Below, one piece after another: positions 1 to 64,000 of a stretch of DNA of 64,000 nt. The stretch is from NCBI GenBank assembly GCA_038058635.1, contig JBBUAP010000001.1:94157-158156 (forward strand), in the 5' to 3' direction. This DNA comes from Patescibacteria group bacterium. Its GTDB lineage: Bacteria > Patescibacteriota > UBA1384 > 2-12-FULL-50-11. The translations under genes were made by a program, and so were the position numbers. The notes under the pieces were generated by a model. It saw only the letters and a list, made by a program, of their open reading frames with translations, made no database searches and was not told where the DNA came from. Positions within the stretch are counted from its first letter, which is position 1. Every line of letters starts with the position of its first letter.

Positions 1-1839
<1,839 letters not shown>

Positions 1840-1840
<1 letters not shown>

Positions 1841-2418
1841 TGGCAGCACCCACTACTGAAATAACTGGCCACCCAACCGACATTCCCGGGTTGATAGTGT
1901 TCGACGTTACCAGCATGGGCGACGAACGCGGTTGGTTCCAGGAAAAATTTCAAAAAGCTAAACTAGTAGCCGCTGGACTACCCGAAGAGTTCACGGTCGT
2001 TCAAAACAGTATCGCTTACAACCAGAGTCGGGGTGTCACTCGGGGCTTTCATGCCGAAGCCTGGGACAAGTACATCTCGGTTGTGACCGGTAAAATATTA
2101 GTCGCTTATGTTGACCTGCGCTCAGGAGATAGCTTCGGCAAGGTCGTCACTCTGGAGGTTGATAAAAATAAAGCTATCTTCGTTCCGAACGGCGTGGGGA
2201 ACTCTTACCAAACCCTGACGGAAGATGTTTATTATCTTTATAGCGTCAACAAGTACTGGACTCAGGAAGCGCATAAGATTAGTTTATTTGTTAATCTGGC
2301 CGATCCAGATCTCGCAGTTAAATGGCCGATCCCTCTCGACCAAGCAGTACTTTCCGAACGCGATCAGAACCATCCAATGCTAAAGGATATTAAGCCAATG
2401 GTCGTTTCTAATGGCTGA
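1840..2418 (+). CDS. rfbC: dTDP-4-dehydrorhamnose 3,5-epimerase (RmlC)
   Basis: Cupin-type RmlC sequence (FQENHS-like region, GVTRGFHAE). The start overlaps the rfbB stop. Confidence 0.88.
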
Positions 2419-3271
2419 CAACCAAATTCTGATTATTGGCGCCCATGGTCAGCTCGGCCAAGGTTTGCAAGAAAGATTCCCTGGCGCCAGAGCCGTTGAC
2501 CGCGACACCCTTGATATGACCGATGTCAGCGCGGTTGAAAAATACGACTGGTCCGGCATCGACACAATTATTAACGCCGCCGCCTACACCAATGTTGACG
2601 GCGCTGAAACCGAGAAGGGTCGCGTCGCGGCTTGGCAAGCTAACGCTGTTGGCGTCGGTAATCTAGCTATGGTCGCGACCAAAATCGGGGCGACGCTAAT
2701 CCATTTTTCCAGCGACTACGTATTTGATGGCCAAACATTTCCCCACACTGAAACTGAATCACTTTCTCCACTCGGGGTTTACGGCCAAACCAAAGCAGCG
2801 GGTGATATTGTCGTAGCAACCGTCGCCAAGCATTACCTAATCCGCACTTCTTGGGTGATTGGCCAAGGCAAGAACTTCGTTCGGACAATGCTCGGACTAG
2901 CTGAAAAAGGCGTCTCGCCTAGCGTTGTTAGCGACCAGAGCGGTCGACCAACTTTCGTTGGCCAGCTAGTTGACGCTGTTGATCACCTGATTAAAACAAA
3001 CGCCGAATTCGGAACCTATAACGTTTCTAACGACGGCCCGGTCGTTTCTTGGGCTGATTTAGCTAGGAAAGTGTTCGAGCTCGGTAAGTTTAGCGACATA
3101 AGGGTAACTGATATTACGACCGTGGAGTACAACGGCACCAAGCCGCTAGTCGCACCGCGGCCACCCCACGGCGAGTTTGACTTGAGTAAAATCGCCGCAA
3201 CTGGCCTAAAACTACGAAATTGGACTGAAGACCTGGCCACCTACATCAAGACCGAGAAATCGGCTGATTAA
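2411..3271 (+). CDS. rfbD: dTDP-4-dehydrorhamnose reductase (RmlD)
   Basis: N-terminus ILIIGAHGQLG is a Rossmann fold and the size and order fit RmlD. Overlaps the rfbC end by 8 nt. Confidence 0.82.
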   Translation: MADNQILIIGAHGQLGQGLQERFPGARAVDRDTLDMTDVSAVEKYDWSGIDTIINAAAYTNVDGAETEKGRVAAWQANAVGVGNLAMVATKIGATLIHFSSDYVFDGQTFPHTETESLSPLGVYGQTKAAGDIVVATVAKHYLIRTSWVIGQGKNFVRTMLGLAEKGVSPSVVSDQSGRPTFVGQLVDAVDHLIKTNAEFGTYNVSNDGPVVSWADLARKVFELGKFSDIRVTDITTVEYNGTKPLVAPRPPHGEFDLSKIAATGLKLRNWTEDLATYIKTEKSAD

Positions 3272-3795
3272 ATCCGTAGGAGTCGGGCAAAGCGGTCGGA
3301 AATTGGCTCGTCTTTGTGGGCGTGAAAGGGTAGCTCGAGCGAAAGGGCTAGAAGTACCGACTCTACTTGGTGATCAGGCACCGCGAAGTGGAGAACTGGC
3401 TTGAGATTCGGCCGCTCCAAGTAGACGGTGATTTCGCCCGAAACTTCGGAAATCCAAAAGTTTTTTAGCTGGTGGTAAGCCCAGAACCCATCGCCCCAAC
3501 CAACTCCTCTCGGTGTTATCTCGATTTTCCTGGATTCGGGTCGAAGATGGGCTAGGCGAAAGATAGCTATCCCAGCCGCGACCACGACGACGGCAAAGAG
3601 GTAGTTTTTGACGCTAATCGAGGCGTAAAGCCCAACCAACAACAGTAGCCCGATACCGATATACCAGAGTTCGTTTTTAGCGTGATGCGGAAATTCTTGC
3701 GACTCAAAACTGATGCGCAGTTCTTTTTCGGTAACAAGTTTAGCCTGACGGTGTTTTGGACGCGACTTAACTTCTTTTTTCTTAGATGTAGTCAT
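3268..3795 (-). CDS. Hypothetical membrane protein. It has a basic N-terminus, a likely pair of TM helices and a soluble C-terminal domain.
   Basis: 175-aa ORF with hydrophobic segments (WYIGIGLLLLVGLYA, LFAVVVVAAGIAIF). No recognisable catalytic motif. Confidence 0.45.
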   Translation of the reverse strand: MTTSKKKEVKSRPKHRQAKLVTEKELRISFESQEFPHHAKNELWYIGIGLLLLVGLYASISVKNYLFAVVVVAAGIAIFRLAHLRPESRKIEITPRGVGWGDGFWAYHQLKNFWISEVSGEITVYLERPNLKPVLHFAVPDHQVESVLLALSLELPFHAHKDEPISDRFARLLRI

Positions 3796-4174
3796 CTTGA
3801 GTATTTATGCGAGAGACGAACATTAGTGACATTACCTCTCCATACTAGCAGATTGCCCTTCAACTCGCTTCGCTTTAGCCTGAGCTAAAGTCGAAGGCTC
3901 GTTCAGGGTTCTTCGGCTTTTTGTAGCTACGCCTTACCCACCAAGCGCTTTACTCGAAAGGTTTACTCTGTCTTCGACTCTGAGGGATGAGCCCTCAGGC
4001 TCAGACTCGAACGAGAGCGAACGGTAGTGAGTCGAAGAGCGGAGACGCCTGGACGCCATTCGCACTCAGATCATATCTGGAAAGTACTACTTCGGAAAGT
4101 TCCGTCTACCGAACGAAAGCGCTTGATTATGAAGAGCCGCCCCAAGCTCTGGCAGGGGGCGGCGGTACGTTGGA

Positions 4175-4741
4175 TCACTCATCTCGAGCGGACAACTCGA
4201 CTGCACGAGCTATGGTTTCCTCGAGAGTCTCGTAGATAGGAAATTCCCGGTTGAGTGCCCGTTCAAAGTTGTGATGGATAACGTCGAGGCCGGGGAAATC
4301 CTTCTCGGCTCCAACCACAACCCTAAGGTCTGGCTCATGCATCATCCGACCTCGCCACTCACCCAACTCACCATACGAGTCGCGCGCGTAGGGATGACCG
4401 TCCGTTCTCGGGGAATTCGGACTCTCGCATGGGAGCCAGAAGATCACGCATCCTCCGAAGACGGATTTGGCAGCGATTTCTAGGCACTGACGCTCCCAAG
4501 TTGTCTGGCGACTGAACCTTGTCTCGTCGAGCCCGTCACATCTGTGTTGGTACAGCGGATGTTCTGGCTTCCAACGGCAAGGGACAACAACCTGGAAGTC
4601 TGCGTCTTGAACCTCCTCCAGGAGCTCTAGACATGCAGCGTGTTGCCAATCGCCCCCACCCTTAATGGGTCCAGCTAGGAAAAACGTTGGGTAGCTGGCG
4701 CTACCATCTTCTATGAACTGTTTCGGTAGTATAAGTTGCAA
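4175..4741 (-). CDS. Nucleoside 2-deoxyribosyltransferase-like (Rossmann/SLOG-type) protein
   Basis: FFLAGPIKGGGDW near the N-terminus and DSYGELGEW near the C-terminus resemble the NDT-family FLAGP and D-x-G-T-x-FELG motifs. Local GC looks slightly above neighbours. Confidence 0.35.
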   Translation of the reverse strand: MQLILPKQFIEDGSASYPTFFLAGPIKGGGDWQHAACLELLEEVQDADFQVVVPCRWKPEHPLYQHRCDGLDETRFSRQTTWERQCLEIAAKSVFGGCVIFWLPCESPNSPRTDGHPYARDSYGELGEWRGRMMHEPDLRVVVGAEKDFPGLDVIHHNFERALNREFPIYETLEETIARAVELSARDE

Positions 4742-4841
4742 ATCCGACCTCCTAACACCTGAGTGTTTCTGGCCGGATCATATCAATAAATCTTCCTCGG
4801 ATCAAGCGTGTCAAATAGAGTTTCGTAGACGAAACTTTCAG

Positions 4842-4928
4842 CGGAAGGGCAGGGATTCGAACCCTGGGACCCCTTACGAGGTCAACACATTAGCAGTGTG
4901 CTCCATTCGGCCACTCTGGCACCCTTCC
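4842..4928 (-). tRNA. tRNA-Ser (anticodon GCT)
   Basis: Reverse complement folds as a class-II tRNA. Acceptor is GGAAGGG/CCCTTCC, anticodon stem GCACA/TGTGT with loop CTGCTAA, a long variable arm, T-arm GGGTTCGAATCCC. No encoded CCA. Confidence 0.85.
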
Positions 4929-5050
4929 AGCTACCAAATTTTACCAGTAAAACCCTTGACTTTCCAGGTTAGATGTGGTAAGGTGTCGACACTAACGGGT
5001 AGTCGCAAGACGAGCCCGAAAGGGCACCCGAACAACAAGGAGCTACGAAA

Positions 5051-5908
5051 ATGAAAAAGGTATTAGTATCCGCTCTCGTCGTTCTGTCGTCGACGCTGGC
5101 CTTCGGCCAGGAGATCGACGACTTGGCTGGCAGAGCTTTCGATCGACCGGCAGTCAAGTGGTTGGCGGAAGTGGAAATCGGCCAGGACAAGAACGGGTGG
5201 AATCCATACGTCTCTGATGAAGAGGTCGTTGCCCGATTCGGCTGGCTAGCCGGGTTGCACGGCGTCGGACTCGGGCCGAACACTCAGGAGCTTCTCCGCG
5301 AGGTCGGAGACGCAGAGCTACGCACTGACCCCGACATTGCCAAGTGGATGAAACCGTCCGCCCGGCAAGCTCAAGGACGGATCAGCGATGTCGGCTGGAG
5401 ATTCCAGCTTGTAGCTGGCGGTGACAGTTCGTCTGGCAACAACGAGTTTGGGATCGGTAGCGTTCGGGTTCAGCTCGAATCTGGCAAAGCCGTTGCGAAG
5501 CTCGGAGTCAAGGTCACGAACCTTACCTCCATGGAAGCGAAGATTTTTTGGTTCGAGGTTTCTCATGCCTCGACCAACTTATCTTCGGCGGAGAACTACT
5601 CATTCTCCAACTTGTTTCGGAAATCTGGCTTGCCAAATTTCCGTTACGACTCCGACCAGGGGAGCGCTGGCAATCGACGAGGTTACATCGTTGTGGCCAA
5701 GCTTTGGTTGAGAATCCACAAGGAGTTCAGCCAGATCACTAACTGGATGAACTCCTTCTCCGACCCTGAGCCCGCTCGCGCCTATGCGCGGCGGGTTCTT
5801 TTTTATTCTTTCCGAGCGGAAGGGGTGGGATTTGAACCCACGATACCTTGCGGTATACCGGTTTTCGAAACCGGCGCACTAGGCCACTATGCGACCCTTC
5901 CAGTGTGA
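5051..5908 (+). CDS. Secreted hypothetical protein (signal peptide MKKVLVSALVVLSSTLAFGQ). The annotated 3' end reads through the antisense tRNA-Ser, so the true stop is uncertain.
   Basis: Long ORF with a classical Sec signal peptide. The last ~30 codons are the reverse-complement translation of tRNA-Ser(CGA). Confidence 0.45.
   Translation: MKKVLVSALVVLSSTLAFGQEIDDLAGRAFDRPAVKWLAEVEIGQDKNGWNPYVSDEEVVARFGWLAGLHGVGLGPNTQELLREVGDAELRTDPDIAKWMKPSARQAQGRISDVGWRFQLVAGGDSSSGNNEFGIGSVRVQLESGKAVAKLGVKVTNLTSMEAKIFWFEVSHASTNLSSAENYSFSNLFRKSGLPNFRYDSDQGSAGNRRGYIVVAKLWLRIHKEFSQITNWMNSFSDPEPARAYARRVLFYSFRAEGVGFEPTIPCGIPVFETGALGHYATLPV
5817..5901 (-). tRNA. tRNA-Ser (anticodon CGA)
   Basis: Reverse complement is GGAAGGGTCGCATAGTGGCC...CCGGTTTCGAAAACCGG...GGGTTCAAATCCCACCCCTTCCG. 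Anticodon loop TTCGAAA, long variable arm. Confidence 0.85.
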
Positions 5909-6040
5909 CGAAGGAGCGATGGTGAGGTCGGACAAGGTTCTGGCTTCGCCAGGTTCTTATGCGACCCCTCTATTGTGACTAAGGAGCGATGGTGAGGTCG
6001 GACGAACTTGCGATAGCAAGTGACATGCGACCCTTCCTGA
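5886..6040. repeat. Tandem, roughly 68-bp repeats that each begin with the first ~14 nt of tRNA-Ser(CGA)
   Basis: tatgcgacccttccagtgtgacgaaggagcgatggtgaggtcggac (from 5888) recurs at 5957 with about 6 mismatches in 47 bp. A third partial copy, atgcgacccttcc, lies at 6025. Units end in different small hairpins (ctggcttcgccag and cttgcgatagcaag). Confidence 0.6.
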
Positions 6041-6104
6041 TGATGACGCCCTCAATTTTATCTCATTATAAAGAAAAAGTCAGTGCTTCCGCTACAATAT
6101 ACTC

Positions 6105-7532
6105 ATGCCTAAGAATATTCAGTCGGTGATTAAGGGGTACTCTCGTCAGAAAGAAGAAGAGCAGACACGCCTAGTGGCAACCGAGAACAAACTGCCCTAT
6201 ATCAATTTAGTTAACTATCCGTTCACCGGCGATGTCTTGGGCTTTATTCCTGAAGGAACAGCCACCAAATTTTCGGTGATTGCTTTCGAGCGGCTGGGCA
6301 ATATTATTCGGGTCGCCACACCGTTCCCGTTCCGACCCGATCTTGACGAACAGATGAACAAGCTGGGGGAGGACGGCAAGGTCCGTTTCGAGCCGTATTT
6401 CTGCTCCCAGACATCGATTGAATACGCTATCAAGCAGTACGCTAAGCTAGTTCGGCCGGCAGCCGAACGAACTAGGGCCCAGGCCGAGAAAGAGTCGGTT
6501 GGGGACTTCCTAAAGAATGTGGCCAACCTGGAAGAGTTCGGCGGCGCTATCCAAAATGTCAGCACCACCAAATTATTCGAAACCATTCTGTCCGGCGCCG
6601 TGGCCTTTAATGCCTCTGATATCCATTTCGAGCCCCAGGCCGAGTTTATCCGCGTTCGTTTCCGGGTTGATGGTGTCCTTCAAGATGTCGCTTCAGTCAG
6701 CGCCGAGTCGTACCGCCTGCTCAACTCCCGAGTTAAGAATCTTTCCGGCCTCAAGCTAAACAAGAATGCTGGAGCCCAAGATGGCCGGTTCTCAATTGAA
6801 ATAGGTAGTGAAAAAATGGATGTTCGCGTCAGTATTCTCCCCGCCACTTACGGCGAGGTGATTGAGCTGCGTTTGCTGACAGGCAAGGCGTTTCTTTCGC
6901 TCGACCAACTGGGGCTTGATGAGGGTGCAAAGGCGGCAATTCTGCGCGCTATCCAGTTCGATACCGGCATGATTATTGTGACCGGCCCGACTGGCGCCGG
7001 TAAAACGACGACGCTCTACGCCATTCTTAAATCCCTCAATACTCCGGATAAAAAAATAATTACCATCGAAGATCCGGTCGAGTATAAGATTGCCGGTATT
7101 GAACAAATTCAAGTCCAGCCCGATCACGGCTTTGATTTTGCCCAAGCCCTGCGGGCGGTCTTACGCCAAGATCCAAATATTATTTTAGTTGGAGAAATTC
7201 GCGATAAGGAAACGGCCGAGATTGCGATTAACGCTTCCTTAACTGGTCATTTAGTCCTAACTACCCTCCACGCCAACTCCGCTCCAGCGACATTTGCCAG
7301 GCTTATCGAAATGGGCGCTCCGGGTCACTTACTTTCCGACGCCATTCGCCTGATTATTGCCCAAAAATTAGTCAAGCGCCCCGAACCCAAGGAAGGCGAA
7401 CCGGGTCGCATGGTCGTCGCACAATACCTCGAACCAACCGCCGAGTACACCGAGCTAATCAAACAAAAAGCCAGTATCCGCGAGTTCGAGGAACTATTCG
7501 AAAAGCTGGGCGACAAGCTCCCTGGAAGTTGA
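6105..7532 (+). CDS. pilB: GspE/PilB-family secretion/pilus-assembly ATPase
   Basis: Walker A GPTGAGKTTT, the Asp/His boxes typical of T2SS-E/PilB ATPases (IITIEDPVEY...ILVGEIRD...TLHANSA) and a T2SE-Nter-like N-domain. Confidence 0.85.
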   Translation: MPKNIQSVIKGYSRQKEEEQTRLVATENKLPYINLVNYPFTGDVLGFIPEGTATKFSVIAFERLGNIIRVATPFPFRPDLDEQMNKLGEDGKVRFEPYFCSQTSIEYAIKQYAKLVRPAAERTRAQAEKESVGDFLKNVANLEEFGGAIQNVSTTKLFETILSGAVAFNASDIHFEPQAEFIRVRFRVDGVLQDVASVSAESYRLLNSRVKNLSGLKLNKNAGAQDGRFSIEIGSEKMDVRVSILPATYGEVIELRLLTGKAFLSLDQLGLDEGAKAAILRAIQFDTGMIIVTGPTGAGKTTTLYAILKSLNTPDKKIITIEDPVEYKIAGIEQIQVQPDHGFDFAQALRAVLRQDPNIILVGEIRDKETAEIAINASLTGHLVLTTLHANSAPATFARLIEMGAPGHLLSDAIRLIIAQKLVKRPEPKEGEPGRMVVAQYLEPTAEYTELIKQKASIREFEELFEKLGDKLPGS

Positions 7533-7540
7533 CCGCCAGG

Positions 7541-7921
7541 CTACGCTGCGTCGCCAAGATTGCCACCCAGAGTGGCGGCAAAACGAAGGATGAAAAAGGC
7601 TAGGACTACTACGACAATTCCGATAATGGCGTTAAGGATCCCCGTTCGAGCTTTAGTGGCCTTTTCGGAGTCACCGCCAGCGGTAATATAGTTGACGCCA
7701 CTCATTATCAGGTAAACGAAGGCCAAAACAGCCACGACTGCCAGCACCCAGCTCATCGCAAACGATATTACTTCTCCAAAAGTTGCCTTGGCGCTACCGC
7801 TATTTGGCGTTTTGCCAAAGGGCTTGAACATATTAAACCAGTTGTCTGCAAGAGCGCCACCACCACTGTCAAACTGGGCGTAGACTCGGCCGATAAAGAA
7901 ACTATTCAGTTTATCAATCAT
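7541..7921 (-). CDS. VirB2/TrbC-like T4SS pilin-family protein (two-TM), paralog 1
   Basis: 126 aa: a ~45-aa non-hydrophobic N-region, TM1, a loop ITAGGDSEKATKAR, then TM2. Strong SD (AGGAGG) before the start and a -35 TTGACA about 80 nt upstream on the minus strand. Confidence 0.6.
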   Translation of the reverse strand: MIDKLNSFFIGRVYAQFDSGGGALADNWFNMFKPFGKTPNSGSAKATFGEVISFAMSWVLAVVAVLAFVYLIMSGVNYITAGGDSEKATKARTGILNAIIGIVVVVLAFFILRFAATLGGNLGDAA

Positions 7922-8024
7922 TATTCCATCTCCTCCTAATTTAAATTATTCATAATGAGAATCACTACTATATGTACTCATATTTCTAGTTTATTTAGGT
8001 GCTGTCAATAGCCGGCAGGATAAC

Positions 8025-8165
8025 TGTACGACTTCCACGAAGGGATTCCATCCCCTCGTGTATAGTCGGCGGGATTCGCCTCCTAACACTTGCGGATTCA
8101 CCGCTCTCTATACACAGCAGGATACTCTGCTGTGGAAGTCGCGCGATTTTATCGCCGACTATAGC
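8025..8165. ncRNA. Candidate structured RNA or cis-regulatory element between pilin paralogs 1 and 2; strand undetermined
   Basis: Four short GC-rich hairpins sit at 8035-8055, 8065-8077, 8089-8101 and 8111-8130. Two long-range complementary pairs interleave them pseudoknot-style: cgacttccac (8025) with gtggaagtcg (8129), and tatagtcggcg (8059) with cgccgactata (8151). No credible ORF. Confidence 0.3.
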
Positions 8166-8220
8166 GACCAGGTAACGGTCGCTTCAGCAGCGCTATCTCG
8201 CTGTCGATGGCCACCATTCG

Positions 8221-8577
8221 CTAACCGTTATATCCAAGCAAGGCAATGAAGAAGTGAATGATGAAGCGAGAAAGTACTGCGATCGCAAAGCCGATAATGG
8301 CGTATTGGAGAGTTTTCTTGGCGGCAGCGTATTTGGCCTCATCACCAAAGGCGGTGAACATCATATAGCCGGCCTTAATGATGTAGCAGAAGGCAATAAA
8401 GGCGGCGACAGCCGAGAGAATGTCGGTGTAGTGCGCAATACTGTTTGTGAGACAAGACTGCAAGCTTTCTCTCGCTTCAAGAATTTCCTTTCGTAACAGC
8501 GCGTTCTCTGGCGCATCAGGATCGAGAAAGCAATTCGCTAAGAAAAAGTCTTTGAGCGGTTGGCCAAAGATTGTCAT
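8221..8577 (-). CDS. VirB2/TrbC-like pilin-family protein, paralog 2
   Basis: 118 aa with the same architecture (TM1, FTAFGDEAKYAAAKK, TM2). Confidence 0.55.
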   Translation of the reverse strand: MTIFGQPLKDFFLANCFLDPDAPENALLRKEILEARESLQSCLTNSIAHYTDILSAVAAFIAFCYIIKAGYMMFTAFGDEAKYAAAKKTLQYAIIGFAIAVLSRFIIHFFIALLGYNG

Positions 8578-8921
8578 GGTGTCGGAGCACCGATAAGAGC
8601 GCCCGTTAAGCTAAAGACAAATTTAATAATGAAATACGAGAGAACGATAACGACGACACCCACGATAGACCAAATGAGGTTTTTCTTGCCAGCGGCAAAT
8701 TTAGTGGCGTCACCACCAGCAGTGATCATCATCACGCCAGAGTAGATGATGCCGACGAAGGCAGCGGCAGCGAGAAAGGCAAAAATAAGACTGGTCACGG
8801 TTTCCTGCAGGTTGTAGTTGCCAGGATTATTCGGATCATATAGGCCGGGCGGAAGGTTGAGTTTGATGTCGTCAGCAGCAGCAACGGTGCGACCAAGAAA
8901 TATTGAGAATACTTGACTCAT
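8574..8921 (-). CDS. VirB2/TrbC-like pilin-family protein, paralog 3
   Basis: 115 aa with TM1, ITAGGDATKFAAGKK and TM2. Overlaps paralog 2 by 4 nt. Confidence 0.6.
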   Translation of the reverse strand: MSQVFSIFLGRTVAAADDIKLNLPPGLYDPNNPGNYNLQETVTSLIFAFLAAAAFVGIIYSGVMMITAGGDATKFAAGKKNLIWSIVGVVVIVLSYFIIKFVFSLTGALIGAPTP

Positions 8922-8923
8922 TG

Positions 8924-9271
8924 TCAGCTAGTAGAGATGCCTAGAGTCGGCAGAATCAGCTTTATTAGTAATAAAATTGCTAGGCCAGTTAAGCAGCCGG
9001 CGATCAATTCCTTCGCCAATGCGATTTTACTGGCCTCGCCCTCGCTTTGGGCATACAGAATGCCGGCGTAGATTGTAATCAAAACCGATATGGCGATGGC
9101 GACAATAATCCCGACATTGACCAAGGAAGAAAAGTATTCCTGGAATGTAACTGGAACTTCCGGACATTTGCCACCGTTAGCATTTTTAATAGCTTCCGTG
9201 CAGTTGCCAATAGGCAATCCGGGCTGAAACTTCCCTTGAGCCAGAACGCTTGCTATCAACCAGTCTTTCAT
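8924..9271 (-). CDS. VirB2/TrbC-like pilin-family protein, paralog 4
   Basis: 115 aa with TM1, YAQSEGEASKIALAKE and TM2. Cys-containing N-region. Confidence 0.5.
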   Translation of the reverse strand: MKDWLIASVLAQGKFQPGLPIGNCTEAIKNANGGKCPEVPVTFQEYFSSLVNVGIIVAIAISVLITIYAGILYAQSEGEASKIALAKELIAGCLTGLAILLLIKLILPTLGISTS

Positions 9272-9282
9272 TAATTTAGTAA

Positions 9283-10662
9283 TTATTTTATCAGCGTTTT
9301 CAGCCGCTCGGCGGCACTATCTATAGCCGCTTGCAGGGATTGGCCGCTAATTAGCGCTTGATTAAGCATGTCCTGAACAATCTCGTCGCTGGTTTGCCAG
9401 TCCGACTTGTACACGGCTGGGGCAAAACTGGCCTGCTGGGCAAACAGTTCGGTTCCGCCTAAGTCACCTACGCTCAGTCTTATCGTCGCTTCCTGGGCTT
9501 GAACAAATGACGGCCTACCTGTCAGCTGGGCGTATTTTTGCGAGCCAGCAGTGCCGAGGGTTTGCAGATAAGCCCAGGCGGTCGAGGGTTTGTTGGAAAC
9601 CTTAGAAACAACATGGGTCCAGTAGTTAGCCGCGTCAATCCGCTTATTAGTAATCGCTGGGTCGCCCACTTGCGGTAGTGGAACAATCTTAACAGTATCG
9701 AAGTCCTTTTTGGCTTTTTGGATGTCTCTCGAAAGTGTCGAGTAGCCCAGCATCATCGCCAGTTTATTATTGACAAAGGCGCTGACCGGATCACCCATCG
9801 TGGCGTTCCAGGAATAATTCGGGTCCCCGGCCCGGGCAAAAGAGCTAAAAAGCGTCAACGCTTGGAGTCCGGGGGTCTGATCTTTGCCATCAATCACCTT
9901 GACTAGGTGTAGCCCAACACCTTTTTCGTCGTGTGTGAATAAACTACCACCGTTCTGGGCAAGCATTCCCACAAAACTATCGACCGGAGCGTAAGTATTG
10001 CCGGTCGTACCGAGCGAGAAACCAGAAACGCTGATACTGCGGGAATCCTTCTTGGTTAGCAGGCGACTCCAGACAGCTAACTCCTCCCAAGTGGTGGGGG
10101 CGCTGTTGAGTTTTTCCGCCTCGGCCTCGTGACTTTCCGACAAAGCATTGACGGTGTCGTTAACAACTTTGGTGTTGACGTAGAGCGCCAATGAGTCAAC
10201 CGCCAGGGGAAAGCCAAATAATGCTCCGTCGCGGATATTTTGAGCGGCGATGGCGGGACCAAAGAACGTCTCGGCCGCTTCGGCCTCGGTCTGCTTGGTT
10301 TTACTTATATCAATGTATTTGGTCGAGGGAATGAGCTTGCTTTGATGCTTGGCAAGCCAGTCGGTGCGGATCAGCCAGATGTCTGGCCCGCCGCCGCCGG
10401 CGATCGCGTCAACAACTTTTGCCTCGTAATCTTTGGCGTCGGTGGCCGGAATATACTTGAAAGATAATTTGACGGTTGGGTTGTCGGTCAAAAACTCCTC
10501 GCTGATTTGCTTGTATATATCCGCCTCGTCAAAAGGCGACCAAATCGTCAGGGTGTTATCGGTCGTTGTAGTATCTTTATCTCCTGTCAGGGCGGTAATC
10601 AACACGACAGCAACTGCTAACACGATTACCCCGATTAGTGCGAAAAACAGCCCCCTCTTCAT
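9283..10662 (-). CDS. Extracellular solute-binding protein (ABC-type, family 1-like). No permease or ATPase gene adjacent.
   Basis: 459 aa with an N-terminal TM/signal anchor. Size and composition fit a periplasmic-binding-protein fold. Confidence 0.6.
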   Translation of the reverse strand: MKRGLFFALIGVIVLAVAVVLITALTGDKDTTTTDNTLTIWSPFDEADIYKQISEEFLTDNPTVKLSFKYIPATDAKDYEAKVVDAIAGGGGPDIWLIRTDWLAKHQSKLIPSTKYIDISKTKQTEAEAAETFFGPAIAAQNIRDGALFGFPLAVDSLALYVNTKVVNDTVNALSESHEAEAEKLNSAPTTWEELAVWSRLLTKKDSRSISVSGFSLGTTGNTYAPVDSFVGMLAQNGGSLFTHDEKGVGLHLVKVIDGKDQTPGLQALTLFSSFARAGDPNYSWNATMGDPVSAFVNNKLAMMLGYSTLSRDIQKAKKDFDTVKIVPLPQVGDPAITNKRIDAANYWTHVVSKVSNKPSTAWAYLQTLGTAGSQKYAQLTGRPSFVQAQEATIRLSVGDLGGTELFAQQASFAPAVYKSDWQTSDEIVQDMLNQALISGQSLQAAIDSAAERLKTLIK

Positions 10663-10946
10663 TCAGCTAAGCGTCTCGCAAATTCGCTCGAGACGCAAGT
10701 AGAAGACCTCTAGAGGTAAATACCAAACACTTTTAATAACCAAAGAGTTACGAGCCATGGTTCCGCTCCGCCGGCTGGCGGGCACACGAGTCAACCATCT
10801 ACTCTCAATCAATTCTTGAGCGATGAATATTTACCGGCGACCGTGCGAGGCGTAAGTGAGCTGGTCCCCGAAGGGGTCACACGCCGAGCGTCGTTCGTTG
10901 AGAGCGCTGGCTCGAGACGAAGTGTCGCCGGGAAACTATTCGAACG

Positions 10947-11326
10947 TTACTCGACGTTGACTGTCAGCACTCGAGTCTTGGTTTTTTCTTGCTTCGGAAT
11001 CTTGATCGTCAGAATGCCGTTACGCATACTGGCTTCGGCTTTGGCGGCGTCCACCGGAACCGGCAGAATATAGGAGCGCATAAACGAACCCCAGTAACAT
11101 TCTTGGACGAAGTAATTTTCGCGAACTGATTCGGCTTCGTTCTTGCGCTGGCCTTTAACAGTGACGACTTCGTCGGTGATCTGAATCTCTAGATCTTCGG
11201 TTTTAACGCCAGCAATCGGCGCCTTAATAATAACATTGTCGTCGTCTTGGTAGGCGTCGATGGCCAGCTGGCCTTCTTCCTCCTCTTCAAGCCACTCTTC
11301 TGTAACAACTTCTTCTTTTCGTGCCA
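10947..11326 (-). CDS. Hsp20/alpha-crystallin family small heat-shock protein
   Basis: Alpha-crystallin-domain sequence (IKAPIAGVKTEDLEIQITDEVVTVKGQR...NGILTIKIPK). Start taken at the internal ATG (MARKEEVV), since the longer ORF adds an arbitrary leader. Confidence 0.8.
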
Positions 11327-11373
11327 TATTGTCTGTATTGTCTGTCTTATGAATAGACACGTCAAGCCAAGAT

Positions 11374-12099
11374 ATGCCTAAAACCAATTTGGGCAGGAGC
11401 TTGTTGTCGCTAATTATGCCGATCGAGTGTCTCGGCTGTGGGGCGGAATCGGACTGGATCTGCCGTGATTGTCGACGCGATATACGAACACAACGAGAAG
11501 ATCTTTGTTTTTGCGGTAAGGTCGGTGAGGACGGGCTTTGCGCCAAGCACCGAGAAAAGCTAGGCCTAGACGGCTTAACTACGCTGTTTAGCTATGCCGA
11601 GCCCGCCATCCGAGAATTGATTCATCAAGTGAAATATCGCGGCCACACCGATGCCGTCACTTTCTTTGCCTGGCAGTATCAGAAGAAAGTGTTAGCTCGC
11701 TTACCGCGGGGGGGCTCTTCGACAAGCTCAGAGTTCCCCCGACCAGAGTCGTGGGGAGACTGGGTGGTGACGGCCGTGCCGCTTTCCAGGCAACGACAAA
11801 GAGAGCGCGGCTTCAACCAATCGGCGCTGTTCGCTAAAAGACTAGCCGAGCCAGTCTATGATTATGTTGAGTTGCTGATAAAAAAGCGCGAGACTAAGCC
11901 CCAGGTTAAACTTAATAAAACCAGGCGGGAGAAAAATCTTCTTCGAAGCTTTGCGATAAAGCCCGGTGTTGAAATGCCCGAGCAAGTTATTATTGTTGAC
12001 GATGTTATAACTTCAGGCTCAACCCTCAAAGAAGCCGCTAAAGTCCTGCGTAAAGCCGGGGTTCAACAAATTTGGGCCCTAACTATCGCCCACGGTTGA
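11374..12099 (+). CDS. comFC: ComF-family protein (ComFC-like phosphoribosyltransferase with an N-terminal zinc ribbon)
   Basis: N-terminal CLGCG...CRDC zinc ribbon and a C-terminal PRTase motif VIIVDDVITSGSTL. Confidence 0.75.
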   Translation: MPKTNLGRSLLSLIMPIECLGCGAESDWICRDCRRDIRTQREDLCFCGKVGEDGLCAKHREKLGLDGLTTLFSYAEPAIRELIHQVKYRGHTDAVTFFAWQYQKKVLARLPRGGSSTSSEFPRPESWGDWVVTAVPLSRQRQRERGFNQSALFAKRLAEPVYDYVELLIKKRETKPQVKLNKTRREKNLLRSFAIKPGVEMPEQVIIVDDVITSGSTLKEAAKVLRKAGVQQIWALTIAHG

Positions 12100-12114
12100 T
12101 CAGAACTTGTTAAA

Positions 12115-12163
12115 AATCTAACCGGCAAGTAGTCATTCTTAGTCTGGGTGTTGCGGTTAGATT
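12115..12163 (+). terminator. Possible stem-loop terminator after comFC. The stem is 10 bp, the loop is long and the T-tract is weak.
   Basis: aatctaaccg ... cggttagatt followed by ttaaat. Confidence 0.25.
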
Positions 12164-12219
12164 TTAAATAGGCCCTAAGAGTGCTAAGGTTTCAATATCC
12201 TACCGCGTGAGGTGTTGTA

Positions 12220-12426
12220 ATGAGTACCGTCGTCGTTCGGCTACTCGAGCCGGAGATGTGTCTAGATTGTCGCTTTGCGGTGTTTGCCGATGTCGACTAC
12301 GGCGACCGGACTGAGGTCAGAACCGTGTACTGCCGACGAGGCGATTGTGACAACTGGGACCACAACTCCGCCGAGCCAGTCCGGCTTGTTCGGATTGATA
12401 ACGGGGAGAGACCGAACCTAAACTGA
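12220..12426 (+). CDS. Small hypothetical protein (68 aa) with four Cys, possibly a zinc ribbon
   Basis: The four Cys are spaced C-x2-C ... C-x4-C. A 7-bp hairpin (ccgacac caa gtgtcgg) follows the stop. Weak call. Confidence 0.25.
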   Translation: MSTVVVRLLEPEMCLDCRFAVFADVDYGDRTEVRTVYCRRGDCDNWDHNSAEPVRLVRIDNGERPNLN

Positions 12427-12757
12427 TCGCCTCCGACACCAAGTGTCGGGGGCGAATCCACTAGTGTGCGCCTGGCTGGAATGCCTTACGCTTCACTCCG
12501 GTATTCCATCCTCATCGCCAACTGGGCGACTCGGTCGCAATCTAATTAGCGTCCCCGGGAGAGTTCGAGCCTCCGACCTCAATCTCCGCTAAGGTCTTAC
12601 GAAAAACGGGAGTTCAACAGATCTGAGCGCTAACGATTGCCCACGGCTAGCTTTATGCGTGTATAATCACAGCGTATCCCCTGAATCGTCCTCTGCATGC
12701 ATGACGCCAGGGCAAGGAACCTAAGGGGCCGCTCTAGAGCGGCTCCTTCTTCTTTTG

Positions 12758-12830
12758 TGCGCCCGGCTGGATTCGAACCAGCGGCCTCTTGCTCCGCAAG
12801 CAAGCGATCTATCCACTGAGCTACGGGCGC
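12758..12830 (-). tRNA. tRNA-Arg (anticodon GCG as read; one D-stem mismatch)
   Basis: Reverse complement is GCGCCCGTAGCTCAGTGGATAGATCGCTTGCTTGCGGAGCAAGAGGCCGCTGGTTCGAATCCAGCCGGGCGC. The anticodon stem CTTGC/GCAAG and loop TTGCGGA fold cleanly. Confidence 0.7.
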
Positions 12831-12880
12831 GAACGAAGTGAGCGATCGTAGCGAAGGGGAGTGAAGGCCGGAGGCCGAAC

Positions 12881-12931
12881 ATCCACTGAGCTACTGGCGC
12901 ATTTTTTAAGGTATCCACTGAGCTACGGGCG
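12881..12931. repeat. Two extra copies of the 5'-terminal ~20 nt of tRNA-Arg between the tRNA-Arg and tRNA-Ser genes
   Basis: atccactgagctactggcgc (12881-12900) and atccactgagctacgggcgc (12912-12931) copy the genuine tRNA 5' end at 12811-12830. Confidence 0.55.
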
Positions 12932-12952
12932 CAAACTAGTATCGGGTATCAG

Positions 12953-13039
12953 CGGAGGCGGTAGGATTCGAACCCACGAGGAGCTTTCACCCCTAATAGT
13001 TTTCAAGACTATCTCCTTCAACCACTCGGACACGCCTCC
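12953..13039 (-). tRNA. tRNA-Ser (anticodon TGA)
   Basis: Reverse complement is GGAGGCGTGTCCGAGTGGTTGAAGGAGATAGTCTTGAAAACTAT...GGGTTCGAATCCTACCGCCTCCG, with a long variable arm. Confidence 0.85.
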
Positions 13040-13056
13040 AATCGATCTTTGGTATT

Positions 13057-13794
13057 CTACTTCTTTCGAACTGTTACCTCAACCCCTTTAGATGGTTTGG
13101 CAACAAATTTTTTGGTTATGTAGGCCTGCTGACCAATCTGGAACAGGGTTGCTGTCGCCCAGTAAAGCGATAGGCCGGCTGGTAGAGTTGAGCCGATAAA
13201 GTACGTCATCGCCGGGAAAAGATACATCATCTGCTTGGTCATCATCGCCGCCGGATCATTTTTAGCCGCCGAGATGGGCGTTAATTTCTGATTGAATCGG
13301 GTTTGGGCAAACTGCAGTAGCGCCGCCAAAACCGGCAGGAAGAAGCGATCTTTGCCGGCAAGATTTATACCTAGGAATTGGGCGTTGACGGCGTCAATAT
13401 GAGGGGTAAAAGAATAAAGCAAGTCTGGCCGGATGTCTTTCAAGCCAGCAATCAACACGAAGTAGAGAATGTAAAGAATTGGTAGTTGGATCAGCATGGG
13501 TAAGCAACCAGCCATTGGGTTGATGCCGTGCTCTTTGTAGTAAGCCATCTGGGCTTTGGCTCTTTCCTGGGGATTGTCGTACTTTTCGTTCAGTTTCTTG
13601 AGTTCGTCCTGGTGACTTCTCATATAGAGCTGGCTCTTGAGCATCTTGCTGTTTGGTACCCAAATAATAGTCCTCACGACAATTGTTAGTAGAATAATCG
13701 CCCAGCCGATACTGTGCCCCGGCACCAACCACGAAAAGAAGACTAGGAGGTTGAAAAGGGGAGTATAGAGAACGGCCTTGAGAAGGGCTTTCAT
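13057..13794 (-). CDS. yidC: Membrane protein insertase YidC (short Oxa1-type)
   Basis: Multi-TM 245-aa protein with YidC-like motifs (GCLPMLIQLPILYILY). Sits in the conserved rpmH-rnpA-yidD-yidC order. Confidence 0.85.
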   Translation of the reverse strand: MKALLKAVLYTPLFNLLVFFSWLVPGHSIGWAIILLTIVVRTIIWVPNSKMLKSQLYMRSHQDELKKLNEKYDNPQERAKAQMAYYKEHGINPMAGCLPMLIQLPILYILYFVLIAGLKDIRPDLLYSFTPHIDAVNAQFLGINLAGKDRFFLPVLAALLQFAQTRFNQKLTPISAAKNDPAAMMTKQMMYLFPAMTYFIGSTLPAGLSLYWATATLFQIGQQAYITKKFVAKPSKGVEVTVRKK

Positions 13795-14057
13795 GAACTG
13801 GGGTTAGCAACTGGCTTTTTGGGGGCTGTCGGTACGGGGTCGTATCCTCCCGCTGTTAAGGGATGGCAGCGAGCGACGCGCTTTGCTCCGAGGGCCAGGC
13901 CTTTTAATACCCCGAAACGCCCAACGGCTTGCTTGGTGTATTCGGAGCAAGTAGGCTGGAAACGACAAACCCCACCCAACACCTTCAGCGGCCCGTGATC
14001 GGGACTTAAGGTTCTCTGGTAAAGGCCGATTAGGCCGACAGCTAGCCGGCGAAACAT
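13791..14057 (-). CDS. yidD: Membrane protein insertion efficiency factor YidD
   Basis: 88 aa with the YidD signature LIGLYQRTLSP...CRFQPTCSEY. Confidence 0.8.
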   Translation of the reverse strand: MFRRLAVGLIGLYQRTLSPDHGPLKVLGGVCRFQPTCSEYTKQAVGRFGVLKGLALGAKRVARCHPLTAGGYDPVPTAPKKPVANPSS

Positions 14058-14392
14058 TTTTCTAAATCTTTCTTAAGTAGTTGCTCGTCGAGGGATTTAC
14101 CCTGAGCGGAGTCGAATGGGATATTCATAACCATCACCACCATATCACTGACCGGTCGATTTTCCCAAACCGCCAGACGGGTCTCTAGGTCGCTGAAAAT
14201 GATGCGGCGAATGCGATTACGCCTGACCGCTCCACCAGCAACCTTACGGCCGATCACGACTGCCGCCCGGCAGTGGATATTAGTGCCGGTCGCCACAAAA
14301 AGAGTTAGAAAATTTCCTCGAACCTTGCGTCCGAGTTTCAAGACCGTCTTGATTTCATCCGAGTTCTTGAGCTTGAACTCGCGCTTTAGCAT
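14042..14392 (-). CDS. rnpA: Ribonuclease P protein component
   Basis: 116-aa basic protein with an RnpA-like RNR motif (RRNRIRR) and conserved position downstream of rpmH. Confidence 0.85.
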   Translation of the reverse strand: MLKREFKLKNSDEIKTVLKLGRKVRGNFLTLFVATGTNIHCRAAVVIGRKVAGGAVRRNRIRRIIFSDLETRLAVWENRPVSDMVVMVMNIPFDSAQGKSLDEQLLKKDLEKCFAG

Positions 14393-14401
14393 TGGAGCTC
14401 G

Positions 14402-14539
14402 CTAGACTGTTAGCTTGGCTCGGCCTTTAGCTCGACGTCTCTTGATGACATTGACGCCGGCAGTAGTACGCATCTTTACCAAAAAACCGTGCGTTTTGGC
14501 CCGGCGACGAGTATTGGGTTGAAAAGTCCTTTTAACCAT
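14402..14539 (-). CDS. rpmH: 50S ribosomal protein L34
   Basis: Reverse-complement translation is [45 protein letters not shown]. Absent from the ORF track because it is under 60 aa. Confidence 0.9.
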
Positions 14540-14724
14540 TCTCTAGATTTTACCTGGTAAAGCCAGAAAAATCTAGAGAGAACCGAGAACTGTGAGTAGC
14601 CGTTCTTAACTTCTAGAAATAAGGGGAAAGGCGAACGCAGCTACTTTACTGATTCCCAATTCTACACAACTAGCGTCGTGCCTGTGGAAAACTTTCGTAA
14701 TTTCTGGTTTGGTAAGTACACATC

Positions 14725-16077
14725 ATGCCCAATCCTGTTTGGACCGACATCTTGAATACTTTAGAGCCGACGATGAGCCGACCGAACTTTGTGACCTGGT
14801 TGGCGTCGACCGATCTAATCGAGGATATCCCCGGCGCTTTAACTATCACCGTTCCCAACCAGTACGCCAAAAGCTGGTTGGAAAATAATCTAATCGGGGA
14901 TATTGAAGCGCTCCTAAAAAAGAGTGTGGAAAACTTTGAGCAAGTCCGGATTGTGGTGGCCAAAAAAAGCTCGGCAACGCTTGACGACCTACCGATACTC
15001 CAGGGTGTCAGCGAAGCTTTGACGGAACCCGAGAGCGACAAGACTCCAAAGACTAACCTCTTCAACCCCAAATACACCTTCGAATCCTTCATCGTCGGCA
15101 ACAACAACCGCTTGGCCTTTGCCGCCGCCCAAGCCGTCGCCGATAAACCTGGCGAGGCCTACAATCCGCTCTTTATTTACGGTGGGGTTGGCCTGGGGAA
15201 AACTCACTTGATGCAGGCGATCGCCAACGCCATCGTCCAGCACAGCCCGAAGAAAAAGATTGCCTATGTCTCTTGCGAAACCTTTGCCAGCGAATTTATT
15301 GAAGCCCTCCAAAACAAGGCCATCAACGAGTTTAAACGTAAGTATCGCTCGGCTGATATCTTTTTGGTTGATGATATTCAGTTCTTAGCCAATAAGGAGG
15401 GGACCCAAGAGGAGTTTTTTCACACTTTTAATACCCTTCACCAGGCTAATCGTCAGATTGTGATGACGGCCGACCGAATGCCAAAAGAAATCGGCGATTT
15501 GGAAGATCGACTAATATCGCGCATCGGTTGGGGAATGGTGGCTGATATCCAGACCCCGAACTTTGAAAACCGAGTGGCGATCCTGCAGGCCAAGGCCGCC
15601 GCGATGAACTTTACTGTTGGGTCGGACATTTTAGAGTATATCGCCAACACTATAACCGCTAATATCCGCGAACTTGAAGGGTCGCTCACTAAACTAGCGA
15701 CGACCGCCACAGTGGAGAAGAAAGCGGTGACGATTGAGCTAACAAAAGCAGTGCTGAAAGACCTGGCTCGCCCTAATAGTCGACGATTCACGACCAAGCA
15801 GGTTATTCGGGCTGTCGCCGATCACTTCGCGATCGAGCCGAGCGACCTAATGGGTCAAAAGAGGGTTCAGGAGATCGTCTACCCCCGTCAGATCGTGATG
15901 TATATTCTTCGGTACTCGTTGGGACATTCCCACCCCCAGATCGGAGACGAACTGGGCGGTAAAGACCACACTACGATTATGCATGGGGTAAAGAAGATTG
16001 AGCGCTTACTAAAATCTGATCGTCAGGTTGAGCGCGATTTGGCTGATGTTAAGCAACTTCTAGAGGGTGGTTCCTAA
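14725..16077 (+). CDS. dnaA: Chromosomal replication initiator DnaA
   Basis: AAA+ Walker A GGVGLGKTHL and a C-terminal DnaA box-binding domain. Divergent from rpmH. Confidence 0.95.
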   Translation: MPNPVWTDILNTLEPTMSRPNFVTWLASTDLIEDIPGALTITVPNQYAKSWLENNLIGDIEALLKKSVENFEQVRIVVAKKSSATLDDLPILQGVSEALTEPESDKTPKTNLFNPKYTFESFIVGNNNRLAFAAAQAVADKPGEAYNPLFIYGGVGLGKTHLMQAIANAIVQHSPKKKIAYVSCETFASEFIEALQNKAINEFKRKYRSADIFLVDDIQFLANKEGTQEEFFHTFNTLHQANRQIVMTADRMPKEIGDLEDRLISRIGWGMVADIQTPNFENRVAILQAKAAAMNFTVGSDILEYIANTITANIRELEGSLTKLATTATVEKKAVTIELTKAVLKDLARPNSRRFTTKQVIRAVADHFAIEPSDLMGQKRVQEIVYPRQIVMYILRYSLGHSHPQIGDELGGKDHTTIMHGVKKIERLLKSDRQVERDLADVKQLLEGGS

Positions 16078-16084
16078 AGTGGAA

Positions 16085-16307
16085 AACATGTGGACAACTC
16101 TAATGGGAGGGGTGGTAGTATTAGGTCGATATTCTTGGTACAACAGGTTAAGCCGTTCATCCACAATCAAAACCCAACTTATCCACAGTTTATCCAAACA
16201 TTTCCACAGCCCTACCCCTAATTACCCACTAATCCACCGCACTTACAACTACTACTAATTATGGAAACTAAAAAATTAATTACTAAAAAACACCCAATAA
16301 AATAAAC
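16085..16307. promoter_or_regulatory. oriC candidate: a DnaA-box cluster plus an AT-rich unwinding element between dnaA and dnaN
   Basis: One perfect TTATCCACA at 16179-16187. Near-consensus boxes are TGTGGACAA (16090), TCATCCACA (16157), TTATCCAAA (16190), ATTTCCACA (about 16199) and TAATCCACC (16230). An AT-rich run follows at 16255-16307. Confidence 0.7.
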
Positions 16308-17396
16308 ATGATATTTAATACTGAAAAAGAAAAACTTCTCAACGCTGTGAGTTTAACTAGTAGTTTAGCCACTACTCGTTCAACCCTACCAATCCTTCAA
16401 AATATCTTTTTAGAAGTTAAAAGTACTCAACTACTAATTAAATCAACCGATCTTGACCAGACGCTAGAAGTGTTGGTGGATGGCATGGTTAGTGACAAAG
16501 GAGCTCTAACTATCCCAGCTCGCCTAATAGTGGAGTACTTAAACAATAATCCTGACGCCAGCATTACCCTAGACTCGAATGATTTAGACTTAACTATCAA
16601 ATCAACCAATCACCAAGCGAAAATAAAGGGGCTAGCGGCCGAGGAGTATCCATCAACACCGGCTATCAAACCACAATCAACTGTGACACTACCGCTCGGA
16701 CAGCTACAGTCCGCAATTACTAAAACTATTTTTGCCAGCGCCACAGATGATAGTCGGCCGATACTCAACGGTCTGTTATGGCGCTTTAACGGGAAGAAAC
16801 TGACGATTGTTGGTACGGACGGCTATCGCCTAGCTTGCCAGTCGTTCGAGGTTCCAAACGAGGCTGAGGGTGACTTTATTATCCCCAAAAGAGCGCTCCA
16901 ACAATTACTAAAATTGCCTGGCGATGGCGAATTGGAAGTGGCCTTTGCCAGTAACCAGGTTCGTTTTTCAATTGGTTTGATTACCTTAACTTCTCGCCTC
17001 CTAGATGGTAATTTCCCGCCGTATGAGGCGATTATTCCTAAAAAGATGTCGACCGAGATCGCTATCAACTCTCACCAACTAGCAAAAAGCTTAAAGTTGG
17101 CTAGCCTATTTTCTCGTGACTCGGCTTATAGCGCCAAGATATTGCTCGAGGGCGACACGATGAAGATTAGCGCCGTTTCGGCGACTATCGGCGAGAATAC
17201 TAACGAATTAAAATTGGCTTCTCCGGTGGTAGTACCGTTGACGATATCCTTAAACGCCCAGTACCTAATTGATGGATTGGGAGCGGTCGAGGGCGATGCC
17301 AAGGTCGGTTTTATCGATGCCAAAAGCCCGATCACAGTGGCGCCAATTAAGGATAGCGAGTACCTTTACCTTCTGATGCCGCTTCGGAGTGAGTAA
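16308..17396 (+). CDS. dnaN: DNA polymerase III beta sliding clamp
   Basis: 362 aa in the standard position after dnaA, with the three-domain beta-clamp size. Confidence 0.88.
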   Translation: MIFNTEKEKLLNAVSLTSSLATTRSTLPILQNIFLEVKSTQLLIKSTDLDQTLEVLVDGMVSDKGALTIPARLIVEYLNNNPDASITLDSNDLDLTIKSTNHQAKIKGLAAEEYPSTPAIKPQSTVTLPLGQLQSAITKTIFASATDDSRPILNGLLWRFNGKKLTIVGTDGYRLACQSFEVPNEAEGDFIIPKRALQQLLKLPGDGELEVAFASNQVRFSIGLITLTSRLLDGNFPPYEAIIPKKMSTEIAINSHQLAKSLKLASLFSRDSAYSAKILLEGDTMKISAVSATIGENTNELKLASPVVVPLTISLNAQYLIDGLGAVEGDAKVGFIDAKSPITVAPIKDSEYLYLLMPLRSE

Positions 17397-17462
17397 GTAC
17401 ATAATTTTGAATTTCGAATTCTAAATTTCGAATCAATTTTCAATGACTAAATTATTAAGTAG

Positions 17463-18488
17463 ATGATTGGGGCGCTAACGCTGGAGAATTTTCGGAACTT
17501 TACAGGTAGGGACCTGTCCTTTACCGAGAAAACTGTTATTACCGGGAATAATGGGGCCGGCAAAAGCACGGTTCTTGAAGCAATCCGGATTCTGTCGGTA
17601 GGTAAAAGTTTTCGCACTAGCCGGACGGAAGAAGTAATTCGGTTTGACAACCAATACTGTCGCCTAATCGCTCAAATTCAAACCAATCAAGAGCTGGAGA
17701 TGTTTTACGGCAGTCAGTTTGAGTCAGACACTCAAAAAGAAAGACGACTAACCTATCAAGGTAGTGTTGTTAGCTGGACGGAGTTTCTGGGAGTTTTCCC
17801 AACAGTGCTGTTTACACCTAACGATTTAGAGGTGGTTTTGGGTGGCCCCGATGTTCGGCGGAAGTATTTAGACTCGGTTTTATGGCAGGTTAGTGCCGAG
17901 TATCGTCGGAGCCAGCTGGAGTTCTGGCAAGTTTTACGGGAGCGCTCGGCCCTACTTTTTATGGTCAAGATCAATCGGGCTAGTCCCGACGAGCTTCAGC
18001 CCTGGAACGAGTTGTTGGTTAAGCTAACTGATTCGATCCGAACAGCAAGAATTGGCTATATCGATTATCTGAACGGATGGCTAGAAGCTAGTAGCCAGTT
18101 GCCAGTAGCTACGCTCCGCGTCAAATACCAAAGCGATAAGAAGTTGTTAGCAGAATTCATGCCGCAGGAAATTAAAACCGCTCAAAATCTATTTGGCGCT
18201 CATCGCGACGAGTTGGTAATTAATTATGACGATTTCTCGGCCCGCCGCTTTGCCTCAAGAGGTCAGTCGCGCTTGACGGTTGCTCATCTCAAAGCCGCTG
18301 AAGCCGATTACTTGCGAGAGAAAACTGGTAACCCCGTAACGGTCTTGCTGGATGACGCCATGAGCGAGCTGGACAGTAAGAATACCCTCCGACTACTCGA
18401 ACTATTTAGTGACGCGCACCAACTTATTCTCACCTCCGCCGAAACACTTGACCTACCGAAGGAGTGGTCGACAATAAAACTTAATTGA
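17463..18488 (+). CDS. recF: DNA replication and repair protein RecF
   Basis: N-terminal Walker A GNNGAGKST, SMC-like ABC ATPase fold, conserved dnaA-dnaN-recF synteny. Confidence 0.88.
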   Translation: MIGALTLENFRNFTGRDLSFTEKTVITGNNGAGKSTVLEAIRILSVGKSFRTSRTEEVIRFDNQYCRLIAQIQTNQELEMFYGSQFESDTQKERRLTYQGSVVSWTEFLGVFPTVLFTPNDLEVVLGGPDVRRKYLDSVLWQVSAEYRRSQLEFWQVLRERSALLFMVKINRASPDELQPWNELLVKLTDSIRTARIGYIDYLNGWLEASSQLPVATLRVKYQSDKKLLAEFMPQEIKTAQNLFGAHRDELVINYDDFSARRFASRGQSRLTVAHLKAAEADYLREKTGNPVTVLLDDAMSELDSKNTLRLLELFSDAHQLILTSAETLDLPKEWSTIKLN

Positions 18489-18624
18489 TAAATCCCAATA
18501 ACCAAAATCCCAAAAGCCAAACAAACTACAATGACCAAAATACAAAACAGTTTCGAAAGTTTGAATATTGTAATTTTTAATTTGTTTGGGATTTGGTCTA
18601 TTGGGATTTGGGTTTTGTCTTAAA

Positions 18625-18903
18625 ATGTCTTTAGAATCCCTTTCTAGTTTTATCCGACAACCGAACAAAGAAAATAGTTTTCATAAGATTTATCGGGCCC
18701 ATTTATTGCAAGAAAAGATGGTTGAGCTACTGGGAGCGGGGGTGACAGTGACAATTAAGGGCACAAATGTCCGCCTCTGGTGTGCCAGCGAACAGTTGGC
18801 CGTCCTGGCTCGACTCAAAAAAACCCGCCTGCTGGCTCAATGTCACCAAACCCTCGGCCAAGCCGACATCAAACTGTCAATAAGAGTTAAGCCCACTCGC
18901 TAG
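18625..18903 (+). CDS. DUF721/DciA-like small protein (assignment rests on synteny and a weak motif)
   Basis: Small gene directly after recF, where DUF721 usually sits. RLWCASEQLAVLARL resembles the DUF721 SxAWAxEL region. ATG 18625 preferred over TTG 18586. Confidence 0.4.
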   Translation: MSLESLSSFIRQPNKENSFHKIYRAHLLQEKMVELLGAGVTVTIKGTNVRLWCASEQLAVLARLKKTRLLAQCHQTLGQADIKLSIRVKPTR

Positions 18904-18925
18904 GATCGTCGTCAGGCTCGCTGGG

Positions 18926-19513
18926 CTAGAATACTTCGCCACTCTCTTCAATTGGAATAGTATCCGGAACTTTCTTGCTCCTTAACCAAGTCTTAATTGC
19001 GTCGAGAATGAAATCATGCTCTGCCTTGACGCTGGCTGGATCGTCCGGCGAAGAGAAGCGATAGTTTATCGTAGCGACTATTTTGACAATTTGTTTACCT
19101 TCAGCTGTATCGCCGACCTCGGCCCGTAAGCGATAATCACCATTTTGATACGGGAATAAAGAGAGATAAGGAACTTCCTGACTATTGTCGACGCTAGACT
19201 GGAGTCTTAAGCTGACGATCAAAATAGTTTTCTCCCCGTTCTTAAGATTAACTTCCTTAACAAGGCGTTCAGAATCTAAGCCCCAAACGGTAATATTTTG
19301 TTTTCCAGGACGAGTAATGATGGTAGAGGGTAACGGGTGAACGGTTTGATCTTTTTCTTTGCCCAGAGTTGCGACGACCTCTCTAGTAACCTCACTGGCT
19401 GGATCAAGCTTAATCTCTAGAGATGCTGTCCCTGAGGATGAATAAATAATAAAGCCAATTATTCCCAATAATATTACCACCGCTACGACTATAATGATTC
19501 GTCGCCTATTCAT
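18926..19513 (-). CDS. Hypothetical membrane-anchored protein; last gene of the T4SS-like block
   Basis: 195 aa with an N-terminal TM anchor (IIIVVAVVILLGIIGFIIY) and a soluble domain. No recognisable motifs. Confidence 0.5.
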   Translation of the reverse strand: MNRRRIIIVVAVVILLGIIGFIIYSSSGTASLEIKLDPASEVTREVVATLGKEKDQTVHPLPSTIITRPGKQNITVWGLDSERLVKEVNLKNGEKTILIVSLRLQSSVDNSQEVPYLSLFPYQNGDYRLRAEVGDTAEGKQIVKIVATINYRFSSPDDPASVKAEHDFILDAIKTWLRSKKVPDTIPIEESGEVF

Positions 19514-19517
19514 AGCT

Positions 19518-20234
19518 TCATTTTACAGTATTGACCGCCTCTGAAGCTGAACCGGTTTCGCAAGTTACTTGGTCTGGGACTAGAAGCTTAATAACATCGA
19601 GGCGCTTGTAGTACGGATTACCGTAGTTTGTATGCTTGTAGTTTCTATCCCAGCGTTGACCGCTCTCGTTGTACTGAATCGTCATTGCTTCGGCGTAGTG
19701 GTAAAACAATCGGGTGATAACATTTGCCCCCTTCGGAGTTGTGTAAGCTCCCTTGACGGCAATAGCGTTTTCTAGCGGACGCCAAACGTTAGCTAATTGG
19801 TATGGCCAGCCGCCGGCCTTGGCCGCCGCCGTTCTCCCGCTACTATAATGCTCGTACCCAAAAGCATCGTCTGGATTACCAAACTCTTGCTCACCCCACC
19901 ACACACCAATTATGACAGCTGGATTAAGGCCCCGTTTTTGCCCTTCGGTTAGAATATCTAAAATATTTGACTTGACTCTAGCAGCCCGAGGACCATACCT
20001 GGAGTTCTTGACTAGGGTAGCAATTACTTTTTCGGGATCGTCGGCAATCGAGGTGTCGGTAAAATACTTGTCTTCCAAATAGCAGCCAGTACCGTAACTG
20101 GGACCACTGGCGCCTGTTGGCTTATCGAGTTTTGGTAATTGGCCGAAGACGGCGTAGTAGACTATCGCAAACGAGAAGAAAATTAACGCTAGGATGGCAA
20201 TGATGATGGCGATAACCGCATTGCCATTACGCAT
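19518..20234 (-). CDS. Hypothetical membrane-anchored extracytoplasmic protein, possibly a cell-wall-active enzyme
   Basis: N-terminal TM anchor, then a soluble domain rich in Trp/Tyr/Gly (GVWWGEQEFGN). A function as a wall-active enzyme is inferred from context only. Confidence 0.45.
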   Translation of the reverse strand: MRNGNAVIAIIIAILALIFFSFAIVYYAVFGQLPKLDKPTGASGPSYGTGCYLEDKYFTDTSIADDPEKVIATLVKNSRYGPRAARVKSNILDILTEGQKRGLNPAVIIGVWWGEQEFGNPDDAFGYEHYSSGRTAAAKAGGWPYQLANVWRPLENAIAVKGAYTTPKGANVITRLFYHYAEAMTIQYNESGQRWDRNYKHTNYGNPYYKRLDVIKLLVPDQVTCETGSASEAVNTVK

Positions 20235-23200
20235 TAGAAGATTCCTCCAAAACCAACATGAACCCAATCGGTCGTTTTGGTGGACTTTTGGGAGAAACCG
20301 AGGCCGATTGTGTCGCTGTCAAGAGACCAGTCGCCGAAGGCGTCAACCATTCTGGGCTCGAAGAACTCGGCATTGGCCTGACGGTAGGTCAGCACCTGGA
20401 GCGGTTTGAAAGGCGATTCTCTCTGTTCGCCGTAAGCAAGCGTGGCATCGAGGAGTTTGCCGACATAGTAGCGCGACCAACCCATCCAGATTTTTTGGTT
20501 GTCGCCTTTGGTGAACGGTTGGGTGTCATCCCAATCGAACGGGTTTTGCCCGGGGCTGGGCGAACTCCGAATTTGGCTGATATCAGCCGGCAACTGATCG
20601 TATGGGACACCAAAATCAAACTGATCAGCGGCTGAGTCATATTCGCTGACACCGTAAAGCTCCTGCGGTGGCATTGGGCAGAGATACTCAACCTTATAGA
20701 CCCCAAACATGTAGATGGCGACGGCGATGTAGATACCGGTCGGGCCAAGCCCCAGGGCGTTGGCAATAAATCCTGTCACTAAAGCCTGCACGGTTCCGGG
20801 AGGGGCGGCGATCGCTTCGTCGGCCGAACCGAAAAACGCTTGACACTCCTTACAGGCACTTAACCCGAGCTCTATGGCAAACATAATCAATGCTGCCCGA
20901 GCGGCCGAAACATTGCTTCTAGCGTTAGTGACGGATAGCGCCCCTTCTTTACCAGCCTTGGCCGCAGTTAAAGCTTTCTGGGCGCCGGAGATGGTGGTGT
21001 AGAGTTTGTAGGCCTGATAAACCTTACCGGCCGGTAAGCCAAACTTTTTGTCACCCCACGAGCTTAAGCGGCTAATCAGAAAATCTTTACCTAAGTTGTC
21101 CAGCGACTCGACAAGAGTAATCTTTCCGGTCGCATCTTTCAGGTCTTTGGCAGTATTCCAGTTATTAACAGCCGCAAAGTAAAGCGATTTAGCTAGACCG
21201 CTCGGCAAACTACCGATATTGAGATTATCGTCTAACCAGTTGTCGAAGAAGCCCCACATCGCTCCGTATTTGTCGTTATTAGTAAAGAAGTCGCCCTGAC
21301 CCCGAGTCCGAGCGAATTGGTAGAAGCTACTGACAAAGGCGGTTGAGAATGATCCAAACGAGACACCCGACTGGCCAATGAGATTGAGAACAATTCGATC
21401 GGTTGTGGCTGGATCGATCTCACCTTCGTAGAGGGCTTTGAGCATGCCAGGCACATACAGCGGCGACAGTCGAACTAGCTCGGTATCGAGTTTGCCGAAA
21501 GCAAAATTCTGCAAGAGGGCACCGCGTTCGGCGGTCGTACCACTAAACATTGTTCGCGAAAACCCAACCGGAATAGACGAGTCGATCTTGCGCAGGAGCG
21601 AGTCGGACATGCGATACTCAATATTCTTCTGGGCCTCTTCCATTAGCTGTCCTCGGGCCTCTTTGTAGTCGGCAGCTGCCTGCTCTTCCGACTCACTGCT
21701 TATTACCCCAGCTTCGGCGTTATTCTCCGCTATCCTAGCGTAGATAACATCAGGGTTATCCATAATCAAGGCCCTCCTCATCTCGGCGTAAGTAAATTGG
21801 TCATTGGCCGGCATGAACTGGTTTATTTGCGGCAAAAGGGCAGCAAATGAAGTAGCGGCGATCGCTAGCCGCCAATCCCCAGTAATAAAGGCCTCGGCAT
21901 CGGTCCGAAACTCGATCGGGATACCGGTGGCCCGCAAGAAAAAGTCGCCAACACCATTCGAGACCCGGACATAGCTTTGCAGATTAGGGTCTGTTTCTAG
22001 CCGTTGTAGTTGGTATTTTTGTTCGGCAGTTAGTTTGTCTGGGCTAATAAGTTTTAACCGAGCGTACTCTTGGCGTTGGCGCTCTAACAGTTCCTGTTCC
22101 TCGGTCGTGCCAGTACGATTGTAGAGACCCTTAACTTGCTCGGCCAAGCGTTCAAAATCTTCAAAGTTATAGCCGTCCAAATTGACACCGATTGATTGTC
22201 CGACCATGCGCAGACCCTGATCGAGGAGCAAGTTAGCGCCGGTGCCAGTGCCGGGAGCAATAATATATTGCAGGAAAGAATCTTTACTAAAGTTGGCCTT
22301 GCCGTCAACCGACCGACCCATTAAGCGGTTGATTACCGCGACACCGGTTTCAATCTCCTCTAGTGTTTGATCGTCACCGCCCTTAATTACCTTAATCAAG
22401 GCATTAATTTCGGTGGAACTAAGCTTGAACTGGTCGCTAATGCCAAAATAGTCATAGATTTTATCGGCCGTAAAACCTTCGAGTGAACCTTGAGTGGCCT
22501 TGGTTGCTAGTTGTTTGGTACTAATTTTGTCCTGGAGATAAGAGGCAACGGTGCCAATTGGTGTCCCGAGGGCGATATCGAGCGACCGCCAACCAGTAGT
22601 ATTGGTCTCATCTGCCCAGAAAGTTTCATCACCCATCAACTCGGTTAATGTTTGGCTACTGTTGAGGTGGAAAATTCGATAACCCTGGCTCGGGTCGATC
22701 CCGTTGGCGCCGTAAAAGAGAGTTCGGGCCGAATCATTAGCCCGTAGTTTTTCTTGTGAAATGCCGAGTCGTTCGGCCAAAACGGCGTAGCCGTAGTTTT
22801 CTGGAATATTGCCTTTAAGCGAGACATTTTGATCTTTCAGTCCCAAGGTGGTACTGACATAGTTGGCGAAGATCTCCTGGGTGGCGTCGGCCAGCTTTTT
22901 ATCGCCGTTGATCACAGCAAAAGTACTGCCGGCGTTCCAACCGAAGGCCTTGTCCACCTGGACGCCGCCTAATTTCTCGGCCAGAATTAGGTTTTTGCCG
23001 TCAAATAAGCTCGATAAATCGGCGGGGATAATTTGGGAAGAGGGGTCCTTGATACTGTATTCCTTATTGATAAAAGCGGCGATCTCAGGGCCGTGTTTGT
23101 TAACGAAACTCTTGATATCAACCTTGCCCTTGCTCAGGTTATTGTCGTCAACGCCGATCTGGACGCCCATTGTCGAGGCGCCAACAGTATTAGTAACATC

Positions 23201-24775
23201 GCCAAGCTTAACTTCCTTTTTAGGGTTAAGGAGGTCGTCTAATATCGGCTTGGTTAAGCCGGAATACTTACCTTTCACAGCTTTCTTGGCAGCTTCCCGA
23301 ACCATCGCCAGCCCGAAAGTCTTTAAAGAATCTTGGGACTCCTTCTGCTTCTTGGGGTCGGCTGAGAACATATTCTTCAAATCTTCGGTGCCGATGGTGT
23401 TGCCGGTCGGGGCGCCGTCGAGCTTAACTTCGCTCGGAGTCTTCTTCTCGGTAACGGCTTTCTCAAGCAGGGCCTTTTGGTCGCTCGGCAACTTGAGGGC
23501 GTCGGAAAGAACATTCACCCCAGCCATCTTCAGACCCTTGGCGTCTTTCTTCTTCAAGGTATCAACGGTGCCGATCATTAAGTTCAAGCCATCGTCCGAG
23601 CGGCCGAATTTGTCTAAAACGGCTCTGATCGTCTCACTATTCATTGCGTCGTCGAGGGTGTGCTTGTCGAAGTAGCCGTTGGGAATGCCGAGCGATGTTT
23701 CCAGGTGTCGCTTGCCGGTCGCCTCTAAGATGTTGTCCCAGCCGTAGCCCCGCAAACTACCAGCGGGAAGATTCAATCCTTGCTCAACCCGACTCTTGGC
23801 GAAAGCGACTCGGGCGTCCTCATCGTAGTCGCCGGTGGCAATGCCCGTTGGCAAGCCCGGTAGCGATCGTTCCAGGACGGCGCCGCCGAGGGTGTGAAGT
23901 AGGCCGTCGGCCAACGGGTCGCTCAAGACTTGGTTGACGCCGAAGGTTTTTAAGTAAATATTAGCGCCGACATAGCTGACGATAGTTTTTAGGTCCATCC
24001 CTTTGACATACTCGATGTAATAATCCATCTCCCCCGATTGATTTAGGTAAGCGGCAATACTTTGAGCGCCCATTTCGCCGGAAGCGCCCAAAATACTCTG
24101 GGCAGTCGGGGTGGGATTACTCTTAACACCCTCGACGCTCTGCCAAGCGACTTTGACTGGCATGGGCTTTTGCCACCGAGTTGTGGAGCCGCCGATGTGG
24201 CGTTTCTCGACCAACTTACAGACAACTGAACCAACCTCCGAAATATCGAGAGCCTGGCCGCGGTTATGGCCGGAAACAATATCACCTTCGTCAGTAATCG
24301 CCTGGGTGCCCTCACGGTCGAACCTACCAGCGCCTTCAGAAGTGTAGTTTTTCAAAATCCGATTGACTTTAATATGATCAAAACCGTAGCCGCCTTGCTC
24401 AACCGGTAAGACTAGCTGTAGCAGGTAATCAGTCGTTCGAATATCGACCTTACCATCTTTGAGTTGATTTATATCGTCGGGAGAAATCTCCAAATTGCCT
24501 TCGATTTCATTGATAGCTTGCAGGTCGTAAGTACTCTGAACCTGGAATTGGCCTGGCTCAGCAGTTGGTTCATCGGGTGAAATCCAGTCAGAAGGGTAAT
24601 AATCCGTTTCTGGATAGGTTGCTACATCAACCTCTGTCAAATCTTCCTCTTGCTTATCTGTTTGGGCATAAGCACGGGGTAGAGGCCCCATGCTGAAACC
24701 GGCGGCCACCATCGGTTGGAGAATAATTATCATGGTAGAGAGAAGGATCTTTAGTCTAAATCCGGGGCTTCTCAT
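20234..24775 (-). CDS. Giant secreted/surface protein (1513 aa) within the T4SS-like block
   Basis: Uninterrupted 4.5-kb ORF with an N-terminal signal peptide (MIIILQPMVAAGFSMGPLPRAYAQ) and a hydrophobic segment near the C-terminus. Translationally coupled to its neighbours. Confidence 0.7.
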   Translation of the reverse strand: MRSPGFRLKILLSTMIIILQPMVAAGFSMGPLPRAYAQTDKQEEDLTEVDVATYPETDYYPSDWISPDEPTAEPGQFQVQSTYDLQAINEIEGNLEISPDDINQLKDGKVDIRTTDYLLQLVLPVEQGGYGFDHIKVNRILKNYTSEGAGRFDREGTQAITDEGDIVSGHNRGQALDISEVGSVVCKLVEKRHIGGSTTRWQKPMPVKVAWQSVEGVKSNPTPTAQSILGASGEMGAQSIAAYLNQSGEMDYYIEYVKGMDLKTIVSYVGANIYLKTFGVNQVLSDPLADGLLHTLGGAVLERSLPGLPTGIATGDYDEDARVAFAKSRVEQGLNLPAGSLRGYGWDNILEATGKRHLETSLGIPNGYFDKHTLDDAMNSETIRAVLDKFGRSDDGLNLMIGTVDTLKKKDAKGLKMAGVNVLSDALKLPSDQKALLEKAVTEKKTPSEVKLDGAPTGNTIGTEDLKNMFSADPKKQKESQDSLKTFGLAMVREAAKKAVKGKYSGLTKPILDDLLNPKKEVKLGDVTNTVGASTMGVQIGVDDNNLSKGKVDIKSFVNKHGPEIAAFINKEYSIKDPSSQIIPADLSSLFDGKNLILAEKLGGVQVDKAFGWNAGSTFAVINGDKKLADATQEIFANYVSTTLGLKDQNVSLKGNIPENYGYAVLAERLGISQEKLRANDSARTLFYGANGIDPSQGYRIFHLNSSQTLTELMGDETFWADETNTTGWRSLDIALGTPIGTVASYLQDKISTKQLATKATQGSLEGFTADKIYDYFGISDQFKLSSTEINALIKVIKGGDDQTLEEIETGVAVINRLMGRSVDGKANFSKDSFLQYIIAPGTGTGANLLLDQGLRMVGQSIGVNLDGYNFEDFERLAEQVKGLYNRTGTTEEQELLERQRQEYARLKLISPDKLTAEQKYQLQRLETDPNLQSYVRVSNGVGDFFLRATGIPIEFRTDAEAFITGDWRLAIAATSFAALLPQINQFMPANDQFTYAEMRRALIMDNPDVIYARIAENNAEAGVISSESEEQAAADYKEARGQLMEEAQKNIEYRMSDSLLRKIDSSIPVGFSRTMFSGTTAERGALLQNFAFGKLDTELVRLSPLYVPGMLKALYEGEIDPATTDRIVLNLIGQSGVSFGSFSTAFVSSFYQFARTRGQGDFFTNNDKYGAMWGFFDNWLDDNLNIGSLPSGLAKSLYFAAVNNWNTAKDLKDATGKITLVESLDNLGKDFLISRLSSWGDKKFGLPAGKVYQAYKLYTTISGAQKALTAAKAGKEGALSVTNARSNVSAARAALIMFAIELGLSACKECQAFFGSADEAIAAPPGTVQALVTGFIANALGLGPTGIYIAVAIYMFGVYKVEYLCPMPPQELYGVSEYDSAADQFDFGVPYDQLPADISQIRSSPSPGQNPFDWDDTQPFTKGDNQKIWMGWSRYYVGKLLDATLAYGEQRESPFKPLQVLTYRQANAEFFEPRMVDAFGDWSLDSDTIGLGFSQKSTKTTDWVHVGFGGIF

Positions 24776-26106
24776 AAGTCACTTCCATATCTTTTGGCAC
24801 CATTGAAGACAATACAACTACTTCGGCTTGCAGCCCCCCGCCTTCTTATTTGTGGCGGTGGAGTTCCGTCCTTCCCACCGGAGCTATTATCAATTGCTTC
24901 ATCTCCTCCGATGTAAAATCCGATATGATCAAATAGAACCGAACCTCCCTTAGAGCAGCTACCGTCCCCCCAGAATATAATATCACCAACCTGAAGCTTG
25001 CTCTTATTCTGGTTGTAGTAACCGGCACTTTTAATGTCCGGACGACTAACAACTATCTTATAAAATGGTCGTCTCCAAATGCCATCAACACCGGCTTCGA
25101 TTGGATTAGGTATGCCTGCGTTCTGCAAGACCGTTGAAACGAAAGAGGCGCAGGCAACTCGACCGCCGGCCTTAGTGATGGTACAAAAATTACCACTTGC
25201 CTGACCGACTTGATCTTTGGCCTCTTTGGCGATCCATTCTCCAAACGGTAAAGTTGAGTCCAGCGCTTGAATTTTACTTATCGCCTCCCCAAGCTGTTTC
25301 TTTTTCGCTTCTCCGGATAAGTTGATCCCCGATTCGATGGTTAATAGAATCTCCTTAACTTTTAACCTGACTTCCGCGACCCGTTCGGGTTTTGTTGCCC
25401 CAACATTTTTAAGCACAAAGTCATAACGCTCTTTCTCGGTCGCCAAAACTTTTTCGGTAACTTTCCGTCCCGAAAGGACGAAATCTCCTCCAATTGATGC
25501 CACCAGAGTTGTCTGATCGGTCTGCGCTTGAGTAGTCGGATACTGCGGGCTGCCCTTACCGCCGAGCAAGCCAAGAGGGATGGCGATGAGTAATAGTAGT
25601 CCGGCGATGATACACACAATCCAAGTCCAGAACTTTTTGTTAGTCAGCAACTTTTTAATATCTAATGCGATTAGAACTTCGCCTAAAATCGGAATTAGCC
25701 GGGCACCGAGCTTGCCACCGACCTTCAAACCGGCCCTTCCTACATCTTCGGCAAGTTCTTTCCCGACACCTTTGGCAACTGGCTGGCCGGCACCACTAAG
25801 AGGGGGAACTTTCTTGAGATTTTTAGCCCCTTCGATACCCGGCTCTATCATCCCGGCCTTATCGGCACTGCGGGCGCCGAGTTTTCCTTTGACCTTACCG
25901 TAAGTCCCTTTAGCGTTATCGAACTGACTTTTTAGGCCTCGCCTCCGACCGATGACATTTTGCTGCGGAGCTCCCTGTTGGTCATCTGGCAGCCCGGGTT
26001 CGGTCGGCGGTCCGTCGTAACCCAAATCGCTTAACAGGTCGCGATCGGGATCAAACCCGTCTGGTTGGACCTCTGGTAATTGCTCTGGATAAAGTACTTC
26101 TGGCAT
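24772..26106 (-). CDS. Membrane-anchored NlpC/P60- or CHAP-like cell-wall hydrolase, a functional analogue of VirB1/PrgK/TcpG
   Basis: C-terminal domain has a Cys...His papain-like arrangement (GNFCTITKAGGRVACASFVSTVLQNAG ... GDIIFWGD ... FDHIGFYIGG). A central TM segment and a Pro/Gly-rich N-region. Confidence 0.6.
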   Translation of the reverse strand: MPEVLYPEQLPEVQPDGFDPDRDLLSDLGYDGPPTEPGLPDDQQGAPQQNVIGRRRGLKSQFDNAKGTYGKVKGKLGARSADKAGMIEPGIEGAKNLKKVPPLSGAGQPVAKGVGKELAEDVGRAGLKVGGKLGARLIPILGEVLIALDIKKLLTNKKFWTWIVCIIAGLLLLIAIPLGLLGGKGSPQYPTTQAQTDQTTLVASIGGDFVLSGRKVTEKVLATEKERYDFVLKNVGATKPERVAEVRLKVKEILLTIESGINLSGEAKKKQLGEAISKIQALDSTLPFGEWIAKEAKDQVGQASGNFCTITKAGGRVACASFVSTVLQNAGIPNPIEAGVDGIWRRPFYKIVVSRPDIKSAGYYNQNKSKLQVGDIIFWGDGSCSKGGSVLFDHIGFYIGGDEAIDNSSGGKDGTPPPQIRRRGAASRSSCIVFNGAKRYGSDL

Positions 26107-26185
26107 TTATTTAGTAATTTTGTAACTTCGAGTGAAGTGAGAAGCGAGTGTTAGTGACATTCAGTAATTTCGTAATTTTTCTCCA

Positions 26186-28873
26186 CTACGCTTCTTGCCC
26201 GAACATACTTAAAATCTGCTCGGGATTGGTGGTGATGAACTGATCTTCTGTGTACGAGGCGATGATTTGGATTGCCGCCCGATCTACTCCAGCAACAAGT
26301 AATCCCTGACCAACATCGGCTGTTTGCAAGAACTGCTTTTCGCCGTCGGTCAGTTTGAAAACCGAAGCCAATTTATCAACCGCGGTTGGCGATTGACCGA
26401 GCAACAACTGGGTGGCGGAGTTGGAAACAATCGCCTTGCCGTAGGCGTTGTCGATAAAGTCCTCAACATCTTGACTGATGACGGTGACACCCAGGAAGTA
26501 CTTGCGAGCTCGCTTGGTCATCGCGTTTAAGAATTTGGCGGTGTCTTCAAAACGCATCATCCACCAGGCCTCGTCGATAATTAGTAATCGTTTTTTCAAT
26601 TGACCCTTGACCCGAGCCCAGATGTAATTCAAAACCAAATACATCGCTAGCGGTCGCAACTCGTCTTCCATATTGCGAATCGAAAAAACAGTAAACTTGT
26701 TGGTTAGGTCAATGTTGGTCGGTGAATCGAACAAGTTAGAGAATGAACCCTCACTGAATTTGACGAGCCGGTTAACCAACTGTTCCGCCCCAGTCATATT
26801 CGATAAGACGCTGACTAAATCGGCCAACAGCGGTGGCGGATTATTTTGAGTGGCTGGATCGATCGAGATGTCCTTCATAGCGTAGGTTTCATAGAGGGCT
26901 TTGTCGAGCAAGGCGTCTTCCTCGGCGTTCAAACCTGCAGCCATCAAACTAATCAAACCATGTAAACCAGCAATGGTGGTGCGCAAAACATCTTCACCGG
27001 CTTCAGCCGAATCAGCTGAGACATATTTCGGTAGGTCGAACGGGTTAATCTTCTGGGCGGAGTTGAGCGAGATGTCGATGTAGGTGCCACCGATAGTTTG
27101 CGACAGAGTTTCGTACTCCCGTTCTGGGTCGACGACGATTACTTCAGCACCGAGCATCAGCGTTCGCAAGGCCTCAAGCTTAACGGCGTAAGATTTACCG
27201 GAGCCGGATTTAGCAAAGACAACCTGGTTGGCATTCTCCATTTGGAAGCGATCGAACAGCACCAGCGAGCTGTTGTGCAAATTGATGCCGTACAAAACGC
27301 CGTCGTGATGCGACAAATCCTGGCTGGAGAAGGGGAAGGTGGTCGAGAGCGAGTCGGTGTCAAGGTTGCGGACAATCTGGAGCTCGTCGTAGGCCAAAGG
27401 CATCGTCGTCGAGAAACCCTCCTCCATTTGCAACAAGGCCGGCTTGGAGTAAACCAGCATCCCGCCGAGCGTCGTCTCGATTTGTTTGGTGAGCGTTTGC
27501 AAATCTTCCGGAGTCTTAGCGTAGATAGTGAAGTAAAGCGAGTACTGAAAGAGACGAGTCTCACCTTTCTGGAGGGTGTCCCGCAGCTCTTCAACATCGC
27601 CGATGGCTGTTTCTAGCTCGGGGTTACGAACCAAGCCCTTCTCTTGCTCAATTTGCAAGCTTGATTGCAACTGGGTTGTCTTGCGGCGCAACTGGTTCAT
27701 CACCAACGCCGATTCGAGCGGGTAGATAAACATCGAAACATCGATGGTGGCGTCAAAGTTGTAAATTGGGCTCAACCAGCCGGAGTACAGATAGCGCGGA
27801 TAGGTAAAGACGAACATCGTCCGGGCGTAGAACGAGCCGATCTGTAGATAACTTGGGCTAATCGCCATACCGGCCGGCGCGATAATATCAAGGACATCGG
27901 CCAGGCCTTTTTTGAAGATATCCATCTCGGTGTCGGCCGCTGATTTAGCATCTTTGGGATTGATCGAAGCCATAATTTCACTCAAGGATTTTTTCTTGGT
28001 CGTCACCGGCGCGATATCAGCACTTAGTGGCGCGCCTGGAGGTGGGGTTTCCTTAGTCGGGGGTAAAACTGACGGCATCTCTTTGGTTGGCGCCAGCTCG
28101 CCAGCTTGAGCGGCTTTAATGACATCGGTGACGACATTAGTGACCTGGTCGTCGTTCGGGCCTTTTTTGATGACCGAGCCGGTCAGCTGTTCGATATCCT
28201 CGATGTGCTGGGTTGTCGATTCCTCGGGGTTGTAGGTGTTGTAATAGAGCTCGATCAGCTCGGCCGAGCCGAGTTTTTTGGCCTGAATGCCGAGCGATTC
28301 TAGCCGGCCGGTGACGATCTGGGTTTTTTCTTCCAGCTGAGCCCTCAGCGCTTCGAACTCTTGGACGGTGTAAACGGTCTCCTTGTTTTTCTTGCCGCCG
28401 AGCAATTTGTCCATCCAGGTTTGTTTAGTGGTCGAAACGCCGGGATTTTTGTTGTGGGGGACGATGACGAAGTACGACCGATCCATAATATTGACCTCGG
28501 CCGAGAGGCGTTGGATAAAGTCGATGTAATCGGAAATCTGAACCTTAATCAGTTCGTTGGTTTCGTCAACGCCGATGGCCTGGAGCTTGGCGATGTAGCG
28601 ACTCAAATCAACCCTGCGACCCTGAATAACAATCTGGAAAGGAAATTTGAGGGCGTTCAAGAAACTACGATACTGATAGATAACGGCGTCTTGCTCTTTT
28701 TGGCTTCGCAGCTCGATTGAAACCGGCTTAACTTTAACGACTTGTCTGATTGAGCCGTCGTTCAAGACGACAACATCGTCGCGTATCTCCGAAATCGCCA
28801 CATACTGTTGGGTCGACGAAGGATTCGATTTACTGCCACCAGGTTTTTTTCGCGCTACTTTTTTGTCAAACAT
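26186..28873 (-). CDS. virB4: VirB4/TrbE/CagE-family type IV secretion ATPase
   Basis: Walker A FAKSGSGKSY, Walker B LLIIDEAWWMM, a VirB4-like N-terminal domain and a size of 895 aa. Confidence 0.9.
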   Translation of the reverse strand: MFDKKVARKKPGGSKSNPSSTQQYVAISEIRDDVVVLNDGSIRQVVKVKPVSIELRSQKEQDAVIYQYRSFLNALKFPFQIVIQGRRVDLSRYIAKLQAIGVDETNELIKVQISDYIDFIQRLSAEVNIMDRSYFVIVPHNKNPGVSTTKQTWMDKLLGGKKNKETVYTVQEFEALRAQLEEKTQIVTGRLESLGIQAKKLGSAELIELYYNTYNPEESTTQHIEDIEQLTGSVIKKGPNDDQVTNVVTDVIKAAQAGELAPTKEMPSVLPPTKETPPPGAPLSADIAPVTTKKKSLSEIMASINPKDAKSAADTEMDIFKKGLADVLDIIAPAGMAISPSYLQIGSFYARTMFVFTYPRYLYSGWLSPIYNFDATIDVSMFIYPLESALVMNQLRRKTTQLQSSLQIEQEKGLVRNPELETAIGDVEELRDTLQKGETRLFQYSLYFTIYAKTPEDLQTLTKQIETTLGGMLVYSKPALLQMEEGFSTTMPLAYDELQIVRNLDTDSLSTTFPFSSQDLSHHDGVLYGINLHNSSLVLFDRFQMENANQVVFAKSGSGKSYAVKLEALRTLMLGAEVIVVDPEREYETLSQTIGGTYIDISLNSAQKINPFDLPKYVSADSAEAGEDVLRTTIAGLHGLISLMAAGLNAEEDALLDKALYETYAMKDISIDPATQNNPPPLLADLVSVLSNMTGAEQLVNRLVKFSEGSFSNLFDSPTNIDLTNKFTVFSIRNMEDELRPLAMYLVLNYIWARVKGQLKKRLLIIDEAWWMMRFEDTAKFLNAMTKRARKYFLGVTVISQDVEDFIDNAYGKAIVSNSATQLLLGQSPTAVDKLASVFKLTDGEKQFLQTADVGQGLLVAGVDRAAIQIIASYTEDQFITTNPEQILSMFGQEA

Positions 28874-29303
28874 CTTTATTCTTGAATCCTGAATCTTGAA
28901 GCTCTTCCCCCTGTTGATTATCTAATATCCCCACAATATCCCGTACCCGAGCTTTATCGAAATCTTTGTGCGGTGCCTCAACTTTTTCCTCCTCCTTGAC
29001 GACGATGTGGGTCGAGCGCTGGTAGCCGCCCTTCTGCCAGACACGGGTTCGGGGATGTTGTAGATAGCGCACCAAGGAACCGAGGAAATAAATAAACGGC
29101 CGATCTTGAACCTTAATAAAAGCCAAGGCAAACGAGAGTAAGCCGACGGGAATAGCGATCAGCCAATACAACGGCCGCAGAAAACTTCCAGCGGTCCAGT
29201 CATTAAGCAAATAGATAAACAGCCCACCAAAAAGTAGATAGAAAAACTGCACCAAGGTCAAAGGTCCAATGACCTTGTCTTGCATGTCGATGTTCTGTGG
29301 CAC
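28866..29303 (-). CDS. VirB3/PrgI-like small two-TM membrane protein
   Basis: 145 aa with two hydrophobic helices. Sits immediately upstream of virB4 and overlaps it by 8 nt; assignment is by context. Confidence 0.45.
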   Translation of the reverse strand: MPQNIDMQDKVIGPLTLVQFFYLLFGGLFIYLLNDWTAGSFLRPLYWLIAIPVGLLSFALAFIKVQDRPFIYFLGSLVRYLQHPRTRVWQKGGYQRSTHIVVKEEEKVEAPHKDFDKARVRDIVGILDNQQGEELQDSGFKNKDV

Positions 29304-29432
29304 TTTAACTTCCAGTCTTTCTCCCTCCCTAAAAACAGTTTAGCAAAGTAATCTTGCGGAATATACTCGTCGGGACGCCTCGTTAGCTCGTAGCTAAGTC
29401 AGCTACTTGCTATAGATTCATGATTCAAGAAT

Positions 29433-30374
29433 CTAGAACAGTCGGAAAATGCTCCAAAAATCGTATTTACCCGCTTCTTTGGCTGGTAGTTCTTGCTTAT
29501 TAACATCAGGGAGCGTCGTAGGTGCCGGCATTGTTTCCGCCAGAGACATTGATTCGAAGATTTCGTCGCCTTCAGAATCTTCATTACTGCTAAAGAGGTG
29601 ATCCATCAGTTCGTGGTTGTTCAACATTGATCTCAAATTCTGATAGATATGAAAATGATCAATCATTTCTGGGTGGTGATCGAAATAGGCTAATTGTTCA
29701 TCACCATCCCAATCGTCGAATTGCCCAGCTTCATTCATCGTGGCTGCCGACTCCTCGTTATCAAGCCAGTACTGACTCTTACCGTCGACATTGGTGGCCA
29801 GCTTGGTTTCTAAAAACCCTTTAAAGCTACCGTCGGAGTTGAAATACTGCGCCATTAGCTCAGCCATCGCTTCGCTTCGAATCATCTCATCGACACCAGT
29901 CTGGTCTGCTTTCTTGCCGAGTTCGATGGTGGTTCTGTAGACATGAAGAGATATCTGATCGGCTGGCATGCCAGTAATAAGTTCTTGGATTTCGCTGTAT
30001 TCTTCGGTGCCTAGCCTTTTAAGGAAGTCGTCTAGACGGTGTCCCAATTCGTGAGCGTAAGCATTTTGCTGCTTGACTTCGGTAAGCTTAAAAAACTCGT
30101 TTTGGTTGAAATTAACATTGCCAAGTTGATCGATATGGGCGAAGATTCTTTTCAGACCGCCGTACGCCCTTTTAAGCTTCTCGTTTTCTAAAAAGTCTTT
30201 GTCATCTAAGTCAGCTACTCCAACGCTCGGCAGTAGCATTCGCAGACGTTCTTGATTGATTGGCAGCCGCTTTTCGGCGCAACGCTTAAGTAAAGCCTCT
30301 TCAAGTAGACGGATTTTATGTTTCTGTTCGGCCCGTTCGCGATCGATCGCCAGAGCTTCGGCCTCGGTTTCCAT
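29433..30374 (-). CDS. HExxH-motif zincin-like protein (possibly ImmA/IrrE-like or another metallopeptidase)
   Basis: YAHELGHRL carries a canonical HExxH. Acidic and otherwise unremarkable; embedded between the VirB6-like gene and VirB3/VirB4. Confidence 0.45.
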   Translation of the reverse strand: METEAEALAIDRERAEQKHKIRLLEEALLKRCAEKRLPINQERLRMLLPSVGVADLDDKDFLENEKLKRAYGGLKRIFAHIDQLGNVNFNQNEFFKLTEVKQQNAYAHELGHRLDDFLKRLGTEEYSEIQELITGMPADQISLHVYRTTIELGKKADQTGVDEMIRSEAMAELMAQYFNSDGSFKGFLETKLATNVDGKSQYWLDNEESAATMNEAGQFDDWDGDEQLAYFDHHPEMIDHFHIYQNLRSMLNNHELMDHLFSSNEDSEGDEIFESMSLAETMPAPTTLPDVNKQELPAKEAGKYDFWSIFRLF

Positions 30375-30379
30375 AGTTA

Positions 30380-33300
30380 TTACTTACCGGGTTCTTCGGG
30401 AGTTTGGTGAGGGGGCTCTACCGGAGAGTCCGCGGATTGAGCGGCAGCATCAGTCGAAGAATTTTGTTCCACTTTAATATTGATTTCGCGCGATGGAATG
30501 GTGGTGCTTGAAGGCGTTGGGGTAGCTGTCGGAACGCTTGCCCTTGCTTGACTCATCGCCGCCGCGATTGAGCCGGTGCTAATCTGATGCATTCCCAATT
30601 CCTTAGAAATGGTATTTCCTAGGCTAGAGACTTCTCTTTGCAGCACCGATTTCACCGAGTTTTTACCGCGTCCAGCGACAGCTTGAGCTAAAGTATCTGT
30701 TATAGATCTAGTCAGTGCTTGCATGGCGGCGGGATCTGTCTTGCCGGAAAGTGTGGAGAGCTTTGATACAATCGGCCCAACTAAGTTGTCAGAAAGGTGA
30801 TTGACTAGTTCGGCTTGACTTTTACCCAGTCTGTCCCAATCCCCATCGCTCATACCTGCGACGGATTGAGTTGCTTCGTGGCTAACTCCTTGCGCGCCGA
30901 CAGAATAGTTGTGAGCGGACTCGAGAGTTGAATGGAGCTGTTGTTGCTTAGTTCCGTCTCCGATGTTTCCAGAATGAATATTTAAATCGTGTGCCGCCGA
31001 AACATTCTCAACTGCTTGGCGAACAACTTCGTTACTAAGCTGATCGCCCTGTTTTTTCATATTATCTACTAGTCTCTGACCATCTCGATCTAACGATCTA
31101 CCAAGCATTTCAAATGACTGATTACGCAATTCGCCAAGCTGGCCCTGAACCCTTTGAGCTTCTGGTGAACCGGCAGTAGTACTGATTGATTGAGCCATCA
31201 GATCTCGCCACTGATCAGTCAGCTGGCGCATGGAATCTTTTACCTCCCCAGCAACACCTGGAACAATATTTCTGGCTTGGTCAATAGCATGCTGACTTCG
31301 AATTGGGTCGTAATGGATCATCGGATCACCAGACGGTGGATTGTCAGTGGAGTCTCCGCTTGAGTAGTATGATCCAAGTGGCTTGATCCACTTCTGTATT
31401 GTTTCATCAGGATACTTATCGTCGGTTGAAACGTTTTTTCGTCTTGATTCTCTAACAATATATTCATAAAATGCTGACAGTTGTCCCTCGGCAAATAATC
31501 CTTTACCCAAAAGGTCTCTTGGATTTACACCAGCATCAATTAATTGTTGTTGAACCTTTCTCATATCTTCTTCTTTTTTTGAACTGGCTAGGGCTCGACG
31601 AAGCTTCATCGCTTCTCCATGAGACAAAGTATGGAGAACTCTTTCAACTGCCTTGATAGTATCCTTTGATGCCGCCGCTGCTTCGAGCGCCTCTTCCGGA
31701 GAAGATACTTCTTCCATAAATATCTTTCTTGCGATATCTCGTTTTGAAGAATATCCACCGACTCGCCCAGATACGATATCTGAAATATTGCCCTTGACTG
31801 GCCCCGCTCCAATGTTTATTTTACTAGCCTCAAGACTACTAGCTTTTTCTGCGCCGGCCGTTCTCGCTTCCCACCACTTACTGACCGTTTTCTCGGGATT
31901 AGCCATCGTGTATGCCCTACCTCTCATGGCTCCAGATAAGTTTTGAACGTTTTTATATCTTTTTTCCGATTTCTCGACCCGTTCCCTAGCTGCCTTCAGT
32001 CTGTCGGCGCGAGCTATGTCGAAAGGGGTTCCTTTAGCACGAGCTCTATCCTCTAACTTTTTGATTCTTTCTTGTTTCTGCTTTAACCCTAATACTTTAT
32101 TTGCAGCTAAACCTTGTCCGACACCCCAGGCACTAGATGGAGCATTTTTCGCCGTCCCAAATGCCTTCTTAGACATCGCCTCCATGTCGTACATCCCCTT
32201 GCTGATTGCACCCGGAACTTTAAGGATTGCAGTTGCCGCTGCAAAAGTAAGTAACACCTTTATTAGGTCTTGTTCGTTACCCCCAGTAGCAATTGAGCCG
32301 AAATCCACCGGTAAACCGAGCAATTTATTACCGTATGTAATAAAGAAGGCAATAGCTAGGAATAGGATTGGCAAGACAAAAGCTTGACGCAAGAATTGAT
32401 CCCACCATTTACCGAACCACTGTGACATACTCGGAATGCCGTAACTAGCAAATGCCAGAGGAGCAACTACTATTAAAGCGTAAAGCCAGACGATTCTTTT
32501 AATTAAGGCATAGGCAAGCATACCAGACAAGAGGATGAAGTATAACACCGCAATTATGACGATGAATAAAATAAATGGTGTCGTGACTAGGGATACATAG
32601 TTAATGGAAGTTGCACCTCCCCCTATGACATCAATGAATGCTTTAATTAAATCTCCCTGTGTATCTACCCTTGTATCTACGCTTGCGCTTGTTACTTGGA
32701 GCGATAGATTGGTTAACGCCTGAACCACATCAAGAATGAATCTAATAATAAGCATACTGGCATTAGCGCCAATGACACCAATGACTATTCCCGGTAGCGC
32801 CTTTTTGGCGGCGTAAACATTAAGATTTAGATGGAGTACGTTCGCAAAGGCAATCGCCAGTAGCGCCAAGATTACTAAAATATTCAACAGAGAAAGACTA
32901 TACTTCCAAGCTATTACCAAACCATCACCCGGGTCTTTGATCCGTTCTTCAATTGGTTTTTTGGTCCCAGTTAGTTTTTGAGCTTGATTTCTAAAGGGTC
33001 CAATAACACTATTTATTAACCCCCCCACCGCACAGGCAACAACCGAGGTAAGTATATTGTCTAAACCATTTTTAGCGATCTGAACAAGACTACAGTCACC
33101 GCCGCCATCTTCTGAACGCGCAAAGTTAATTTTTACACCCCAATAGTCTAGCCAGCCACCCTCGCCAACCTTTGTTCCACAGTTGGAATGAAGATTAGAA
33201 GCGGTCTTGTTAGCATTGGTAGTGACAGTATCGGGATGTTTGTCATATATCTCTTTGGTAGTCGCCCCCTCTATACCCGTTCCTGGGCGGCCTGTTTTGT

Positions 33301-34576
33301 AGACTCCTCCAGGGTCATCGCAGTTATCAGAGCGGCTCGCTTTAGGAACATTCATAATGTACCCAAACACTTTATTGATATCGTCATCGGGAATTGATAA
33401 ACCACCACTACCCTGTATCAACGCGCCACCATTCTCAATGCTTTGATTGCTAAATATGCCTATAAAGACATTGGCTTGATCGGTATCGTAGATGATGTTT
33501 AGACAATGCCCCGAAGATTGTATACCAGTTATCTGGTCGCAGCTTTCGACGAGATAGTAGAAGTTATCGATTTTCTCGAAAGGACCGCTTGTGCCCGTGC
33601 GACCGTAGGCCTGGAAGATCAACCATTTTTGATCAAGAGTACCTCTAGCACCGTTGAATGAAACGCCTACTAGTCTAAATTGAAGCTGGGGGCGACCCAC
33701 AGAAGGATCGGCCGGAATGAAGTTTCCCCCTCCATTAGCATCAGGTGTAGGTGCAATGTACGGTGGGTTGGGTGTGTTCTGATCTGCAGGCACAAGAATT
33801 CTCAACGCCCCTTTGCCATCTGCCATTAAAGCTCTGATCCAACTCTGAATTTTCGAAACGCTTGCATCTTCGCTGGCACCAGGAACAAGCTGATAATTAT
33901 CGACTAGAGCGTCAGTAGGATCCGCAGTGTAACTGGCTACGGCAGTGATTGGGGTGCGAGAATCCCCGGACACTCCTGTTCCGTTACACTCACCATTATC
34001 TCTCGCTGAAGTGACGCGGTGAGTACCAGTTGCACCAATAAGGAAGCAGGGGGACTTCTCTGAAGTAATAGCGTCCGTTGGTAGCCTGCTGTAATCAAGA
34101 CGCGCAACGAGCTCGTTGGAGCGGTTGTAAAATTCAACCAATGTTGGAGAAATAATCTTTGAGTTTGTCTGGCCGTAGCTTGCTTCAATATTCAAGCTAC
34201 TCATTGATACCGAGCTAATTCTCCAAGTGTCAAAAATCTTATTGCCGAAACCCGTGACCGATCCAATTTTAGAATAGGTTTGACCGACAGTAATGTAAGC
34301 AAAGGTTTCATTCGAAGCAGCAGTTGATCCTGCCTCGGAAACTTTAATTCTCGCGGTGACAGCTAGTTCAGTTTCTGATTTACGAAAAAAAGTGGGTTTA
34401 GTACTATTTTTGATTTCAAAGATAGCTTTTCCGGCAGCCTGGGCGATGGGAGGCTTGAATGGAGAGAGGGAGCTTGTGAGCCATCCAGAAAAAAGGCTGC
34501 TGGCCAATACGGCAACCAGGGCTGTTGTAACTAACACCCTCCCGAATCTCATACATTTATAGTAGAGATTCCCCAC
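30380..34576 (-). CDS. VirB6/TrbL-like multi-TM protein with large N-terminal extracellular and C-terminal cytoplasmic extensions (1398 aa)
   Basis: N-terminal signal/TM anchor, a ~560-aa ectodomain, at least six TM helices in the middle (LLNILVILALLAIAF ... VLLTFAAATAILKVP), then a long coiled/low-complexity tail. Confidence 0.6.
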   Translation of the reverse strand: MGNLYYKCMRFGRVLVTTALVAVLASSLFSGWLTSSLSPFKPPIAQAAGKAIFEIKNSTKPTFFRKSETELAVTARIKVSEAGSTAASNETFAYITVGQTYSKIGSVTGFGNKIFDTWRISSVSMSSLNIEASYGQTNSKIISPTLVEFYNRSNELVARLDYSRLPTDAITSEKSPCFLIGATGTHRVTSARDNGECNGTGVSGDSRTPITAVASYTADPTDALVDNYQLVPGASEDASVSKIQSWIRALMADGKGALRILVPADQNTPNPPYIAPTPDANGGGNFIPADPSVGRPQLQFRLVGVSFNGARGTLDQKWLIFQAYGRTGTSGPFEKIDNFYYLVESCDQITGIQSSGHCLNIIYDTDQANVFIGIFSNQSIENGGALIQGSGGLSIPDDDINKVFGYIMNVPKASRSDNCDDPGGVYKTGRPGTGIEGATTKEIYDKHPDTVTTNANKTASNLHSNCGTKVGEGGWLDYWGVKINFARSEDGGGDCSLVQIAKNGLDNILTSVVACAVGGLINSVIGPFRNQAQKLTGTKKPIEERIKDPGDGLVIAWKYSLSLLNILVILALLAIAFANVLHLNLNVYAAKKALPGIVIGVIGANASMLIIRFILDVVQALTNLSLQVTSASVDTRVDTQGDLIKAFIDVIGGGATSINYVSLVTTPFILFIVIIAVLYFILLSGMLAYALIKRIVWLYALIVVAPLAFASYGIPSMSQWFGKWWDQFLRQAFVLPILFLAIAFFITYGNKLLGLPVDFGSIATGGNEQDLIKVLLTFAAATAILKVPGAISKGMYDMEAMSKKAFGTAKNAPSSAWGVGQGLAANKVLGLKQKQERIKKLEDRARAKGTPFDIARADRLKAARERVEKSEKRYKNVQNLSGAMRGRAYTMANPEKTVSKWWEARTAGAEKASSLEASKINIGAGPVKGNISDIVSGRVGGYSSKRDIARKIFMEEVSSPEEALEAAAASKDTIKAVERVLHTLSHGEAMKLRRALASSKKEEDMRKVQQQLIDAGVNPRDLLGKGLFAEGQLSAFYEYIVRESRRKNVSTDDKYPDETIQKWIKPLGSYYSSGDSTDNPPSGDPMIHYDPIRSQHAIDQARNIVPGVAGEVKDSMRQLTDQWRDLMAQSISTTAGSPEAQRVQGQLGELRNQSFEMLGRSLDRDGQRLVDNMKKQGDQLSNEVVRQAVENVSAAHDLNIHSGNIGDGTKQQQLHSTLESAHNYSVGAQGVSHEATQSVAGMSDGDWDRLGKSQAELVNHLSDNLVGPIVSKLSTLSGKTDPAAMQALTRSITDTLAQAVAGRGKNSVKSVLQREVSSLGNTISKELGMHQISTGSIAAAMSQARASVPTATPTPSSTTIPSREINIKVEQNSSTDAAAQSADSPVEPPHQTPEEPGK

Positions 34577-34631
34577 CTACGGCGCAACAAACCCAACACA
34601 TATTAAGAAAAAATCATCTAAGGCTTCTAGG

Positions 34632-34714
34632 CGACTGATGACAACATTGTCATCAGTCGCAAACCCAACCCAAGTGAATATTATGGACAGATTATGGGTT
34701 TAAACCCATAATCT
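34632..34714. promoter_or_regulatory. Two perfect palindromes in the divergent intergenic region between the VirB6-like gene and a lipoprotein gene
   Basis: cgactgatgacaa-ca-ttgtcatcagtcg at 34632-34659 (13-bp arms). agattatgggttt|aaacccataatct at 34689-34714 (13-bp arms, no spacer). Confidence 0.4.
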
Positions 34715-34831
34715 ACCTGCGTCGATAGGCTGCTAAAGCGTGGCGAAGAAAGGGTTTCTAGCCATATTTCCATCGACAGAGAGAGCGATTTTCGGTAAAA
34801 TTGGGACAATCTGTTTCGAGGAGATTCGGAC

Positions 34832-35674
34832 ATGAACAATCGGAAGTTATTAGTAATTGCGCTAGGCGCCGCTGCCCTCGTCCTGACGCTCTGCGGGTGT
34901 ACCGCGGAGCAACTACCGCCAGCTGTCAGCGCGAGCGGCGCGACACCTGAAGCAACAACCGTCGCTGCGCCGGTTTCGGTCAACAGTAAGTCAACAACTG
35001 TGGTTGCAAGCGAGTCTTCTTTCGCAGAAGAACCCCACGAACGGTCAATAGCGTCAACGCAAATTCAAGCTACTGACCAAAAGCCTAAACTGGGACCAAA
35101 TGGCCTGACTCCGGCCATCGTCGGCGAGCTTATCAAGTCGGTAGGCAAGAATCGAGCCGGTGTGGTCGAATTGATGGGAATACCTACCAGGACTGTTGCA
35201 CTGGGCCAACACGATCAGTTGAAGTGCTGGACGTGGGATGTCAAAAATAACAATCGGCCTGACGCAGAGGTGACTGTCGAGAGTCGAGACGAAGATAAGG
35301 AAGTCTACAATGTCACCATCATAACTATCACAACTAACCTGACTTGCTCACAGATCTCAGGCTACCTGGGTGATGACGAACCCACACTCTATTGGATGAA
35401 GTATTTTGGAACTGAAGCAACAGAGTTCGGCGTCGTCGCAAAGAGTAGGGGTGGAGCGGAAGTACGGTTGGTTGCTCGAGCAAGTAGCCCTATTGTCGAC
35501 GAACATCGATCACTCGACGAAGAGGGGAACTTGGTGAAGCTGTACTCTCGTAGCAGCAGTTTCGACTGGAAGATGGGACTGATCAAACGTCTAAGCGCGG
35601 GTGAGGAGTATTTGCTGCCTCATTACACCACTTGGCCAAAGCTAACGGACGAATGGACCGAACTTCCCAAGTAA
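34832..35674 (+). CDS. Hypothetical lipoprotein
   Basis: Signal peptide with lipobox LTLCGC. 280 aa. Confidence 0.65.
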   Translation: MNNRKLLVIALGAAALVLTLCGCTAEQLPPAVSASGATPEATTVAAPVSVNSKSTTVVASESSFAEEPHERSIASTQIQATDQKPKLGPNGLTPAIVGELIKSVGKNRAGVVELMGIPTRTVALGQHDQLKCWTWDVKNNNRPDAEVTVESRDEDKEVYNVTIITITTNLTCSQISGYLGDDEPTLYWMKYFGTEATEFGVVAKSRGGAEVRLVARASSPIVDEHRSLDEEGNLVKLYSRSSSFDWKMGLIKRLSAGEEYLLPHYTTWPKLTDEWTELPK

Positions 35675-35690
35675 GTGGGAGAACGAACCT

Positions 35691-35716
35691 GGGTCGGCGA
35701 AAGCCGACCCATTCTA
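35691..35716 (+). terminator. Stem-loop after the lipoprotein gene
   Basis: gggtcggc gaaa gccgaccc followed by attct. Confidence 0.35.
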
Positions 35717-35736
35717 TAATGGTAGATTTTGCGAGG

Positions 35737-36093
35737 CTAATTTCCTTCGTATAACGGGTCGAGTTCGAGGACGCGTGTCTTGAGTTCGGGGTGAAATTCG
35801 CTGGCGAGCAAGGTGATATCGCGCGAACCGGGGTTGAGCTCGTAAGCCCGATCGATGATAATCCGCAGGGTTTCTTGGTCGCTGTTTTTCAATTGCTTGG
35901 CCAAGCTGACCAATTTTCGTTCGTCGGTTTGGGTGGCGACATAGCGAGTGATATTTTCAACCCGTTCCTGCTGGCTAGCTTGCTCGATCCGGCCAACCTC
36001 GTTATTAATTGAGTTCACGGTCGCGGTCCGCCAAGAATACAGTCCGGCGACAATTACCAGCGACCCCAAGTAAAACCAAAATCTTCCGGTCAT
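35737..36093 (-). CDS. Small membrane-anchored hypothetical protein, translationally coupled to valS
   Basis: 118 aa with an N-terminal TM (FWFYLGSLVIVAGLY). Overlaps the valS stop by 4 nt. Confidence 0.45.
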   Translation of the reverse strand: MTGRFWFYLGSLVIVAGLYSWRTATVNSINNEVGRIEQASQQERVENITRYVATQTDERKLVSLAKQLKNSDQETLRIIIDRAYELNPGSRDITLLASEFHPELKTRVLELDPLYEGN

Positions 36094-38180
36094 GAAAGCA
36101 TCTCCTTCTCGATCGTGTCAACCAGGAATGGGGCGAAGTCCGAGAGGATGACTAGCTGACGTTTTAGGGCAACGAGTAGGCAGGACTTGGCTTGCTCGAC
36201 CCGATCAGGGCTTTCAGCTTCGCGGATAGCGGTTTTTTCGTATTCCAAGAATTGGTCCGCAAAGTCATGCCAGAAGAATTCGTATAGCTCCTCGAGGGCA
36301 ACGGACAGTTTTAGAGCAGCGAAATTCTTCTCGTTTTTTTGCTCGAGCTTTTCGAGTTTCTTGAAGAATTCTTCTTCCGTATGGTCGAGTTTTGACTTTT
36401 GAGTTTTGACTTTTGAGTTGGAGCTTGTCGATTCAGCGACAAAGCGACTGGCATTCCATATCTTCGTCGCAAAGTTACGATACTTCAGAATCTTTTGCTC
36501 GGTGTAACGCTGTGGTGTGCCTGGAGAATTGCCTCCCAGCAAACTCATACGGAGAGCGTCAGAGCCATATTTTTCGATCATTACCATCGGATCCATTACA
36601 TTCCCCTTGCTCTTACTCATCTTCTCGCCCTTTTCATCGAGGACAAAGCCATGGAAATAAACTTGCTTGAACGGAATCTTACCCGTCAGGGCTTCGCTTA
36701 ACATGATCATTCGAGCAACCCAGAAGAAGATAATCTCAGGGGCTGTTTCTAGAAAGTTCGTCGGGAAGTAACGCAACAAATCAGGCGCCTCTTCATTTGG
36801 CCAGCCTAAGGTAGAAAACGGCCAAAGACCAGACGAAAACCAAGTGTCTAAGACGTCAGGGTCTTGAGTTAGCTTCTTGTTACCAGCCTGTTTCTGGGCT
36901 TCTTCGAGACTATCGGCAACATAAACCCTACCATCTTCATCGTACCAAGCTGGAATCTCGTGCCCCCACCAAAGCTGTCGAGATATGCACCAATCATGCA
37001 AGTTCTTTAACCAATGGAAATAGAGCTTCTCTAAATTCTTCGGAGTGAATTTAATTTCACCAGATTTAACCGCTTTGATAGCTGCTTCTTTAACAGCAGT
37101 CGCCTTCATGAACCACTGCGGTAGGATCTGTGGCTCAATCTTGCCGCCGCCTCTATAGCTGACGGCAACACGATGACGATATTTCTCATCGACTTTAACG
37201 AGTAGCCCCTTGTCTTGGAGCTTTTGGGCAATATCTTTTCTCGCTTCATCGATTTTTCTTCCTGCGAACTCACCGGCTATTGGCAATAACTTCCCGAACT
37301 GATCAATAACCTGAACTTTATCTAACTTATGACGGGTAGCAATCTCAAAATCGGTCTTGTCGTGCCAGGGAGTGATAGTCATAACTCCAGTACCAAATTC
37401 TGGGTCAACCGCCTCGTCTTTGATGACTGTGGCGGTAATTTTACCGTTTATCCATTCACACTCGAAAGTCTCGCCATCCTTGTATTTGGCGTAGCGTTTA
37501 TCGGTCGGATGCATTACGACATATTTATCACCGAATTTTGTTTCTGGCCGGGCAGTACTTATCTCAAAAGGCCCAAACTTAAAAGTATAAAAAGGCGTCG
37601 TCTCTTCAAGGTGCTCAATTTCATCGTCAGAAATCGTTGTTTGCATCTTGGGATCCCAGTTAATAATAAACTCGGATTTATAGATCAACTCCTTTTCATA
37701 AAGCCGAACGAAGGCGGTGCGAACAGCGTTCTTTGAATGCTCGTCCATCGTAAAGCGGAAGCGGTTCCAGTCGGCCGACAGACCGAGGCGCTTCAGAGAG
37801 CCCTCCATCCGTGGCATATAATGCTTGATCCAGACCCAAACTTCTTCCAAAAACTTCTCCCGGCCAATTTGACTCCGGCTTAACCCCTGTTCTTTTTGAA
37901 TTTTCTTTTCGACTAAGGCCTGAACGGCGATAGCGGCGTGATCCATGCCGGGTAAAACCAAGACATCTTTGCCAAGACGGCGCTGATGACGGGCGATGGT
38001 GTCCTGAATGCCGTAGGTCAGAGCGTGACCCAAGTGCAAATCGCCTGTAACATTTGGTGGCGGAATAACGATCGAGTACGGCTCACCCTTGCCTGACGGC
38101 ACAAACTGCTTCTCGGCTTCCCACCGAGCGTAAATATCTGGTTCTTTGGTGTGGTCGTAACGAGTTAGGATCTCTTTCAT
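36090..38180 (-). CDS. valS: Valyl-tRNA synthetase (compact form, 696 aa)
   Basis: PPPNVTGDLHLGHA (ValRS-type HIGH region), PGMDHAAIA and KMSKS are present. Confidence 0.85.
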   Translation of the reverse strand: MKEILTRYDHTKEPDIYARWEAEKQFVPSGKGEPYSIVIPPPNVTGDLHLGHALTYGIQDTIARHQRRLGKDVLVLPGMDHAAIAVQALVEKKIQKEQGLSRSQIGREKFLEEVWVWIKHYMPRMEGSLKRLGLSADWNRFRFTMDEHSKNAVRTAFVRLYEKELIYKSEFIINWDPKMQTTISDDEIEHLEETTPFYTFKFGPFEISTARPETKFGDKYVVMHPTDKRYAKYKDGETFECEWINGKITATVIKDEAVDPEFGTGVMTITPWHDKTDFEIATRHKLDKVQVIDQFGKLLPIAGEFAGRKIDEARKDIAQKLQDKGLLVKVDEKYRHRVAVSYRGGGKIEPQILPQWFMKATAVKEAAIKAVKSGEIKFTPKNLEKLYFHWLKNLHDWCISRQLWWGHEIPAWYDEDGRVYVADSLEEAQKQAGNKKLTQDPDVLDTWFSSGLWPFSTLGWPNEEAPDLLRYFPTNFLETAPEIIFFWVARMIMLSEALTGKIPFKQVYFHGFVLDEKGEKMSKSKGNVMDPMVMIEKYGSDALRMSLLGGNSPGTPQRYTEQKILKYRNFATKIWNASRFVAESTSSNSKVKTQKSKLDHTEEEFFKKLEKLEQKNEKNFAALKLSVALEELYEFFWHDFADQFLEYEKTAIREAESPDRVEQAKSCLLVALKRQLVILSDFAPFLVDTIEKEMLS

Positions 38181-38272
38181 TAGATTTTATTTTACTGGTT
38201 TGTGCATATTTTGCCCAGGAAGCCTCATCGTTGCGTCTTGATTTATTTACGGGTTTGGTATACAATCCTCCC

Positions 38273-39235
38273 ATGCACTTTCGACATTTAGGTTTCCTAA
38301 CAGCGATACTCTTCGCTATTATCGTCATCGGTTGCGGTTCTAACAAGACTGCGGCAACTAGCCCCTCTTCAACATCGGCCAATCAAGCCAAGGTACCGAT
38401 AGCTCCAAGCGTTCCCGATCTTGTGGTCGACACGCCCGAGTTCAACGTGATTCGGCAGGATCGGATGGCCAAGCTCGACAAGGTCATGAAAGCAGCTTTC
38501 AGGGTCGTCAAGAAGTTACAGGACAAGGAGGCGATCAAAGTCTGGGACTTCATGGCCAAGAACGGCCGGCCGGCAATTATTGCCGGATCAATGCATGTCA
38601 TCGGAGATCAGGCGCCAGCAGAGCACCCGTTCTACTTGATCGTGGTTACTGCTGATGATGCCAGGCGGGGCGAGCCCTGGTCGGACATCTGGTACGAGCG
38701 CAATGAAGTGATCGCCAGGCACGTCAAGTTTGCCGATCGCGAAGCAGTCGTTCTTCCAGACGTCTCGGTCAGCGACTTCGCCCGAACTTTGGTCTTCGTT
38801 CACGAGTTACGTCACGCATGGTCACATGCAACCACGGTGGTTCCCGACACAGTCGATGGCACCCTCAATGAGGAGTTGCCAGCCTACTCCCTACAGGATC
38901 GGCTTGCTCGCAAACTCGCCGGCAAACCATTCGAAACGATGCTTGGCAAAGAGGTGGATAACCTTTCAGCCCAACTTACTTCAGTCGGTGCTAGCGGAGC
39001 AGAAAGCGCTATCCCGATGCTGCACTACGAGTTCAAGTCGGCAGATATGCCCAAGGCTTTTCCTGGCCTCTGCCAGCCAGGGGACGAGCAGTTCTGTTTC
39101 TCGATGTTCAACCGCTTGGCCATCCAAGAGGCCTTGGATCGAACCCAGAGCAAGAGCGACGCTCTACGTCTGAAGAAGCGGATTCTTGAGATCCTACTGC
39201 GCCATGCCGGCCTCATTCCGGAGAACGCGAAGTAA
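38273..39235 (+). CDS. Lipoprotein with a zincin HExxH motif (putative metallopeptidase)
   Basis: Lipobox VIGCGS after an MHFRHLGFLTAILFAIIV signal peptide. FVHELRHAWSH carries the HExxH. Start set at the internal ATG 38273. Confidence 0.5.
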   Translation: MHFRHLGFLTAILFAIIVIGCGSNKTAATSPSSTSANQAKVPIAPSVPDLVVDTPEFNVIRQDRMAKLDKVMKAAFRVVKKLQDKEAIKVWDFMAKNGRPAIIAGSMHVIGDQAPAEHPFYLIVVTADDARRGEPWSDIWYERNEVIARHVKFADREAVVLPDVSVSDFARTLVFVHELRHAWSHATTVVPDTVDGTLNEELPAYSLQDRLARKLAGKPFETMLGKEVDNLSAQLTSVGASGAESAIPMLHYEFKSADMPKAFPGLCQPGDEQFCFSMFNRLAIQEALDRTQSKSDALRLKKRILEILLRHAGLIPENAK

Positions 39236-39259
39236 GACCACTGATCTTGGCTTTCAATA

Positions 39260-39286
39260 GGCTCCCCGCGCTGGGAGCCATTTTTC
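39260..39286. terminator. Rho-independent terminator between convergent genes
   Basis: ggctccc cgcgct gggagcc followed by attttt. Confidence 0.6.
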
Positions 39287-40302
39287 TATAGAGATTGGTT
39301 CGGGTCGGCCATCAACTTCTGCCAGGGCGTTGGCTGACCGTACAGCGCATGGAAAACGGCTGCCGCGCCGATCATGGCGGCGTTGTCGGTGCAGTAATTT
39401 AGTTCGGGGACAAAAAACTTCATCTCCGGGTTAAAAATATGAACGGCTTGTTCCAGACGAACCCGTAGATGCTCATTTGCTGCAACGCCACCAACTAGGC
39501 AAACAGATTTAACTTCAAGGTTTTTCTCTAATGCCCAAACCGATTTTTTGACAATCGTATCGGCGACGGTTTTTTGAAAGCTAGCGGCGATGTCGGCTTT
39601 GACGTGGCGAGGTAGCGGATCCGGCATTTTGCTCACCAATCCAGCTACTGCCGCCTTCAAACCGCTGAAAGAAAACTCGAGATTGCCGTGTTCGGGAAGT
39701 GAGATCGGTAGCTTGTAGGCATCGGCGTTGCCCTCCTTGGCCAGATGGTCGATTGCTGGTCCGCCCGGGTAAGGCAAGCCAAGCAAGCGAGCAATTTTGT
39801 CGAAGGCTTCGCCGGCAGCATCATCGCGGGTGGCGCCAACGAGCTCGTAAGAAAGGTGTTTTTTCATTAGCACCAGTTCGCTATGACCGCCGGAGATAAT
39901 AGCAATTAAGGCCGGTAGCTCTGGCTGGTCCTCTCCTAGCCAAGCCGAGTATAGGTGTCCTTCCAGATGGTTGATCGGATAGAATGGCTTACCAGTCACC
40001 TGAGCGATTGTTTTGGCGGCCGACTGACCGATCAGTAAACAACCAATCAAACCCGGACCGCTAGTGACGGCAATAGCATCAAAATCAAGTTTTTTACCCT
40101 CGGTAGCCTGGCTCAACACATGAGTCAGGGCTTCCGTATGCATTCGGGCGGCGATGTCCGGAATCACCCCGCCGGTTTTAGCGTGAGTTTTAAGTTGAGA
40201 GGCGACGATATTAGTTAAGATATTGAGCTTACCGTCGTCTGTAGCCTCAACAATCGCCGCCGCGGTTTCATCGCAACTTGTTTCAATCGCCAGTATTCTC
40301 AT
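39286..40302 (-). CDS. tsaD: tRNA N6-adenosine threonylcarbamoyltransferase TsaD (Kae1/Gcp)
   Basis: MRILAIETSCDETAAAIV N-terminus and ASKH-fold motifs. Start set at the internal ATG. Confidence 0.85.
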   Translation of the reverse strand: MRILAIETSCDETAAAIVEATDDGKLNILTNIVASQLKTHAKTGGVIPDIAARMHTEALTHVLSQATEGKKLDFDAIAVTSGPGLIGCLLIGQSAAKTIAQVTGKPFYPINHLEGHLYSAWLGEDQPELPALIAIISGGHSELVLMKKHLSYELVGATRDDAAGEAFDKIARLLGLPYPGGPAIDHLAKEGNADAYKLPISLPEHGNLEFSFSGLKAAVAGLVSKMPDPLPRHVKADIAASFQKTVADTIVKKSVWALEKNLEVKSVCLVGGVAANEHLRVRLEQAVHIFNPEMKFFVPELNYCTDNAAMIGAAAVFHALYGQPTPWQKLMADPNQSL

Positions 40303-40381
40303 TTCGAGCGCCTCGGTGCGAGAAAGAAAAGTTTTCTTTTCATATAGAGCCATTCTAGTTGATTACAGGTATACTTAACAC

Positions 40382-41317
40382 ATGTTCAAGTCGATCCTGC
40401 AAACCGACTTCTGGGCCAAGTTCAAAGAATCGAGTGGTTGGAAGTCAAGAATGTATGGCTCGCTTTATGGCCTTACCCGGCAGCTGCCGTTCGGCCGATC
40501 GATACTTTATTTTCCCGAGATTCCGCTCGATCTTGATCATGGCGTACCGTTTGACGATCAAGCAATCTATATTTCTAGGAAGGACGATCAGAAGCCACCG
40601 AAGGGCAGGATATTCACCCGGTTTGAATTCCTGGAGTTTTGGAGCCCGGAACATGCCAACAAGCTACTCCACGCCGGTTTAGTCAAAGCATTTGAAGATG
40701 TTCAGCCGGAGTACCGGCAGTGGGTAATGCTCGACAAATCCGAAGAAGAACTCTTAAAAGAGATGAAGCCAAAAGGGCGCTACAACATTGGCGTCGGCAA
40801 AAAGCACAATCTCGAAGTCCAGTGGGGGATTTCGGACCGATCAATTCAAGGACTGTTCGACCTTTACAGCCAGACGGCTAAAAGGGCCGATTTCCAGGGT
40901 CGTAATCTAGGCTATTTTCAGAAGCTCGCTCAAGTGCTCAAAGAGAATAATGCCGGCGACATCGTCGTGGTTTCTAACAATAACGAACCATTATCTGCTC
41001 TCCTACTTTCTTTTTACGGTGGGGTTTGTAGCTATCTCTACGGCGGTTCGGGCGGAGATAGAAGCTTAATGGCACCGTACCTAGCTCATTGGGAAGCAAT
41101 AACCGAAGCCAAAAAGCGCGGCATGGCCGTCTATGACTTGTTAGCTATTGCTCCCGAAGGCAAGGAAAACCATCCCCACGCCGGCCTGACTCGCTTCAAA
41201 ACTCAGTTCGGTGGCCAGTCAGTGCGGTTGTTGGGTTCGTGGGACTTGGTTCACTCGCCCATTTGGTATACACTCTACAGGTTCGCTGAAAGGCGACGAA
41301 GAAAGACGATTCAATGA
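40382..41317 (+). CDS. FemAB-family peptidoglycan bridge-forming aminoacyltransferase
   Basis: FemAB-like motifs (NIGVGKKHNLEV, YLYGGS). Adjacent to a Mur ligase. Confidence 0.7.
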   Translation: MFKSILQTDFWAKFKESSGWKSRMYGSLYGLTRQLPFGRSILYFPEIPLDLDHGVPFDDQAIYISRKDDQKPPKGRIFTRFEFLEFWSPEHANKLLHAGLVKAFEDVQPEYRQWVMLDKSEEELLKEMKPKGRYNIGVGKKHNLEVQWGISDRSIQGLFDLYSQTAKRADFQGRNLGYFQKLAQVLKENNAGDIVVVSNNNEPLSALLLSFYGGVCSYLYGGSGGDRSLMAPYLAHWEAITEAKKRGMAVYDLLAIAPEGKENHPHAGLTRFKTQFGGQSVRLLGSWDLVHSPIWYTLYRFAERRRRKTIQ

Positions 41318-42663
41318 GTTTAAAGAAAAAAATACGACAGATTAGCCCTGATTGGTTGGTCAATTTTTACCATCTCGCTCGAGGTGTAGCGGCAGCGATA
41401 ATCTACGGTTTTCCCGCCAAAAAGCTCCGGGTCATCGGTGTTACGGGGACTAACGGCAAGACTACTACCGCCCATTTAATCGCCTCCGTTTTACAATCTG
41501 GTGGTCGTAAAGTTGGCTTGGCTTCGACGGTAGACTTTCGGATTGGCGATAAAGTAATCGAAAATAACCTTAAGATGACCACCGTCAGCCCATTTTTATT
41601 GCAGAAATTGCTCTCGCAGATGGTTAAGGCCGGTTGTGAAGATGCTGTTATTGAAGTAACTTCAATCGGACTGGATCAACATCGATTATGGGGCATTCCG
41701 TTTCAAGTGGCCGTTTTCACTAACCTAACGCACGACCACCTTGACTACCACCAGACGATGGAAAAATATCGCCAGGCCAAAGAAGAGCTGTTTAGCCATC
41801 GACCGGCGCTATCAGTGATTAACATTGACGATCCGGCGGCCGAGCACTTCTTGCGTCACAGCGCTAACCGGACCGTCACTTACAGCTTAAAATCTAACGC
41901 CGACTTAGTCGGTAAGAAGATCTACCAACGCGCCGGCGGGACCGACTTTGTTCTGCTCGCTCGCGGTCATCAAGCCAGTATCTCCATTCCGATGCCGGGC
42001 GAATTTAATGTCGCCAACGCTTTGGCGGCCGCTGGTGTTGGGCTGGGCTTAGGATTGTCGCTCGAAGAGGTTGTTGAAGGGTTACGGATCGTCCAGCCAG
42101 TGCCTGGTCGGATGGAAATAGTCGACTGCGGTCAGGCCTTTACCGCCATTGTCGATTACGCTCACACGCCCGATGCCCTTCAGAAGGTATACGAGACAAT
42201 CAAACCGGCCGTTCACGGCAAGATGATCTCGGTTCTAGGCGCTACCGGACAGCGCGACAAAACCAAGCGACCGATTCTGGGCGCGCTAGCTGGCCGTTAC
42301 GCCGACTTTGTCATTGTCACCAACGAAGATCCGTACAACGAAGATCCCAACACTATTATTGACGAGGTAGCCGCCGGCGTTCCCCGCGGCCGACCGCTTC
42401 GCGGTCGCTATAAGGTCAAGAAAGCCGGCGACGAGGAAGGTGACTTATCTTTCAAGTACAAAGACAACGGTGAAGAGATCTGGTGGTGGCGCGTGCCTGA
42501 TCGCAAAGAGGCGATCGCCAAGGCCTGCCAAATGGCTCGGCCGCAAGATGTTGTACTAGTGACCGGCAAAGGGGCGGAAAAAGTGATGGCCGTTGGCGAC
42601 AAACTCGTGCCGTTCTCCGATCGCCAGGTGCTGGAAGAACTGCTCCAAAAGTACCGAGTTTAG
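41314..42663 (+). CDS. murE: Mur ligase, MurE-like (UDP-MurNAc-tripeptide synthetase)
   Basis: VIGVTGTNGKTTTAHL P-loop and the VDYAHTPDAL motif typical of MurC/D/E. Overlaps the femAB-like gene. Confidence 0.7.
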   Translation: MSLKKKIRQISPDWLVNFYHLARGVAAAIIYGFPAKKLRVIGVTGTNGKTTTAHLIASVLQSGGRKVGLASTVDFRIGDKVIENNLKMTTVSPFLLQKLLSQMVKAGCEDAVIEVTSIGLDQHRLWGIPFQVAVFTNLTHDHLDYHQTMEKYRQAKEELFSHRPALSVINIDDPAAEHFLRHSANRTVTYSLKSNADLVGKKIYQRAGGTDFVLLARGHQASISIPMPGEFNVANALAAAGVGLGLGLSLEEVVEGLRIVQPVPGRMEIVDCGQAFTAIVDYAHTPDALQKVYETIKPAVHGKMISVLGATGQRDKTKRPILGALAGRYADFVIVTNEDPYNEDPNTIIDEVAAGVPRGRPLRGRYKVKKAGDEEGDLSFKYKDNGEEIWWWRVPDRKEAIAKACQMARPQDVVLVTGKGAEKVMAVGDKLVPFSDRQVLEELLQKYRV

Positions 42664-42690
42664 CGTCTTTTTCTCTGGTATACTCCAAGC

Positions 42691-45387
42691 ATGTCTAAGG
42701 GTCTGCCAAAGATTTTATTGCTTGATTCGAATGCCTTAATTCATCGGTCGTTTCACGCTCTGCCGCCGTTGACGACGCCGAAGGGTGAGCAGGTTAATGC
42801 CGTTTACGGCTTTGCTAACGCCCTTTTGAAAGCGATCAAAGACGAGAAGCCCGACTATGTCGTTGCCTGTTTTGATGCCGGCCGGGAGACTTTCCGCAAT
42901 GAAATATTTGACGGCTATAAAGCTCATCGCAAAGAGACTGACACCGCCCTGATCGATCAATTTCCCCGTGTTCGGCAGATTGTCGATGTTCTAAACATCC
43001 CCGCCTTTGAACAAAAAGGCGTTGAAGCCGACGACTTAATTGGGTCGCTGGCGGCCATCGCTACCAAAGATGGCTTACAAACAGTCGTCGTTACCGGCGA
43101 TAACGACGCCTTACAATTAGTTAACGACTCAGTCTCGGTTTATTCTTTGCGCCGAGGGGTGACCGACACGCTGGTTTACCATCGCGATGATGTTTTAGGG
43201 AAAATGGGCGTTTTTCCCGAGCAGATTGTTGATTACAAGGCCTTGGCGGGCGATTCGTCTGACAATATTCCTGGGGCGCCGGGCATCGGACCCAAAACCG
43301 CCGTCGAGCTGTTGGGGAAGTATCAGACGCTGGACAATATTTACGATCATCTTGACGAGCTGAAAGATCGGCCCCGCCAGATTTTAGCCGATAATAAAGA
43401 AACGGTGTTGATGAGCCGGCGATTGGCGGCGATTCGGTTGGATTTAGAGATTGATCTCAATCTTGAGGAAGCCGATGTTGCCAACTTCGATTTCTCCAAA
43501 GTGGTCGGCCTTTTTCAGGAACTGGATTTCAAGTCGCTACTAGCGAAGTTGCCACAAGCGGCTGTTGTCGGTCAGGCGTCACTATTTGATACGAAGAAAA
43601 CTGAAGTAGTGAAAATTGAGCCGTCCTTGCCTTTCGAAGCTATCACTACTATTGAGCGTTGGGAGGAGCTGGCCAAAGAGCTCGCGCGACAGCCGATTCT
43701 TTGCATCGACACCGAAACGGTTGATCTCGACGGCGAATTGATCGGCGTTTCTTTTGCTTGGAGTAAAGACAAGGCAGCTTACTTACCGTTGGCACCAGCC
43801 TACCCAGGTGGTCTGCCAATCGAGCAGGTCCGGACTTCAGTTCAGCAAGTCTTGAATAGCGACAGTAAAAAGCTTGGCCATAACCTCAAATACGATCTCC
43901 ATTCTCTCCTGGGCGCCGGATTCTCGGTGAATAACGTCTGGTTTGATACGATGATCGCCTCCCAACTGGTCAACTCGACCGCCTACTCCCACCGGCTTGA
44001 TGACCTAGCAATGACCGAACTGAACTTCAAGAAGATTCCGACCTTGCAAATTTTGGGTGGGAAGAAGGACGGCGTCATGACAGACGCTTCGGTTGAAGAT
44101 TTAGCCGCCTACGCCTGCGAAGATGTCCTGGTTACCTGGCGGCTCTACGAAAAAATGGCACCTTCATTAGAAGAAGCTCATTTGAAGCGGGTGTTTTACG
44201 AAATTGAAATGCCGCTGTTGCCGATTCTGGTGGAGATGGAAGCGACCGGCATTAAAGTTGATCGAAAGTATCTCAAGGTTTTAGGCGAGAAGTTGACCTT
44301 ACGCCTGAAAGAAATCGAAAAAGAAGCCGCTAAAGAGCTGGGCGAAGGGGTTAATATAGCCTCTCCGGCCCAACTTCAAGATGTTTTGTTCAATAAACTC
44401 AAATTGCCAGTGATCGGGATCAAAAAGATAAAGAGCGGCTACTCGACCGATGCCGACAGCTTGATGAAACTGCGCGACAAGCACCCGGCGATCAAGCTGA
44501 TTCTGGAGTATCGCGAGCTGGCCAAACTCTTGAATACCTACATCGAGACTTTGCCGAACCAAATCGACAAGGTTGGTCGGGTTCATACTAGCTTTGGACA
44601 GATCGGGGCCGCGACCGGCCGAATGAGCTCCAACAATCCTAATTTGCAAAATATTCCGATTCGGACCGATCTAGGCAATGAAGTTCGTCGAGCTTTCGTG
44701 GCCGACGAGGGCAAGGTCTTTCTCGGCGTCGACTACTCGCAGATTGAGCTGCGCATCCTCGCCCACCTATGTGAAGACCCGGGGCTTATTGAGGCATTTC
44801 GTAAAGGCGATGATTTTCACGCCGCGGTTGCAGTGGAACTGGGCGTCGACCGTAGGGCTGCTAAAGCCATTAACTTTGGGATTATTTTCGGGCTAGGGGC
44901 AAACGCCTTGGCTAACGATTTAGGCATTAGCTCGACCGAAGCCCGGCAGTTTATCGATCGTTATTTCAAAACTTTCCCGGGGGTTGCTGAGTTTATCGAG
45001 AAGATGAAGCGCCAGGCTCGTGAGCAAGGTTATGTTTCGACAATGTTCGGTCGCCACCGCTACCTGCCCGATATTCATTCGCCCAACATGATGCTGCGAT
45101 CGGCGGCAGAGCGGATGGCGATGAATATGCCAATCCAGGGAACGGAAGCCGACATTATGAAGCTAGCAATGGTCGATGTTTCAAAGCGGCTACCGGAGGG
45201 AGCGAAAATGCTCCTCCAAATTCACGACGAACTGTTGTTTGAAGTCGAAAAAGGGCTAGAAGATAAAGTCGCTAAAGTCGTCAAAGAAGTAATGGGCTCC
45301 GTCGCCGAATTGAAAGTGCCGATGATCGTGGATATTAAGGTCGGTCCCAACTGGGCCGATTTGCAACACCAGCCGAAAGACGAGTAA
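42691..45387 (+). CDS. polA: DNA polymerase I
   Basis: 5'-3' exonuclease N-domain, a 3'-5' exo-like domain and polymerase motifs A/B/C (DYSQIELRILAH ... KAINFGIIFG ... QIHDELLFEV). Confidence 0.95.
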   Translation: MSKGLPKILLLDSNALIHRSFHALPPLTTPKGEQVNAVYGFANALLKAIKDEKPDYVVACFDAGRETFRNEIFDGYKAHRKETDTALIDQFPRVRQIVDVLNIPAFEQKGVEADDLIGSLAAIATKDGLQTVVVTGDNDALQLVNDSVSVYSLRRGVTDTLVYHRDDVLGKMGVFPEQIVDYKALAGDSSDNIPGAPGIGPKTAVELLGKYQTLDNIYDHLDELKDRPRQILADNKETVLMSRRLAAIRLDLEIDLNLEEADVANFDFSKVVGLFQELDFKSLLAKLPQAAVVGQASLFDTKKTEVVKIEPSLPFEAITTIERWEELAKELARQPILCIDTETVDLDGELIGVSFAWSKDKAAYLPLAPAYPGGLPIEQVRTSVQQVLNSDSKKLGHNLKYDLHSLLGAGFSVNNVWFDTMIASQLVNSTAYSHRLDDLAMTELNFKKIPTLQILGGKKDGVMTDASVEDLAAYACEDVLVTWRLYEKMAPSLEEAHLKRVFYEIEMPLLPILVEMEATGIKVDRKYLKVLGEKLTLRLKEIEKEAAKELGEGVNIASPAQLQDVLFNKLKLPVIGIKKIKSGYSTDADSLMKLRDKHPAIKLILEYRELAKLLNTYIETLPNQIDKVGRVHTSFGQIGAATGRMSSNNPNLQNIPIRTDLGNEVRRAFVADEGKVFLGVDYSQIELRILAHLCEDPGLIEAFRKGDDFHAAVAVELGVDRRAAKAINFGIIFGLGANALANDLGISSTEARQFIDRYFKTFPGVAEFIEKMKRQAREQGYVSTMFGRHRYLPDIHSPNMMLRSAAERMAMNMPIQGTEADIMKLAMVDVSKRLPEGAKMLLQIHDELLFEVEKGLEDKVAKVVKEVMGSVAELKVPMIVDIKVGPNWADLQHQPKDE

Positions 45388-45399
45388 GTTAGTTACGCA

Positions 45400-46248
45400 A
45401 TGTTGATATATATAAAGGGTTCGGACTCGTTTTTGGCGCGGGAGGCGATCAACAAGCTTAAGGCCAAATATCTGGAGAAAAATCCAGACGGGACGGAGCT
45501 AGTGAGTATCGACTGCACCGAGACAGTTCCCAATTTTGCTGATCTGAAAGCGGTGCCGCTTTTTGCCACTTCTCGATTGATTATTATTAAACGAGCCGGG
45601 GAAATGCTGGTAGACGAGCAGAACAGCTTGGCTTCAATGCTGACTGACTTGCCGACTAGCTCGGTCGTTGTCATCTGGGATGCAAAACCCTTTAAAGCCA
45701 AGAGCCCCTTATCTATTCAAATAGATATGGCTGCTAAAACCATCAGTGTTGAGCCATTGGCTGAATCGGGACTAAAAAATTGGATCAAAGTTCAAGCAAC
45801 AGAAATAGGTTTCGAAGTCACGCCAGGGTCTGTTAATGAACTGGTTGATCAATACGGCTCCGATCTCTGGGCGATCCAAACCGATCTCAAAACAAGACAA
45901 GGCACTTCCAGTATCTCCTCCTGGGGACGAGCACAAGCGGAAAAGCCGTTCATCCTTTTTGACTATGTTCGGGGTCAAAGATGGCCAGAACTCAAAAAGC
46001 ATTTGACTGCCAGTCACCAACGCGGCGACGCTGTCGAAATGACCATCGGCGGGTTGGCGGCGGCCGTGCGCAAAAACATCTCCGATCAAAAGCTTAAGCG
46101 AAAGATGACCGATATCCTCTCGGAAATCGATATCGCCCTCAAGTCTGGCTTGATTGAAGCTGGTGATGCCGTGGCGTTATTGGCTTGCTACCTTCCTGAT
46201 GCTCAAAAGCGGGTACAATGGGAAGTAGCATGGGAGTCTTTAACCTAA
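45400..46248 (+). CDS. holA: DNA polymerase III delta subunit (HolA-like)
   Basis: 282 aa with an N-terminus typical of delta subunits (IYIKGSDSFLAREAINKL). Weak family, so moderate confidence. Confidence 0.55.
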   Translation: MLIYIKGSDSFLAREAINKLKAKYLEKNPDGTELVSIDCTETVPNFADLKAVPLFATSRLIIIKRAGEMLVDEQNSLASMLTDLPTSSVVVIWDAKPFKAKSPLSIQIDMAAKTISVEPLAESGLKNWIKVQATEIGFEVTPGSVNELVDQYGSDLWAIQTDLKTRQGTSSISSWGRAQAEKPFILFDYVRGQRWPELKKHLTASHQRGDAVEMTIGGLAAAVRKNISDQKLKRKMTDILSEIDIALKSGLIEAGDAVALLACYLPDAQKRVQWEVAWESLT

Positions 46249-47720
46249 TCGGACAGCTGGTTCGGAGCACTGGTTTGTACAGCAAATCGCTGCTTTTCTT
46301 CGTCGTCCTGGGGGGGCTAGGTTTCGCTTTCTTCCAAACTTCACTCAATGCCGCCGATGTCCCGATTAATCCCACCAATCAAACCGACCTGGCTGGTTAC
46401 GATATCGCCCTAACCTTCACCAGCACCGGTGATCTTTACTCTCAAAATTCCAAGCTTCAGATCGAAAAAATTATCTCCGACAAACTCTACCGGATTCGTT
46501 ACCAGGTCATCAATCGGCCCGACCAGTTCATTGATTCGCTTTCCATCGCCGTGGCCTTGCCCAAACCTGTCAGCGAAGGCGGAATCGGCTACTTGTTCAG
46601 AAACAACGGCGGGGCGACGACGGCCAGCGCCCAGCTAATCGACCCCCAAACGGTCGTCTATCAAGCGACCGAGATTGGCCCCGAGACTCAACTGGTTCTA
46701 GAACTAGAAGTGCCAAAATCCTATCTGACCTCGACGGCGCTGACCTCGACTAAAGAATGGATCAACAACCTACCGCCGATTGTTTGGACCGGCATCTCCA
46801 TCGCCTTACCGTTCTTAACGGCCTTGATTTTGCTGATAACTTGGCTGGCTCGGAATCGTCGGGTTCCACTCGGACCAAACAAACAGCTGGACGAACAGCC
46901 CAGCCGTCTATCGCCGGCGATGCTTGGCATCTTGCTTAACGGCCGGCTTTCGAGCCGTGAGCTGGCGGCGACGCTCCTGGATTTGGCTCGACGAGGCCAC
47001 CTGGTTATTCGTCAAGTCGGTCGGGACGATTTTCGCTTTAGCCGCAAGACTTCGAGCGATCGGCTCGAAAAGTTCGAGGTTCAATTACTCGATCAGATTT
47101 TTGGTCCCTCGGGAGACAGAGCGACATCGGAAGAAATCTCTTTTGCCCTGGCTCAAGAGCTGTTTAGTAAGCGCGTCAGCGAGGCCTTTTTGGCCGCCTA
47201 CCAACGGGTAAACGACCTGGGCTTCTTTTATACCAATCCGCTTCGACTCCACACTCGTTATCAGATCACTGGCTTGACGCTGTTTGTCTTTGGTCTGATC
47301 GGCTTTTTCGCTAATGTTTTTCTCATTGACGGCGTCCGCTACACCCTTCTTTTTTGGCTGGGGATGATGGGCGCCGCCCTACTAATCACGCACTTTGCCC
47401 GGACTTTACCGAGTCGTACCATTTACGGCGATCGGGAGCTGGGTCGCTGGCTAGCTTTCCGTAATTACCTAACCAGTAGCGAGCCAATTAGCTACCAGGC
47501 CCAGAGTCAGGATAGGTTTTTGGCTTACCTGCCCTACGCGGTGGTGCTGGAATGCGAAGTCGAGTGGACGCGCCGATTCTATGATCTGCCATTTGCCCAA
47601 CCGCATTGGTATGTAGCGGACGGCGTTGACACGATCGACGAGTTTGCCAACAAACTCTTTCCACTTTTTGGTTATCTCTCACACGCGTTGGCGATCTCGA
47701 CGCAACCAGCAACTAGATAA
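46218..47720 (+). CDS. DUF2207-like membrane protein
   Basis: Signal/TM anchor, an extracellular domain, then multiple TM helices and a C-terminal region. The architecture fits DUF2207. Confidence 0.5.
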   Translation: MGSSMGVFNLIGQLVRSTGLYSKSLLFFVVLGGLGFAFFQTSLNAADVPINPTNQTDLAGYDIALTFTSTGDLYSQNSKLQIEKIISDKLYRIRYQVINRPDQFIDSLSIAVALPKPVSEGGIGYLFRNNGGATTASAQLIDPQTVVYQATEIGPETQLVLELEVPKSYLTSTALTSTKEWINNLPPIVWTGISIALPFLTALILLITWLARNRRVPLGPNKQLDEQPSRLSPAMLGILLNGRLSSRELAATLLDLARRGHLVIRQVGRDDFRFSRKTSSDRLEKFEVQLLDQIFGPSGDRATSEEISFALAQELFSKRVSEAFLAAYQRVNDLGFFYTNPLRLHTRYQITGLTLFVFGLIGFFANVFLIDGVRYTLLFWLGMMGAALLITHFARTLPSRTIYGDRELGRWLAFRNYLTSSEPISYQAQSQDRFLAYLPYAVVLECEVEWTRRFYDLPFAQPHWYVADGVDTIDEFANKLFPLFGYLSHALAISTQPATR

Positions 47721-47723
47721 AAC

Positions 47724-48278
47724 TTACTCAGGTCGGCTGACATATTCAGCGTCGGCGGGTGGAAAAATCACAAAGCTAACTCGGCCGAGAATATCGCTGT
47801 GAGTAACTGGTCCCCAGAGACGCGAGTCCGAAGAGCCGGGGCGGTTATCGCCAGCTAGAAAGTATTCGTCGTCTTTCAAGGTGACGGAAGAGATCTCATC
47901 GTAGGGAGCTTCGCCGTAACGAGGAAGATAGGGCTCGGTTAACGGTAGGCCGTTAATAAACAGGTGAGTATCTTTAACCTCGACAGTTTCGCCTGGTAAG
48001 CCGATGATCCGTTTGATCAGTTTGGTTTTAGCTGGGTCGGCCGGAAACTTAGCGGCGACGACATCACCGCGACGAATCATTTTTTCTCCAGAAAAACTAA
48101 TCTGGTCGACGATTACCACTTGGCCGTTGTGAAAATTGGGCTCCATGCTTTCGCCGTTCACCAGCAAAGGTTTGCCGACTAATATAATGAAGGTAATCGC
48201 CAGCACTACTATAACGAGGGCGAGCCTTGTTAGATCGAACAAAGTGGCCGAAAAACGCAGAAATCTAGAGCCATGCAT
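47724..48278 (-). CDS. lepB: Signal peptidase I
   Basis: S26 catalytic Ser motif GESMEP, the KRIIGLPGE box and GDNRPGSSDSR. Confidence 0.88.
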   Translation of the reverse strand: MHGSRFLRFSATLFDLTRLALVIVVLAITFIILVGKPLLVNGESMEPNFHNGQVVIVDQISFSGEKMIRRGDVVAAKFPADPAKTKLIKRIIGLPGETVEVKDTHLFINGLPLTEPYLPRYGEAPYDEISSVTLKDDEYFLAGDNRPGSSDSRLWGPVTHSDILGRVSFVIFPPADAEYVSRPE

Positions 48279-48316
48279 GACTCTAGTCTACGAGTAGTCG
48301 CACGATTGCGCTACTA

Positions 48317-48676
48317 CTATTTGGCCTTGAGGGTCTTTTTCGCAGCCGTTTTGATCTTTGAAACTTTGGGTTTTGTTTGAGCTTTAACTTTTTTCTCGGT
48401 CTTGGCAACGGCGGTTTTAGTCGCTTCAGTGGTTTTTGGTGCGATTTTGGCGCCGGCTGGTAAGCCCTTCATAAGGGCAGATTTCATCCGAGCAGCTTTG
48501 TTCTGGTGGAAAAGATTCCACTTCACGCCCTTGTCGATCATCGACACGGCTTTAGAGGCAGTATCGGCGGTCACATTTTTGAGGGCGGCTTTAATGAGGG
48601 CCTTGCGATAACGGTTGATCGAGGTTTTGTGCTGGGCGACCCGCAGAGATTTTTTGGCAGACTTTGAGATTGGCAT
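48317..48676 (-). CDS. rpsT: 30S ribosomal protein S20
   Basis: MPISKSAKKSLRVAQHKTSINRYRKALIKAAL N-terminus with a Lys/Ala-rich C-terminal extension. Confidence 0.85.
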   Translation of the reverse strand: MPISKSAKKSLRVAQHKTSINRYRKALIKAALKNVTADTASKAVSMIDKGVKWNLFHQNKAARMKSALMKGLPAGAKIAPKTTEATKTAVAKTEKKVKAQTKPKVSKIKTAAKKTLKAK

Positions 48677-48792
48677 TGAGGAAATTGTACCGCATATTTC
48701 CTAGGGAGTAAATACAGCAAAGACTGACTTTACGCTAGACATCTCTCGGTAGTTAAAGTAAAATCTTATTAAATCTATTTGGAGGTGAGAGG

Positions 48793-49476
48793 TTGAAGGT
48801 ATTTTTGTTCCTTTACCCCTTCAGGGAGTTCTTCGTTCACTCGAATGGCTATCCAGACGATCCGGAGTTGGCCGACAAGGTAGTCGAATACTTCGGACAG
48901 GCGATCGATGCAAGGTATCGGCAACGCGGCTATCAAGTCTGTTGGCTGCTATTTCGCTCAGAAGGCGAGGGTCTCGATCTCGTCAATCTTGACCGACGGG
49001 TAAGCATTCAGCCAAGCGATCTACTGGTCGATGCCGGGATGACTTTTTCTGAGCACTGTCCGTGTAGATTGAGGGGTGTGTTGCCAGAAGACCAGTGGCC
49101 AAAACCAATCTACGCCGACCTACCCTTTGTCTCCTCGCAATTACCCGGCCCAATCGAAGAGCTGTGGGTAGGCGGATTCCAGATAAGTGATTGTGTCGAG
49201 AAGTTGGCTCGGTTCGCTTACTTCCGCCTAGGGCTGAAAGGTAGCGTCCATGTTGATGAGGATTTAACAGGGATGGGTGTTTGGCCGGCCAAGCTCCACC
49301 TATGTCCGAGGCTGATAAAAAGGTTGAAGATGACCCGGGATCCCTTCCCCTTGGTTCGGGAAAGCTGGACGTACGAAAGTACCGGCTGGAAAGATGACCC
49401 AAGATGGGAAACTGATCGGCTCTACGTCAGATTAAGACGAATCCGTAACTTACGACCATGGCTAATCCACAACTGA
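48793..49476 (+). CDS. Hypothetical protein (227 aa) with no recognisable family
   Basis: Clean ORF with a TTG start and Cys-containing motifs (SEHCPCRLRG). Followed directly by a strong terminator. Confidence 0.5.
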   Translation: MKVFLFLYPFREFFVHSNGYPDDPELADKVVEYFGQAIDARYRQRGYQVCWLLFRSEGEGLDLVNLDRRVSIQPSDLLVDAGMTFSEHCPCRLRGVLPEDQWPKPIYADLPFVSSQLPGPIEELWVGGFQISDCVEKLARFAYFRLGLKGSVHVDEDLTGMGVWPAKLHLCPRLIKRLKMTRDPFPLVRESWTYESTGWKDDPRWETDRLYVRLRRIRNLRPWLIHN

Positions 49477-49501
49477 GCGGCTTGCCCCCGCTCAGTTTTT
49501 T
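49473..49501 (+). terminator. Rho-independent terminator
   Basis: ctgagcgg cttgccc ccgctcag followed by TTTTTT. The stop codon lies within the stem. Confidence 0.7.
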
Positions 49502-49719
49502 ATTAAAGGTGAAAAACCACCGGCTTTAGTCGGTGTGTCCGTTATTGCAACTGCGTTGCGCTTTCTCGTGAGGTTAAGGGCTTAAGCCAAAGCCCAGGGC
49601 TTCTTAGGATTATCCTCTAATCCTCTCATTAGCCTGGCGGCCGTAGGCCGCAAACAAAAGCCGCCGGAGGCGACAAGAGATATTGAACCATATCATTTTT
49701 CCGGTATACTGACCGAAGC

Positions 49720-50886
49720 ATGGAACTAAGCCCTAAAGCCCAGGCAGTCGAACTAATTCGGCAGTCGCAAAATATCTTGATTCTGACTCATCAGGATCCG
49801 GACGGCGATGCTATTGGGTCAACTTTAGCCCTCCGACTGGCTCTCCAGCGACTAGGCAAGAGCGTCGACGCTCTGTTTGCTGGCCAAGTCCCGGCTTCAA
49901 TGTCGTTCCTGCCGGGCTACGACGAAATTAAAGACAAAACCATCACCCCGAGTAACGATCTGATTATTACCATCGATTCCCGCAACACCGGCGAAGATTT
50001 GAAGCTCGGCTACAAAAAAATAACTGACGAGCATCGGATCCAAATCGTCATCACACCGCCCAAAGGATCGTTGACGCCCGAAGATGTTAAAGTCGAACGC
50101 TCAATCCCTAAATACGACGCCGTCATCATGCTCGACTGCACCGGTTTTGATCGCCTCGGACCAATTTACACCGAATTTCCGGACCTCTTTTTGGAGACGC
50201 CAACAGTTTCGATTGATCACCATGTCACTAACTCCTACTCGGCCAAAGTTAACTGGGTTGATATGACTGCCACCTCGACCGCTGAAATGCTGGTGGCCTT
50301 AATCGAAGCGCTCGGTCGCGGCGAGAATCTGCTTGACGAAGAAGTTGCCACCTGTCTCTTAACCGGTTTAATCACAGATACTGGTAGTTTCCAAAATATG
50401 TCAACGACGCCAAAATCGCTGACCGTGGCCGCCCAACTTGTGGCTGCTGGCGCCAAGCACCAGGAAATTATCGAGCGCATCAGCACTAAATCGCTCTCAA
50501 CTTTGAAGCTTTGGGGGCGGGCGTTGGCCAAACTTCAAGAGAACAAAGATTTGCGCTATGTCTGGACGGAACTGACGAGCCAGGATTTCGCCGAAATCGG
50601 CGAATCTGAAGATGGCAGTCTGATTGACGAACTGTTGAAATCGGCCACCGATGTGGACTTTGTTTTATTACTGAAAGAAACCAACGACGGCCTTAAGGGT
50701 AGTATGCGCTCGGTCGCTCGAGATTACGATGTCGCTCGCATTGCGGCGGCTTTCGGTGGCGGTGGCCATAAAGCGGCGGCTGGCTTCCGTGTCGTGGGCG
50801 ACTTTAACACTATTAAGGACGAGATTGCCGTCAAAATTAACGAAACAATTCGCAATGTTCAGCTCGTCAATGCTGTCACCGATTGA
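49720..50886 (+). CDS. nrnA: DHH/DHHA1 phosphoesterase, NrnA-like oligoribonuclease/pAp phosphatase
   Basis: DHH motifs (HQDPDGDAIGS, DHH) and the DHHA1 GGGGHKAAAG motif. Confidence 0.8.
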   Translation: MELSPKAQAVELIRQSQNILILTHQDPDGDAIGSTLALRLALQRLGKSVDALFAGQVPASMSFLPGYDEIKDKTITPSNDLIITIDSRNTGEDLKLGYKKITDEHRIQIVITPPKGSLTPEDVKVERSIPKYDAVIMLDCTGFDRLGPIYTEFPDLFLETPTVSIDHHVTNSYSAKVNWVDMTATSTAEMLVALIEALGRGENLLDEEVATCLLTGLITDTGSFQNMSTTPKSLTVAAQLVAAGAKHQEIIERISTKSLSTLKLWGRALAKLQENKDLRYVWTELTSQDFAEIGESEDGSLIDELLKSATDVDFVLLLKETNDGLKGSMRSVARDYDVARIAAAFGGGGHKAAAGFRVVGDFNTIKDEIAVKINETIRNVQLVNAVTD

Positions 50887-50921
50887 ACCAGATACAAAAA
50901 AATGTTAGAATATTTGGACTA

Positions 50922-51188
50922 ATGGCAAAGATGACGAGCAAAGCTAAGGCGATCAAGAAGTTTCAAGCCCACGAAACTGACACCGGTTCATCCGAGGTTC
51001 AAGTGGCGGTTTTGAGTGATAAAATCAACACTCTGTCCGATCATTTACAGACTCACAAGAAGGATGTTGATTCCCGAATGGGGCTCTTAAAGATGATTAG
51101 CCAGCGCCGGAGCTTACTCGGATATTTAGAAAAGAAGAATCCCGAGCGCTACAAAAAGCTGATCGGGAGCTTAAGCTTGCGAAAGTAA
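50922..51188 (+). CDS. rpsO: 30S ribosomal protein S15
   Basis: MAKMTSKAKAIKKFQAHETDTGSSEVQVAVLSDKINTLSDHLQTHKKD. Start moved to ATG 50922. Confidence 0.9.
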   Translation: MAKMTSKAKAIKKFQAHETDTGSSEVQVAVLSDKINTLSDHLQTHKKDVDSRMGLLKMISQRRSLLGYLEKKNPERYKKLIGSLSLRK

Positions 51189-51384
51189 TTTGTACCTTTG
51201 AATCTCGCTTAGCGCGACAATTGTTTGTTAGCGAAACGCTCAACCTCAGTAATGGGCTCGAGCAATATTGTTGCTAGCGGTGCCTGGAGTACCAGAAGCT
51301 TCACAACAAAATTACTCTCGCCCAAATAACGAGTATTCGCTGCCCATAAATTAACAATAAGTAGTGGAGGCCGACGATCGTCTG

Positions 51385-51424
51385 GCTAGTGGTGACTCCA
51401 AGCTTGCTTGGGTTCACCACTAGC
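51385..51424 (+). promoter_or_regulatory. Long hairpin in the pnp 5' leader, a candidate RNase III/autoregulatory site
   Basis: gctagtggtga ... tcaccactagc is an 11-bp stem enclosing a second hairpin, ccaagc ttg cttgg. Lies about 45 nt upstream of the pnp ATG. Confidence 0.4.
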
Positions 51425-51466
51425 TACCGCATGATCGCCACCTCCTTAGAAAAAGGAGAATTGAAC

Positions 51467-53563
51467 ATGAAAGAATTGAAGAAAGCGACCGTGCCTTACG
51501 GAGAAACGGAGATAATTTTAGAACACGGCAAGTTGGCCAAACAGGCTGACGGCTCGGTGACTGTGCGTCAAGGCGACACGGTCCTTTTGGCGACCGCTTG
51601 CGTTGCCGATAAGCCAAAAGTCGGTAGCGATTTTTTCCCGCTGACGATTGATTACGAGGAACGGATGTACGCTGCTGGTAAAATATCCAGCTCCAAATTT
51701 ATGAAACGCGAAGGCCGCCCAAGTGAGTCCGCCGTTCTAACTGGCCGCCTGGTTGATCGTTCGATCCGACCGATGTTTCCCAAGGGTCTGCGTCGCGAAG
51801 TCCAGGTAATTGTGACGACGCTGTCGTATGACGGCGAGCACGACACCTCGGCCTTGGCTGTCATCGGCGCCTCGGCCGCCTTGATTCAAACTGATGCTCC
51901 GTTTGCCGGCCCAATCGCCGCCGTCCGAGTTGGTTTGGTTGACGGCAAGTTAATCCTTAACCCAACCACAACGCAAATGGCCGAAAGTGAACTCGATTTG
52001 CTGGCTTCCGGTAGCGAGCACAAGATTACGATGATTGAAGTAGCGGCCAACGAAATTCCCGAAGCGAAAATGGCCGAAGCCCTGGCTTTTGCCCAAAAAG
52101 GGATTGCCGCGGCGATCGAGCCCCAGCGGGCCTTCATCAATGCCGATAAAGAAAAAGTCGAGCATGTTGAGCCCGAGCATATCGGTAAAGTTAAAGATTT
52201 CTCTTGGGATCGCTTACAAACAATTGTCACCGAAACCGACCTGACCAAGCGCCACGACCTCTTGAAAACCCTCGAAGCCGATGCGATCGAGAAATTTGCC
52301 GAAGAGTTTGAGGCCGGGCAAGTGATCGAAGCCGTTGAACTGGCTTTTCATAAAGCGATTCGAACCTTAATACTCGAGAAGAAGCAGCGACCAGACGGCC
52401 GGAAGATGGACGAAGTCCGCTCGCTCGAGATCGAAGTCGGCGTTCTGCCCCGAGTCCACGGCACCGGTTTGTTTAATCGTGGCGAGACCCAAGCGTTAAC
52501 AATTGTGACGCTGGCTGGCCCGGGTCAAGAGCTTCATATCGACACGCTCGAAGATTTTGGCACCAAGCGATACCTTCATCACTACAACTTCCCGCCTTAC
52601 GCTACCGGCGAGATCAAGCGAATGGGCGGCATGAATCGCCGCGAAATTGGCCACGGCGCTTTGGCTGAAAAGGCCTTAGAGATGATGATTCCCGAGCGCT
52701 CAGTCTTCCCTTACACCATCCGCCTCGTTTCCGAGATTCTCGGTTCTAACGGCTCGAGTTCGATGGCCGCTACCTGCGGCTCGACTTTGGCGCTGATGGA
52801 CGCTGGCGTGCCGATTAAATCCCCGGTGGCTGGAATTGCTATGGGTATCGTGGTTGGTGACGATGATAACTTCGAAGTCTTGACCGACCTGCAAGGTCTG
52901 GAAGATTTCGCCGGCGAAATGGACTTCAAGATTGCGGGAACCGCCAAAGGCATTACCGCTATTCAGCTTGATGTCAAAAATCACGGCCTAACCGATAAAA
53001 TGATCGAAGCCACTTTTGCCGCCGCCCTGAAGGGTCGCGAAGAAATTATGGCGGGAATGCTCAAGGTTATTGCCGAGCCAAGAGCCGAACTATCCAAGTA
53101 CGCCCCACGCATTATCACAACCAAGATTGATCCTGAGAAAATCGGCGAACTGATCGGGCCTGGTGGCAAAGTCATTAACGGCATCATCGACGCTCAAGGC
53201 GGTCGAGAGATCTTGAATATTGATATCGACGACGACGGCACGGTCATGATTACCTCAAACGACGCCGCCAAAGCCGAAGCGGTCAAGGCGATTGTCGAAT
53301 CGATCGGCAAACCGGTTGTTATCGGCGAAGAGTTCACTGGCACGATTGTTAACATTCAAAAAGACCGCATGAGTGGCAAAGAGATCGGGGCGATTGTTCA
53401 ACTGACACCTAATAAAGACGGCATGATTCATGTCTCGGCGCTCGGTACCGGTGGCTTTGTCGAGAATGTCTCCGATGTCGTCAAAGTTGGCGACACCGTC
53501 AAAGTCAAAGTTAAAGACGTCGACCCAGACAAAGGCCGCATCTCACTGGTACGAATTGCCTAG
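51467..53563 (+). CDS. pnp: Polynucleotide phosphorylase
   Basis: Two RNase PH domains, KH and S1, and the motif FPYTIRLVSEILGSNGSSSMA. Start at ATG 51467, preceded by AAGGAG. Confidence 0.95.
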   Translation: MKELKKATVPYGETEIILEHGKLAKQADGSVTVRQGDTVLLATACVADKPKVGSDFFPLTIDYEERMYAAGKISSSKFMKREGRPSESAVLTGRLVDRSIRPMFPKGLRREVQVIVTTLSYDGEHDTSALAVIGASAALIQTDAPFAGPIAAVRVGLVDGKLILNPTTTQMAESELDLLASGSEHKITMIEVAANEIPEAKMAEALAFAQKGIAAAIEPQRAFINADKEKVEHVEPEHIGKVKDFSWDRLQTIVTETDLTKRHDLLKTLEADAIEKFAEEFEAGQVIEAVELAFHKAIRTLILEKKQRPDGRKMDEVRSLEIEVGVLPRVHGTGLFNRGETQALTIVTLAGPGQELHIDTLEDFGTKRYLHHYNFPPYATGEIKRMGGMNRREIGHGALAEKALEMMIPERSVFPYTIRLVSEILGSNGSSSMAATCGSTLALMDAGVPIKSPVAGIAMGIVVGDDDNFEVLTDLQGLEDFAGEMDFKIAGTAKGITAIQLDVKNHGLTDKMIEATFAAALKGREEIMAGMLKVIAEPRAELSKYAPRIITTKIDPEKIGELIGPGGKVINGIIDAQGGREILNIDIDDDGTVMITSNDAAKAEAVKAIVESIGKPVVIGEEFTGTIVNIQKDRMSGKEIGAIVQLTPNKDGMIHVSALGTGGFVENVSDVVKVGDTVKVKVKDVDPDKGRISLVRIA

Positions 53564-53856
53564 TTGCTCCTGTCGGGTTGGCCCCAGTCGTGCGTCGATT
53601 GGTACCGACCGGCTAAATCTTCGGGCATTTCGGCGCCAATAAATTTGAAGCGGGGTTGTTTAGCGCCATCAGCCTCAACCTCTTCGAAAAACATCGCCAC
53701 TGGTCGGACGGTTATTCTCGGCCCCGCCTTGGGACCGAGCGGGATATAGCAAACAAATTTCTCCTCTGTTTCAGAGTGTCGGGCCACGCCCAACACTAGG
53801 ATCATTAGACCGGTGTAATGCCGGTAAACACCGGCATTGATGGTGTTACTAGTCAT
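53560..53856 (-). CDS. DUF1653-like protein
   Basis: GVYRHYTG...VLGVARHSETEEKFVCY...VRPVAMFFEEVE...PRFKFIG matches the DUF1653 pattern. Confidence 0.55.
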   Translation of the reverse strand: MTSNTINAGVYRHYTGLMILVLGVARHSETEEKFVCYIPLGPKAGPRITVRPVAMFFEEVEADGAKQPRFKFIGAEMPEDLAGRYQSTHDWGQPDRSN

Positions 53857-55264
53857 CGGCCATCGGTTCCTCGGAGCTAGTCTCTAGCTTGGGGAAGACT
53901 TGTTCGGTCGTCTCGATCGGGGGGTAACCAATCGCCGATCGACTGTCTGTCTCCTCCAGCTTGACCCAGCTTGGTACCGGCCGACCTTGGTACAGGCCGA
54001 AAAGTTCGGCCAGGAATGTCGTAGCGTAGGCGCCCTTAGTCAAATCGAAGTGAAATATCAAACCAACTTCAGTCGGTGTGACTGAGTGGACATCGACATT
54101 GATACGGGTCGGAATTAGTCGTGGTCGGGGACGACCAAGAAAGTTGAGCTCCGGCTGATGCCAATGCAGTTGCTTTAGGCCTTCTTCGGGCAGCAGCCGA
54201 TCGTACCAATCGATTGACTCTGGACCAAGTAAGGGGATAGACGGATCGACTTTGTCGCTAGTCGCTTGTTGCGACAGGACTTTATTGAAACAGTAGCTGC
54301 CATAGGCGCTATAAGCCATTTTGGTTTGATCTGGCGTTGCTCGTAAGGCGGCCGCCATATCACGGGGATTATTATTGAGTGCGTCGAGTGCTTTCAGCTC
54401 GTGCTGAAAAAAGTAAGGAAACTGGCTGAACAGTTGATTAATTTTCTCCCAATCTCCCCAGATCGAGATTGCCTGATGCCGTAAGTCTTGGAGGGCTTTG
54501 GTTTCGTGTGGACTAACACCAGCGATGAACAGTCGTATGGCATCTTCGTACCGACCAAGCATGACCTGCTTGCCGATCTTGTGACCCAGGAGTCGACTAC
54601 CAAACCGCTGGAGGGAGAAGAAATTCAGGAACCCTTGTTCGCCGATTTCTTGAAGTCGGGTCTGGATTTGTTGCTGATCAACAGAATTTGTTCGCACTAA
54701 AATAGTAAAGCGATTGCCGATCAGTTCGCCGACATTTCGCATACCAATACGGTAATGACCATTCTTGAAGAAAACATTGGGCAGACTCAAGGTCGATAAC
54801 CGGTCGGCCGCAGTTCTATTGATCGAGACCCTTTGGGCGGTTATAGCCTTACTGTCTTTAAGACCGGCGTAAGTGATCTGGTTTAGGTCAAGCTCCAGCT
54901 CCTCAGCCAGTCGCTCAATCACCTCGAAGGTGGCGAAACCTTGCTTGACCATATCAACTTCCAGCCGCAGTTTTTTATTTGGGTCATCGGACATCGGTGT
55001 GTCGAGCTGATGATCGGATAGTGGTCCAGGGGCGATACTTACCAGTTCGCCCGTTTCCGTTATCTCCTCGACTATAAAGTCGCGATAACTATGCTTAATG
55101 TAGCCCTCGCCGAGTAGTCGAGGTTGGTAAAAGATACCAATTTTTTGTAAAAACGGGGCGGTAAATTGAGCCGGCTCTTCAGCTTCGGCTTGTGACGGGT
55201 CGGTCGCCGAAAGCTCTTTGAGTCGAGCGATATCGGCTAGGCGAAGTTCGTAATTAGTGGCCAT
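53849..55264 (-). CDS. truD: tRNA pseudouridine(13) synthase TruD-like
   Basis: YAGLKDSKAITAQ is the TruD/Pus7 motif carrying the catalytic Asp. Size is 471 aa. Confidence 0.7.
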   Translation of the reverse strand: MATNYELRLADIARLKELSATDPSQAEAEEPAQFTAPFLQKIGIFYQPRLLGEGYIKHSYRDFIVEEITETGELVSIAPGPLSDHQLDTPMSDDPNKKLRLEVDMVKQGFATFEVIERLAEELELDLNQITYAGLKDSKAITAQRVSINRTAADRLSTLSLPNVFFKNGHYRIGMRNVGELIGNRFTILVRTNSVDQQQIQTRLQEIGEQGFLNFFSLQRFGSRLLGHKIGKQVMLGRYEDAIRLFIAGVSPHETKALQDLRHQAISIWGDWEKINQLFSQFPYFFQHELKALDALNNNPRDMAAALRATPDQTKMAYSAYGSYCFNKVLSQQATSDKVDPSIPLLGPESIDWYDRLLPEEGLKQLHWHQPELNFLGRPRPRLIPTRINVDVHSVTPTEVGLIFHFDLTKGAYATTFLAELFGLYQGRPVPSWVKLEETDSRSAIGYPPIETTEQVFPKLETSSEEPMADD

Positions 55265-55305
55265 TACTTAAAGCGTTAACCATTTCCTGTAAGAATAACA
55301 TTTTG

Positions 55306-55345
55306 GATAAAAAGATGCCCCCGTCCACAGCGATGTGGCGGGGGC
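55306..55345 (-). terminator. Strong GC-rich rho-independent terminator, read on the minus strand, for the GC-rich gene
   Basis: On the minus strand: gcccccgccaca tcgc tgtggacgggggc followed by atcttttta. Confidence 0.6.
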
Positions 55346-55366
55346 GAAGGGGAGCGAGGCGGGGGC

Positions 55367-56029
55367 CTAGAACGTGAAGCCGAACTTCTCGACGTCGATC
55401 GTCGGGATACCGTCGATCTCGAAGAGCTCGAGGTCCGCCAGGGGCAGGCGGGCGGCAACTTTGGGGTTCCACTCCTGGATCACCAAGTTGAACCGCAGCC
55501 AACCCTGGTTTGGGTTTACCCAGAGGAAGAATCCGACCAAGTGATCGTCGGGTATCGAGGCCAACGACCGTCGGGCCCCGACGATCTCGACCGAGCCGTC
55601 TTGGCCTGTGAGACCATGACCGCGGAAGCGAAGCTCGATCTTCCGTTGCCGCTTTCCGTTGCCCTGGTCGGTTTCGATGTACTGGGCCGTTTCGAAACAT
55701 CCTAGGATCGACTTAAGAGCGCTGAACCGCATCGATCCTGCTAGCACGTTTACGCCGTTGTCCTGGATCGGCGTTCCGCCGATCGTGACCCGGTCGTACA
55801 TGGACTTCTTCAGTCCGAAGTCAGACTGATTCTCCGTCTGCTGCCGCCGATCGCGGAAGCGGGGCGCCGGAAGATCCAGTTCCACCTGAACCGCCGACGC
55901 CAAGCCGGGGAGGTTGCAGATAGTGAGGAGAGACAAGGGAATGACCTTGCTCTTGGCGAGGAACGTGGCAAAATCCTCGGGGCCGTAGGTTACCGCGTCT
56001 TGAGAACCGCTGTTTACAGAACTGCTCAT
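55367..56029 (-). CDS. Hypothetical protein (220 aa) in a locally GC-rich segment; possible horizontal acquisition
   Basis: Codon-consistent ORF where GC is visibly higher (near 60% by eye) than the flanks (near 50%). Own terminator. No recognisable family. Confidence 0.5.
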   Translation of the reverse strand: MSSSVNSGSQDAVTYGPEDFATFLAKSKVIPLSLLTICNLPGLASAVQVELDLPAPRFRDRRQQTENQSDFGLKKSMYDRVTIGGTPIQDNGVNVLAGSMRFSALKSILGCFETAQYIETDQGNGKRQRKIELRFRGHGLTGQDGSVEIVGARRSLASIPDDHLVGFFLWVNPNQGWLRFNLVIQEWNPKVAARLPLADLELFEIDGIPTIDVEKFGFTF

Positions 56030-56398
56030 GTGAATCTCCTTGCTGGGGTCTGCCCAGCGTCCTTGTTGTTCGAGTGCTCTTTCGAGCAAGTCGTTAGACC
56101 ACCCGAAAGGATATTGGAACTATACCATATCAGCCCGAGAATGTCAAGAGTTTTAGACCCCTTTTTTAGCAATAATCCAGGCCTGTATGTAAATAGAAAG
56201 AGGAACTACCCGCTAACTTAGTTAGTCATATGTAGGCAGCTGGTCACTTTCTTTGCAGAAGATGTCTTAATTTACCTACCAGGTTAGTCGGGAGTGCTAA
56301 CAGGTTGGACCAAAAGCGCCAAAGGACTCGCCATTGAAACGTCCGCCCTAACCAAGAGACAGCCTGTAATTAAAGTGGTATATCTAATCCATAGTCTT

Positions 56399-56968
56399 AT
56401 GACCAAAGAAGAAGCACTGGTGGAAGTGGCCAAAAGGATCACTGCTTGCGAGCAGTGTAAATATGCGCCCAATCAGAATCCCGTACCTGGTGAGGGTAGT
56501 CCAGATGCCGAGATTATGTTTGTTGGCGAAGCGCCGGGTAAGAAGGAAAATGAGACTGGCCGGCCGTTTGTTGGCGCAGCGGGGAAATTCTTGAACGAGA
56601 TGCTTAATTCAATCGGCTTGGAGCGGGAGGATATTTTTATTGCCAATGTCATCAAGTACCAGCCGCCGGAAAATCGGGATCCGTTGCCAGAAGAAATTGC
56701 TCTTCAGCTGCCGTTTTTGAAAAAGCAGATCGCCATTATCAAACCAAAACTGATCTGCTTTTTAGGTCGTCACGCCCTGCACGCGCTTTTGCCCGATGAA
56801 ACCCGGCCAATCTCAGTACTTCACGGTCAACTGGTCAAAGATGATAACCAACACTATTTACCGCTCTACCATCCAGCCGCCGCGCTCTACAACGGCGGTA
56901 TGCGCCAAACTCTCCTCGACGACTTCGCCAAAATCCCTGGAATCATGGATCAGATTAGCTCAAATTGA
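56399..56968 (+). CDS. Uracil-DNA glycosylase, family 4
   Basis: CEQCKYAPNQN...GEGSPDAEIMFVGEAPGKKENETGRPFVGAAGKFL ... HPAA are the family-4 UDG motifs. Confidence 0.8.
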   Translation: MTKEEALVEVAKRITACEQCKYAPNQNPVPGEGSPDAEIMFVGEAPGKKENETGRPFVGAAGKFLNEMLNSIGLEREDIFIANVIKYQPPENRDPLPEEIALQLPFLKKQIAIIKPKLICFLGRHALHALLPDETRPISVLHGQLVKDDNQHYLPLYHPAAALYNGGMRQTLLDDFAKIPGIMDQISSN

Positions 56969-57076
56969 CTTTTGCAAGCGGGCTAGTTATAATATATAAA
57001 CTAACTCGGGTTTCGCCAGTGGGCGAACCGACCTAAGTACTCCAATTAGAAACACATTTTTTAGAAAGGACTCATT

Positions 57077-59092
57077 TTGAATCAACCTAATTCCGGTGCT
57101 GATAGCAGCACCACTAATTCCCCAACGGTAGCTGGGGTTAATAAAGCTACCGACGGGATCGTTAATATCTCTGACGCCGGACAAGTGTTGGCGCCAAATC
57201 CCAAATCCAACCCACCTGCCGGCGGACAAACTTCCAGACCTAATAGACCAAGAGGGCCGCGAAGAGATTTTAAACCACGCAATCGTCCTGTCCAAAGTGC
57301 CGCAAGCGGCCAAGGCCGTCCGTTTCGTCGAGACAGCAAACCCTTTCGTCGTCCTAACAAAGCCGGCGAGAAATTTGGCCCAACTGGAGCGGCTGAAGGG
57401 GCACCGACCGCCAAAGTCATTGCTCGGGCAGCCAATAACACTCTAAGAATTATTCCTCTCGGCGGATCGGGCGAAACCGGCGACAAAAATATGCTGGTTT
57501 ACGAGTATAACAACGACATTCTCATTATTGATGCTGGGATTAAGTTTCCTGACGCCGATATGCCAGGGATCGATTATGTTATCTGTGACACGACCTACCT
57601 CGATCAGAATAAAGATCGGATTCGGGCCTTCGTAATTACTCACGGTCACGAAGATCATATCGGCGGTATGCCATATATTTACCCGAAGTTCCGCGTGCCG
57701 ATTTATACGGCGCCGTTAACAGCCGGCCTGATCAAATCCAAATTCGAAGAACACGGCATCGAAGGGGCTGATTTCCGAATTATCAAACCAAACGAACGGA
57801 TTCAAATCGGCGCCTTTGTCGTCGAGCCGGTCCGAATGACCCATTCAATCCCCGATATTCTGGGCTTGGCGATCACCACCCCAGTCGGCCTGATTTATCA
57901 CGCCACCGACTGGAAAATCGACTTTACCCCACCGTTTGGCGAGCCGACTGATTTTACCAAGCTGGCCGAATTGGCCAAACGCGGGGTCCTCTGCTTGCTG
58001 TCCGACTCGACTAATGTGATGGAGTCTGGCTACACGATGAGCGAACAGGTGGTTGGTCGAGCGCTGGAAGATATTTTTGTCAAAGCGCCGGGGCGAATCA
58101 TCGTTTCGAGTTTTGCCTCAAGAATTGATCGCATTCAGCATGTCGTCACTGCCTGCGCGGCTTCGGGTCGCAAGCTGGCTATATCTGGTCGATCGATGGA
58201 GAAAAACATTAACATCGCCATGGAGCTGGGCTACCTCAAAGTTCCGCAAGGGGTTCTGACTGATCTCCGAACTGTCGGCAACATTCCCGACCATAAGTTA
58301 GTGGTGATGTGTACTGGCTCACAAGGTGAAGAGTTCTCGGCGTTGGTCCGAATGGCCACCGGCGAGCACCGTCACATCAACATCAAAAAAGGCGATACGG
58401 TTGTCTTGTCGGCCTCTCAAGTGCCGGGTAATGAGAAGGCTGTCTCGGCCACCATCAATAATCTCTACCGCCTCGGCGCCGAAGTCATTACCAACAAAGA
58501 ATTAGACATTCACTCCTCTGGCCACGCCAATCGCGAAGAGATGAAACTGATGATCTCGCTACTCCAGCCCAAATACTTGATGCCTATTCACGGCGATTAT
58601 CGTAGTCTAGTCGAACACTGCAAACTAGCTCGCGGTCTCGGCATGAAAGAAGAGAATTGCTTAGTTGTCGAGAACGGTCAGATCGTTGAATTTGATGCTA
58701 ACGGCGGACGAATCTCCAAAGAGAGAGCGCCGGTCGGCTATGTCTTGATCGACGGTCTCGGTGTCGGTGATGTTGGCGAAGTGGTCTTGCGCGATCGTCA
58801 AACTATGGCGGCTGACGGCATCTTCTTGATTATTATGACCGTCGACGGTCAGAAGGGGACGCTCGTGACTAGCCCAGATATCATCTCCCGCGGCTTTGTC
58901 TATATGAAAGAATCGGAAGACCTAATCGCAAGTACCCGGACCCAGATTAAGAAATTCCACGAGGTTCACACCGGCCGAGGGACAATTAACTGGGAATTCT
59001 TCAAAAAAGCGATGCGCGACGACATTGGCGAGTTCTTATTCGAGAAAACGCAAAGACGACCGATGGTGATTCCGGTAGTGATTCAAGTTTAA
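57077..59092 (+). CDS. rnj: Ribonuclease J (metallo-beta-lactamase/beta-CASP) with a ~130-aa Arg/Pro/Gly-rich N-terminal extension
   Basis: HGHEDHIGG motif, beta-CASP and a C-terminal domain. The N-terminus is low complexity (RPNRPRGPRRDFKPRNRP...). Confidence 0.9.
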   Translation: MNQPNSGADSSTTNSPTVAGVNKATDGIVNISDAGQVLAPNPKSNPPAGGQTSRPNRPRGPRRDFKPRNRPVQSAASGQGRPFRRDSKPFRRPNKAGEKFGPTGAAEGAPTAKVIARAANNTLRIIPLGGSGETGDKNMLVYEYNNDILIIDAGIKFPDADMPGIDYVICDTTYLDQNKDRIRAFVITHGHEDHIGGMPYIYPKFRVPIYTAPLTAGLIKSKFEEHGIEGADFRIIKPNERIQIGAFVVEPVRMTHSIPDILGLAITTPVGLIYHATDWKIDFTPPFGEPTDFTKLAELAKRGVLCLLSDSTNVMESGYTMSEQVVGRALEDIFVKAPGRIIVSSFASRIDRIQHVVTACAASGRKLAISGRSMEKNINIAMELGYLKVPQGVLTDLRTVGNIPDHKLVVMCTGSQGEEFSALVRMATGEHRHINIKKGDTVVLSASQVPGNEKAVSATINNLYRLGAEVITNKELDIHSSGHANREEMKLMISLLQPKYLMPIHGDYRSLVEHCKLARGLGMKEENCLVVENGQIVEFDANGGRISKERAPVGYVLIDGLGVGDVGEVVLRDRQTMAADGIFLIIMTVDGQKGTLVTSPDIISRGFVYMKESEDLIASTRTQIKKFHEVHTGRGTINWEFFKKAMRDDIGEFLFEKTQRRPMVIPVVIQV

Positions 59093-59294
59093 TAAAATTT
59101 GCGACCCTGCCGCCGCCTTGCCATAGCGAGGACCAGGGGGCTGATTTGCGAAGCCGCCCCCTAGCCCCTCGCGCTCCCTACCCCCGCCCGCTTCCCTACG
59201 GGGTATGGTGAAAAACCGCTCGCTGACCTGCTTTTGATGGGTCATGGCTCGCGGTTTTTCGATAATGTGGATAAAAGAAGCCCCGAGCGCGTGG

Positions 59295-59753
59295 TCATTG
59301 CTGACTTTGCGCTCGGGGCGTTGGGACGGGTCGGTCAAGGTTGCTGATTTGCTCTTGCGTGAGTTCGGTTTCTTTTCCTGTTTCTGGGTCGTGGTAGCCG
59401 AACATCGCTCCTGGTAGCTGTTGGCGTCGGTCGTTGATAACGACCTCAATGCCGTGAAACTTGCCGTAGCGTTCGACGACATTGCCGATAGCGTCGTTTT
59501 CGGATAGACCGCCGTAGCTGTGCGGCTCCGACCCGCTAGTCAGCGTTGCCTCCCAGTTGGCGTCACCACATCTTTTTGTGGCGTACTCGATGCCGAAATC
59601 TTTCCGAGACCGCGCAACTACATTGCCGATAGCGCTGCTTGAAGAGAGGCCGGAGCTAGTAGCCCTCATGGACCTAATTCCCGACTTCATTGTCATGACC
59701 GCTTCCCAGTTGGATGGACCAAATGGGGAGCTCTCAATCCTCACCCTTCTCAT
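59295..59753 (-). CDS. Possible small repeat-containing protein. Coding status is uncertain; the locus is built from ~110-140-bp tandem DNA repeats.
   Basis: The translation repeats a unit 2.5 times (...NWEA.LT.SG...AIGNVV.R..K..GIE...). The DNA repeats cattgccgatagcg and c(c/t)tcccagttgg. No SD, no family. Confidence 0.25.
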   Translation of the reverse strand: MRRVRIESSPFGPSNWEAVMTMKSGIRSMRATSSGLSSSSAIGNVVARSRKDFGIEYATKRCGDANWEATLTSGSEPHSYGGLSENDAIGNVVERYGKFHGIEVVINDRRQQLPGAMFGYHDPETGKETELTQEQISNLDRPVPTPRAQSQQ

Positions 59754-59850
59754 AACTCACCTCGTAGGGAAAGGTTACCAGTTTAGTCACGGGAAATCAA
59801 TACTGTGGGGTGTAGCTAAACGGTCTCGGGGAATGTAGAGTGAAACTATC

Positions 59851-61890
59851 ATGGCAATATTTGGCCGGAAGCGACGGTATAGTAGTAGGCGACGCAAACG
59901 GGTACCAACGCTCAAAGATAATTTGGTTTGGGCGGTTGAGCCCGATACTGCCAGAGAGATTGCGGCGATTCTGCTGATACTTTTTGGCCTACTCTTTGGT
60001 TTGGGCTTATTTCGTTTAGCCGGTGATTTCGGCGAAACCTTTTTAGGGCTGTCTGATCGCCTCTTCGGCATACTCAAATATGTCGCCCCGTTTGTCTTAA
60101 TCTATATCGGCATCCGCCTGATGATGATGAAGTCTGATGTTCTTCGGGCAACTAGCATCGTTGGTGTCGTCCTCCTCTTTATACTGATTCCGGCGATGTT
60201 CGGCGCTAGCGGCGGCTCGATCGGCGAAGGAGTGATGGGGGTTTATCGCTCGATTTTAAGCAATGTCGGCGGGTTTATTGCCTTAATGGTCTCGATTCTA
60301 GTAGCTTTCATGCTGGCCTTTAGTATCTCGTTTGGCCAAATATGGGAAAAACTCAACCTAAGTAGCGCCAAACAAATCGGTGTTAAAATCAACCAAGCTC
60401 GGGTACCGGTCAAAACGATGCAGTCGGATCCCAACATGCCCGGCGTGCCGCTGGTGGCCGCCAATGGCGACTGGCAGTTCCCATCATTAGACCTGCTGGA
60501 ATATTCGGCGGCAACTAAAGCCGAGTCGGGTGACATCGGCAAGAATGTTGAAATCATCAAGAAAACTCTCAAGGATTTTGGTGTGGAGGTGGCAATGAGC
60601 GAGGTCAATATCGGCCCAACGCTGACCCAATACACCCTCAAGCCCTCAGAAGGCGTTAAACTAACCAACATCATCGCTCGTAATAGCGACATCGCCCTGG
60701 CTCTGGCCGCTCATCCAGTTCGAATCGAAGCGCCGATTCCTGGCAAGTCGCTGGTTGGTATCGAAGTACCAAACAAAGTAGCGGCGCTGGTCAGCTTACG
60801 GGAAGTGTTGGAGTCGCCCGGCTATAAAGAAGTTGATTCCAGTCTGGCCTTGGCGCTCGGTCGAGATGTCGCTGGTCATGTGGTCGTGGCGGACTTGAAA
60901 AAGATGCCCCACCTACTGATTGCTGGAGCGACCGGCTCAGGTAAATCCGTTTGTATGAATTCGGTTCTAATCAACTTGCTCTACCGCAACACCCCCCAAG
61001 ATCTGCGTCTACTCTTAATTGACCCGAAACGGGTTGAGTTCACCGAGTACAACGGTATTCCTCATCTGCTGACCTCAGTCATCACCGAAACCGACAAAAC
61101 TATTTCGGCTTTGCGTTGGGCGGTGGCGGAGATGGAGCGCCGATACCAATCGCTGGCGTCGCATAACCGTCGCAATATTGAAGCCTTCAACGACGCCATT
61201 CCCGCCGGCGAAACCAAAATACCTTACATCATTGTCGTCGTTGACGAATTAGCCGACCTGATGACCCAAGCCAGTAACGAAGTCGAGGCCTCAATTGTTC
61301 GTCTAGCCCAAATGGCGCGGGCGGTTGGCATTCACTTAATTGTCGCCACTCAACGCCCGTCGGTTGATGTTATCACTGGTTTGATTAAAGCCAATATTAC
61401 CAGTCGGGTGGCCTTTGCCGTCGCTTCGAACGCCGACTCCCGTACTATTTTAGACCAAGCCGGCGCCGATAAACTTCTGGGTCGTGGCGATATGCTATTC
61501 GTCAGCTCGGATCGGCCCCAACCGCGCCGAATTCAGGGCGTTTTCTTAAAGGATAAAGAGATTAAAACCGTCACCGATTTCTTGAAAGGACAAGCCCCAG
61601 CCGTTTACGACGAATCAATTACGACCTACCGACCGTCAATTAATGCGGGAGCACCAGGCGGCGGTGGCGCTCACGACGGCAGTGAGGACGATTTATATAA
61701 TGAAGCCCGTGAGCTGGCGATTCAGGCCGGCAAAGCCTCGGCCAGTTTGATGCAACGACGGCTGAAAGTCGGCTACGCCCGAGCCGCTCGCTTGCTTGAC
61801 TTACTCGAAGCCGAAGGCGTGATCGGTCCGGCCGACGGCGCCAAACCACGAGATGTCCTAGTTTCACCTGATGACTACTTAGGGCCATAG
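59851..61890 (+). CDS. ftsK: DNA translocase FtsK/SpoIIIE
   Basis: N-terminal TM helices, Walker A GATGSGKS, Walker B VVVDELADLM, and a C-terminal gamma winged helix (LMQRRLKVGYARAARLLDLLE). Confidence 0.9.
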   Translation: MAIFGRKRRYSSRRRKRVPTLKDNLVWAVEPDTAREIAAILLILFGLLFGLGLFRLAGDFGETFLGLSDRLFGILKYVAPFVLIYIGIRLMMMKSDVLRATSIVGVVLLFILIPAMFGASGGSIGEGVMGVYRSILSNVGGFIALMVSILVAFMLAFSISFGQIWEKLNLSSAKQIGVKINQARVPVKTMQSDPNMPGVPLVAANGDWQFPSLDLLEYSAATKAESGDIGKNVEIIKKTLKDFGVEVAMSEVNIGPTLTQYTLKPSEGVKLTNIIARNSDIALALAAHPVRIEAPIPGKSLVGIEVPNKVAALVSLREVLESPGYKEVDSSLALALGRDVAGHVVVADLKKMPHLLIAGATGSGKSVCMNSVLINLLYRNTPQDLRLLLIDPKRVEFTEYNGIPHLLTSVITETDKTISALRWAVAEMERRYQSLASHNRRNIEAFNDAIPAGETKIPYIIVVVDELADLMTQASNEVEASIVRLAQMARAVGIHLIVATQRPSVDVITGLIKANITSRVAFAVASNADSRTILDQAGADKLLGRGDMLFVSSDRPQPRRIQGVFLKDKEIKTVTDFLKGQAPAVYDESITTYRPSINAGAPGGGGAHDGSEDDLYNEARELAIQAGKASASLMQRRLKVGYARAARLLDLLEAEGVIGPADGAKPRDVLVSPDDYLGP

Positions 61891-61912
61891 AGCAGTTTTC
61901 AGTTTTCAAAAA

Positions 61913-62218
61913 ATGAAGGAATACAATAAGCTCGTTCGGGACAGGATACCGGAGATCATTGCTGCGAAAGGCGGGGAGTCGGAAACGCACATCGCTACCG
62001 ATGAGGAGTATCGCCAAAAAGCGATCGAGAAACTTCAGGAGGAGCTGGCCGAATTTCTAGAATCGAAAGATCCAGAGGAGCTGGCCGACTTACTTGAAAT
62101 TACCTACGCCGTCGCCGAGTCGTTAGGCGTGAGCAAAGACGAGCTCGAAGCGATGAGGTTGAAAAAAGCCAACGAACGAGGTGGTTTTGCCAAACGGGTC
62201 ATCTTGGAGCGTAGCTGA
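61913..62218 (+). CDS. MazG-like / phosphoribosyl-ATP pyrophosphohydrolase-like nucleotide pyrophosphohydrolase
   Basis: YNKLVRDRIPEII...EELADLLEITYAVAES...RGGF is typical of the ~100-aa house-cleaning NTP-PPase family. Confidence 0.7.
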   Translation: MKEYNKLVRDRIPEIIAAKGGESETHIATDEEYRQKAIEKLQEELAEFLESKDPEELADLLEITYAVAESLGVSKDELEAMRLKKANERGGFAKRVILERS

Positions 62219-62346
62219 AAGACGAGCGTCAGCGACATTCTAGAACGAAGCTGACACATTAGCTCCCCACTAGTAGCGATGCGGCGCAACCGTCAAATCA
62301 TCCTGGCATTGATTTATGTCAAAAAAGACTTTACGGTGAATATTAC

Positions 62347-63057
62347 ATGAACGGTTTTGTCACCAAGAAAATTGGCAAGAACCGGACTCTTGGCAGTGCT
62401 CTGAAAACGGCTCGCTCGAAAGCGGAAATAACGCTCGAGCAAGCCGAAGCCGCCACCAAGATCCCCCAGAAATATTTGGATGCGCTCGAAACCGGTCAGT
62501 ATAATCGACTGCCAGCGGAAGCTTATAATCTGGGCTATGTCCGTTGTTACGCCGAGTACCTGAAACTTGATCCCGACAAAATTATCAGTAGCTACAAAGA
62601 GGAGCGGGCAGCCAAACGGCATCAGAATGATACTTCGACCCTCTTCAGTCCCAAAAAAGCCGGCGACTGGCAGTTTTTAATTACCCCAAAGCTATTGGGA
62701 ATCTTTGGCTTGGCCCTGCTTTTTGGCGGGATCGGCATGTATATCGCTAACGAACTGAATAAATTCACGGCTACCCCGATGCTCGAAATCACCTCTGTTC
62801 CGGCGGAATTCACCAGCGACAAAGATCAGATTACCCTTGAAGGCAAGACTAACAGTGGCGCCGTTTTAACCATCAACACCGAGCCAGTTTTCGTCAGCGC
62901 TGACGGGCGTTTCAGCCAGTCGGTCCAACTTAATTCGGGAGTAAACGAGATTGCTTTGCAGGCCAAAAACCGCGCCGAAAAAGTTGCTCTCAAGACTGTC
63001 AAGGTTCTCTTTAATCCAAACCTTGCCAAAATCACCTCACCTGCTACAAAAGAGTAA
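62347..63057 (+). CDS. rodZ: RodZ-like cytoskeleton protein (HTH-XRE, then TM, then a C-terminal domain)
   Basis: Cro/C1-type HTH ([30 protein letters not shown]), a single TM and a C-terminal DUF4115-like domain. Confidence 0.6.
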
Positions 63058-64000
63058 TGGCTAAGGAAAAAAAAGTTGAATCTTCCGGTCGGGATGAGGC
63101 GTTGAAGGCGGCGCTCGGTCAGATCGAAAAACAATTCGGTGCCGGATCGATTATGATGATGGGTCAACAGACTCACCTCAATGTTGAATCAATTTCCAGC
63201 GGTTCTTTAGCGCTTGATGTGGCTTTAGGTGTTGGTGGTTTACCGCGTGGCCGAATCATTGAGATCTTTGGGCCAGAATCATCGGGTAAAACCTCTTTGG
63301 CTTTGTCAGCCATCGGCGCGGCTCAAAAACTCGGAGGTCTTGGCGCACTGGTTGACGCTGAACACGCTTTTGATCCATCTTACGCCACTAAACTTGGCGT
63401 TGATTTAGACCACTTACTAATTTCCCAGCCGGATACCGGCGAACAAGCGCTGGAGATTGTTGAAACCCTGGTGCGCTCCAACGCTGTTGATGTCATTGTT
63501 GTCGACTCAGTGGCTGCTTTAGTGCCACGTGCCGAGATCGAAGGCGAGATGGGCGACTCAATGATGGGTGTTCAAGCTCGCTTGATGAGCCAGGCCCTGC
63601 GAAAGCTGACGGGCGCAGTCTCCAAGTCAAAAACGGTCTTAATTTTCATCAACCAAATCCGGATGAAGATCGGCATCATGTTCGGCAACCCCGAAACCAC
63701 CCCCGGCGGTAATGCTTTAAAATTCTACTGTTCGATCCGTTTAGATATTCGCCGGAGCGAGCAGATTAAAGATGGCGATGTGCCTATCGGCAATCGCTGT
63801 CGGGTCAAGGTCGTTAAAAATAAGGTCGCTCCACCGTTCAGAATCGCCGAGTTTGACTTAATGTTTGATTCGGGTATATCTAAAGAAGGCGACCTGTTAG
63901 AGCTCGGTGTTAAGTCTGGTTTGGTTGATAAAATGGGTGCCTGGTTTCAATACGGTGAGCAAAAGCTTGGGCAGGGGCGGGAGGCTGCCAAAGCTTTTCT
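63057..64000 (+). CDS. recA: Recombinase RecA. The 3' end runs off the window.
   Basis: [12 protein letters not shown] Walker A and extensive RecA identity. Confidence 0.95.

Follow-up and report, generated by a model that had tools for sequence, protein, structure and literature searches.

How does the beginning of a tRNA gene come to stand several times over in front of the intact gene? tRNA genes are classic landing sites for mobile DNA, which nearly always enters them on the 3′ side; the copies considered here are of a 5′ end. The locus that raises the question lies in a 64-kb window (the whole stretch of DNA analyzed here) from an uncultured groundwater bacterium, in which tRNA genes were called with ARAGORN. 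The tRNA genes, the copies of their ends, the inserts, the spacer, and the promoter given coordinates below all lie on the minus strand and are described in the direction of the tRNA genes.

The array precedes a functional tRNA-Ser(CGA) gene (5816-5901; ARAGORN, Rfam tRNA 57 bits); a tRNA-Ser(GCT) gene, also called by ARAGORN, lies at 4841-4928. The first 13-14 nt of tRNA-Ser(CGA) are present three times, at spacings of 70 and 66 nt. Copy 1 (5888-5901) is the first 14 nt of the real gene. Ahead of it stands a 56-nt insert, B (5902-5957), made up of a hairpin region, AGAACCTGGCGAAGCCAGAACCTT (5934-5957), a conserved 23-mer (5911-5933), and a tail, CGTCACACT (5902-5910). Copy 2, AGAGGGGTCGCATA (5958-5971), matches the functional gene at all but 2 of its 14 positions and follows a 53-nt insert, A (5972-6024), with the same layout: a hairpin region, GTCACTTGCTATCGCAAGTTC (6004-6024), a 23-mer identical to that of insert B (5981-6003), and a tail, AGTCACAAT (5972-5980). 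Copy 3 (6025-6037) is the native 5′ end, now displaced, and agrees with the gene at 13/13 positions. It comes directly after the native leader and promoter, and alignment to four relatives (L002, L003, L005, and L025) identifies this stretch as the orthologous promoter, leader, and tRNA start. The promoter itself, CTGACT-17-TAAAAT (6055-6083), is sigma-70-like, is conserved in relatives, and is the only promoter-like site upstream of tRNA-Ser(CGA).

The initial annotation, made from the sequence, had described a repeat at about 68-bp spacing with some six mismatches, a third partial copy, and a different small hairpin ending each unit. The repeat is there, with other dimensions: a 46-nt segment occurs twice (5888-5933 and 5958-6003), 91% identical, with 4 mismatches and at a spacing of 70 nt. 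The partial copy proves to be the 13 nt at 6025-6037, a further 66 nt on, and the hairpins do differ, with stems of ACTTGC/GCAAGT in one unit and CTGGC/GCCAG in the other. Recurrence of the 23-mer, GTCCGACCTCACCATCGCTCCTT, is above chance (exactly two occurrences in the window, in 0 of 100 shuffles). Units A and B are identical at 29 of 30 module positions, but their 21-24-nt hairpin parts are unalignable; the pair is therefore not a local duplication that has drifted.

Relatives reveal what was there before. In the four just named, whose PilB is 84-94% identical to that of the window, the orthologous promoter and leader run straight into a single tRNA-Ser(CGA), and the window carries 136 extra nt (two units) after position 13 of that tRNA; these 136 nt are thus an insertion. 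In a related genome, L026 (PilB 84%), the tRNA-Ser(CGA) gene stands behind an exact copy of its first 26 nt and an unrelated insert of 75 nt; this gene also bears a classical 3′-side scar. Every duplicated block at these loci runs from tRNA position 1 to the D-arm, ending at 13/14, 20/21, or 26. That the 5′ end rather than the 3′ end had been duplicated, as first proposed, is borne out by copies that start at position 1 and by their status as insertions relative to close relatives.

The same build is found at a second tRNA gene. Upstream of the functional tRNA-Arg(GCG) (12757-12830; ARAGORN and Rfam) lies a 50-nt insert, GTTCGGCCTCCGGCC...TCCCCTTCGCTACGATCGCTCACTTCGTTC (12831-12880), preceded by copy 2 of the tRNA-Arg 5′ end (12881-12900; 20 nt, 1 mismatch), an A/T-rich 11-nt spacer, CCTTAAAAAAT (12901-12911), and copy 3 (12912-12932), the displaced native 5′ end, identical at 21/21 positions. 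Copy 3 stands about 19 nt after tRNA-Ser(TGA) (12952-13039; ARAGORN), where relatives hold an intact tRNA-Arg; in L025, tRNA-Arg comes directly after an 18-nt spacer, with no units. The spacer between copies 3 and 2 is possibly the remnant of a second insertion. In the more distant L019 (YidC 72% identical), an exact copy of the first 20 nt of tRNA-Arg and 55 nt of inserted DNA precede the gene, and this insert is homologous to that of the window (alignment score 28, p = 0.002). The earlier description of 5′-end copies followed by a module ahead of the real tRNA-Arg was accurate.

How far the two window loci share one module is a matter of degree. The match of ACCATCGCTC-CTTCGT at Ser to ACGATCGCTCACTTCGT at Arg scores 22, with p ~0.003-0.004 by shuffling, a score equaled by ~0.3% of window segments, and MAFFT aligns the modules in a different register; the similarity is modest. 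Given the same build at Arg and the homologous L019 insert with its same 20-nt duplication, a shared type of element targeting tRNA 5′ ends, as initially suggested, is a fair reading. A copy of the tRNA-Arg 3′ end also occurs in the window: ATTCCAGCCAGGCGCAC (12466-12482), spanning the T-loop to the 3′ end, lies 278 nt downstream of tRNA-Arg and is 16/18 identical (chance ~3e-3 by our own estimate). It is a classical 3′-side scar on the very gene that has the 5′ copies. With 5′ duplications and 3′-side scars together on the window's tRNA-Arg and on L026 tRNA-Ser, these tRNAs are recombination hot spots.

What the inserts might derive from was approached from several directions. Local alignment to the four tRNAs on both strands gave p of at least 0.07, which lends no support to decayed tRNA pieces or antisense tRNA copies; no tRNA-model match lies inside the units, and no promoter-like site inside the inserts. 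The first suggestion of decayed tandem tRNA/promoter duplications is therefore unsupported. Rfam 15, applied as a gathering scan of the window and at E values up to 10 to both loci, matched nothing inside the units. A group I intron with a homing endonuclease was discarded, as no intron model matches and an uninterrupted tRNA follows the units. No integrase, transposase, or endonuclease gene was found in the 64-kb window; the Pfam search for recombinases and transposases, which covered window ORFs of at least 200 aa plus the annotated called genes, gave no match. On this evidence, the 5′-targeting integrase that was initially proposed is hypothetical. An intact parent element bearing these modules was sought in other collections and not found. 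Module 17-23-mers had no true match in viral contigs, where 21-, 16-, and 18-base strings gave nothing or chance coding-sequence matches; a module 19-mer had six chance matches in JGI metagenome contigs, all in coding sequence; a 144-nt query over both Ser units (5902-6045) matched nothing among phage or plasmid records; and tandem Arg 5′ copies 40-70 nt apart were absent from viral contigs. Minor leads were also set aside: an "ACCA" after the Ser hairpin 3′ arm, considered as the end of a tRNA-like minihelix, is missing from the Arg units and was taken as coincidence; small plus-strand ORFs starting AAGGAG...ATG/GTG are not conserved between units; and a supposed tRNA-like pseudogene at ~12505-12590 has no model match, the 10-nt match of the Ser module to that region being expected by chance.

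The best explanation, to which we give a little less than even confidence, is that the units stem from small mobile cassettes, as noncoding footprints or nonautonomous copies of them, and that these cassettes integrate into the tRNA D-loop with a substitute 5′ end. Such a cassette would enter the D-loop region carrying its own copy of the first 13-26 nt of the tRNA. Behind the native promoter there would then stand, in order, the native 5′ fragment that had been displaced, the insert, and a 5′ end that came with the cassette and is continuous with the remainder of the tRNA, so that the gene stays intact. Repeated insertion at the same site would build a tandem array, giving two units at Ser(CGA) and, at Arg(GCG), one full unit plus a further 5′ copy across the 11-nt spacer only. 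Having no promoter-like site of their own, the units are probably transcribed from the native promoter, as a leader at Ser and as an inter-tRNA spacer at Arg; RNase P, cutting at the real tRNA 5′ end, would then remove them. The responsible activity would presumably be a site-specific enzyme, and the units may be ORF-less derivatives of gene-bearing cassettes. Some observations weigh against this account. The inserts are only 50-75 nt long. The 64 kb of the window and ~250 kb of related loci contain no further copy of the module, and we infer mobility rather than see it; a miniature repeat element of the MITE or REP type, also considered, would have many dispersed copies in the genome. The patchy distribution could also arise from an old, vertically inherited feature through loss by recombination between direct repeats.

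Other histories can be proposed, and the same observations bear on them. The arrays may be scars of break repair: a homing endonuclease would cut the D-arm, an ectopic or foreign tRNA allele would act as donor for the repair, its upstream DNA being copied and joined to the broken native 5′ fragment, and repeated cuts would yield tandem copies. We consider this unlikely, although it has concrete points in its favor. In L019, a PD-(D/E)XK endonuclease gene (Pfam PF11645, E = 2e-15; PDB 2OST "putative endonuclease," 3e-7) lies directly upstream of the Arg fragment and unit; the 2OST entry is I-Ssp6803I. Every boundary falls in the pseudo-palindromic D-arm, and inversion of the tRNA-Ser(CGA) segment relative to pilB in L026 and L028 points to breakage or rearrangement here. 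Free-standing homing endonucleases are known in tRNA clusters, as with T4 SegB (PMC2330249), and a further report describes SegB-driven segmental amplification (PMC13096335). However, the L019 gene lies outside the duplicated segment, no endonuclease gene is near the window units, the restored tRNA would still be a cleavable target, and two independent repairs would hardly produce inserts of almost equal length (53 and 56 nt) that share a 30-nt module. Viral contigs held no relatives of the L019 endonuclease. Slippage during replication that randomly duplicated the leader and the beginning of the tRNA, with later drift and with neither element nor function involved, would suit direct repeats with a regular 66-70-nt period and relatives with a plain single tRNA. 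The initial annotation had held that such relatives, together with a module unique to this locus, would point to random local duplication; the plain tRNAs were found, but the module is not unique to the Ser locus, and random duplication does not follow from them. Nothing in the native locus could have supplied the inserted DNA, as the promoter of relatives leads straight into the tRNA; units A and B are wholly different in the hairpin part yet have a single difference among 30 module positions; and this build is met again at another tRNA gene and in two further genomes, where the Arg insert is homologous. Slippage is accordingly very improbable.

Selection on the RNA deserves separate thought, since each long unit folds as a single, long imperfect hairpin whose 5′ arm is the tRNA fragment and which leaves a single-stranded tail of 10-22 nt. 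A functional leader of this kind, in which the hairpin of spare 5′ fragment and insert is kept for pre-tRNA folding, processing, or stability, or as a small RNA of the leader-derived kind initially suggested, seems to us distinctly unlikely. Fold z-scores of the long units are -3.6, -2.8, -2.9, -2.6, and -2.1 (the first three being insert A, insert B with copy 2 as one long imperfect hairpin, and the Arg insert). Units A and B retain a continuous hairpin despite wholly different inner sequence, the fragments have kept 95-100% identity to the tRNA despite divergence between homologous inserts, and units without an internal promoter-like site should be transcribed. But the units are missing from the closest relatives and so are dispensable, Rfam holds nothing like them even at E up to 10, and an inverted fragment copy inside the insert is significant for L019 only (p = 0.005), not for the Ser units. 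Equilibrium folding, moreover, predicts that the 3′ acceptor strand takes as its partner the fragment farthest upstream (P = 0.83 at Ser, 0.98 at Arg) instead of the real 5′ end, which suggests interference rather than help. Two related ideas were dropped: that an inverted copy of the tRNA fragment is the key to the architecture (a weak feature, with a combined Fisher p of 0.011 and two of its four tests on the homologous Arg inserts), and that the hairpins shield against decoy pairing, for which equilibrium folding gave no support. Finally, the window comes from a metagenome-assembled genome, where variants of the tRNA region from several strains could in principle have been collapsed into a false tandem array; the acceptor sequence of the middle copy is indeed a variant such as a different strain might have. 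A collapse of this kind is scarcely credible when none of the tRNA-flanking sequences seen in relatives is a version of these inserts, comparable structures are present in assemblies made independently from other samples (L019 from JGI, L026 from ENA), and neighboring genes are identical in seven contigs.

Cassette insertion at the D-loop, the reading we prefer, can be set beside several known systems. The units would be the mirror image of the attL/attR duplication produced by integrases at the 3′ ends of tRNA genes. As with prophages, integrative and conjugative elements, and genomic islands, a partial tRNA copy flanks each insert (direct repeats of 13-21 nt bound the inserts, one repeat lying within the intact tRNA), element-borne sequence would restore the gene, relatives have empty sites, and repeated use of a site would give tandem arrays; partial tRNA genes from integrase-type integrations are common (PMC9897764). 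Here, by contrast, the 5′ end is duplicated, with a junction in the D-arm, whereas known cases of tRNA integration are reported (Williams 2002) to use the anticodon loop, the T-loop, or the 3′ end. The window's and relatives' inserts, moreover, measure 50-75 nt and are geneless, and no integrase gene lies beside them or elsewhere in the 64 kb. CIMEs of the Streptococcus thermophilus ICESt family are recombinase-less, bounded by att-type repeats, found in tandem at their target, and thought to derive from autonomous elements. The units resemble them in recombinase-less DNA between att-type repeats and in tandem placement; CIMEs differ in being kilobases long, in occupying the 3′ end of a protein gene, and in their demonstrated mobilization in trans, mobility of the units being a proposal. 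Elements at dusA replace the displaced 5′ part of that gene. Their integrases act at the 5′ end of dusA (PMC4482086), which is likewise where elements would enter here, although the target is a protein gene and the elements are large islands with an integrase. In Caldiarchaeum subterraneum, a tRNA-Thr 5′ fragment 1.8 kb upstream of the gene flanks a recombinase element (PMC3293823). That arrangement, polymorphic in a natural population (PMC3293823), shares with ours a 5′ tRNA fragment upstream of an intact gene and inserted DNA between the two; it is archaeal, and its 1.8-kb mobile element carries a recombinase gene and has been tied to the gain of an intron, whereas the units here are bacterial, 50-75 nt, and noncoding. 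Free-standing homing endonucleases (T4 SegB, PMC2330249; the PD-(D/E)XK I-Ssp6803I type) are small selfish genes between tRNA genes that cut tRNA-gene DNA, and a PD-(D/E)XK homologue adjoins the L019 unit; homing, however, normally proceeds without duplicated tRNA ends, and the window loci are without an endonuclease gene.

In this group of small-genome, uncultured bacteria, the mirror image of the usual 3′-side pattern appears repeatedly: the junction lies in the D-arm and it is the 5′ end that is replaced, in no fewer than three genomes and at two different tRNAs. Should an enzyme be responsible, it would recognize a new class of site in a universally conserved gene and could be compact. The fragments confuse tRNA annotation, and they place decoy acceptor strands in the pre-tRNA that may affect tRNA maturation. 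As marks of recombination hot spots, they may be useful for strain typing in metagenomes.

A concrete and testable candidate for the missing enzyme is a family of proteins whose genes abut tRNA genes. In L016 (3193-3912) and L017, a 239-aa ORF occupies the same site, its stop codon formed by tRNA-Arg positions 8-10. The upstream relic in L016 is weak, being a 10-mer that ~3% of segments in that locus match equally well. Position and architecture suggest a link between the window units and such gene-bearing cassettes; the window modules and the cassette ends have no detectable sequence similarity. That the modules are remnants of the 3′ coding end of the cassette ORF was rejected, as tblastn matches were solely to the tRNA-Arg gene itself and hand translation gave no reading frame common to the window and L019. 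The family (243 database matches at E <= 1e-5) is uncharacterized and belongs to candidate-phyla-radiation (CPR) bacteria. Pfam matches only its N-terminal HTH, and its structure models are confident (pLDDT 91-93), with no PDB match above TM 0.42; a LAGLIDADG homing endonuclease was considered for the L016 ORF and dismissed, both fold and Pfam match being absent. One may speculate that the units are nonautonomous members of undescribed, very small CPR elements that insert in the tRNA D-loop or T-loop with a replacement tRNA end, mobilized by this ~230-aa family (a transposase-type HTH plus an alpha/beta domain) acting as a new tRNA-gene-specific recombinase or endonuclease, a proposal that we regard as doubtful. 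In many CPR genomes, genes of the L016 type lie against a tRNA gene and frequently extend into it, several members reading through a tRNA-Arg gene (E ~1e-7 to 1e-11), and their relatives in IMG/VR viral contigs lie in tRNA clusters in 4/4 cases. Among these four, the L029 member is flanked by tRNA-Glu and a 23-nt relic of the tRNA-Glu 3′ end (p < 0.0005), and the L030 member ends inside tRNA-Leu, at positions 13-15.

The first 13 to 14 nt of tRNA-Ser(CGA) (5816-5901, minus strand) occur three times on the upstream side of the gene, as the initial annotation had proposed: in the real copy (5888-5901), a second (5958-5971) and a third (6025-6037), all on the minus strand, the second 70 nt from the first and the third 66 nt further on. 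Two copies of a 46-nt block match at 91% identity, and the 23-mer GTCCGACCTCACCATCGCTCCTT has exactly two occurrences in the window and none in shuffled sequence. Each unit, consisting of a spare tRNA 5' fragment and its insert (unit A, insert 5972-6024; unit B, insert 5902-5957), reads in tRNA orientation as fragment, unit-specific hairpin, 30-nt module and then the next fragment; the two modules are identical at 29 of 30 positions. tRNA-Arg(GCG) (12757-12830, minus strand) was likewise correctly singled out as built in the same way. After tRNA-Ser(TGA) come a 21-nt copy of its 5' end (12912-12932), an 11-nt spacer, a 20-nt copy (12881-12900) and a 50-nt insert (12831-12880) adjoining the real gene, all on the minus strand. 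The proposed kinship of the modules at the two loci stood in part: a likeness is detectable (p about 0.004) but modest and ambiguous in register, and is at most suggestive of a relationship.

The Ser units are insertions. In the orthologous pilB-tRNA intergenic region of four related genomes (L002, L003, L005 and L025; PilB 84-94% identical), promoter and leader run directly into one tRNA-Ser(CGA); in alignment the window follows these relatives to tRNA position 13, carries 136 extra nt, and then resumes the match, so that the native 5' end, displaced from its gene, is the most upstream copy. This is also the sole copy preceded by a promoter-like site (CTGACT-17-TAAAAT, 6083-6055). At the Arg locus of L025, a spacer of 18 nt separates tRNA-Ser(TGA) from tRNA-Arg. 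The earlier suggestion of decayed tRNA copies fell away, since local alignment found no significant similarity of the inserts to any of the four window tRNAs on either strand. Random slippage duplication is quite improbable: the modules differ at 1 of 30 positions and the adjacent hairpin parts (21-24 nt) are not alignable, which rules out a drifted local duplication. The DNA at tRNA-Ser(CGA) was thus inserted in two successive steps, as segments that are related to each other yet not the same. In the related genome L015, the spacer between tRNA-Ser(TGA) and tRNA-Arg measures 73 nt (2694-2766), begins with a hairpin and includes, ahead of ...AATCGTCGTTT, a segment that shares about 50% identity with the tRNA-Arg start; this spacer may conceivably be an old decayed unit.

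The arrangement recurs at the same two tRNAs in other genomes. An assembly artefact is very improbable. In L019 (YidC 72% identical), a perfect 20-nt copy of the tRNA-Arg(GCG) start and a 55-nt insert precede the gene, and this insert aligns with the window Arg insert (TCCCCTTCGCT...CTTCGTTC; score 28, p = 0.002). In L026 (PilB 84% identical), a perfect 26-nt copy of the tRNA-Ser(CGA) start precedes the gene together with a 75-nt insert unrelated in sequence. Every duplication boundary falls within the D-arm (positions 13/14, 20/21 and 26).

On the likeliest reading, to which we give somewhat less than an even chance, the units derive from small cassettes, either as footprints without a gene or as non-autonomous copies. 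Such cassettes would insert at the D-loop region of a tRNA gene, each bringing a replacement 5' end, and repeated use of the site would stack units in tandem. Classical att scars involve the tRNA 3' end, and the window units would be their mirror image at the 5' end. This broad scheme has published precedents: an archaeal recombinase element is flanked by a 5' tRNA fragment (PMC3293823), dusA is entered at its 5' end by integrases (PMC4482086), integrations leave partial tRNA genes (PMC9897764), and phage tRNA clusters contain free-standing endonucleases (PMC2330249). None of the four papers reports bacterial 5' duplications that are bounded in the D-arm, carry no gene and measure 50-75 nt.

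Within the 64-kb window no gene for an integrase, transposase or endonuclease was found, the module strings had no genuine match in viral or metagenome contigs, and among phage and plasmid records there was no match to a query covering both Ser units. Break-repair scars left by a homing endonuclease are an unlikely origin. In L019, a PD-(D/E)XK endonuclease gene (4366-4719, minus strand) lies between tRNA-Ser(TGA) and the tRNA-Arg fragment with its unit. It is of the I-Ssp6803I type and matches PF11645 (E = 2e-15) and PDB 2OST (3e-7); the window, L015 and L025 lack the gene at the corresponding position. In a further relative, L021 (YidC 84% identical), what comes after yidC is, in place of tRNA-Ser(TGA), an ORF encoding an Xre-type HTH (3022-3390) and truncated by the contig end.

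Like L019, L016 (3193-3912) and L017 have a gene-bearing cassette at this site: a 239-aa ORF occupies the gap between tRNA-Ser(TGA) and tRNA-Arg and takes its stop codon from tRNA-Arg positions 8-10. Its family (about 230 aa, uncharacterised) has 243 database matches at E <= 1e-5; the few source names given are all candidate-phyla-radiation (CPR) lineages. Family members combine an N-terminal HTH of transposase type with a C-terminal domain that was modelled with confidence and for which no PDB match was found. Identification as a LAGLIDADG enzyme failed. The L021 ORF is not clearly related (hhalign probability 17%). In every locus read the gene adjoins a same-strand tRNA, often ending within its first 10-24 nt, and all four relatives in viral contigs lie in tRNA clusters on the strand of the tRNAs. 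Among viral-contig loci, the L029 member (671-1354) is flanked by tRNA-Glu and a 23-nt tRNA-Glu 3' relic (p < 0.0005), and that of L030 (1483-2220) ends at tRNA-Leu positions 13-15; L031 (about 1490-2190) has a further member. Several members read onward through a tRNA-Arg gene, and C-terminal peptides common to many, such as xPVA (27/120) or RP/RS, are what tRNA-Arg-like 5' ends encode. In appearance these are mobile cassettes of a single gene, which settle in tRNA genes and whose reading frame overlaps the tRNA end that the cassette provides. The family is a candidate new tRNA-targeting selfish gene. The cassette ends showed no sequence similarity to the window modules, and position alone links the two.

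At the RNA level, each fragment folds with its insert into a single extended, imperfect hairpin that leaves a single-stranded tail (z = -3.6, -2.8, -2.9 and -2.6; L026, -2.1), and the units had no Rfam match even at E up to 10. A selected leader RNA is rather improbable as an explanation. No promoter-like site was found within the units, so transcription, as leader or spacer, should start at the native promoters. The notion that every insert holds an inverted copy of its tRNA fragment finds only faint support, such a copy being significant in L019 (p = 0.005) and non-significant in the Ser units. In equilibrium folding of the precursors (5816-6048 and 12757-12951, minus strand), the predicted partner of the 3' acceptor strand is the most upstream fragment (P = 0.83 and 0.98) instead of the real 5' end; the decoys may thus hinder folding more than they aid it, and could compete in tRNA maturation.

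The region, part of a metagenome-assembled genome of a CPR bacterium, lies close to dnaA/dnaN and has genes for type IV pili and for a type IV secretion-like system, and its four tRNA genes are all on the minus strand; one, tRNA-Ser(GCT) (4841-4928), is an ARAGORN call absent from the Rfam gathering-threshold scan. A called 285-aa ORF (5051-5908, plus strand), which begins like a signal peptide and has no Pfam match, crosses the whole of tRNA-Ser(CGA) antisense, stops within unit B and contains a terminator-like hairpin on the plus strand (5776-5791) with a T-rich tract after it; the antisense run and the internal hairpin make its true 3' end doubtful.

Other rearrangements have touched the same tRNAs. 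A classical 3'-side integration scar is seen 278 nt downstream of tRNA-Arg, as a copy of the 3' end of that gene (T-loop to 3' end; 12466-12482, minus strand; 16/18 identical); the roughly 280 nt that the scar encloses include a terminator-like hairpin (12723-12748). L026 has an 18-nt 3' copy (379-396) 135 nt past tRNA-Ser(CGA) and an inverted T-arm-like copy (285-305). tRNA-Ser(CGA) has the orientation of pilB in L026 (1-440) and the related L028 (1056-1144) and is divergent in the window, as it is in four further relatives; the locus has thus been inverted at least once. Together, the 3'-side scars and the inversion mark these tRNA genes as recombination hot spots in the clade.

Follow-up and report, generated by a model that had tools for sequence, protein, structure and literature searches.

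A PilB-family ATPase gene beside a VirB2-like pilin array in Patescibacteria: a candidate accessory motor for the origin-proximal T4SS

Why should the gene of a motor related to those of type IV pili lie next to genes for pilins of the T4SS kind? The question is raised by the window, the whole 64,000-nucleotide stretch of Patescibacteria DNA analysed here, in which an ATPase gene abuts four small genes. The initial annotation had described the four as lying downstream of the ATPase gene and paired with it. All four ORFs (115-126 aa) were confirmed, but they are on the minus strand: the ATPase gene is convergent with them, the stop codons being 8 bp apart, and the two sides are not co-transcribed. 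The small genes close an operon whose first gene, absent from the earlier layout, encodes a solute-binding protein (SBP) and is tightly packed with them. The features referred to below are as follows.

6105..7532, +, PilB/GspE-family traffic ATPase, 475 aa (Pfam T2SSE)
7541..7921, −, p1, VirB2-like pilin, 126 aa (PF18895, 41.1 bits)
7932..8008, −, p1 promoter-like site and SD (reading of the sequence; conserved in relatives L092 and L096)
8221..8577, −, p2, VirB2-like pilin, 118 aa, with a Cys pair in the N-region (PF18895, 39.0 bits; positional orthologues)
8574..8921, −, p3, VirB2-like pilin, 115 aa (PF18895, 36.5 bits; orthologue order)
8924..9271, −, p4, divergent VirB2-like pilin, 115 aa (hhalign and orthologues)
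9283..10662, −, membrane-anchored MalE-like SBP, 459 aa (SBP_bac_8, SBP_bac_1)
10947..11546, −, Hsp20 gene (HSP20 Pfam; maximal ORF, with the true start probably inside it)
20234..34576, −, T4SS core block (Pfam), which holds the genes below
24772-26106, −, NlpC/P60 hydrolase
26186-28873, −, VirB4 (NCBIfam conju_CD1110)
28866-29303, −, PrgI/VirB3-like protein
30380-34576, −, 1398-aa protein
within 20234..34576, −, 1513-aa protein
within 20234..34576, −, 313-aa protein

The assignment of the ATPase to the T2SS-E/PilB family was upheld. The protein matched Pfam T2SSE (PF00437) at 5e-96 (321.9 bits), its N-domain matched MshEN (PF05157) at 25.4 bits (gathering score 23.1), and among solved structures the best match was M. 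xanthus PilB (PDB, 1e-82). It shares with PilB/GspE the domain order, the Walker A/B motifs and the Asp/His boxes, with 40-45% identity over residues 17-425; these motifs and boxes were invariant in the alignment, and the catalytic motifs are intact. By sequence, a VirB11 identity was rejected, PilB/GspE being far closer: the score was 63.3 bits for TIGR02788 VirB11 (cut-off 249.95), as against 359 bits for TIGR02538 PilB (cut-off 675.65) and 351 bits for TIGR02533 GspE (cut-off 630.25), all three below their cut-offs, and VirB11 in PDB was matched at 7e-11 only, with no stretch passing alone. The window ATPase differs from PilB/GspE towards its C-terminus, where the tetracysteine zinc module is absent and the chain is shorter by about 30 residues. 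The C-terminal Cys segment, 49-63 aa long in canonical PilB and 22 aa (CxxCxGxGCxxC) in the wider clade, is 11 aa long and contains 0 Cys in the window ATPase and its closest relatives. This short, Cys-less form showed a dN/dS of 0.03-0.04, that is, strong purifying selection. In a neighbour-joining tree the T4SS-linked ATPases formed one clade with moderate support (76/100 bootstraps), apart from the PilBs that have PilC within 10 kb.

The neighbourhood of the ATPase gene was then compared across genomes. The pairing with pilins extends beyond this genome: the gene is convergent with a pilin array in all 10 relatives looked up (43-84% identity) and in 16 metagenome loci. The unit made of the ATPase and pilins-SBP-Hsp20 survives inversion, being found in both orientations with respect to the yidC-dnaA block, and in one locus (L089) the ATPase-pilin unit is present with no dnaA within 10 kb. 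Related ATPases of ~590 aa are co-directional at the end of VirB4-hydrolase-giant protein segments (L172-L175), and every clade member seen either neighbours a pilin array or closes a T4SS segment that contains VirB4. No PilC, PilT or N_methyl pilin was found within 10 kb in the 10 convergent-type and four ~590-aa-type loci with Pfam annotation of the called genes, nor did the 64-kb window hold a PilC, PilT, prepilin, prepilin peptidase or N_methyl gene. In the window and in the relatives' neighbourhoods, PilC, PilT, PilM-O, prepilins and peptidase never lie near the ATPase gene, in keeping with the earlier remark on prepilin peptidase, PilC and PilM-Q. Control PilB loci of Patescibacteria read PilB-PilT-PilC or PilB-PilC-prepilin, and just 2 of 80 had a pilin-like ORF within 10 kb. 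On these data the ATPase is a PilB-derived paralogue of a separate, moderately supported subfamily that is genomically tied to T4SS/pilin clusters, not to PilC or prepilins, and that appears undescribed.

The reading that we prefer, with a probability of roughly 0.55, is that the small genes encode the VirB2-like pilins of the origin-proximal Patescibacteria T4SS and that the PilB-derived ATPase is an accessory motor of that system. A possible alternative, which we regard as doubtful, is that the ATPase is an ordinary type IV or competence pilus motor, perhaps the organism's only PilB, serving a pilus whose PilC, peptidase and prepilins are encoded elsewhere, its adjacency to the pilins being inherited order or at most co-regulation. 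Such a motor would fit the best sequence matches (PilB and GspE), the N-terminal MshEN/GspE-N domain, the ComF gene two genes away, the orientation convergent with the pilins and the wide occurrence of type IV pili in Patescibacteria, where they are needed for competence and adhesion (PMC10633639). Other housekeeping genes likewise hold conserved places beside the T4SS, ValRS-TsaD-FemAB-Mur ligase being equally conserved there. Gene order around the origin is in general well conserved in these genomes, so that adjacency alone is weak evidence of function, and for the same reason a VirB11-like role of the ATPase is unproven, the search for PilC and prepilins having covered the window and the 10-kb neighbourhoods. 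Several observations nevertheless speak against an ordinary motor: within 10 kb the annotated loci lack the PilC, PilT and prepilins of canonical Patescibacteria PilB loci, the subfamily stands apart from PilC-linked PilBs, the zinc module is reduced or lost, the ATPase-pilin unit survives one inversion and one relocation, and in another lineage the ATPase gene is co-directional inside a T4SS segment.

In the window the origin region separates the pilins from the T4SS core, the array lying about 15 CDS from VirB4 and about 11 kb from the core block, whose VirB4 passed NCBIfam conju_CD1110 with 363.5 bits (cut-off 325). In three other loci (L121, L126 and L133), Hsp20-SBP-pilins-big protein-PrgI-VirB4 are colinear on one strand, and the big protein is a homologue of the 1398-aa protein of the window. 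The link between pilins and T4SS block suggested at the outset is therefore supported, since elsewhere the SBP-pilin array runs straight into big protein-PrgI-VirB4, and the array is to be assigned to the VirB4/PrgI/hydrolase block at 20.2-34.6 kb.

The SBP that heads the operon falls into the Pfam families SBP_bac_8 and SBP_bac_1 and matches sugar-SBPs in PDB. Its orthologues were followed by a same-strand pilin ORF in 69/69 informative metagenome loci (those with at least 250 bp of downstream sequence), and in 64 of the 69 this ORF started within about 210 bp of the SBP gene. Hsp20 is a near-constant neighbour upstream of the SBP-pilin operon in the neighbourhood tables of the relatives' loci, and no ABC permease was seen near the SBP. 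An SBP always heading the pilin operon appears to be undescribed; the SBP may have some role in the pilin system.

In the archaeal bindosome, sugar-binding proteins are brought into place at the cell surface by small pilin-like proteins together with a PilB-like ATPase. On paper, Sulfolobus Bas resembles the window in combining a PilB-family ATPase with a sugar-binding protein and small pilin-like membrane proteins. It is conceivable, if improbable, that SBP, four hairpin proteins and ATPase likewise make up a surface solute-capture assembly of their own in which the T4SS core is uninvolved. The invariable coupling of SBP and pilin genes, the sugar-binding type of the SBP with no permease nearby, the PilB-family ATPase at the end of the unit, a weak match of that ATPase to the BasE model and the dependence of Patescibacteria on scavenged nutrients (PMC12102498) would all agree with this. 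However, the BasE score (50.1 bits against a cut-off of 1000) reflects the shared superfamily only, and Bas uses class III signal peptides and a PilC-like protein, BasF, whereas in the window the SBP and the small proteins are without class III signal peptides and no PilC-like ORF was seen. Moreover, the operon continues into PrgI-VirB4 in the three colinear loci, and the family of the small proteins is one of T4SS pilins.

This family assignment rests on several lines of evidence, and the four small genes are VirB2-like pilin genes of a kind already described for Patescibacteria T4SS. In a Pfam profile search, p1, p2 and p3 passed PF18895 (T4SS_pilin; gathering score 26.6 bits) with the scores listed above. 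The divergent p4 alone reached 20.7 bits, below the gathering score, and was joined to the others by profile-profile comparison, its family aligning with that of p1 at 97.9% (hhalign, E 3.9e-13); all 7 of 7 p4 orthologues matched PF18895. Sub-threshold matches were obtained between p3 and Pfam TrbC (19.8 bits) and, weakly, between p1-p3 and NF045849, a Mycoplasma ICE pilin-like family. p1 is 100% identical to NCBI AAB669_00455 of a Patescibacteria MAG. The two-TM layout with a short loop, noted from the start, was found in each of the four: hydropathy segments span residues 46-82 and 89-123 of p1, with equivalents in p2-p4, and an AlphaFold (AF2) model of p1 is a helical hairpin (helices 44-80 and 85-125, core pLDDT about 90). 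The loops between the two hydrophobic helices are short, polar and K/R-rich, i.e. positively charged (TAGGDSEKATKAR, TAFGDEAKY, TAGGDATKF and QSEGEASK). The proteins begin with a conserved leader of 12-17 aa ending in A-x-A (MIDKLNSFFIGRVYAQ and similar), short and with internal K/R. Separately, the window contains an S26 signal peptidase gene at 47724-48278. A class III prepilin motif (G/(F,M)(T,S)L(I,L)E type, Glu at +5), the cleavage motif that would have spoken for prepilins, was looked for in the first 60 residues of all window ORFs of at least 60 aa, including the pilins and the SBP, and none was found; nor was there a Pfam match to an N_methyl domain. The proteins are thus VirB2/TrbC-like and not type IV prepilins, as first proposed.

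It is highly improbable that they are instead effectors exported by Sec, or small membrane proteins that are holin-like or do no more than line a channel, sharing only the two-helix layout of VirB2, for although the equivalent TM7x array was described as small Sec-secreted proteins and likened to the ptx/ptl locus (PMC7427843), no pilus has been seen, Foldseek of the pilin model against PDB returned nothing at E<=0.001 (best relevant match the A. pernix conjugation pilus 8dfu, ranked 11th, E 2.5, TM 0.63 on target) and profile searches against PDB sequences matched no solved pilin, these points are opposed by PF18895 being passed by three of the four, by the sub-threshold TrbC/VirB2 and ICE pilin-like matches, by a mature core of two long hydrophobic helices incompatible with a soluble effector, by the lack of any match to Pfam holin families and by later literature, which treats these proteins as pilins.

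A tandem array of VirB2-like pilins in a Gram-positive-type T4SS is no novelty, such arrays being already published (PMC12102498, PMC10633639, PMC7427843): in Patescibacteria they hold 2-11 genes and lie close to virB4 and dnaA (PMC12102498), and the array of Southlakia epibionticum is essential (PMC10633639), as is the Hsp20 gene beside it, so that the array itself is known biology. The window has in common with S. epibionticum SEML1_0004-0019 and with the survey (PMC12102498) a PF18895 array of divergent genes, and with the chromosomal T4SS of Patescibacteria an MPF-FATA-like VirB4, PrgI/VirB3, a cell-wall hydrolase and giant proteins, the site next to dnaA-dnaN-recF, and Hsp20, ComF and tRNA-Ser beside the array. 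It differs in that an SBP heads the array and a PilB-family ATPase gene abuts its end; neither is mentioned in the descriptions of the S. epibionticum array and the surveyed ones (PMC12102498). The S. epibionticum T4SS/pilin cluster has no PilB-like gene and no SBP, and because this cluster is essential without them, the two are not universally required.

The four genes also appear to be a fixed set. The paralogue order p4-p3-p2-p1, with p4 first after the SBP, was recovered in at least 12 loci, and four ancient paralogues in fixed order appear undescribed. Their N-regions do not come from recently diversifying copies, for which the initial annotation had proposed to look: the paralogues are old and their positions conserved across loci. 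As originally read, paralogues 2-4 overlap or abut, the p3 stop overlapping the p2 start by 4 bp. A 299-bp spacer separates p2 from p1 and holds TTGACA (8008-8003), followed after 17 nt by AAATAT (7985-7980), and an AGGAGG SD (7937-7932), the sole strong SD in the array; p1 alone among the four has a promoter-like site. Of the promoter and SD once claimed for p1, TTGACA and AGGAGG stand, but the −10 is weak (3/6) and a consensus promoter scan did not call the site. As p1 has its own promoter-like site and strong SD, it looks like the major subunit; p4, p3 and p2, which are tightly packed and without ribosome-binding sites, look like minor subunits. That the four ancient pilin paralogues form a fixed set speaks for a structured heteropolymer and not for antigenic variation.

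How could a PilB-derived accessory motor act on such pilins? We propose that the pilins would insert into the membrane as helical hairpins with the loop facing the cytoplasm, their short conserved leader ending in A-x-A probably being removed, and that the T4SS would then extract the subunits and polymerise them. The ATPase would be an accessory hexameric traffic ATPase for the T4SS that may aid pilin extraction or pilus assembly; that it drives these pilins we infer from the gene associations described above. Its role may be analogous to that of VirB11, TrbB or DotB. VirB11, TrbB, DotB and TraJ, which are traffic ATPases of Gram-negative T4SSs, belong to the same secretion-ATPase superfamily (PF00437) and are likewise encoded with T4SS genes, and VirB11 is needed for T-pilus production. 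The window ATPase differs from VirB11 in having a GspE-N/MshEN-type N-domain and in its host system, a Gram-positive-type T4SS. To our knowledge, this class of T4SS is normally without VirB11 and VirB2.

Two further systems invite comparison. The conjugation module of a Mycoplasma ICE (Mbov_0395 pilin-like protein and Mbov_0397 VirB4) is a monoderm T4SS that, like the window, pairs a small two-helix pilin-like protein with VirB4; p1-p3 matched NF045849 and the window VirB4 matched NF045975, in each case below the family cut-off. The ICE differs in being a mobile element with one pilin-like gene, no SBP and no PilB-like ATPase. In conjugative elements that carry a type IVb pilus as well, such as IncI1 R64 with its thin pilus (PMC12102498), a GspE/PilB-family ATPase is encoded alongside a T4SS, as here, but there it relies on a PilC-like platform, prepilins and a peptidase of its own, whereas no such genes accompany the window ATPase.

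A wider picture, which we put forward tentatively and regard as unlikely, is a hybrid machine spread through the lineage: the Gram-positive-type T4SS of many Patescibacteria would have gained VirB2-like pilins and, as a dedicated second motor in place of the missing VirB11, a captured PilB paralogue. Its pilus, a heteropolymer of four fixed subunits, would bear the co-transcribed SBP as tip, receptor or cargo-capture component, and the apparatus would possibly serve nutrient import or host recognition rather than export.

In a cultivated Patescibacterium, few systems have been shown to be essential for epibiotic life; the T4SS with its pilin array is one of them, and recent reviews ask by what means a VirB2-like pilus could be built by a Gram-positive-type T4SS. 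If the association described here is inherited gene order only, the locus is one more ordinary case of a system already published. Otherwise its two constant genomic partners, the PilC-less PilB paralogue and the SBP, would offer concrete candidates, open to genetic tests, for the assembly motor that is missing and for a component of surface recognition or uptake.

The window spans the core chromosome surrounding the replication origin, with rmlBCD, tRNAs, yidC-yidD-rnpA, dnaA-dnaN-recF, an aminoacyl-tRNA synthetase, TsaD, FemAB, a Mur ligase, PolA, PNPase, RNase J and FtsK, and its nearest named relatives are Candidatus Berkelbacteria. Six ORFs form the locus of interest:

6105-7532, + strand: ORF of the PilB/GspE-family ATPase
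7541-7921, - strand: p1, small VirB2-like pilin ORF
8221-8577, - strand: p2, small VirB2-like pilin ORF
8574-8921, - strand: p3, small VirB2-like pilin ORF
8924-9271, - strand: p4, small VirB2-like pilin ORF
9283-10662, - strand: SBP, a 459-aa solute-binding protein with an N-terminal membrane anchor and SBP_bac_1/SBP_bac_8 domains (MalE-like sugar-binding type)

The initial annotation had described the four small genes as lying downstream of the ATPase. Since they are on the minus strand and the ATPase is on the plus strand, they are convergent with it, and they begin 11 nt after the SBP ORF on the same strand; strand and operon context had been misread, the remainder of the observation being accurate. 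The p4, p3 and p2 genes abut or overlap and lack a Shine-Dalgarno sequence. The stop codons of the ATPase and p1 are separated by 8 bp (7532-7541), with no terminator or terminator-like hairpin in this junction, and the same pair overlaps by 4 bp in the comparison locus L006. The convergent transcripts must meet, and regulation by antisense or collision could follow. Upstream of the ATPase, a 285-aa ORF with a signal peptide (5051-5908, +) lies between two tRNA-Ser genes (GCT and CGA anticodons) and reads through one of them on the opposite strand (5816-5901, -). The homologues of L006 and L106 have other endings, so the C-terminus of this ORF has apparently been replaced. The tRNA-Ser(GCT) (4841-4928, -) is an ARAGORN call; in the Rfam scan of the whole window it stayed under the gathering score for tRNAs.

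The small proteins p1, p2 and p3 scored above the Pfam threshold for PF18895 (T4SS_pilin). The p4 protein was under it (20.7 bits); its orthologues matched PF18895 in 7/7 cases, and its orthologue family aligned with that of p1 at 97.9% in hhalign. TrbC/VirB2 and NF045849, the pilin-like family of Mycoplasma ICEs, gave matches below threshold, and the p1 sequence matches NCBI AAB669_00455 of a Patescibacteria MAG at 100% identity. All four have a short conserved leader ending in A-x-A, a variable stretch of ~25-35 aa, and a pair of long hydrophobic helices with a K/R-containing loop between them; the AlphaFold model is a helical hairpin with a core pLDDT of ~90. Searching the PDB with the p1 model returned no significant match, helical hairpins being poorly discriminated, nor did a profile search with the pilin against PDB sequences. 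As the initial annotation had held, these proteins are not type IV prepilins: the class III prepilin motif was looked for and was absent. No holin family matched any of them, so neither outcome that the initial annotation had named as refuting it arose. The diversifying N-regions it had raised were not borne out. The paralogues are 28-42% identical in pairwise comparisons, other genomes have an orthologue of each at the matching position, and at least 12 loci retain the order p4-p3-p2-p1. On these grounds a recent origin by tandem duplication was rejected, as was diversifying selection, and p1-p4 are, on sequence comparison, an old and fixed set of paralogues.

The p2 or p3 orthologues of some genomes carry extra domains of 100-700 aa. 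Such proteins, with N- or C-terminal additions and a length of 234-808 aa (L002 11938-12666, L004 3697-4401, L006 6264-7040, L123 and L134), might serve as adhesin-like minor pilins, and a single 204-aa ORF of L004 joins two pilin units.

A spacer of 299 bp (7922-8220) separates p2 from p1 and contains, in order, TTGACA, 17 nt, AAATAT and then AGGAGG 10 nt ahead of the ATG. This promoter-like stretch is kept in two relatives, and its -10 element is weak; a consensus promoter/terminator scan of the window, whose counts were not above those of shuffles, did not call it. Compared with L092, the closest relative, the spacer holds an insertion of ~150 nt at about 8012-8160 (-); CTGGTCGCTAT and CTGCCGGCTAT, which are imperfect direct repeats, border it. 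A 233-nt spacer segment had a folding energy of -101 kcal/mol (z = -6.3 against shuffles). Rfam searches of the window and the spacer found tRNAs only, with no match for the structured spacer, and the repeat search found a single copy in the window and no second copy in the fetched loci. The insertion may represent a miniature mobile element, a structured RNA or a structured 3' UTR.

Arrays of this kind are known. A survey of Patescibacteria reported 441 arrays in 383 assemblies, with 2-11 VirB2-like genes each near virB4 and dnaA and a mean identity of 25% (PMC12102498); an array in TM7x was noted in 2020 (PMC7427843), and in Southlakia epibionticum a six-gene array within the T4SS cluster is essential (PMC10633639; review PMC12857230). 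The window shares with S. epibionticum the pilins/Hsp20/ComF/tRNA-Ser neighbourhood, whereas the S. epibionticum cluster is without both the SBP and the PilB-like ATPase. The window also holds a matching T4SS core block (20.2-34.6 kb, -) with VirB4, a PrgI/VirB3-like protein, an NlpC/P60 hydrolase and giant proteins, its VirB4 scoring above the NCBIfam conju_CD1110 cut-off. Given the published arrays, the core block and the common neighbourhood, the pilin array itself is an ordinary member of the published system; the proposed pilin family was right, and the array had already been described.

Residues 19-140 of VirB4 (26186-28873, -; 895 aa) weakly match the TrsD/TraD family. TrsD has been reported as a separate gene adjoining virB4 in most Patescibacteria; it may be fused here, or the match may merely reflect known remote homology.

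The SBP was linked to the pilins wherever the downstream sequence could be read. Scanning metagenomes with aligned SBP orthologues gave 80 loci (25-81% identity), and a pilin-like ORF followed the SBP on the same strand in 69/69 loci with at least 250 bp downstream, its start being within ~210 bp of the SBP in 64 of them. In L121, L126 and L133 the operon order is Hsp20-SBP-pilins-(homologue of the window 1398-aa protein)-PrgI-VirB4; because the SBP and pilins run on into PrgI-VirB4, both are tied to the T4SS. Literature searches found no paper mentioning an SBP in such a pilin operon, and in supplement and full-text searches T2SSE, PilB, GspE, VirB11, SBP and Hsp20 were unreported as Patescibacteria T4SS neighbours. 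The SBP N-terminus (MKRG|L...) was considered as a class III signal peptide and rejected, the Gly and the +5 Glu being unconserved among orthologues.

In the fetched loci Hsp20 (10947-11546, -, in the window) is a nearly constant neighbour immediately upstream of the SBP-pilin operon, and ComF (11374-12099, +) often comes after it. The Hsp20 beside the S. epibionticum array was scored essential; ComF was not. Why a T4SS pilin operon should be coupled to a small heat-shock protein is not apparent to us.

The ATPase keeps the same company. All 10 relatives whose contigs were looked up (43-84% identity) are convergent with an SBP-headed PF18895 array of 3-9 genes, as are the ATPases of 16 of the metagenome loci. 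The unit of ATPase and pilins-SBP-Hsp20 occurs in both orientations, with the Hsp20 end facing yidC-dnaA in the window and L001-L006 and the ATPase end facing it in L007, L008, L090 and L091; in L089, dnaA was absent within 10 kb. In the SBP clade without a convergent ATPase, a related, co-directional ATPase of ~590 aa ends a segment of VirB4, hydrolase, ~495-aa and giant-protein genes, on the same contig as L126 and again in L173-L175. The 1513-aa protein of the window had no phmmer-detectable homology to the 1830-1892-aa giants beside these ATPases. In eight loci (L007 11851-12978, L089 11764-12492, L109, L111, L116, L117, L120 and L161), a conserved exported-protein family (~230-600 aa, no Pfam match) lies between ATPase and array in the direction of the ATPase and may add another component to the module; the window's sub-clade does not have it there.

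This adjacency is suggestive rather than proof of function, because gene order round the origin is generally conserved: ValRS-TsaD-FemAB-Mur ligase likewise stay beside the T4SS. S. epibionticum manages without ATPase and SBP in its cluster. The ATPase could still drive a type IV pilus whose other genes lie elsewhere in the genome. Against this stands a PilT-rooted, distance-based neighbour-joining tree of 107 ATPases, where the pilin- or T4SS-linked ATPases form a single clade with moderate support (76/100 bootstraps), apart from 47 PilBs with the platform protein PilC within 10 kb, several of them from Patescibacteria. Control PilBs came from a genome-collection scan by universal Walker A and Asp boxes (at most 41% identity among the matches listed); being arbitrary PilBs of no use for finding relatives, they served as a negative control. 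Their loci had the usual PilB-PilT-PilC or PilB-PilC-prepilin order, and a pilin-like ORF was nearby in only 2/80. The zinc module of the T4SS-linked clade is reduced to a 22-aa CxxCxGxGCxxC, versus 49-63 aa, and in the window's sub-clade the cysteines are gone, as are ~30 C-terminal residues. Decay to a pseudogene, which the shortened C-terminus might suggest, is ruled out by a dN/dS of 0.03-0.04 for the Cys-less ATPase, indicating strong purifying selection.

A pilin-linked convergent ATPase of 548 aa (L134 14827-16473) retains a full-length 62-aa cysteine segment and is possibly an intermediate from canonical PilB to the mini-knuckle form. A third group of Patescibacteria PilB-like ATPases, from control loci L009-L017, L019-L021, L024, L026 and L031, is sister to the T4SS-linked clade and has no PilC within 10 kb; it adjoins RuvB in L011 and L020.

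From the family assignments, operon structure and conserved neighbourhoods, which were directly observed, we infer a mechanism. The leader would be removed by cleavage and the hairpins would insert in the membrane with the loop toward the cytoplasm. The VirB4 machine would then build a VirB2-type filament or stalk from p1-p4, p1 presumably being the abundantly made major subunit and p2-p4 minor ones. The PilB-derived ATPase would act as an accessory traffic ATPase of the T4SS, a function like that of VirB11/TrbB/DotB, although it does not belong to those families. The SBP, at a guess, is a surface receptor, tip or capture component. What goes beyond the published array is that the SBP is coupled to the pilins, that four paralogues form a fixed set, and that one PilB subfamily is linked to the T4SS.

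Follow-up and report, generated by a model that had tools for sequence, protein, structure and literature searches.

Between the genes of pilin 2 and pilin 1 of this Candidate Phyla Radiation (CPR) bacterium from groundwater metagenomes lies a block of 153 nt that is, in our judgement, probably a small non-coding palindromic (foldback) insertion of the MITE-like type. It occupies positions 8012-8164 of the 64-kb stretch of DNA analysed here (the window; Table 1). We favour this reading because the block is short and non-coding, has inverted repeats at its ends and a target duplication, is present in one species and absent in others, and lies in intergenic DNA next to a promoter. The initial annotation had seen in the same hairpins a candidate RNA pseudoknot or riboregulator, a reading that is not supported by the results given below.

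Hardly any small non-autonomous mobile elements have been described from the reduced genomes of CPR bacteria, and a full-text search for MITE together with CPR found nothing relevant. A clean insertion with a known empty site, placed right beside the -35 box of the pilin-cluster promoter that is most conserved, is a useful worked example, to which the unrelated structured inserts of other species in this gap contribute, and it shows how CPR genomes acquire structured intergenic DNA. It also warns against taking every striking hairpin cluster for a riboregulator. Its practical value stays modest as long as neither more copies nor an effect on expression are shown.

Locus and comparison set

The NCBI MAG GCA_964366935.1 also contains the DNA of the window, as do Logan and ENA assemblies made independently; the records carry the labels Berkelbacteria, Saccharibacteria or Patescibacteria. 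The block was compared across ten orthologous pilin-2/pilin-1 gaps from other Berkelbacteria-like CPR species. Three of these gaps (L004, L005 and L006) were located through the neighbouring ATPase gene, and seven (L014, L018, L019, L020, L021, L022 and L023) through homologues of pilin 1.

Table 1. Coordinates of the insert, of the gap that holds it, of the neighbouring genes and of the structured inserts of two relatives (window positions, unless another sequence is named)
Feature	Position	Strand	Length	Sequence or remark
PilB/GspE-type ATPase gene	6105-7532			convergent to the pilin genes
Pilin 1 (PF18895, T4SS_pilin family)	7541-7921	minus		downstream of the gap
Intergenic gap pilin 2/pilin 1	7922-8220
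Shine-Dalgarno of pilin 1	7937-7930	minus		AGGAGGAG; start codon 7921-7919
Promoter-like site of pilin 1	7980-8008	minus		TTGACA 8008-8003, 17-nt spacer, AAATAT 7985-7980
Inserted block	8012-8164		153 nt	absent from relatives; boundary slides by up to 5 nt (8008-8160 to 8013-8165)
Direct duplication, left copy	8008-8012			ATAGC; T8008 doubles as first base of the minus-strand -35 hexamer
Direct duplication, right copy	8161-8165			ATAGC
Left terminal inverted-repeat arm	8008-8038			ATAGCCGGCAGGATAA..CGACTTCCAC
Right terminal inverted-repeat arm	8132-8164			GTGGAAGTCG..TTATCGCCGACTATAG; the other strand reads CTATAGTCGGCGATAAAA..CGACTTCCAC
Small hairpin within right arm	8143-8155			GCGAT-TTT-ATCGC
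Hairpin H1	8039-8057			GAAGGGAT-TCC-ATCCCCTC, one A/C mismatch; adjoins left arm
Central self-complementary segment	8058-8115			closed by GTGTATAG (8058-8065) with CTATACAC (8108-8115); contains H2 and H3
Internal third copy of terminal motif	8061-8071			TATAGTCGGCG; pairs 11/11 with right terminus 8153-8163
Hairpin H2	8068-8080			GGCG-GGATT-CGCC; inside central segment
Hairpin H3	8092-8104			GCGG-ATTCA-CCGC; inside central segment
Hairpin H4	8113-8134			CACAGCAG-GATACT-CTGCTGTG; adjoins right arm, mirror of H1
Long-range pair 1	8029-8038 with 8132-8141			CGACTTCCAC with GTGGAAGTCG, 10/10
Long-range pair 2	8061-8071 with 8153-8163			TATAGTCGGCG with CGCCGACTATA, 11/11
Native conserved block	8165-8220	minus		downstream of the stop codon of pilin 2; outside the insertion
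Dyad H5	8164-8182			GCGACC-N7-GGTCGC; native block
Dyad H6	8188-8203			CAGCG-N6-CGCTG; native block
Pilin 2 (PF18895, T4SS_pilin family)	8221-8577	minus		upstream of the gap
Foldback insert of L021	L021:1008-1147		~140 nt	arms CCCCGCACTWAACA.. (GCCCCGCACTAAACAACTGA / TCAACTGTTAAGTGCGGGGC); fold z -2.1; adjoins the same -35 box
Structured gap of L023	L023:906-1200		295 nt	JGI contig; fold z -2.3

Presence and absence of the block

The block is missing from all ten orthologous gaps and is specific to the species of the window. Three relatives (L004, L014 and L018) keep the exact empty site, GGTCGCTAT/TGACAGC, with both flanking blocks directly joined in the sequence gctgtcaATAGCgaccaggtaa and with ATAGC in a single copy. 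At the same site the window reads gctgtcaATAGC (cggcagg ... gccgactATAGC) gaccaggtaa, where the parentheses enclose the insert. The other seven gaps that lack the block are those of L005, L006, L019, L020, L021, L022 and L023. The alignment of the gap in relatives, from which the initial annotation had expected to learn whether its element is conserved, gave a plain answer: 0/10 gaps contain it, and three show the precise site where it is lacking.

The pilin-1 proteins of the window and of its sister L014 are 87% identical, and either is ~70% identical to that of L018. Given these relationships, a single gain in the window lineage accounts for the distribution; otherwise the same deletion must have happened twice. 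Three independent assemblies of the window species (L001-L003; an NCBI MAG and two Logan runs) carry the block with 100% identity, so an assembly artefact was ruled out.

Anatomy of the insert

The boundary of the insert slides because ATAGC is repeated at both junctions. Besides, the length of the target duplication is ambiguous (0-5 nt), since CTATAG is palindromic and the duplication therefore overlaps the termini of the repeats. The two arms are imperfect and ~31-33 nt long, with 26 identical positions in a global alignment of the left arm against the reverse complement of the right one. The element as a whole aligns over its full length with its own reverse complement (nhmmer, E=3.7e-4). 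With inverted arms that each have their own hairpin (H1 and H4) around a self-complementary centre, the element forms a single DNA palindrome to which all four hairpins belong.

A scripted check recovered every feature of the multi-hairpin anatomy described in the initial annotation, at coordinates that had been given 2-4 nt too low. After this correction the two long-range complementarities do cross each other, with 10/10 and 11/11 pairs, as had been proposed. The hairpins and inverted repeats are far beyond chance: of 2000 shuffled versions of the gap with dinucleotides preserved, 3% showed one perfect inverted repeat of ≥10 bp, and two separate ones never occurred together. The crossing arises because the terminal motif TAGYCGGC is present three times: at the left end, internally at 8061-8071 and inverted at the right end. 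The right terminus is matched better by the internal copy (11/11) than by the true left terminus.

The 19 nt of the element that adjoin the -35 box are identical at 14/19 positions to the native sequence formerly there. Such a match is unusual for a random insertion and hints at a site-specific or recombinational origin.

We suggest that the MITE-like element entered the window lineage after the split from its nearest sampled relative. It would have inserted between the conserved upstream dyad block and the -35 box, duplicating 5 nt of target (ATAGC). A transposase that recognises TAGYCGGC..GATAA termini, encoded elsewhere or lost, may have moved it in trans. Read-through from pilin-2 would yield an RNA foldback of ~-75 kcal/mol, and, once transcribed, this foldback could serve as an RNase III substrate or processing site, as a 3' barrier or as an insulator.

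Comparison with known elements and search for further copies

Prokaryotic MITEs are small, carry terminal inverted repeats and a target duplication, lie in intergenic or promoter-proximal DNA and can be present in as few as one copy per genome (PMC10969869, PMC2649163). The insert resembles them in its size (153 nt, under the ~500 bp of MITEs), its lack of coding capacity, its inverted-repeat ends, its short junction duplication (ambiguous at 0-5 nt), its intergenic and promoter-proximal site, the long foldback that it would form if transcribed, and its presence or absence at orthologous sites of related genomes. It differs in being a single copy within the window, the flank and the related loci, in having no partner IS or transposase in the window, and in a duplication that overlaps the palindromic terminus.

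In BLAST and nhmmer searches of the 64-kb window, ~11 kb of extra flank and the related loci, the element matched only itself and its own reverse complement. Collections of plasmids and phages gave no match to it, and no transposase or integrase gene was found within the window. JGI metagenomes –a collection that probably lacks this groundwater species– were scanned with the pattern TATAGTCGGCG-N66-96-CGCCGACTATA and returned four matches, none related to the element and none with internal similarity to it. One of them (L010) is an artefact in which the whole contig is a palindrome, in another (L012) the left match is the coding end of a protein, and the remaining two (L011 and L013) are unrelated palindromes. 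In viral contigs, the pattern of the inner arms, CGACTTCCAC-N80-110-GTGGAAGTCG, matched twice, both times by chance inside actinophage genes.

Two of these JGI contigs deserve a remark of their own. Ga0137408_1455567 (L010) is a perfect palindrome about its centre, probably produced by assembly or amplification. L013 holds at positions 700-900 a GC-rich palindromic island with several TATAG motifs in very AT-rich DNA, which recalls mobile GC clusters.

Yeast mitochondrial G+C-rich clusters are mobile palindromes that are reported to insert at (T)AG and to occur singly or in tandem arrays. They are like the insert in being GC-rich palindromic mini-elements in an AT-richer context; however, they are much shorter and belong to a eukaryotic organelle, so the likeness is an analogy only.

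The head sequence of REP units is GTAG. Like the REP, BIME and REPIN elements mobilised by RAYT transposases (PMC3116915, PMC3337134), the insert has short GC-rich hairpins that each follow a short conserved head –here (T)ATAG–, in direct and inverted orientation and within a larger intergenic hairpin. REPs are, however, present in tens to hundreds per genome, whereas a search of the 64-kb window for REP-like units (TATAG and a hairpin with a GGAT loop) found no further unit. With no Y1-transposase domain or RAYT-like gene in the window either, a REP or REPIN assignment was rejected for this stretch. A degenerate CRISPR array was also discarded: the period is ~50 nt, the repeats are 64-77% identical and there are no cas genes.

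Among described elements, the insert looks most like the Correia repeat enclosed elements of Neisseria, whose common size class is 153-157 bp and whose termini read TATAG[CT]GGATTAA(C/A)A.. (PMC2649163). Both have termini that begin with TATAG (here TATAGTCGGCG / ATAGCCGGCAGGATAA) and a TA-containing target, and both often lie just upstream of genes. They differ in the sequence after TATAG (the termini here are TATAGTCGGCGATAA and ATAGCCGGCAGGATAA) and in the host phylum, with an IHF site and an outward promoter as traits of the Correia elements. Local alignment to a Correia sequence scored no higher than alignment to shuffles. Membership of the Correia family was rejected, TATAG being the only part of the terminal repeat that is shared, and we class the element as MITE-like instead. 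Transcribed Correia and ERIC foldbacks act as a processing site, 3' barrier or insulator (PMC10969869).

The pilin-1 promoter and the native flanking block

On the minus strand, the end of the element directly adjoins a -35 box, TTGACA. The stretch from -35 to -10 and the region of the Shine-Dalgarno and start codon are nearly invariant in 11/11 species, among which the pilin-1 proteins are 51-87% identical. Because of this conservation across species we take the TTGACA/AAATAT site to be the putative pilin-1 promoter; a simple consensus promoter scan did not flag it. The initial annotation was correct in placing its element upstream of the predicted pilin-1 promoter, as the insert abuts the -35 box. 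The insertion keeps the core promoter intact and shifts the conserved dyad block 153 bp away from it.

This native block, with the dyads H5 and H6, is 93-94% identical to its counterparts in L014 and L004, compared with 77-84% for the flanking genes, and is also present in L018. The H5/H6 module itself measures 46 nt, lies between 12-nt direct repeats (GCTATYGACAGC) and is found in 4/11 species only. It may serve as an operator, or else form the 3' end of the mRNA of pilin 2.

Several further details of this region were noted. The 12-nt direct repeat GCTATYGACAGC of the 46-nt module duplicates the -35 box. The non-coding stretch 7922-8011 is unusually conserved, reading on the minus strand TTGACAGCA..AATAAACTAGAAATATGA..ACATA..GGAGGAGATGGAA..ATG. 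Within the 5' leader of pilin 1, a 33-nt indel (7938-7970) lies between ACATA and the Shine-Dalgarno and forms an ATGAG/CTCAT stem with the transcript start. The window, L004, L014 and L006 have it, whereas L005, L018, L019, L020, L021 and L022 lack it, a patchy distribution that differs from that of the 46-nt module.

Coding capacity and folding

The initial annotation had found no credible ORF in the gap, and this holds: six-frame translations of the element had no match among 5.8 billion proteins, and a HMMER search with one open frame of the element against 1.84 billion representatives returned only spurious matches to repeat proteins. The Rfam scan that it had proposed gave nothing relevant. 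Over the whole window at the gathering score, Rfam reported three tRNAs and no other family, and over 7850-8300 at E<=10 it gave two matches only, both at chance level (SNORD65 and PinT). A tRNA-like or Y-RNA-like gene was rejected, ARAGORN and Rfam both being negative. Elsewhere in the window, ARAGORN calls a tRNA-Ser(gct) at 4841-4928 where the Rfam tRNA model is silent at the gathering score, while the same model reports the other three tRNAs.

Folded as RNA, the whole gap reaches -105.4 kcal/mol on the plus strand (z -6.7) and -111.3 kcal/mol on the minus strand (z -6.0); the element alone reaches -70.1 kcal/mol (z -8.3) and -74.6 kcal/mol (z -7.6), respectively. In the minimum-free-energy folds of both strands, arm pairs with arm and the four hairpins stand in a multiloop. 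The near-equal folding of the two strands follows from the palindromic DNA; an RNA specific to one strand would not be expected to show it. When the crossing 11-bp helix is imposed, the structure is less stable than the nested fold by 9.4 kcal/mol (plus strand) or 10.5 kcal/mol (minus strand).

Alternative origins and functions

A functional RNA read from one strand, be it a riboregulator with a pseudoknot or alternative folds, a 3'-UTR element or an sRNA, would agree with the very stable predicted structure, with the recurring GGAUU/GAAUCC loop motifs and with two mismatches that become G-U pairs on the minus (gene) strand, making it 4.5 kcal/mol more stable. We nevertheless consider it very unlikely: none of the ten related species has the element, Rfam has no match, the fold is symmetric between strands, the crossing helix is ~10 kcal/mol worse than the nested fold, and all copies are identical, so there is no covariation to read. 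The initial annotation had itself named a lack of conservation in relatives as grounds against its proposal, and that lack is what was found. Its pseudoknot or switch is not supported, in view of the absence from relatives, the equal folding of the strands and the energy cost of a crossing that three motif copies explain. The 3'-UTR element, sRNA or protein-binding array that it had also offered can hardly be conserved functions of a sequence found in 0/10 relatives, three of them with an empty site. A regulatory device at the DNA level –a switch that inverts like fimS, or several protein-binding sites arrayed upstream of the pilin promoter– appears even less probable, to the point of being remote. 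Its position immediately upstream of that promoter, the bounding inverted repeats and five occurrences of the motif GGATWM would suit such a device, and Correia elements have been reported to invert (PMC10969869); however, the promoter lies intact outside the element, no recombinase gene is nearby, all three assemblies have one orientation and the relatives do without the element.

The gap has received other structured DNA as well. L021 (Berkelbacteria MAG GCA_024653705.1) and L023 have inserts there, the latter with a direct repeat of TTTGAGGATATAACCC and inverted repeats CCCCCGACT..AGTCGGGGG and GATCTACC..GGTAGATC, and neither shares sequence similarity with the other or with the window element. 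These three structured inserts, together with the 33-nt indel and the 46-nt module, indicate that hairpin-forming DNA has entered the gap again and again. A compact genome may have few places that tolerate insertions, this gap among them, or else structure at this place may be of benefit. Against a purely mobile reading, the inserts of L021 and L023 could mean selection for structure besides transposition. The structure might then be a selected insulator, terminator or 3'-end stabiliser between pilin-2 and the strong pilin-1 promoter, acquired repeatedly. Unrelated structured inserts in three lineages, two of them directly adjoining the -35 box, speak for this, as does the known role of MITEs as terminators or RNase targets (PMC10969869), and an insulator role could be compatible with a MITE origin, as an exaptation. 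Still, 7/10 other species have no such insert, five of these with ~10-20 nt from the stop codon to the -35 box; the stem has no U-tract behind it, a terminator scan found nothing at this place, and the structures of L021 and L023 surpass shuffled sequences only weakly. We regard repeated selection as unlikely, although it is the rival to which we give most weight. Slightly lower stands the idea that the block is an array of ~50-nt modules, each with an ATAG-type core and two hairpins, grown locally or imported by recombination. A site-specific (REP/RAYT-like or recombinase-like) process would attach new modules at the ATAG core, or modules would be exchanged with a paralogous promoter region. 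Cores at 8007-8011, 8060-8065, 8108-8113, 8159-8164 and 8206-8211 are spaced 47-53 nt apart, the native 46-nt module with its GCTATYGACAGC repeats exists in 4/11 species, and the end of the element matches the displaced native sequence at 14/19 positions. The similarity between units is weak, however: 14/22 is expected by chance in a 360-nt region (binomial estimate) and only one pair, at 17/22, stands out. The modules also diverge far more than the native module does between species (93-94%), so they are not a recent tandem duplication. Direct repeats leave the 10-bp and 26-position complementarity of the arms unexplained, and the window has no dispersed units in its 64 kb and no Y1 or RAYT gene. 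The ~50-nt regularity is only weakly significant by our estimate, but it keeps a site-specific or modular-accretion origin alive. The most far-reaching version, which we hold to be decidedly improbable, is that the gap would be a dedicated landing or accretion site for undescribed ~50-nt modular elements in CPR, with hairpins after a (T)ATAG core, inserted at that core in a site-specific, REP/RAYT-like or recombinase-like manner, whose palindromic arrays would insulate or tune the major pilin.

Genomic neighbourhood

The pilin cluster lies ~6.5 kb from dnaA. The neighbourhood of the replication origin (13057-17396) comprises yidC, yidD and rnpA on the minus strand, followed by dnaA (14725-16077) and dnaN (16308-17396). 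Further along, a cluster resembling a T4SS (18926-35674) includes a VirB4/TraC-like ATPase (26186-28873) and a PrgI-family protein (28866-29303). The ORFs around it have no Pfam match, and two of them are giant, coding for 1513 aa (20234-24775) and 1398 aa (30380-34576).

Follow-up and report, generated by a model that had tools for sequence, protein, structure and literature searches.

The Saccharibacterium Candidatus Southlakia epibionticum ML1 (hereafter S. epibionticum) carries by dnaA-dnaN-recF a cluster of type IV secretion system (T4SS) genes (SEML1_0006-0019) that contains neither a coupling protein nor a relaxase and that is, as judged by Tn-seq, essential for epibiotic growth (Wang 2023, PMC10633639). 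The genes flanking the cluster, SEML1_0004-0005, are likewise essential, and this one organism is the sole source of essentiality data for the T4SS (PMC10633639). The VirB4 proteins of CPR bacteria form a monophyletic clade within MPF-FATA, which is represented in 2,417 of 3,035 genomes (Quinonero-Coronel 2025, PMC12102498). The CPR systems have few relaxases, contain arrays of VirB2 pilins and are found near dnaA, and homologues of the type IV coupling protein (T4CP) are common elsewhere in CPR genomes (PMC12102498). A recent review treats the patescibacterial T4SS as a distinct T4SS type that possibly produces a pilus, as the one T4SS so far known to be essential to the organism that has it and as the only monoderm one with VirB2-like pilins, and regards it as one of the most intriguing systems to have joined the T4SS superfamily recently (PMC12857230).

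Here we describe a stretch of DNA of 64,000 nucleotides (hereafter the window), part of a contig of ~495 kb from a Berkelbacteria-like patescibacterial MAG, in which eight tightly packed genes, all on the minus strand, make up a T4SS block at positions 18926-34576. We judge, with a probability of about 85%, that the block represents, in the Berkelbacteria lineage, the chromosomal T4SS without a relaxase that most ultra-small Patescibacteria (CPR) have beside the origin, and the best explanation of its ancestry is that it derives from monoderm MPF-FATA conjugation machinery, without the relaxase or the coupling protein. Because T4SSs of this kind were described between 2023 and 2025, the observation is correct without being novel; the absence of a relaxase and a coupling protein and the closeness to dnaA have been published already (PMC10633639, PMC12102498, PMC12857230). 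Parts of this copy are unusually mosaic. The genes of the block and the associated features of the window are:

30380..34576, minus strand: extended VirB6-like channel protein, 1398 aa (TM prediction and family profile)
29433..30374, minus strand: soluble, acidic HExxH protein, 313 aa (conserved HExxH, no TM segment or signal)
28866..29303, minus strand: PrgI-family two-TM protein (VirB3 analogue), 145 aa (PF12666)
26186..28873, minus strand: VirB4 ATPase, unsplit, 895 aa (PF19044, NCBIfam conju_CD1110)
24772..26106, minus strand: bitopic wall hydrolase p444, NlpC/P60-CHAP-like, 444 aa (borderline Pfam matches, PDB 7cfl)
20234..24775, minus strand: exported giant protein, 1513 aa (signal/anchor at residues 4-28)
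19518..20267, minus strand: bitopic p249 in the SLT/VirB1 slot, 249 aa (positional orthologues with SLT)
18926..19513, minus strand: bitopic p195, 195 aa (one N-terminal TM segment)
7541..9271, minus strand: four VirB2-like pilin genes, at 7541-7921, 8221-8577, 8574-8921 and 8924-9271 (PF18895 T4SS_pilin)
34577..35736, no strand: variable island upstream of the operon (lipoprotein gene, presumed promoter)
6105-7532: PilB-type T2SSE ATPase with an MshEN domain
11374-12099: ComFC-like gene
12757-13039: tRNA genes, with yidC, dnaA, dnaN and recF between them and the block
59851-61890: FtsK-family protein with a chromosomal gamma domain

The coordinates of all eight ORFs agree exactly with those of the original prediction, which had counted nine genes where there are eight; the sole additional minus-strand ORF nearby (34681-34983) lies outside the block and looks non-coding. 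Intergenic spacing ranges from -34 to +129 nt, and the block is bounded on one side by recF, the end of which is 438 nt away, and on the other by a class-I aaRS gene. As had been predicted, dnaA, dnaN and recF directly adjoin the block, and comFC and the PilB ATPase with its VirB2-like pilins lie within 25 kb; TM and signal predictions also agree with the description given earlier. The GC content of the block (0.45-0.52) is the same as that of its flanks. The promoter of the operon is presumably located inside the upstream island, which contains a divergent lipoprotein gene (34832-35674, plus strand; lipobox LTLCGC) and in which the best matches to -35 and -10 sequences are at 34684-34801 on the plus strand. 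A strong terminator (35711-35690) is found 3' of the upstream aaRS-p118 unit, and in close strains the position of the island is taken by toxin-antitoxin genes or other small ORFs.

The VirB4 ATPase and the VirB3-like two-TM protein of the original prediction are borne out by direct matches. In Pfam, VirB4 matches PF19044 (8e-26) as well as TraC_F_IV and AAA_10; it passes the NCBIfam equivalog conju_CD1110 (CTn2, MPF-FATA) with 363 bits against a cutoff of 325, and its Walker A (AKSGSGKS) and Walker B (LLIIDE) motifs are intact. Residues 19-140 match NCBIfam TrsD (1.7e-6), a TrsD-like N-terminal domain being fused to the ATPase domain, whereas two ORFs (~230 aa and ~610 aa) were seen in every other examined locus in which both halves of VirB4 were visible. 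The best matches in a similarity search, close and distant alike, were all from CPR genomes, with CD1110 as the best named family; VirB4 is 56%-98% identical to proteins of Berkelbacteria/Patescibacteria MAGs, and its relatives are present in more than 594 CPR genomes. PrgI matches PF12666 (5e-7; 30.6 bits, gathering score 27) and TcpE (1.2e-3), has two hydrophobic segments, overlaps the start of virB4 by 8 nt and is adjacent to VirB4 in 75 of 80 CPR loci.

The 1398-aa protein starts with a signal or TM segment, after which come a Cys-containing ectodomain (~475 aa) and a polytopic core of TM segments (residues ~506-880). Its charged C-terminal domain, ~520 aa long, probably lies in the cytoplasm. 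Its designation as VirB6-like stood in part: the sequence from the window alone gave no direct family match, but a TM-core profile (A1) composed of residues ~540-880 and 34 CPR homologues had TrwI/VirB6 of R388 as its sole PDB-wide match (E 5e-4), and 16 of 35 family members match Pfam TrbL/VirB6 (PF04610; best 2.5e-7). Moreover, the VirB6 core is located upstream of PrgI-VirB4 in 38 of 80 CPR loci. The putative assignment is thereby a transitive one, which applies at the level of the family profile only. The gene is a mosaic when compared with that of strain L083, identity being 85% in the ectodomain, 41% in the TM core and 25% in the C-terminal domain.

The slot between VirB6 and PrgI is occupied by the 313-aa protein, which has no predicted TM segment or signal peptide. 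It contains HELGH at residue 108 (HELGHRLD), and H108, E109 and H112 are invariant in seven homologues of 17%-71% identity, in keeping with its earlier description as zincin-like; also conserved is a C-terminal tail, AGK(Y/F)DFW..FR. No family match was found in Pfam or the PDB. Sub-threshold matches at the motif were to Peptidase_M41 (E 0.076) and stromelysin (E 0.47), and in a low-confidence AF2 model (pLDDT 38) the HExxH lies in a predicted helix (100-120). We consider the protein a putative zincin of unassigned family. Its identities across strains are discordant with phylogeny (27% with the nearest relative among the strains, 69% with the farthest).

The original prediction was that the locus provides only the inner-membrane and ATPase core plus one hydrolase, but three wall-hydrolase-type proteins, the catalytic modules of which are swapped between strains, and four VirB2-like pilins are present. 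The predicted membrane-anchored NlpC/P60-CHAP-like hydrolase, p444, starts with a cytoplasmic region that is acidic or disordered, crosses the membrane once (TM segment 163-181) and bears an extracytoplasmic catalytic domain (~317-410). Its match to NlpC/P60 (1.2e-4, 22.5 bits) falls just under the gathering score of 23, as does that to CHAP (1.5e-3) under its own; the homologue in L002 clears the NlpC/P60 threshold (24.7), the Cys and His motifs are present (CASFVS and HIGFYIG), and the cell-wall hydrolase PDB 7cfl was matched with an E of 0.0097. In other members of the p444 family the scaffold is the same but the module is Peptidase_M23 or LAS/M15-like.

The two membrane-anchored hypothetical proteins that had been noted, p249 and p195, are indeed bitopic by TM prediction. 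The ectodomain of p249, which follows an N-terminal TM anchor, contains a G(I/L)NPAV..W.GEQ.F motif. In four close strains the orthologues at the corresponding position contain Pfam SLT (PF01464); they have the anchor in common with p249 (58%-66% identical in three strains over residues 12-52, and 43% in the fourth over residues 12-39), though not the ectodomain. In loci L003, L013, L016 and L017 the family of this ectodomain occurs directly after VirB4 as a fusion with Amidase_2, Amidase_3 or Peptidase_M15_4. Alignment of the ectodomain with SLT by hhalign matched a candidate catalytic Glu, with a probability of only 1%-42%; the domain is possibly lysozyme-like. p249 resembles a hydrolase more than it does VirB8, and sequence searches of p195 and p249 gave no match to a VirB8-like protein. 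The p195 protein, with its one N-terminal TM segment, is strain-specific: it had no homologue in 86 loci and no match in Pfam or NCBIfam, and its membership in the T4SS machine is uncertain.

The 1513-aa protein is, as predicted, a secreted giant. Its signal/anchor (residues 4-28) is followed by a disordered linker, a small alpha/beta domain (~95-210) with the motif SxHxxGxAxD and a large all-helical body that begins at 228 and reaches at least residue 1200. Beyond these are a hydrophobic segment (1336-1354) and a C-terminal domain that is conserved. The structure model is confident and mostly helical and has no relative among solved structures. The family comprises 188 clusters, has no Pfam match and is tightly coupled to the hydrolase gene. 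The motif, in which His and Asp would be zinc ligands, occurs in 71 of 105 segments of this domain; among 28 diverse members S, H, G and D never vary, while at least 90% have the A. The domain gave no significant match to LAS enzymes, and the distal zinc-ligand His (HxH or ExxH) is absent from it, the corresponding strand reading V-A-W-Q with an invariant Gln and no conserved His downstream. We regard the domain as probably LAS/Hedgehog-DD-peptidase-like (M15-like), and it may be degenerate or use another ligand.

The four pilins, which match PF18895 with E values of 1.9e-10, 8.8e-10, 5.3e-9 and 4.5e-4 and have pairwise local identities of 25%-48%, are encoded ~10 kb from the operon, with oriC-proximal genes between. 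They probably belong to the T4SS machine, since pilin genes adjoin the VirB6 gene in S. epibionticum, a case of synteny in another class.

The original prediction was also right that the block is a resident of the chromosome and that no coupling protein, relaxase or VirB11 is encoded in 64 kb. Pfam scans of ~50 ORFs across the window revealed no VirD4/T4CP, relaxase, VirB11 or integrase, the 64 kb contain no att-like boundary, and the gamma-domain protein is the sole FtsK-family member. A T4CP may be encoded farther away in the genome, beyond the window. Might the block nonetheless be a degraded or integrated conjugative element (ICE), the relaxase, T4CP and integrase of which lie outside the window or were lost? 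The named families to which VirB4 is closest are conjugative CD1110/CTn2-type and ICE ATPases, the system descends phylogenetically from conjugation machinery (PMC12102498), and toxin-antitoxin genes are found in the variable island of two related strains. This explanation is largely refuted, and we consider it highly improbable. The block is fixed in position between recF and aaRS in four of four close strains, in which its order by recF-dnaN-dnaA is identical; in 30 of 80 diverse CPR loci virB4 has dnaA, dnaN or yidC no more than 10 kb away, and the arrangement recurs in the Saccharibacterium S. epibionticum. The absence of integrase, relaxase, T4CP and att-like boundary and the equality of block and flank GC also count against an ICE, as does VirB4 identity between strains of 98%, which is above that of housekeeping proteins (92% for aaRS). 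Finally, just 109 relaxases were found in 3,035 CPR genomes (PMC12102498).

What might such a machine do? The architecture, the substrate, the direction of transport and the parts played by the giant and the HExxH protein, all of which we infer, are best given as a model, in which the system would serve as a pilus or as a conduit for substrates to a host bacterium. A VirB4 hexamer with its fused TrsD-like N-domain would be docked via PrgI/VirB3 onto the extended VirB6 channel in the cytoplasmic membrane. Up to three proteins that are membrane-anchored or exported would open the peptidoglycan locally, namely the protein in the SLT slot, the NlpC/P60-like p444 and the giant through its LAS-like domain. 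The four VirB2-like pilins, whose genes lie across oriC, would be polymerized into a pilus or conduit, with the giant helical protein and the VirB6 ectodomain as the exposed, host-facing parts. The machine would thereby mediate contact-dependent interaction with the host bacterium by pilus formation, by transfer of protein or other substrates, or by both, rather than conjugation. What the sequence itself shows are the identities of the components, the structure of the operon, the deep synteny at the origin and the lack of conjugation genes in 64 kb, whereas essentiality for epibiotic growth comes from the literature on Saccharibacteria.

Attachment, host interaction and DNA uptake had all been proposed as roles, and host interaction is supported. 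DNA uptake fares least well: as a competence machine like H. pylori ComB or archaeal Ced, the block would import host DNA or nucleotides, the latter not being synthesized by CPR bacteria (PMC10633639), and it would be in keeping with such a role that comFC is nearby, that comF, recG and radA co-localize with the T4SS in the ABY1 class (PMC12102498) and that VirB4 gives weak, partial matches, far below cutoffs, to the DNA-import ATPases CedB (1e-11) and CedD (4e-6). These matches are, however, confined to the P-loop region, and competence in S. epibionticum requires ComEC and type IV pili. A comEC deletion mutant is non-transformable but viable whereas the T4SS is essential (PMC12857230), and therefore essentiality does not stem from ComEC-linked DNA uptake. 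We consider uptake improbable. Less so, though still unlikely, is that the block is solely a machine for pilus assembly and adhesion, in which VirB4, VirB3 and VirB6 extract and polymerize the pilins without translocating a substrate. The 64-kb window has no coupling protein for substrate recruitment, it has an array of four divergent pilins, the pilin array of S. epibionticum is essential (PMC10633639), and Gram-negative VirB4 and VirB6 are established as a platform for pilus biogenesis (cited in PMC12857230). On the other hand, the T4CP-less Ptl and Brucella VirB systems secrete proteins (PMC12102498, PMC12857230), adhesion is already provided for in CPR bacteria by type IV pili (PMC12857230), and the conservation of the cytoplasmic HExxH protein together with the large cytoplasmic domain of VirB6 suggests additional cytoplasmic functions.

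Returning to a host-interaction machine, we note that its highly conserved PrgI-VirB4 engine is flanked by sharply bounded, phylogenetically discordant variable cassettes. A bolder interpretation, which we regard as doubtful, is that these are two exchangeable specificity cassettes that recombine among close strains in adaptation to host walls, with the giant as a new conduit component. The upstream cassette would consist of the VirB6 TM core, its cytoplasmic C-terminal domain and the HExxH protein, which co-vary and may form a complex, and the HExxH protein may be a substrate-processing protease or a translocated effector with a conserved C-terminal tail. In the downstream cassette hydrolase modules (NlpC/P60, M15, M23, SLT and amidase) would be swapped on fixed anchors, and the giant of ~1500 aa would be an unrecognized structural part that forms or guides an envelope-spanning conduit of a kind not known from monoderm T4SSs. 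If so, cassette turnover would reflect adaptation to differing host cell walls. The window adds no new kind of system; it is a clean example from the Berkelbacteria lineage, with testable leads in the unsplit VirB4, the giant family, the HExxH slot protein and the cassette boundaries. Were the variable modules to track host range, they would offer a handle on how epibionts recognize hosts and breach their envelopes.

How, then, does the block compare with known systems? It shares with Gram-negative VirB/Trw systems the VirB6 TM core (by profile, to R388 TrwI/VirB6, PDB 7o3v) and VirB2-type pilins, and with the extended VirB6 proteins of the Rickettsiales the large hydrophilic extensions of VirB6 (PMC12857230); unlike VirB/Trw, it belongs to a monoderm envelope and lacks the VirB7/9/10 core complex, VirB5, VirB11 and VirD4, and sequence searches identified no VirB8-like component. 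Bordetella Ptl and Brucella VirB also function without VirD4 (PMC12102498, PMC12857230), but they belong to diderm bacteria and possess complete VirB1-11 sets and known protein substrates. Closer are the monoderm MPF-FATA systems (CTn2 CD1110, pCF10 PrgH/I/J/K, pGO1 TrsC/D/E/G and pCW3 Tcp), which have in common with the block a CD1110-type VirB4, a PrgI/TcpE-type VirB3 analogue, a polytopic VirB6 analogue, a bitopic multi-domain wall hydrolase and the absence of an outer-membrane core. The block differs from them in lacking T4CP, relaxase, oriT and a PrgB-type LPXTG adhesin, in having VirB2-like pilins, and in being chromosomal, at the origin and vertically inherited. The clade of the CPR survey (PMC12102498) is alike in its VirB4 (derived from MPF-FATA there and probably so here), PrgI/VirB3, VirB6 near virB4, pilin arrays, lack of relaxase and of a nearby T4CP, and proximity to dnaA/dnaN. 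TrsD, a separate protein and the most abundant component in that survey, is fused to VirB4 here, and three things go undescribed in the survey text: the family of giants, the HExxH protein of the slot and the exchange of hydrolase and VirB6 modules between strains.

The comparison with S. epibionticum ML1, made from published gene order and annotation rather than from sequence, reveals differences in detail. VirB4 is a single 895-aa ORF here and is represented there by TrsD-like 0009 and 0008; there is one VirB6-like gene here and two there; NTF2-like 0012 is absent here, where the HExxH protein is in the slot next to VirB6; and the hydrolase is NlpC/P60-like here as against two lysozyme domains and a Cys-protease domain. 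The LAS-like domain of the giant is N-terminal here but C-terminal in S. epibionticum, two small exported essential proteins (PEGA/Ig-like and prealbumin-like) are found there at the position of p195, and the pilin-Hsp20-comFC block is located across dnaA here. In S. epibionticum the pilins are encoded directly after the VirB6 genes and before Hsp20-comFC-tRNA-Ser, and they have the same neighbors here. Overall, the order corresponds nearly one to one with SEML1_0004-0019, both loci having dnaA-dnaN-recF, two small exported proteins, one or more wall hydrolases, VirB4, PrgI, an extended VirB6-like protein and a protein of >1000 aa with a Hedgehog/DD-peptidase or similar domain.

An open reading frame scan reproduced each of the coordinates of the original prediction and counted eight genes in the block, all on the minus strand, where nine had been described:

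30380-34576, minus strand: extended VirB6-like gene, 1398 aa (ORF scan)
29433-30374, minus strand: HExxH protein gene (ORF scan)
28866-29303, minus strand: PrgI-family gene (VirB3 analogue), 145 aa (ORF scan, Pfam)
26186-28873, minus strand: virB4 (ORF scan, Pfam, NCBIfam)
24772-26106, minus strand: gene for a bitopic NlpC/P60-CHAP-like hydrolase, 444 aa (ORF scan)
20234-24775, minus strand: gene for the giant exported protein (ORF scan)
19518-20267, minus strand: gene for p249, a 249-aa protein (ORF scan)
18926-19513, minus strand: gene for p195, a 195-aa protein (ORF scan)

Intergenic spacing within the block ranges from -34 to +129 nt, and its GC content equals that of its flanks. One flank consists of yidC, dnaA, dnaN and recF, the last followed by a small conserved gene; in the other, a variable island is accompanied by a small gene (35737-36093), the gene for a class-I aminoacyl-tRNA synthetase and tsaD. 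A strong terminator-like hairpin lies downstream of the upstream synthetase unit. The small gene after recF (18586-18903, plus strand) probably starts at Met14, giving a product of about 92 aa. Its identity to the copies in close strains is 88-90%, a direct Pfam search gave no match, and the more distant locus L082 has a DciA (PF05258) gene in the same place. The island, located between the unit of the synthetase and the 118-aa protein p118 and the VirB6-like gene, varies among strains. Its content in the window is a lipoprotein gene (34832-35674, plus strand; lipobox LTLCGC), which is transcribed divergently from the T4SS operon; the close strains L084 and L085 have toxin-antitoxin genes of the PIN, PhdYeFM/ParE and HicB types there, and L001 has three small ORFs, possibly pilins. 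In iterative searches of the loci collected by that stage, neither p195 nor the lipoprotein (p280, 280 aa) had a homologue. A resemblance of p195 to SEML1_0005 of Southlakia epibionticum ML1, which would make it a PEGA/Ig-like counterpart, was not adopted; p195 gave no Pfam signal even at an E value of 10.

On the basis of its sequence, the product of 26186-28873 is solidly assigned to VirB4. It matches PF19044 in Pfam at 8e-26, scores 363 bits against the NCBIfam CD1110-type equivalog (cutoff 325), has intact Walker A and Walker B motifs, and carries a TrsD-like match at residues 19-140. It is 90-98% identical to proteins of Berkelbacteria and Patescibacteria metagenome-assembled genomes and has relatives in more than 594 CPR genomes. 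The window and a clade of relatives encode VirB4 in one undivided ORF of 866-910 aa, whereas in all other examined loci showing both halves it is split into a TrsD-like part (about 230 aa) and an ATPase part (about 610 aa), encoded by separate, often overlapping ORFs. The split and unsplit forms lie at a similar distance from the window protein (57-63% identity). The neighboring 145-aa protein scores above the Pfam threshold for the PrgI family. In L084, whose VirB4 is 96% identical, small ORFs upstream of virB4 at the expected place of PrgI (8702-10008) have precomputed matches to 23S_rRNA_IVP and bAvd, four-helix-bundle families linked to diversity-generating retroelements; this 22-kb locus showed no reverse transcriptase.

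No direct family match was found for the 1398-aa protein. Its polytopic core (residues ~540-880) is its sole part conserved across the CPR and is always encoded upstream of PrgI-VirB4. A profile of this core built with 34 homologues had one match in the whole PDB, TrwI, the VirB6 protein of plasmid R388 (E 5e-4), and 16 of the 35 members of the core family individually matched Pfam TrbL/VirB6. The VirB6/TrbL relationship on which the proposed channel protein had been staked is thus borne out at the level of the family. Between this gene and that for PrgI lies the HExxH gene, in whose product the H, E and H are invariant among seven sequences (17-71% identity), all encoded at this position in members of the Berkelbacteria-like clade. 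Databases yielded just two homologues, an AF2 model was unusable (pLDDT 38), and sequence searches led to no family or fold assignment. In more distant CPR genomes (L004-L080) the slot is occupied by a soluble family of 34 members (about 170-590 aa) that looks unrelated; its members often come in tandem pairs and mostly lack HExxH.

The protein encoded after VirB4 has a constant scaffold, consisting of an acidic N-terminus, a basic Ala-rich stretch and one transmembrane segment, to which varying catalytic modules are joined. In the window the 444-aa protein is bitopic and has catalytic-type Cys and His motifs, with an NlpC/P60-CHAP-like domain that falls just below the Pfam threshold; one homologue scores above it. 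The module is likewise NlpC/P60-like in L086 and L002, is Peptidase_M23 in L013 and L017, and is LAS/M15-like in L083-L085, although the VirB4 proteins of these three strains are 93-98% identical. The membrane anchor is all that p249 has in common with the SLT-domain proteins that four strains have in its place, and its ectodomain is found in other proteins joined to Amidase_2, Amidase_3 or Peptidase_M15_4. The case for p249 as an SLT enzyme on grounds of orthology is weakened, as its positional orthologues match the anchor only and the profile-profile probability was 1-42%.

Directly after the hydrolase gene, even in distant relatives, comes the gene for the giant, the 1513-aa exported protein. 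The family defined by its conserved N-terminal region comprises 188 representative clusters, nearly all of 1,400-3,300 aa, and none of 33 members had a Pfam match. An AlphaFold model of residues 1-1200, made from a 33-sequence alignment, was confident (pLDDT 81, pTM 0.75) and predicts a small alpha/beta domain (~95-210) followed by an all-helical body with a pLDDT of about 90. The motif SxHxxGxAxD is invariant in the small domain. A deep profile of this domain had no significant match in the PDB, and 14 of its 15 weak matches were to VanY-type carboxypeptidases or Sonic hedgehog, the fold group annotated in the large protein of S. epibionticum. Conservation does not extend to the distal His ligand, and so the domain may be degenerate. 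The labels LAS-like for this domain and SLT-like for p249 are putative, drawn from motifs and sub-threshold matches. Distant family members, which keep the genomic context, include proteins of 2503 aa in L081 (within 36-9154), where an M23 peptidase gene overlaps the start of the giant, and of 1891 aa in L082 (3414-9089), where the giant adjoins recF-dnaN-dnaA-rnpA-yidD-yidC and a YkuD L,D-transpeptidase gene lies upstream. A resemblance to phage tape-measure proteins was unsupported: these top the list of viral matches, but with non-significant scores at the level of noise.

The engine, PrgI-VirB4, is conserved among strains and has variable segments with sharp bounds on either side of it. 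Relative to L001, nucleotide similarity is 77-85% over the synthetase gene, over PrgI-VirB4 and over the initial ~109 nt of the VirB6 gene, and is lost across 29316-34433. Relative to the closest strain, L083, identity is 85% in the VirB6 ectodomain, 41% in the transmembrane core, 25% in the C-terminal domain and 27% in the HExxH protein, with one breakpoint near residue ~505 of VirB6; the HExxH protein is most similar (69%) in the most distant strain, L086. The identities of the HExxH protein are at odds with strain relatedness, whereas those of the giant (89, 76, 72 and 55%) are in step with it, a discordance that suggests cassette exchange and not merely fast divergence.

Pfam scans of about 50 ORFs in the 64-kb window revealed no VirD4/T4CP, relaxase, VirB11 or integrase, in agreement with the original prediction that the first three are missing. 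The single FtsK has a gamma domain, typical of a chromosomal translocase. The same scans recovered the ComFC-like gene, the PilB-type ATPase and the VirB2-like pilins (four genes, PF18895) that had been placed near the block; an Hsp20 gene is also present. The ATPase (6105-7532, plus strand) was not adopted as VirB11: at 475 aa with an MshEN N-domain, it is typical of PilB/GspE. Its gene is convergent with the last pilin gene, 8 nt apart, and its surroundings lack genes for PilC, PilM and other components of type IV pili; it may serve type IV pili encoded elsewhere or be related to the pilin array. A 285-aa ORF (5051-5908, plus strand) that overlaps a tRNA-Ser predicted for the complementary strand (5816-5901, minus) had no match in a PDB search and may be spurious.

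Could the block be an integrative conjugative element? Synteny makes this very unlikely. The order between recF and the synthetase gene is identical in four strains (VirB4 84-98% identical), and in 30 of 80 diverse CPR loci virB4 has dnaA, dnaN or yidC no more than 10 kb away, which upholds the earlier view of a resident chromosomal function. VirB4 even exceeds housekeeping proteins in conservation between strains (98% versus 92% for the synthetase in the closest strain). Component identity, operon structure and synteny are direct observations. The best-supported model is a monoderm-type T4SS, in which VirB4 would be docked by PrgI onto the extended VirB6 channel, dedicated wall-remodelling proteins would act locally on peptidoglycan, and the VirB2-like pilins would probably assemble into a pilus or conduit for contact with the host bacterium. 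What the giant and the HExxH protein do, what the substrate is and in which direction it is transported are inferences. A pilus machine for adhesion only is a live rival. Attachment, host interaction and DNA uptake had been offered as functions; host contact by way of a pilus or conduit is probable, and DNA uptake is the least favored of these, since competence that depends on ComEC can be separated from the essentiality of the T4SS (PMC12857230).

The interpretation of the block as T4SS-like was right and the block is real, but the system is already in the literature. Among 3,035 CPR genomes, a monophyletic VirB4 clade nested in MPF-FATA occurs in ~80%, accompanied by PrgI/VirB3, VirB6, TrsD and VirB2 arrays and almost no relaxases, and frequently close to dnaA and dnaN (Quinonero-Coronel et al. 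2025; PMC12102498). A December 2025 review classes it as a separate type of T4SS, whose function is unknown and which may be a pilus-bearing conduit (PMC12857230). In S. epibionticum ML1, Tn-seq showed that an unusual T4SS cluster beside dnaA-dnaN-recF, in which coupling and relaxase proteins are not recognizable, is essential for epibiotic growth, as is its pilin array (Wang et al. 2023; PMC10633639); by analogy with this work in Saccharibacteria, the block studied here may be essential too. The order there is dnaA, dnaN, recF, two small exported proteins, a multi-domain wall hydrolase, a 1114-aa protein with a Hedgehog/DD-peptidase domain, VirB4, a TrsD-like protein, PrgI, two extended VirB6-like proteins around an NTF2-like protein, six pilins, Hsp20, comFC and tRNA-Ser (PMC10633639). 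Judged by published gene tables rather than by sequence, the window is a near gene-for-gene match. It differs in that the pilin-Hsp20-comFC-tRNA block lies on the opposite side of dnaA and in that a solute-binding protein gene (SBP_bac_8/SBP_bac_1; 9283-10662, minus strand) lies between the pilin array and Hsp20, which directly adjoin each other in S. epibionticum.
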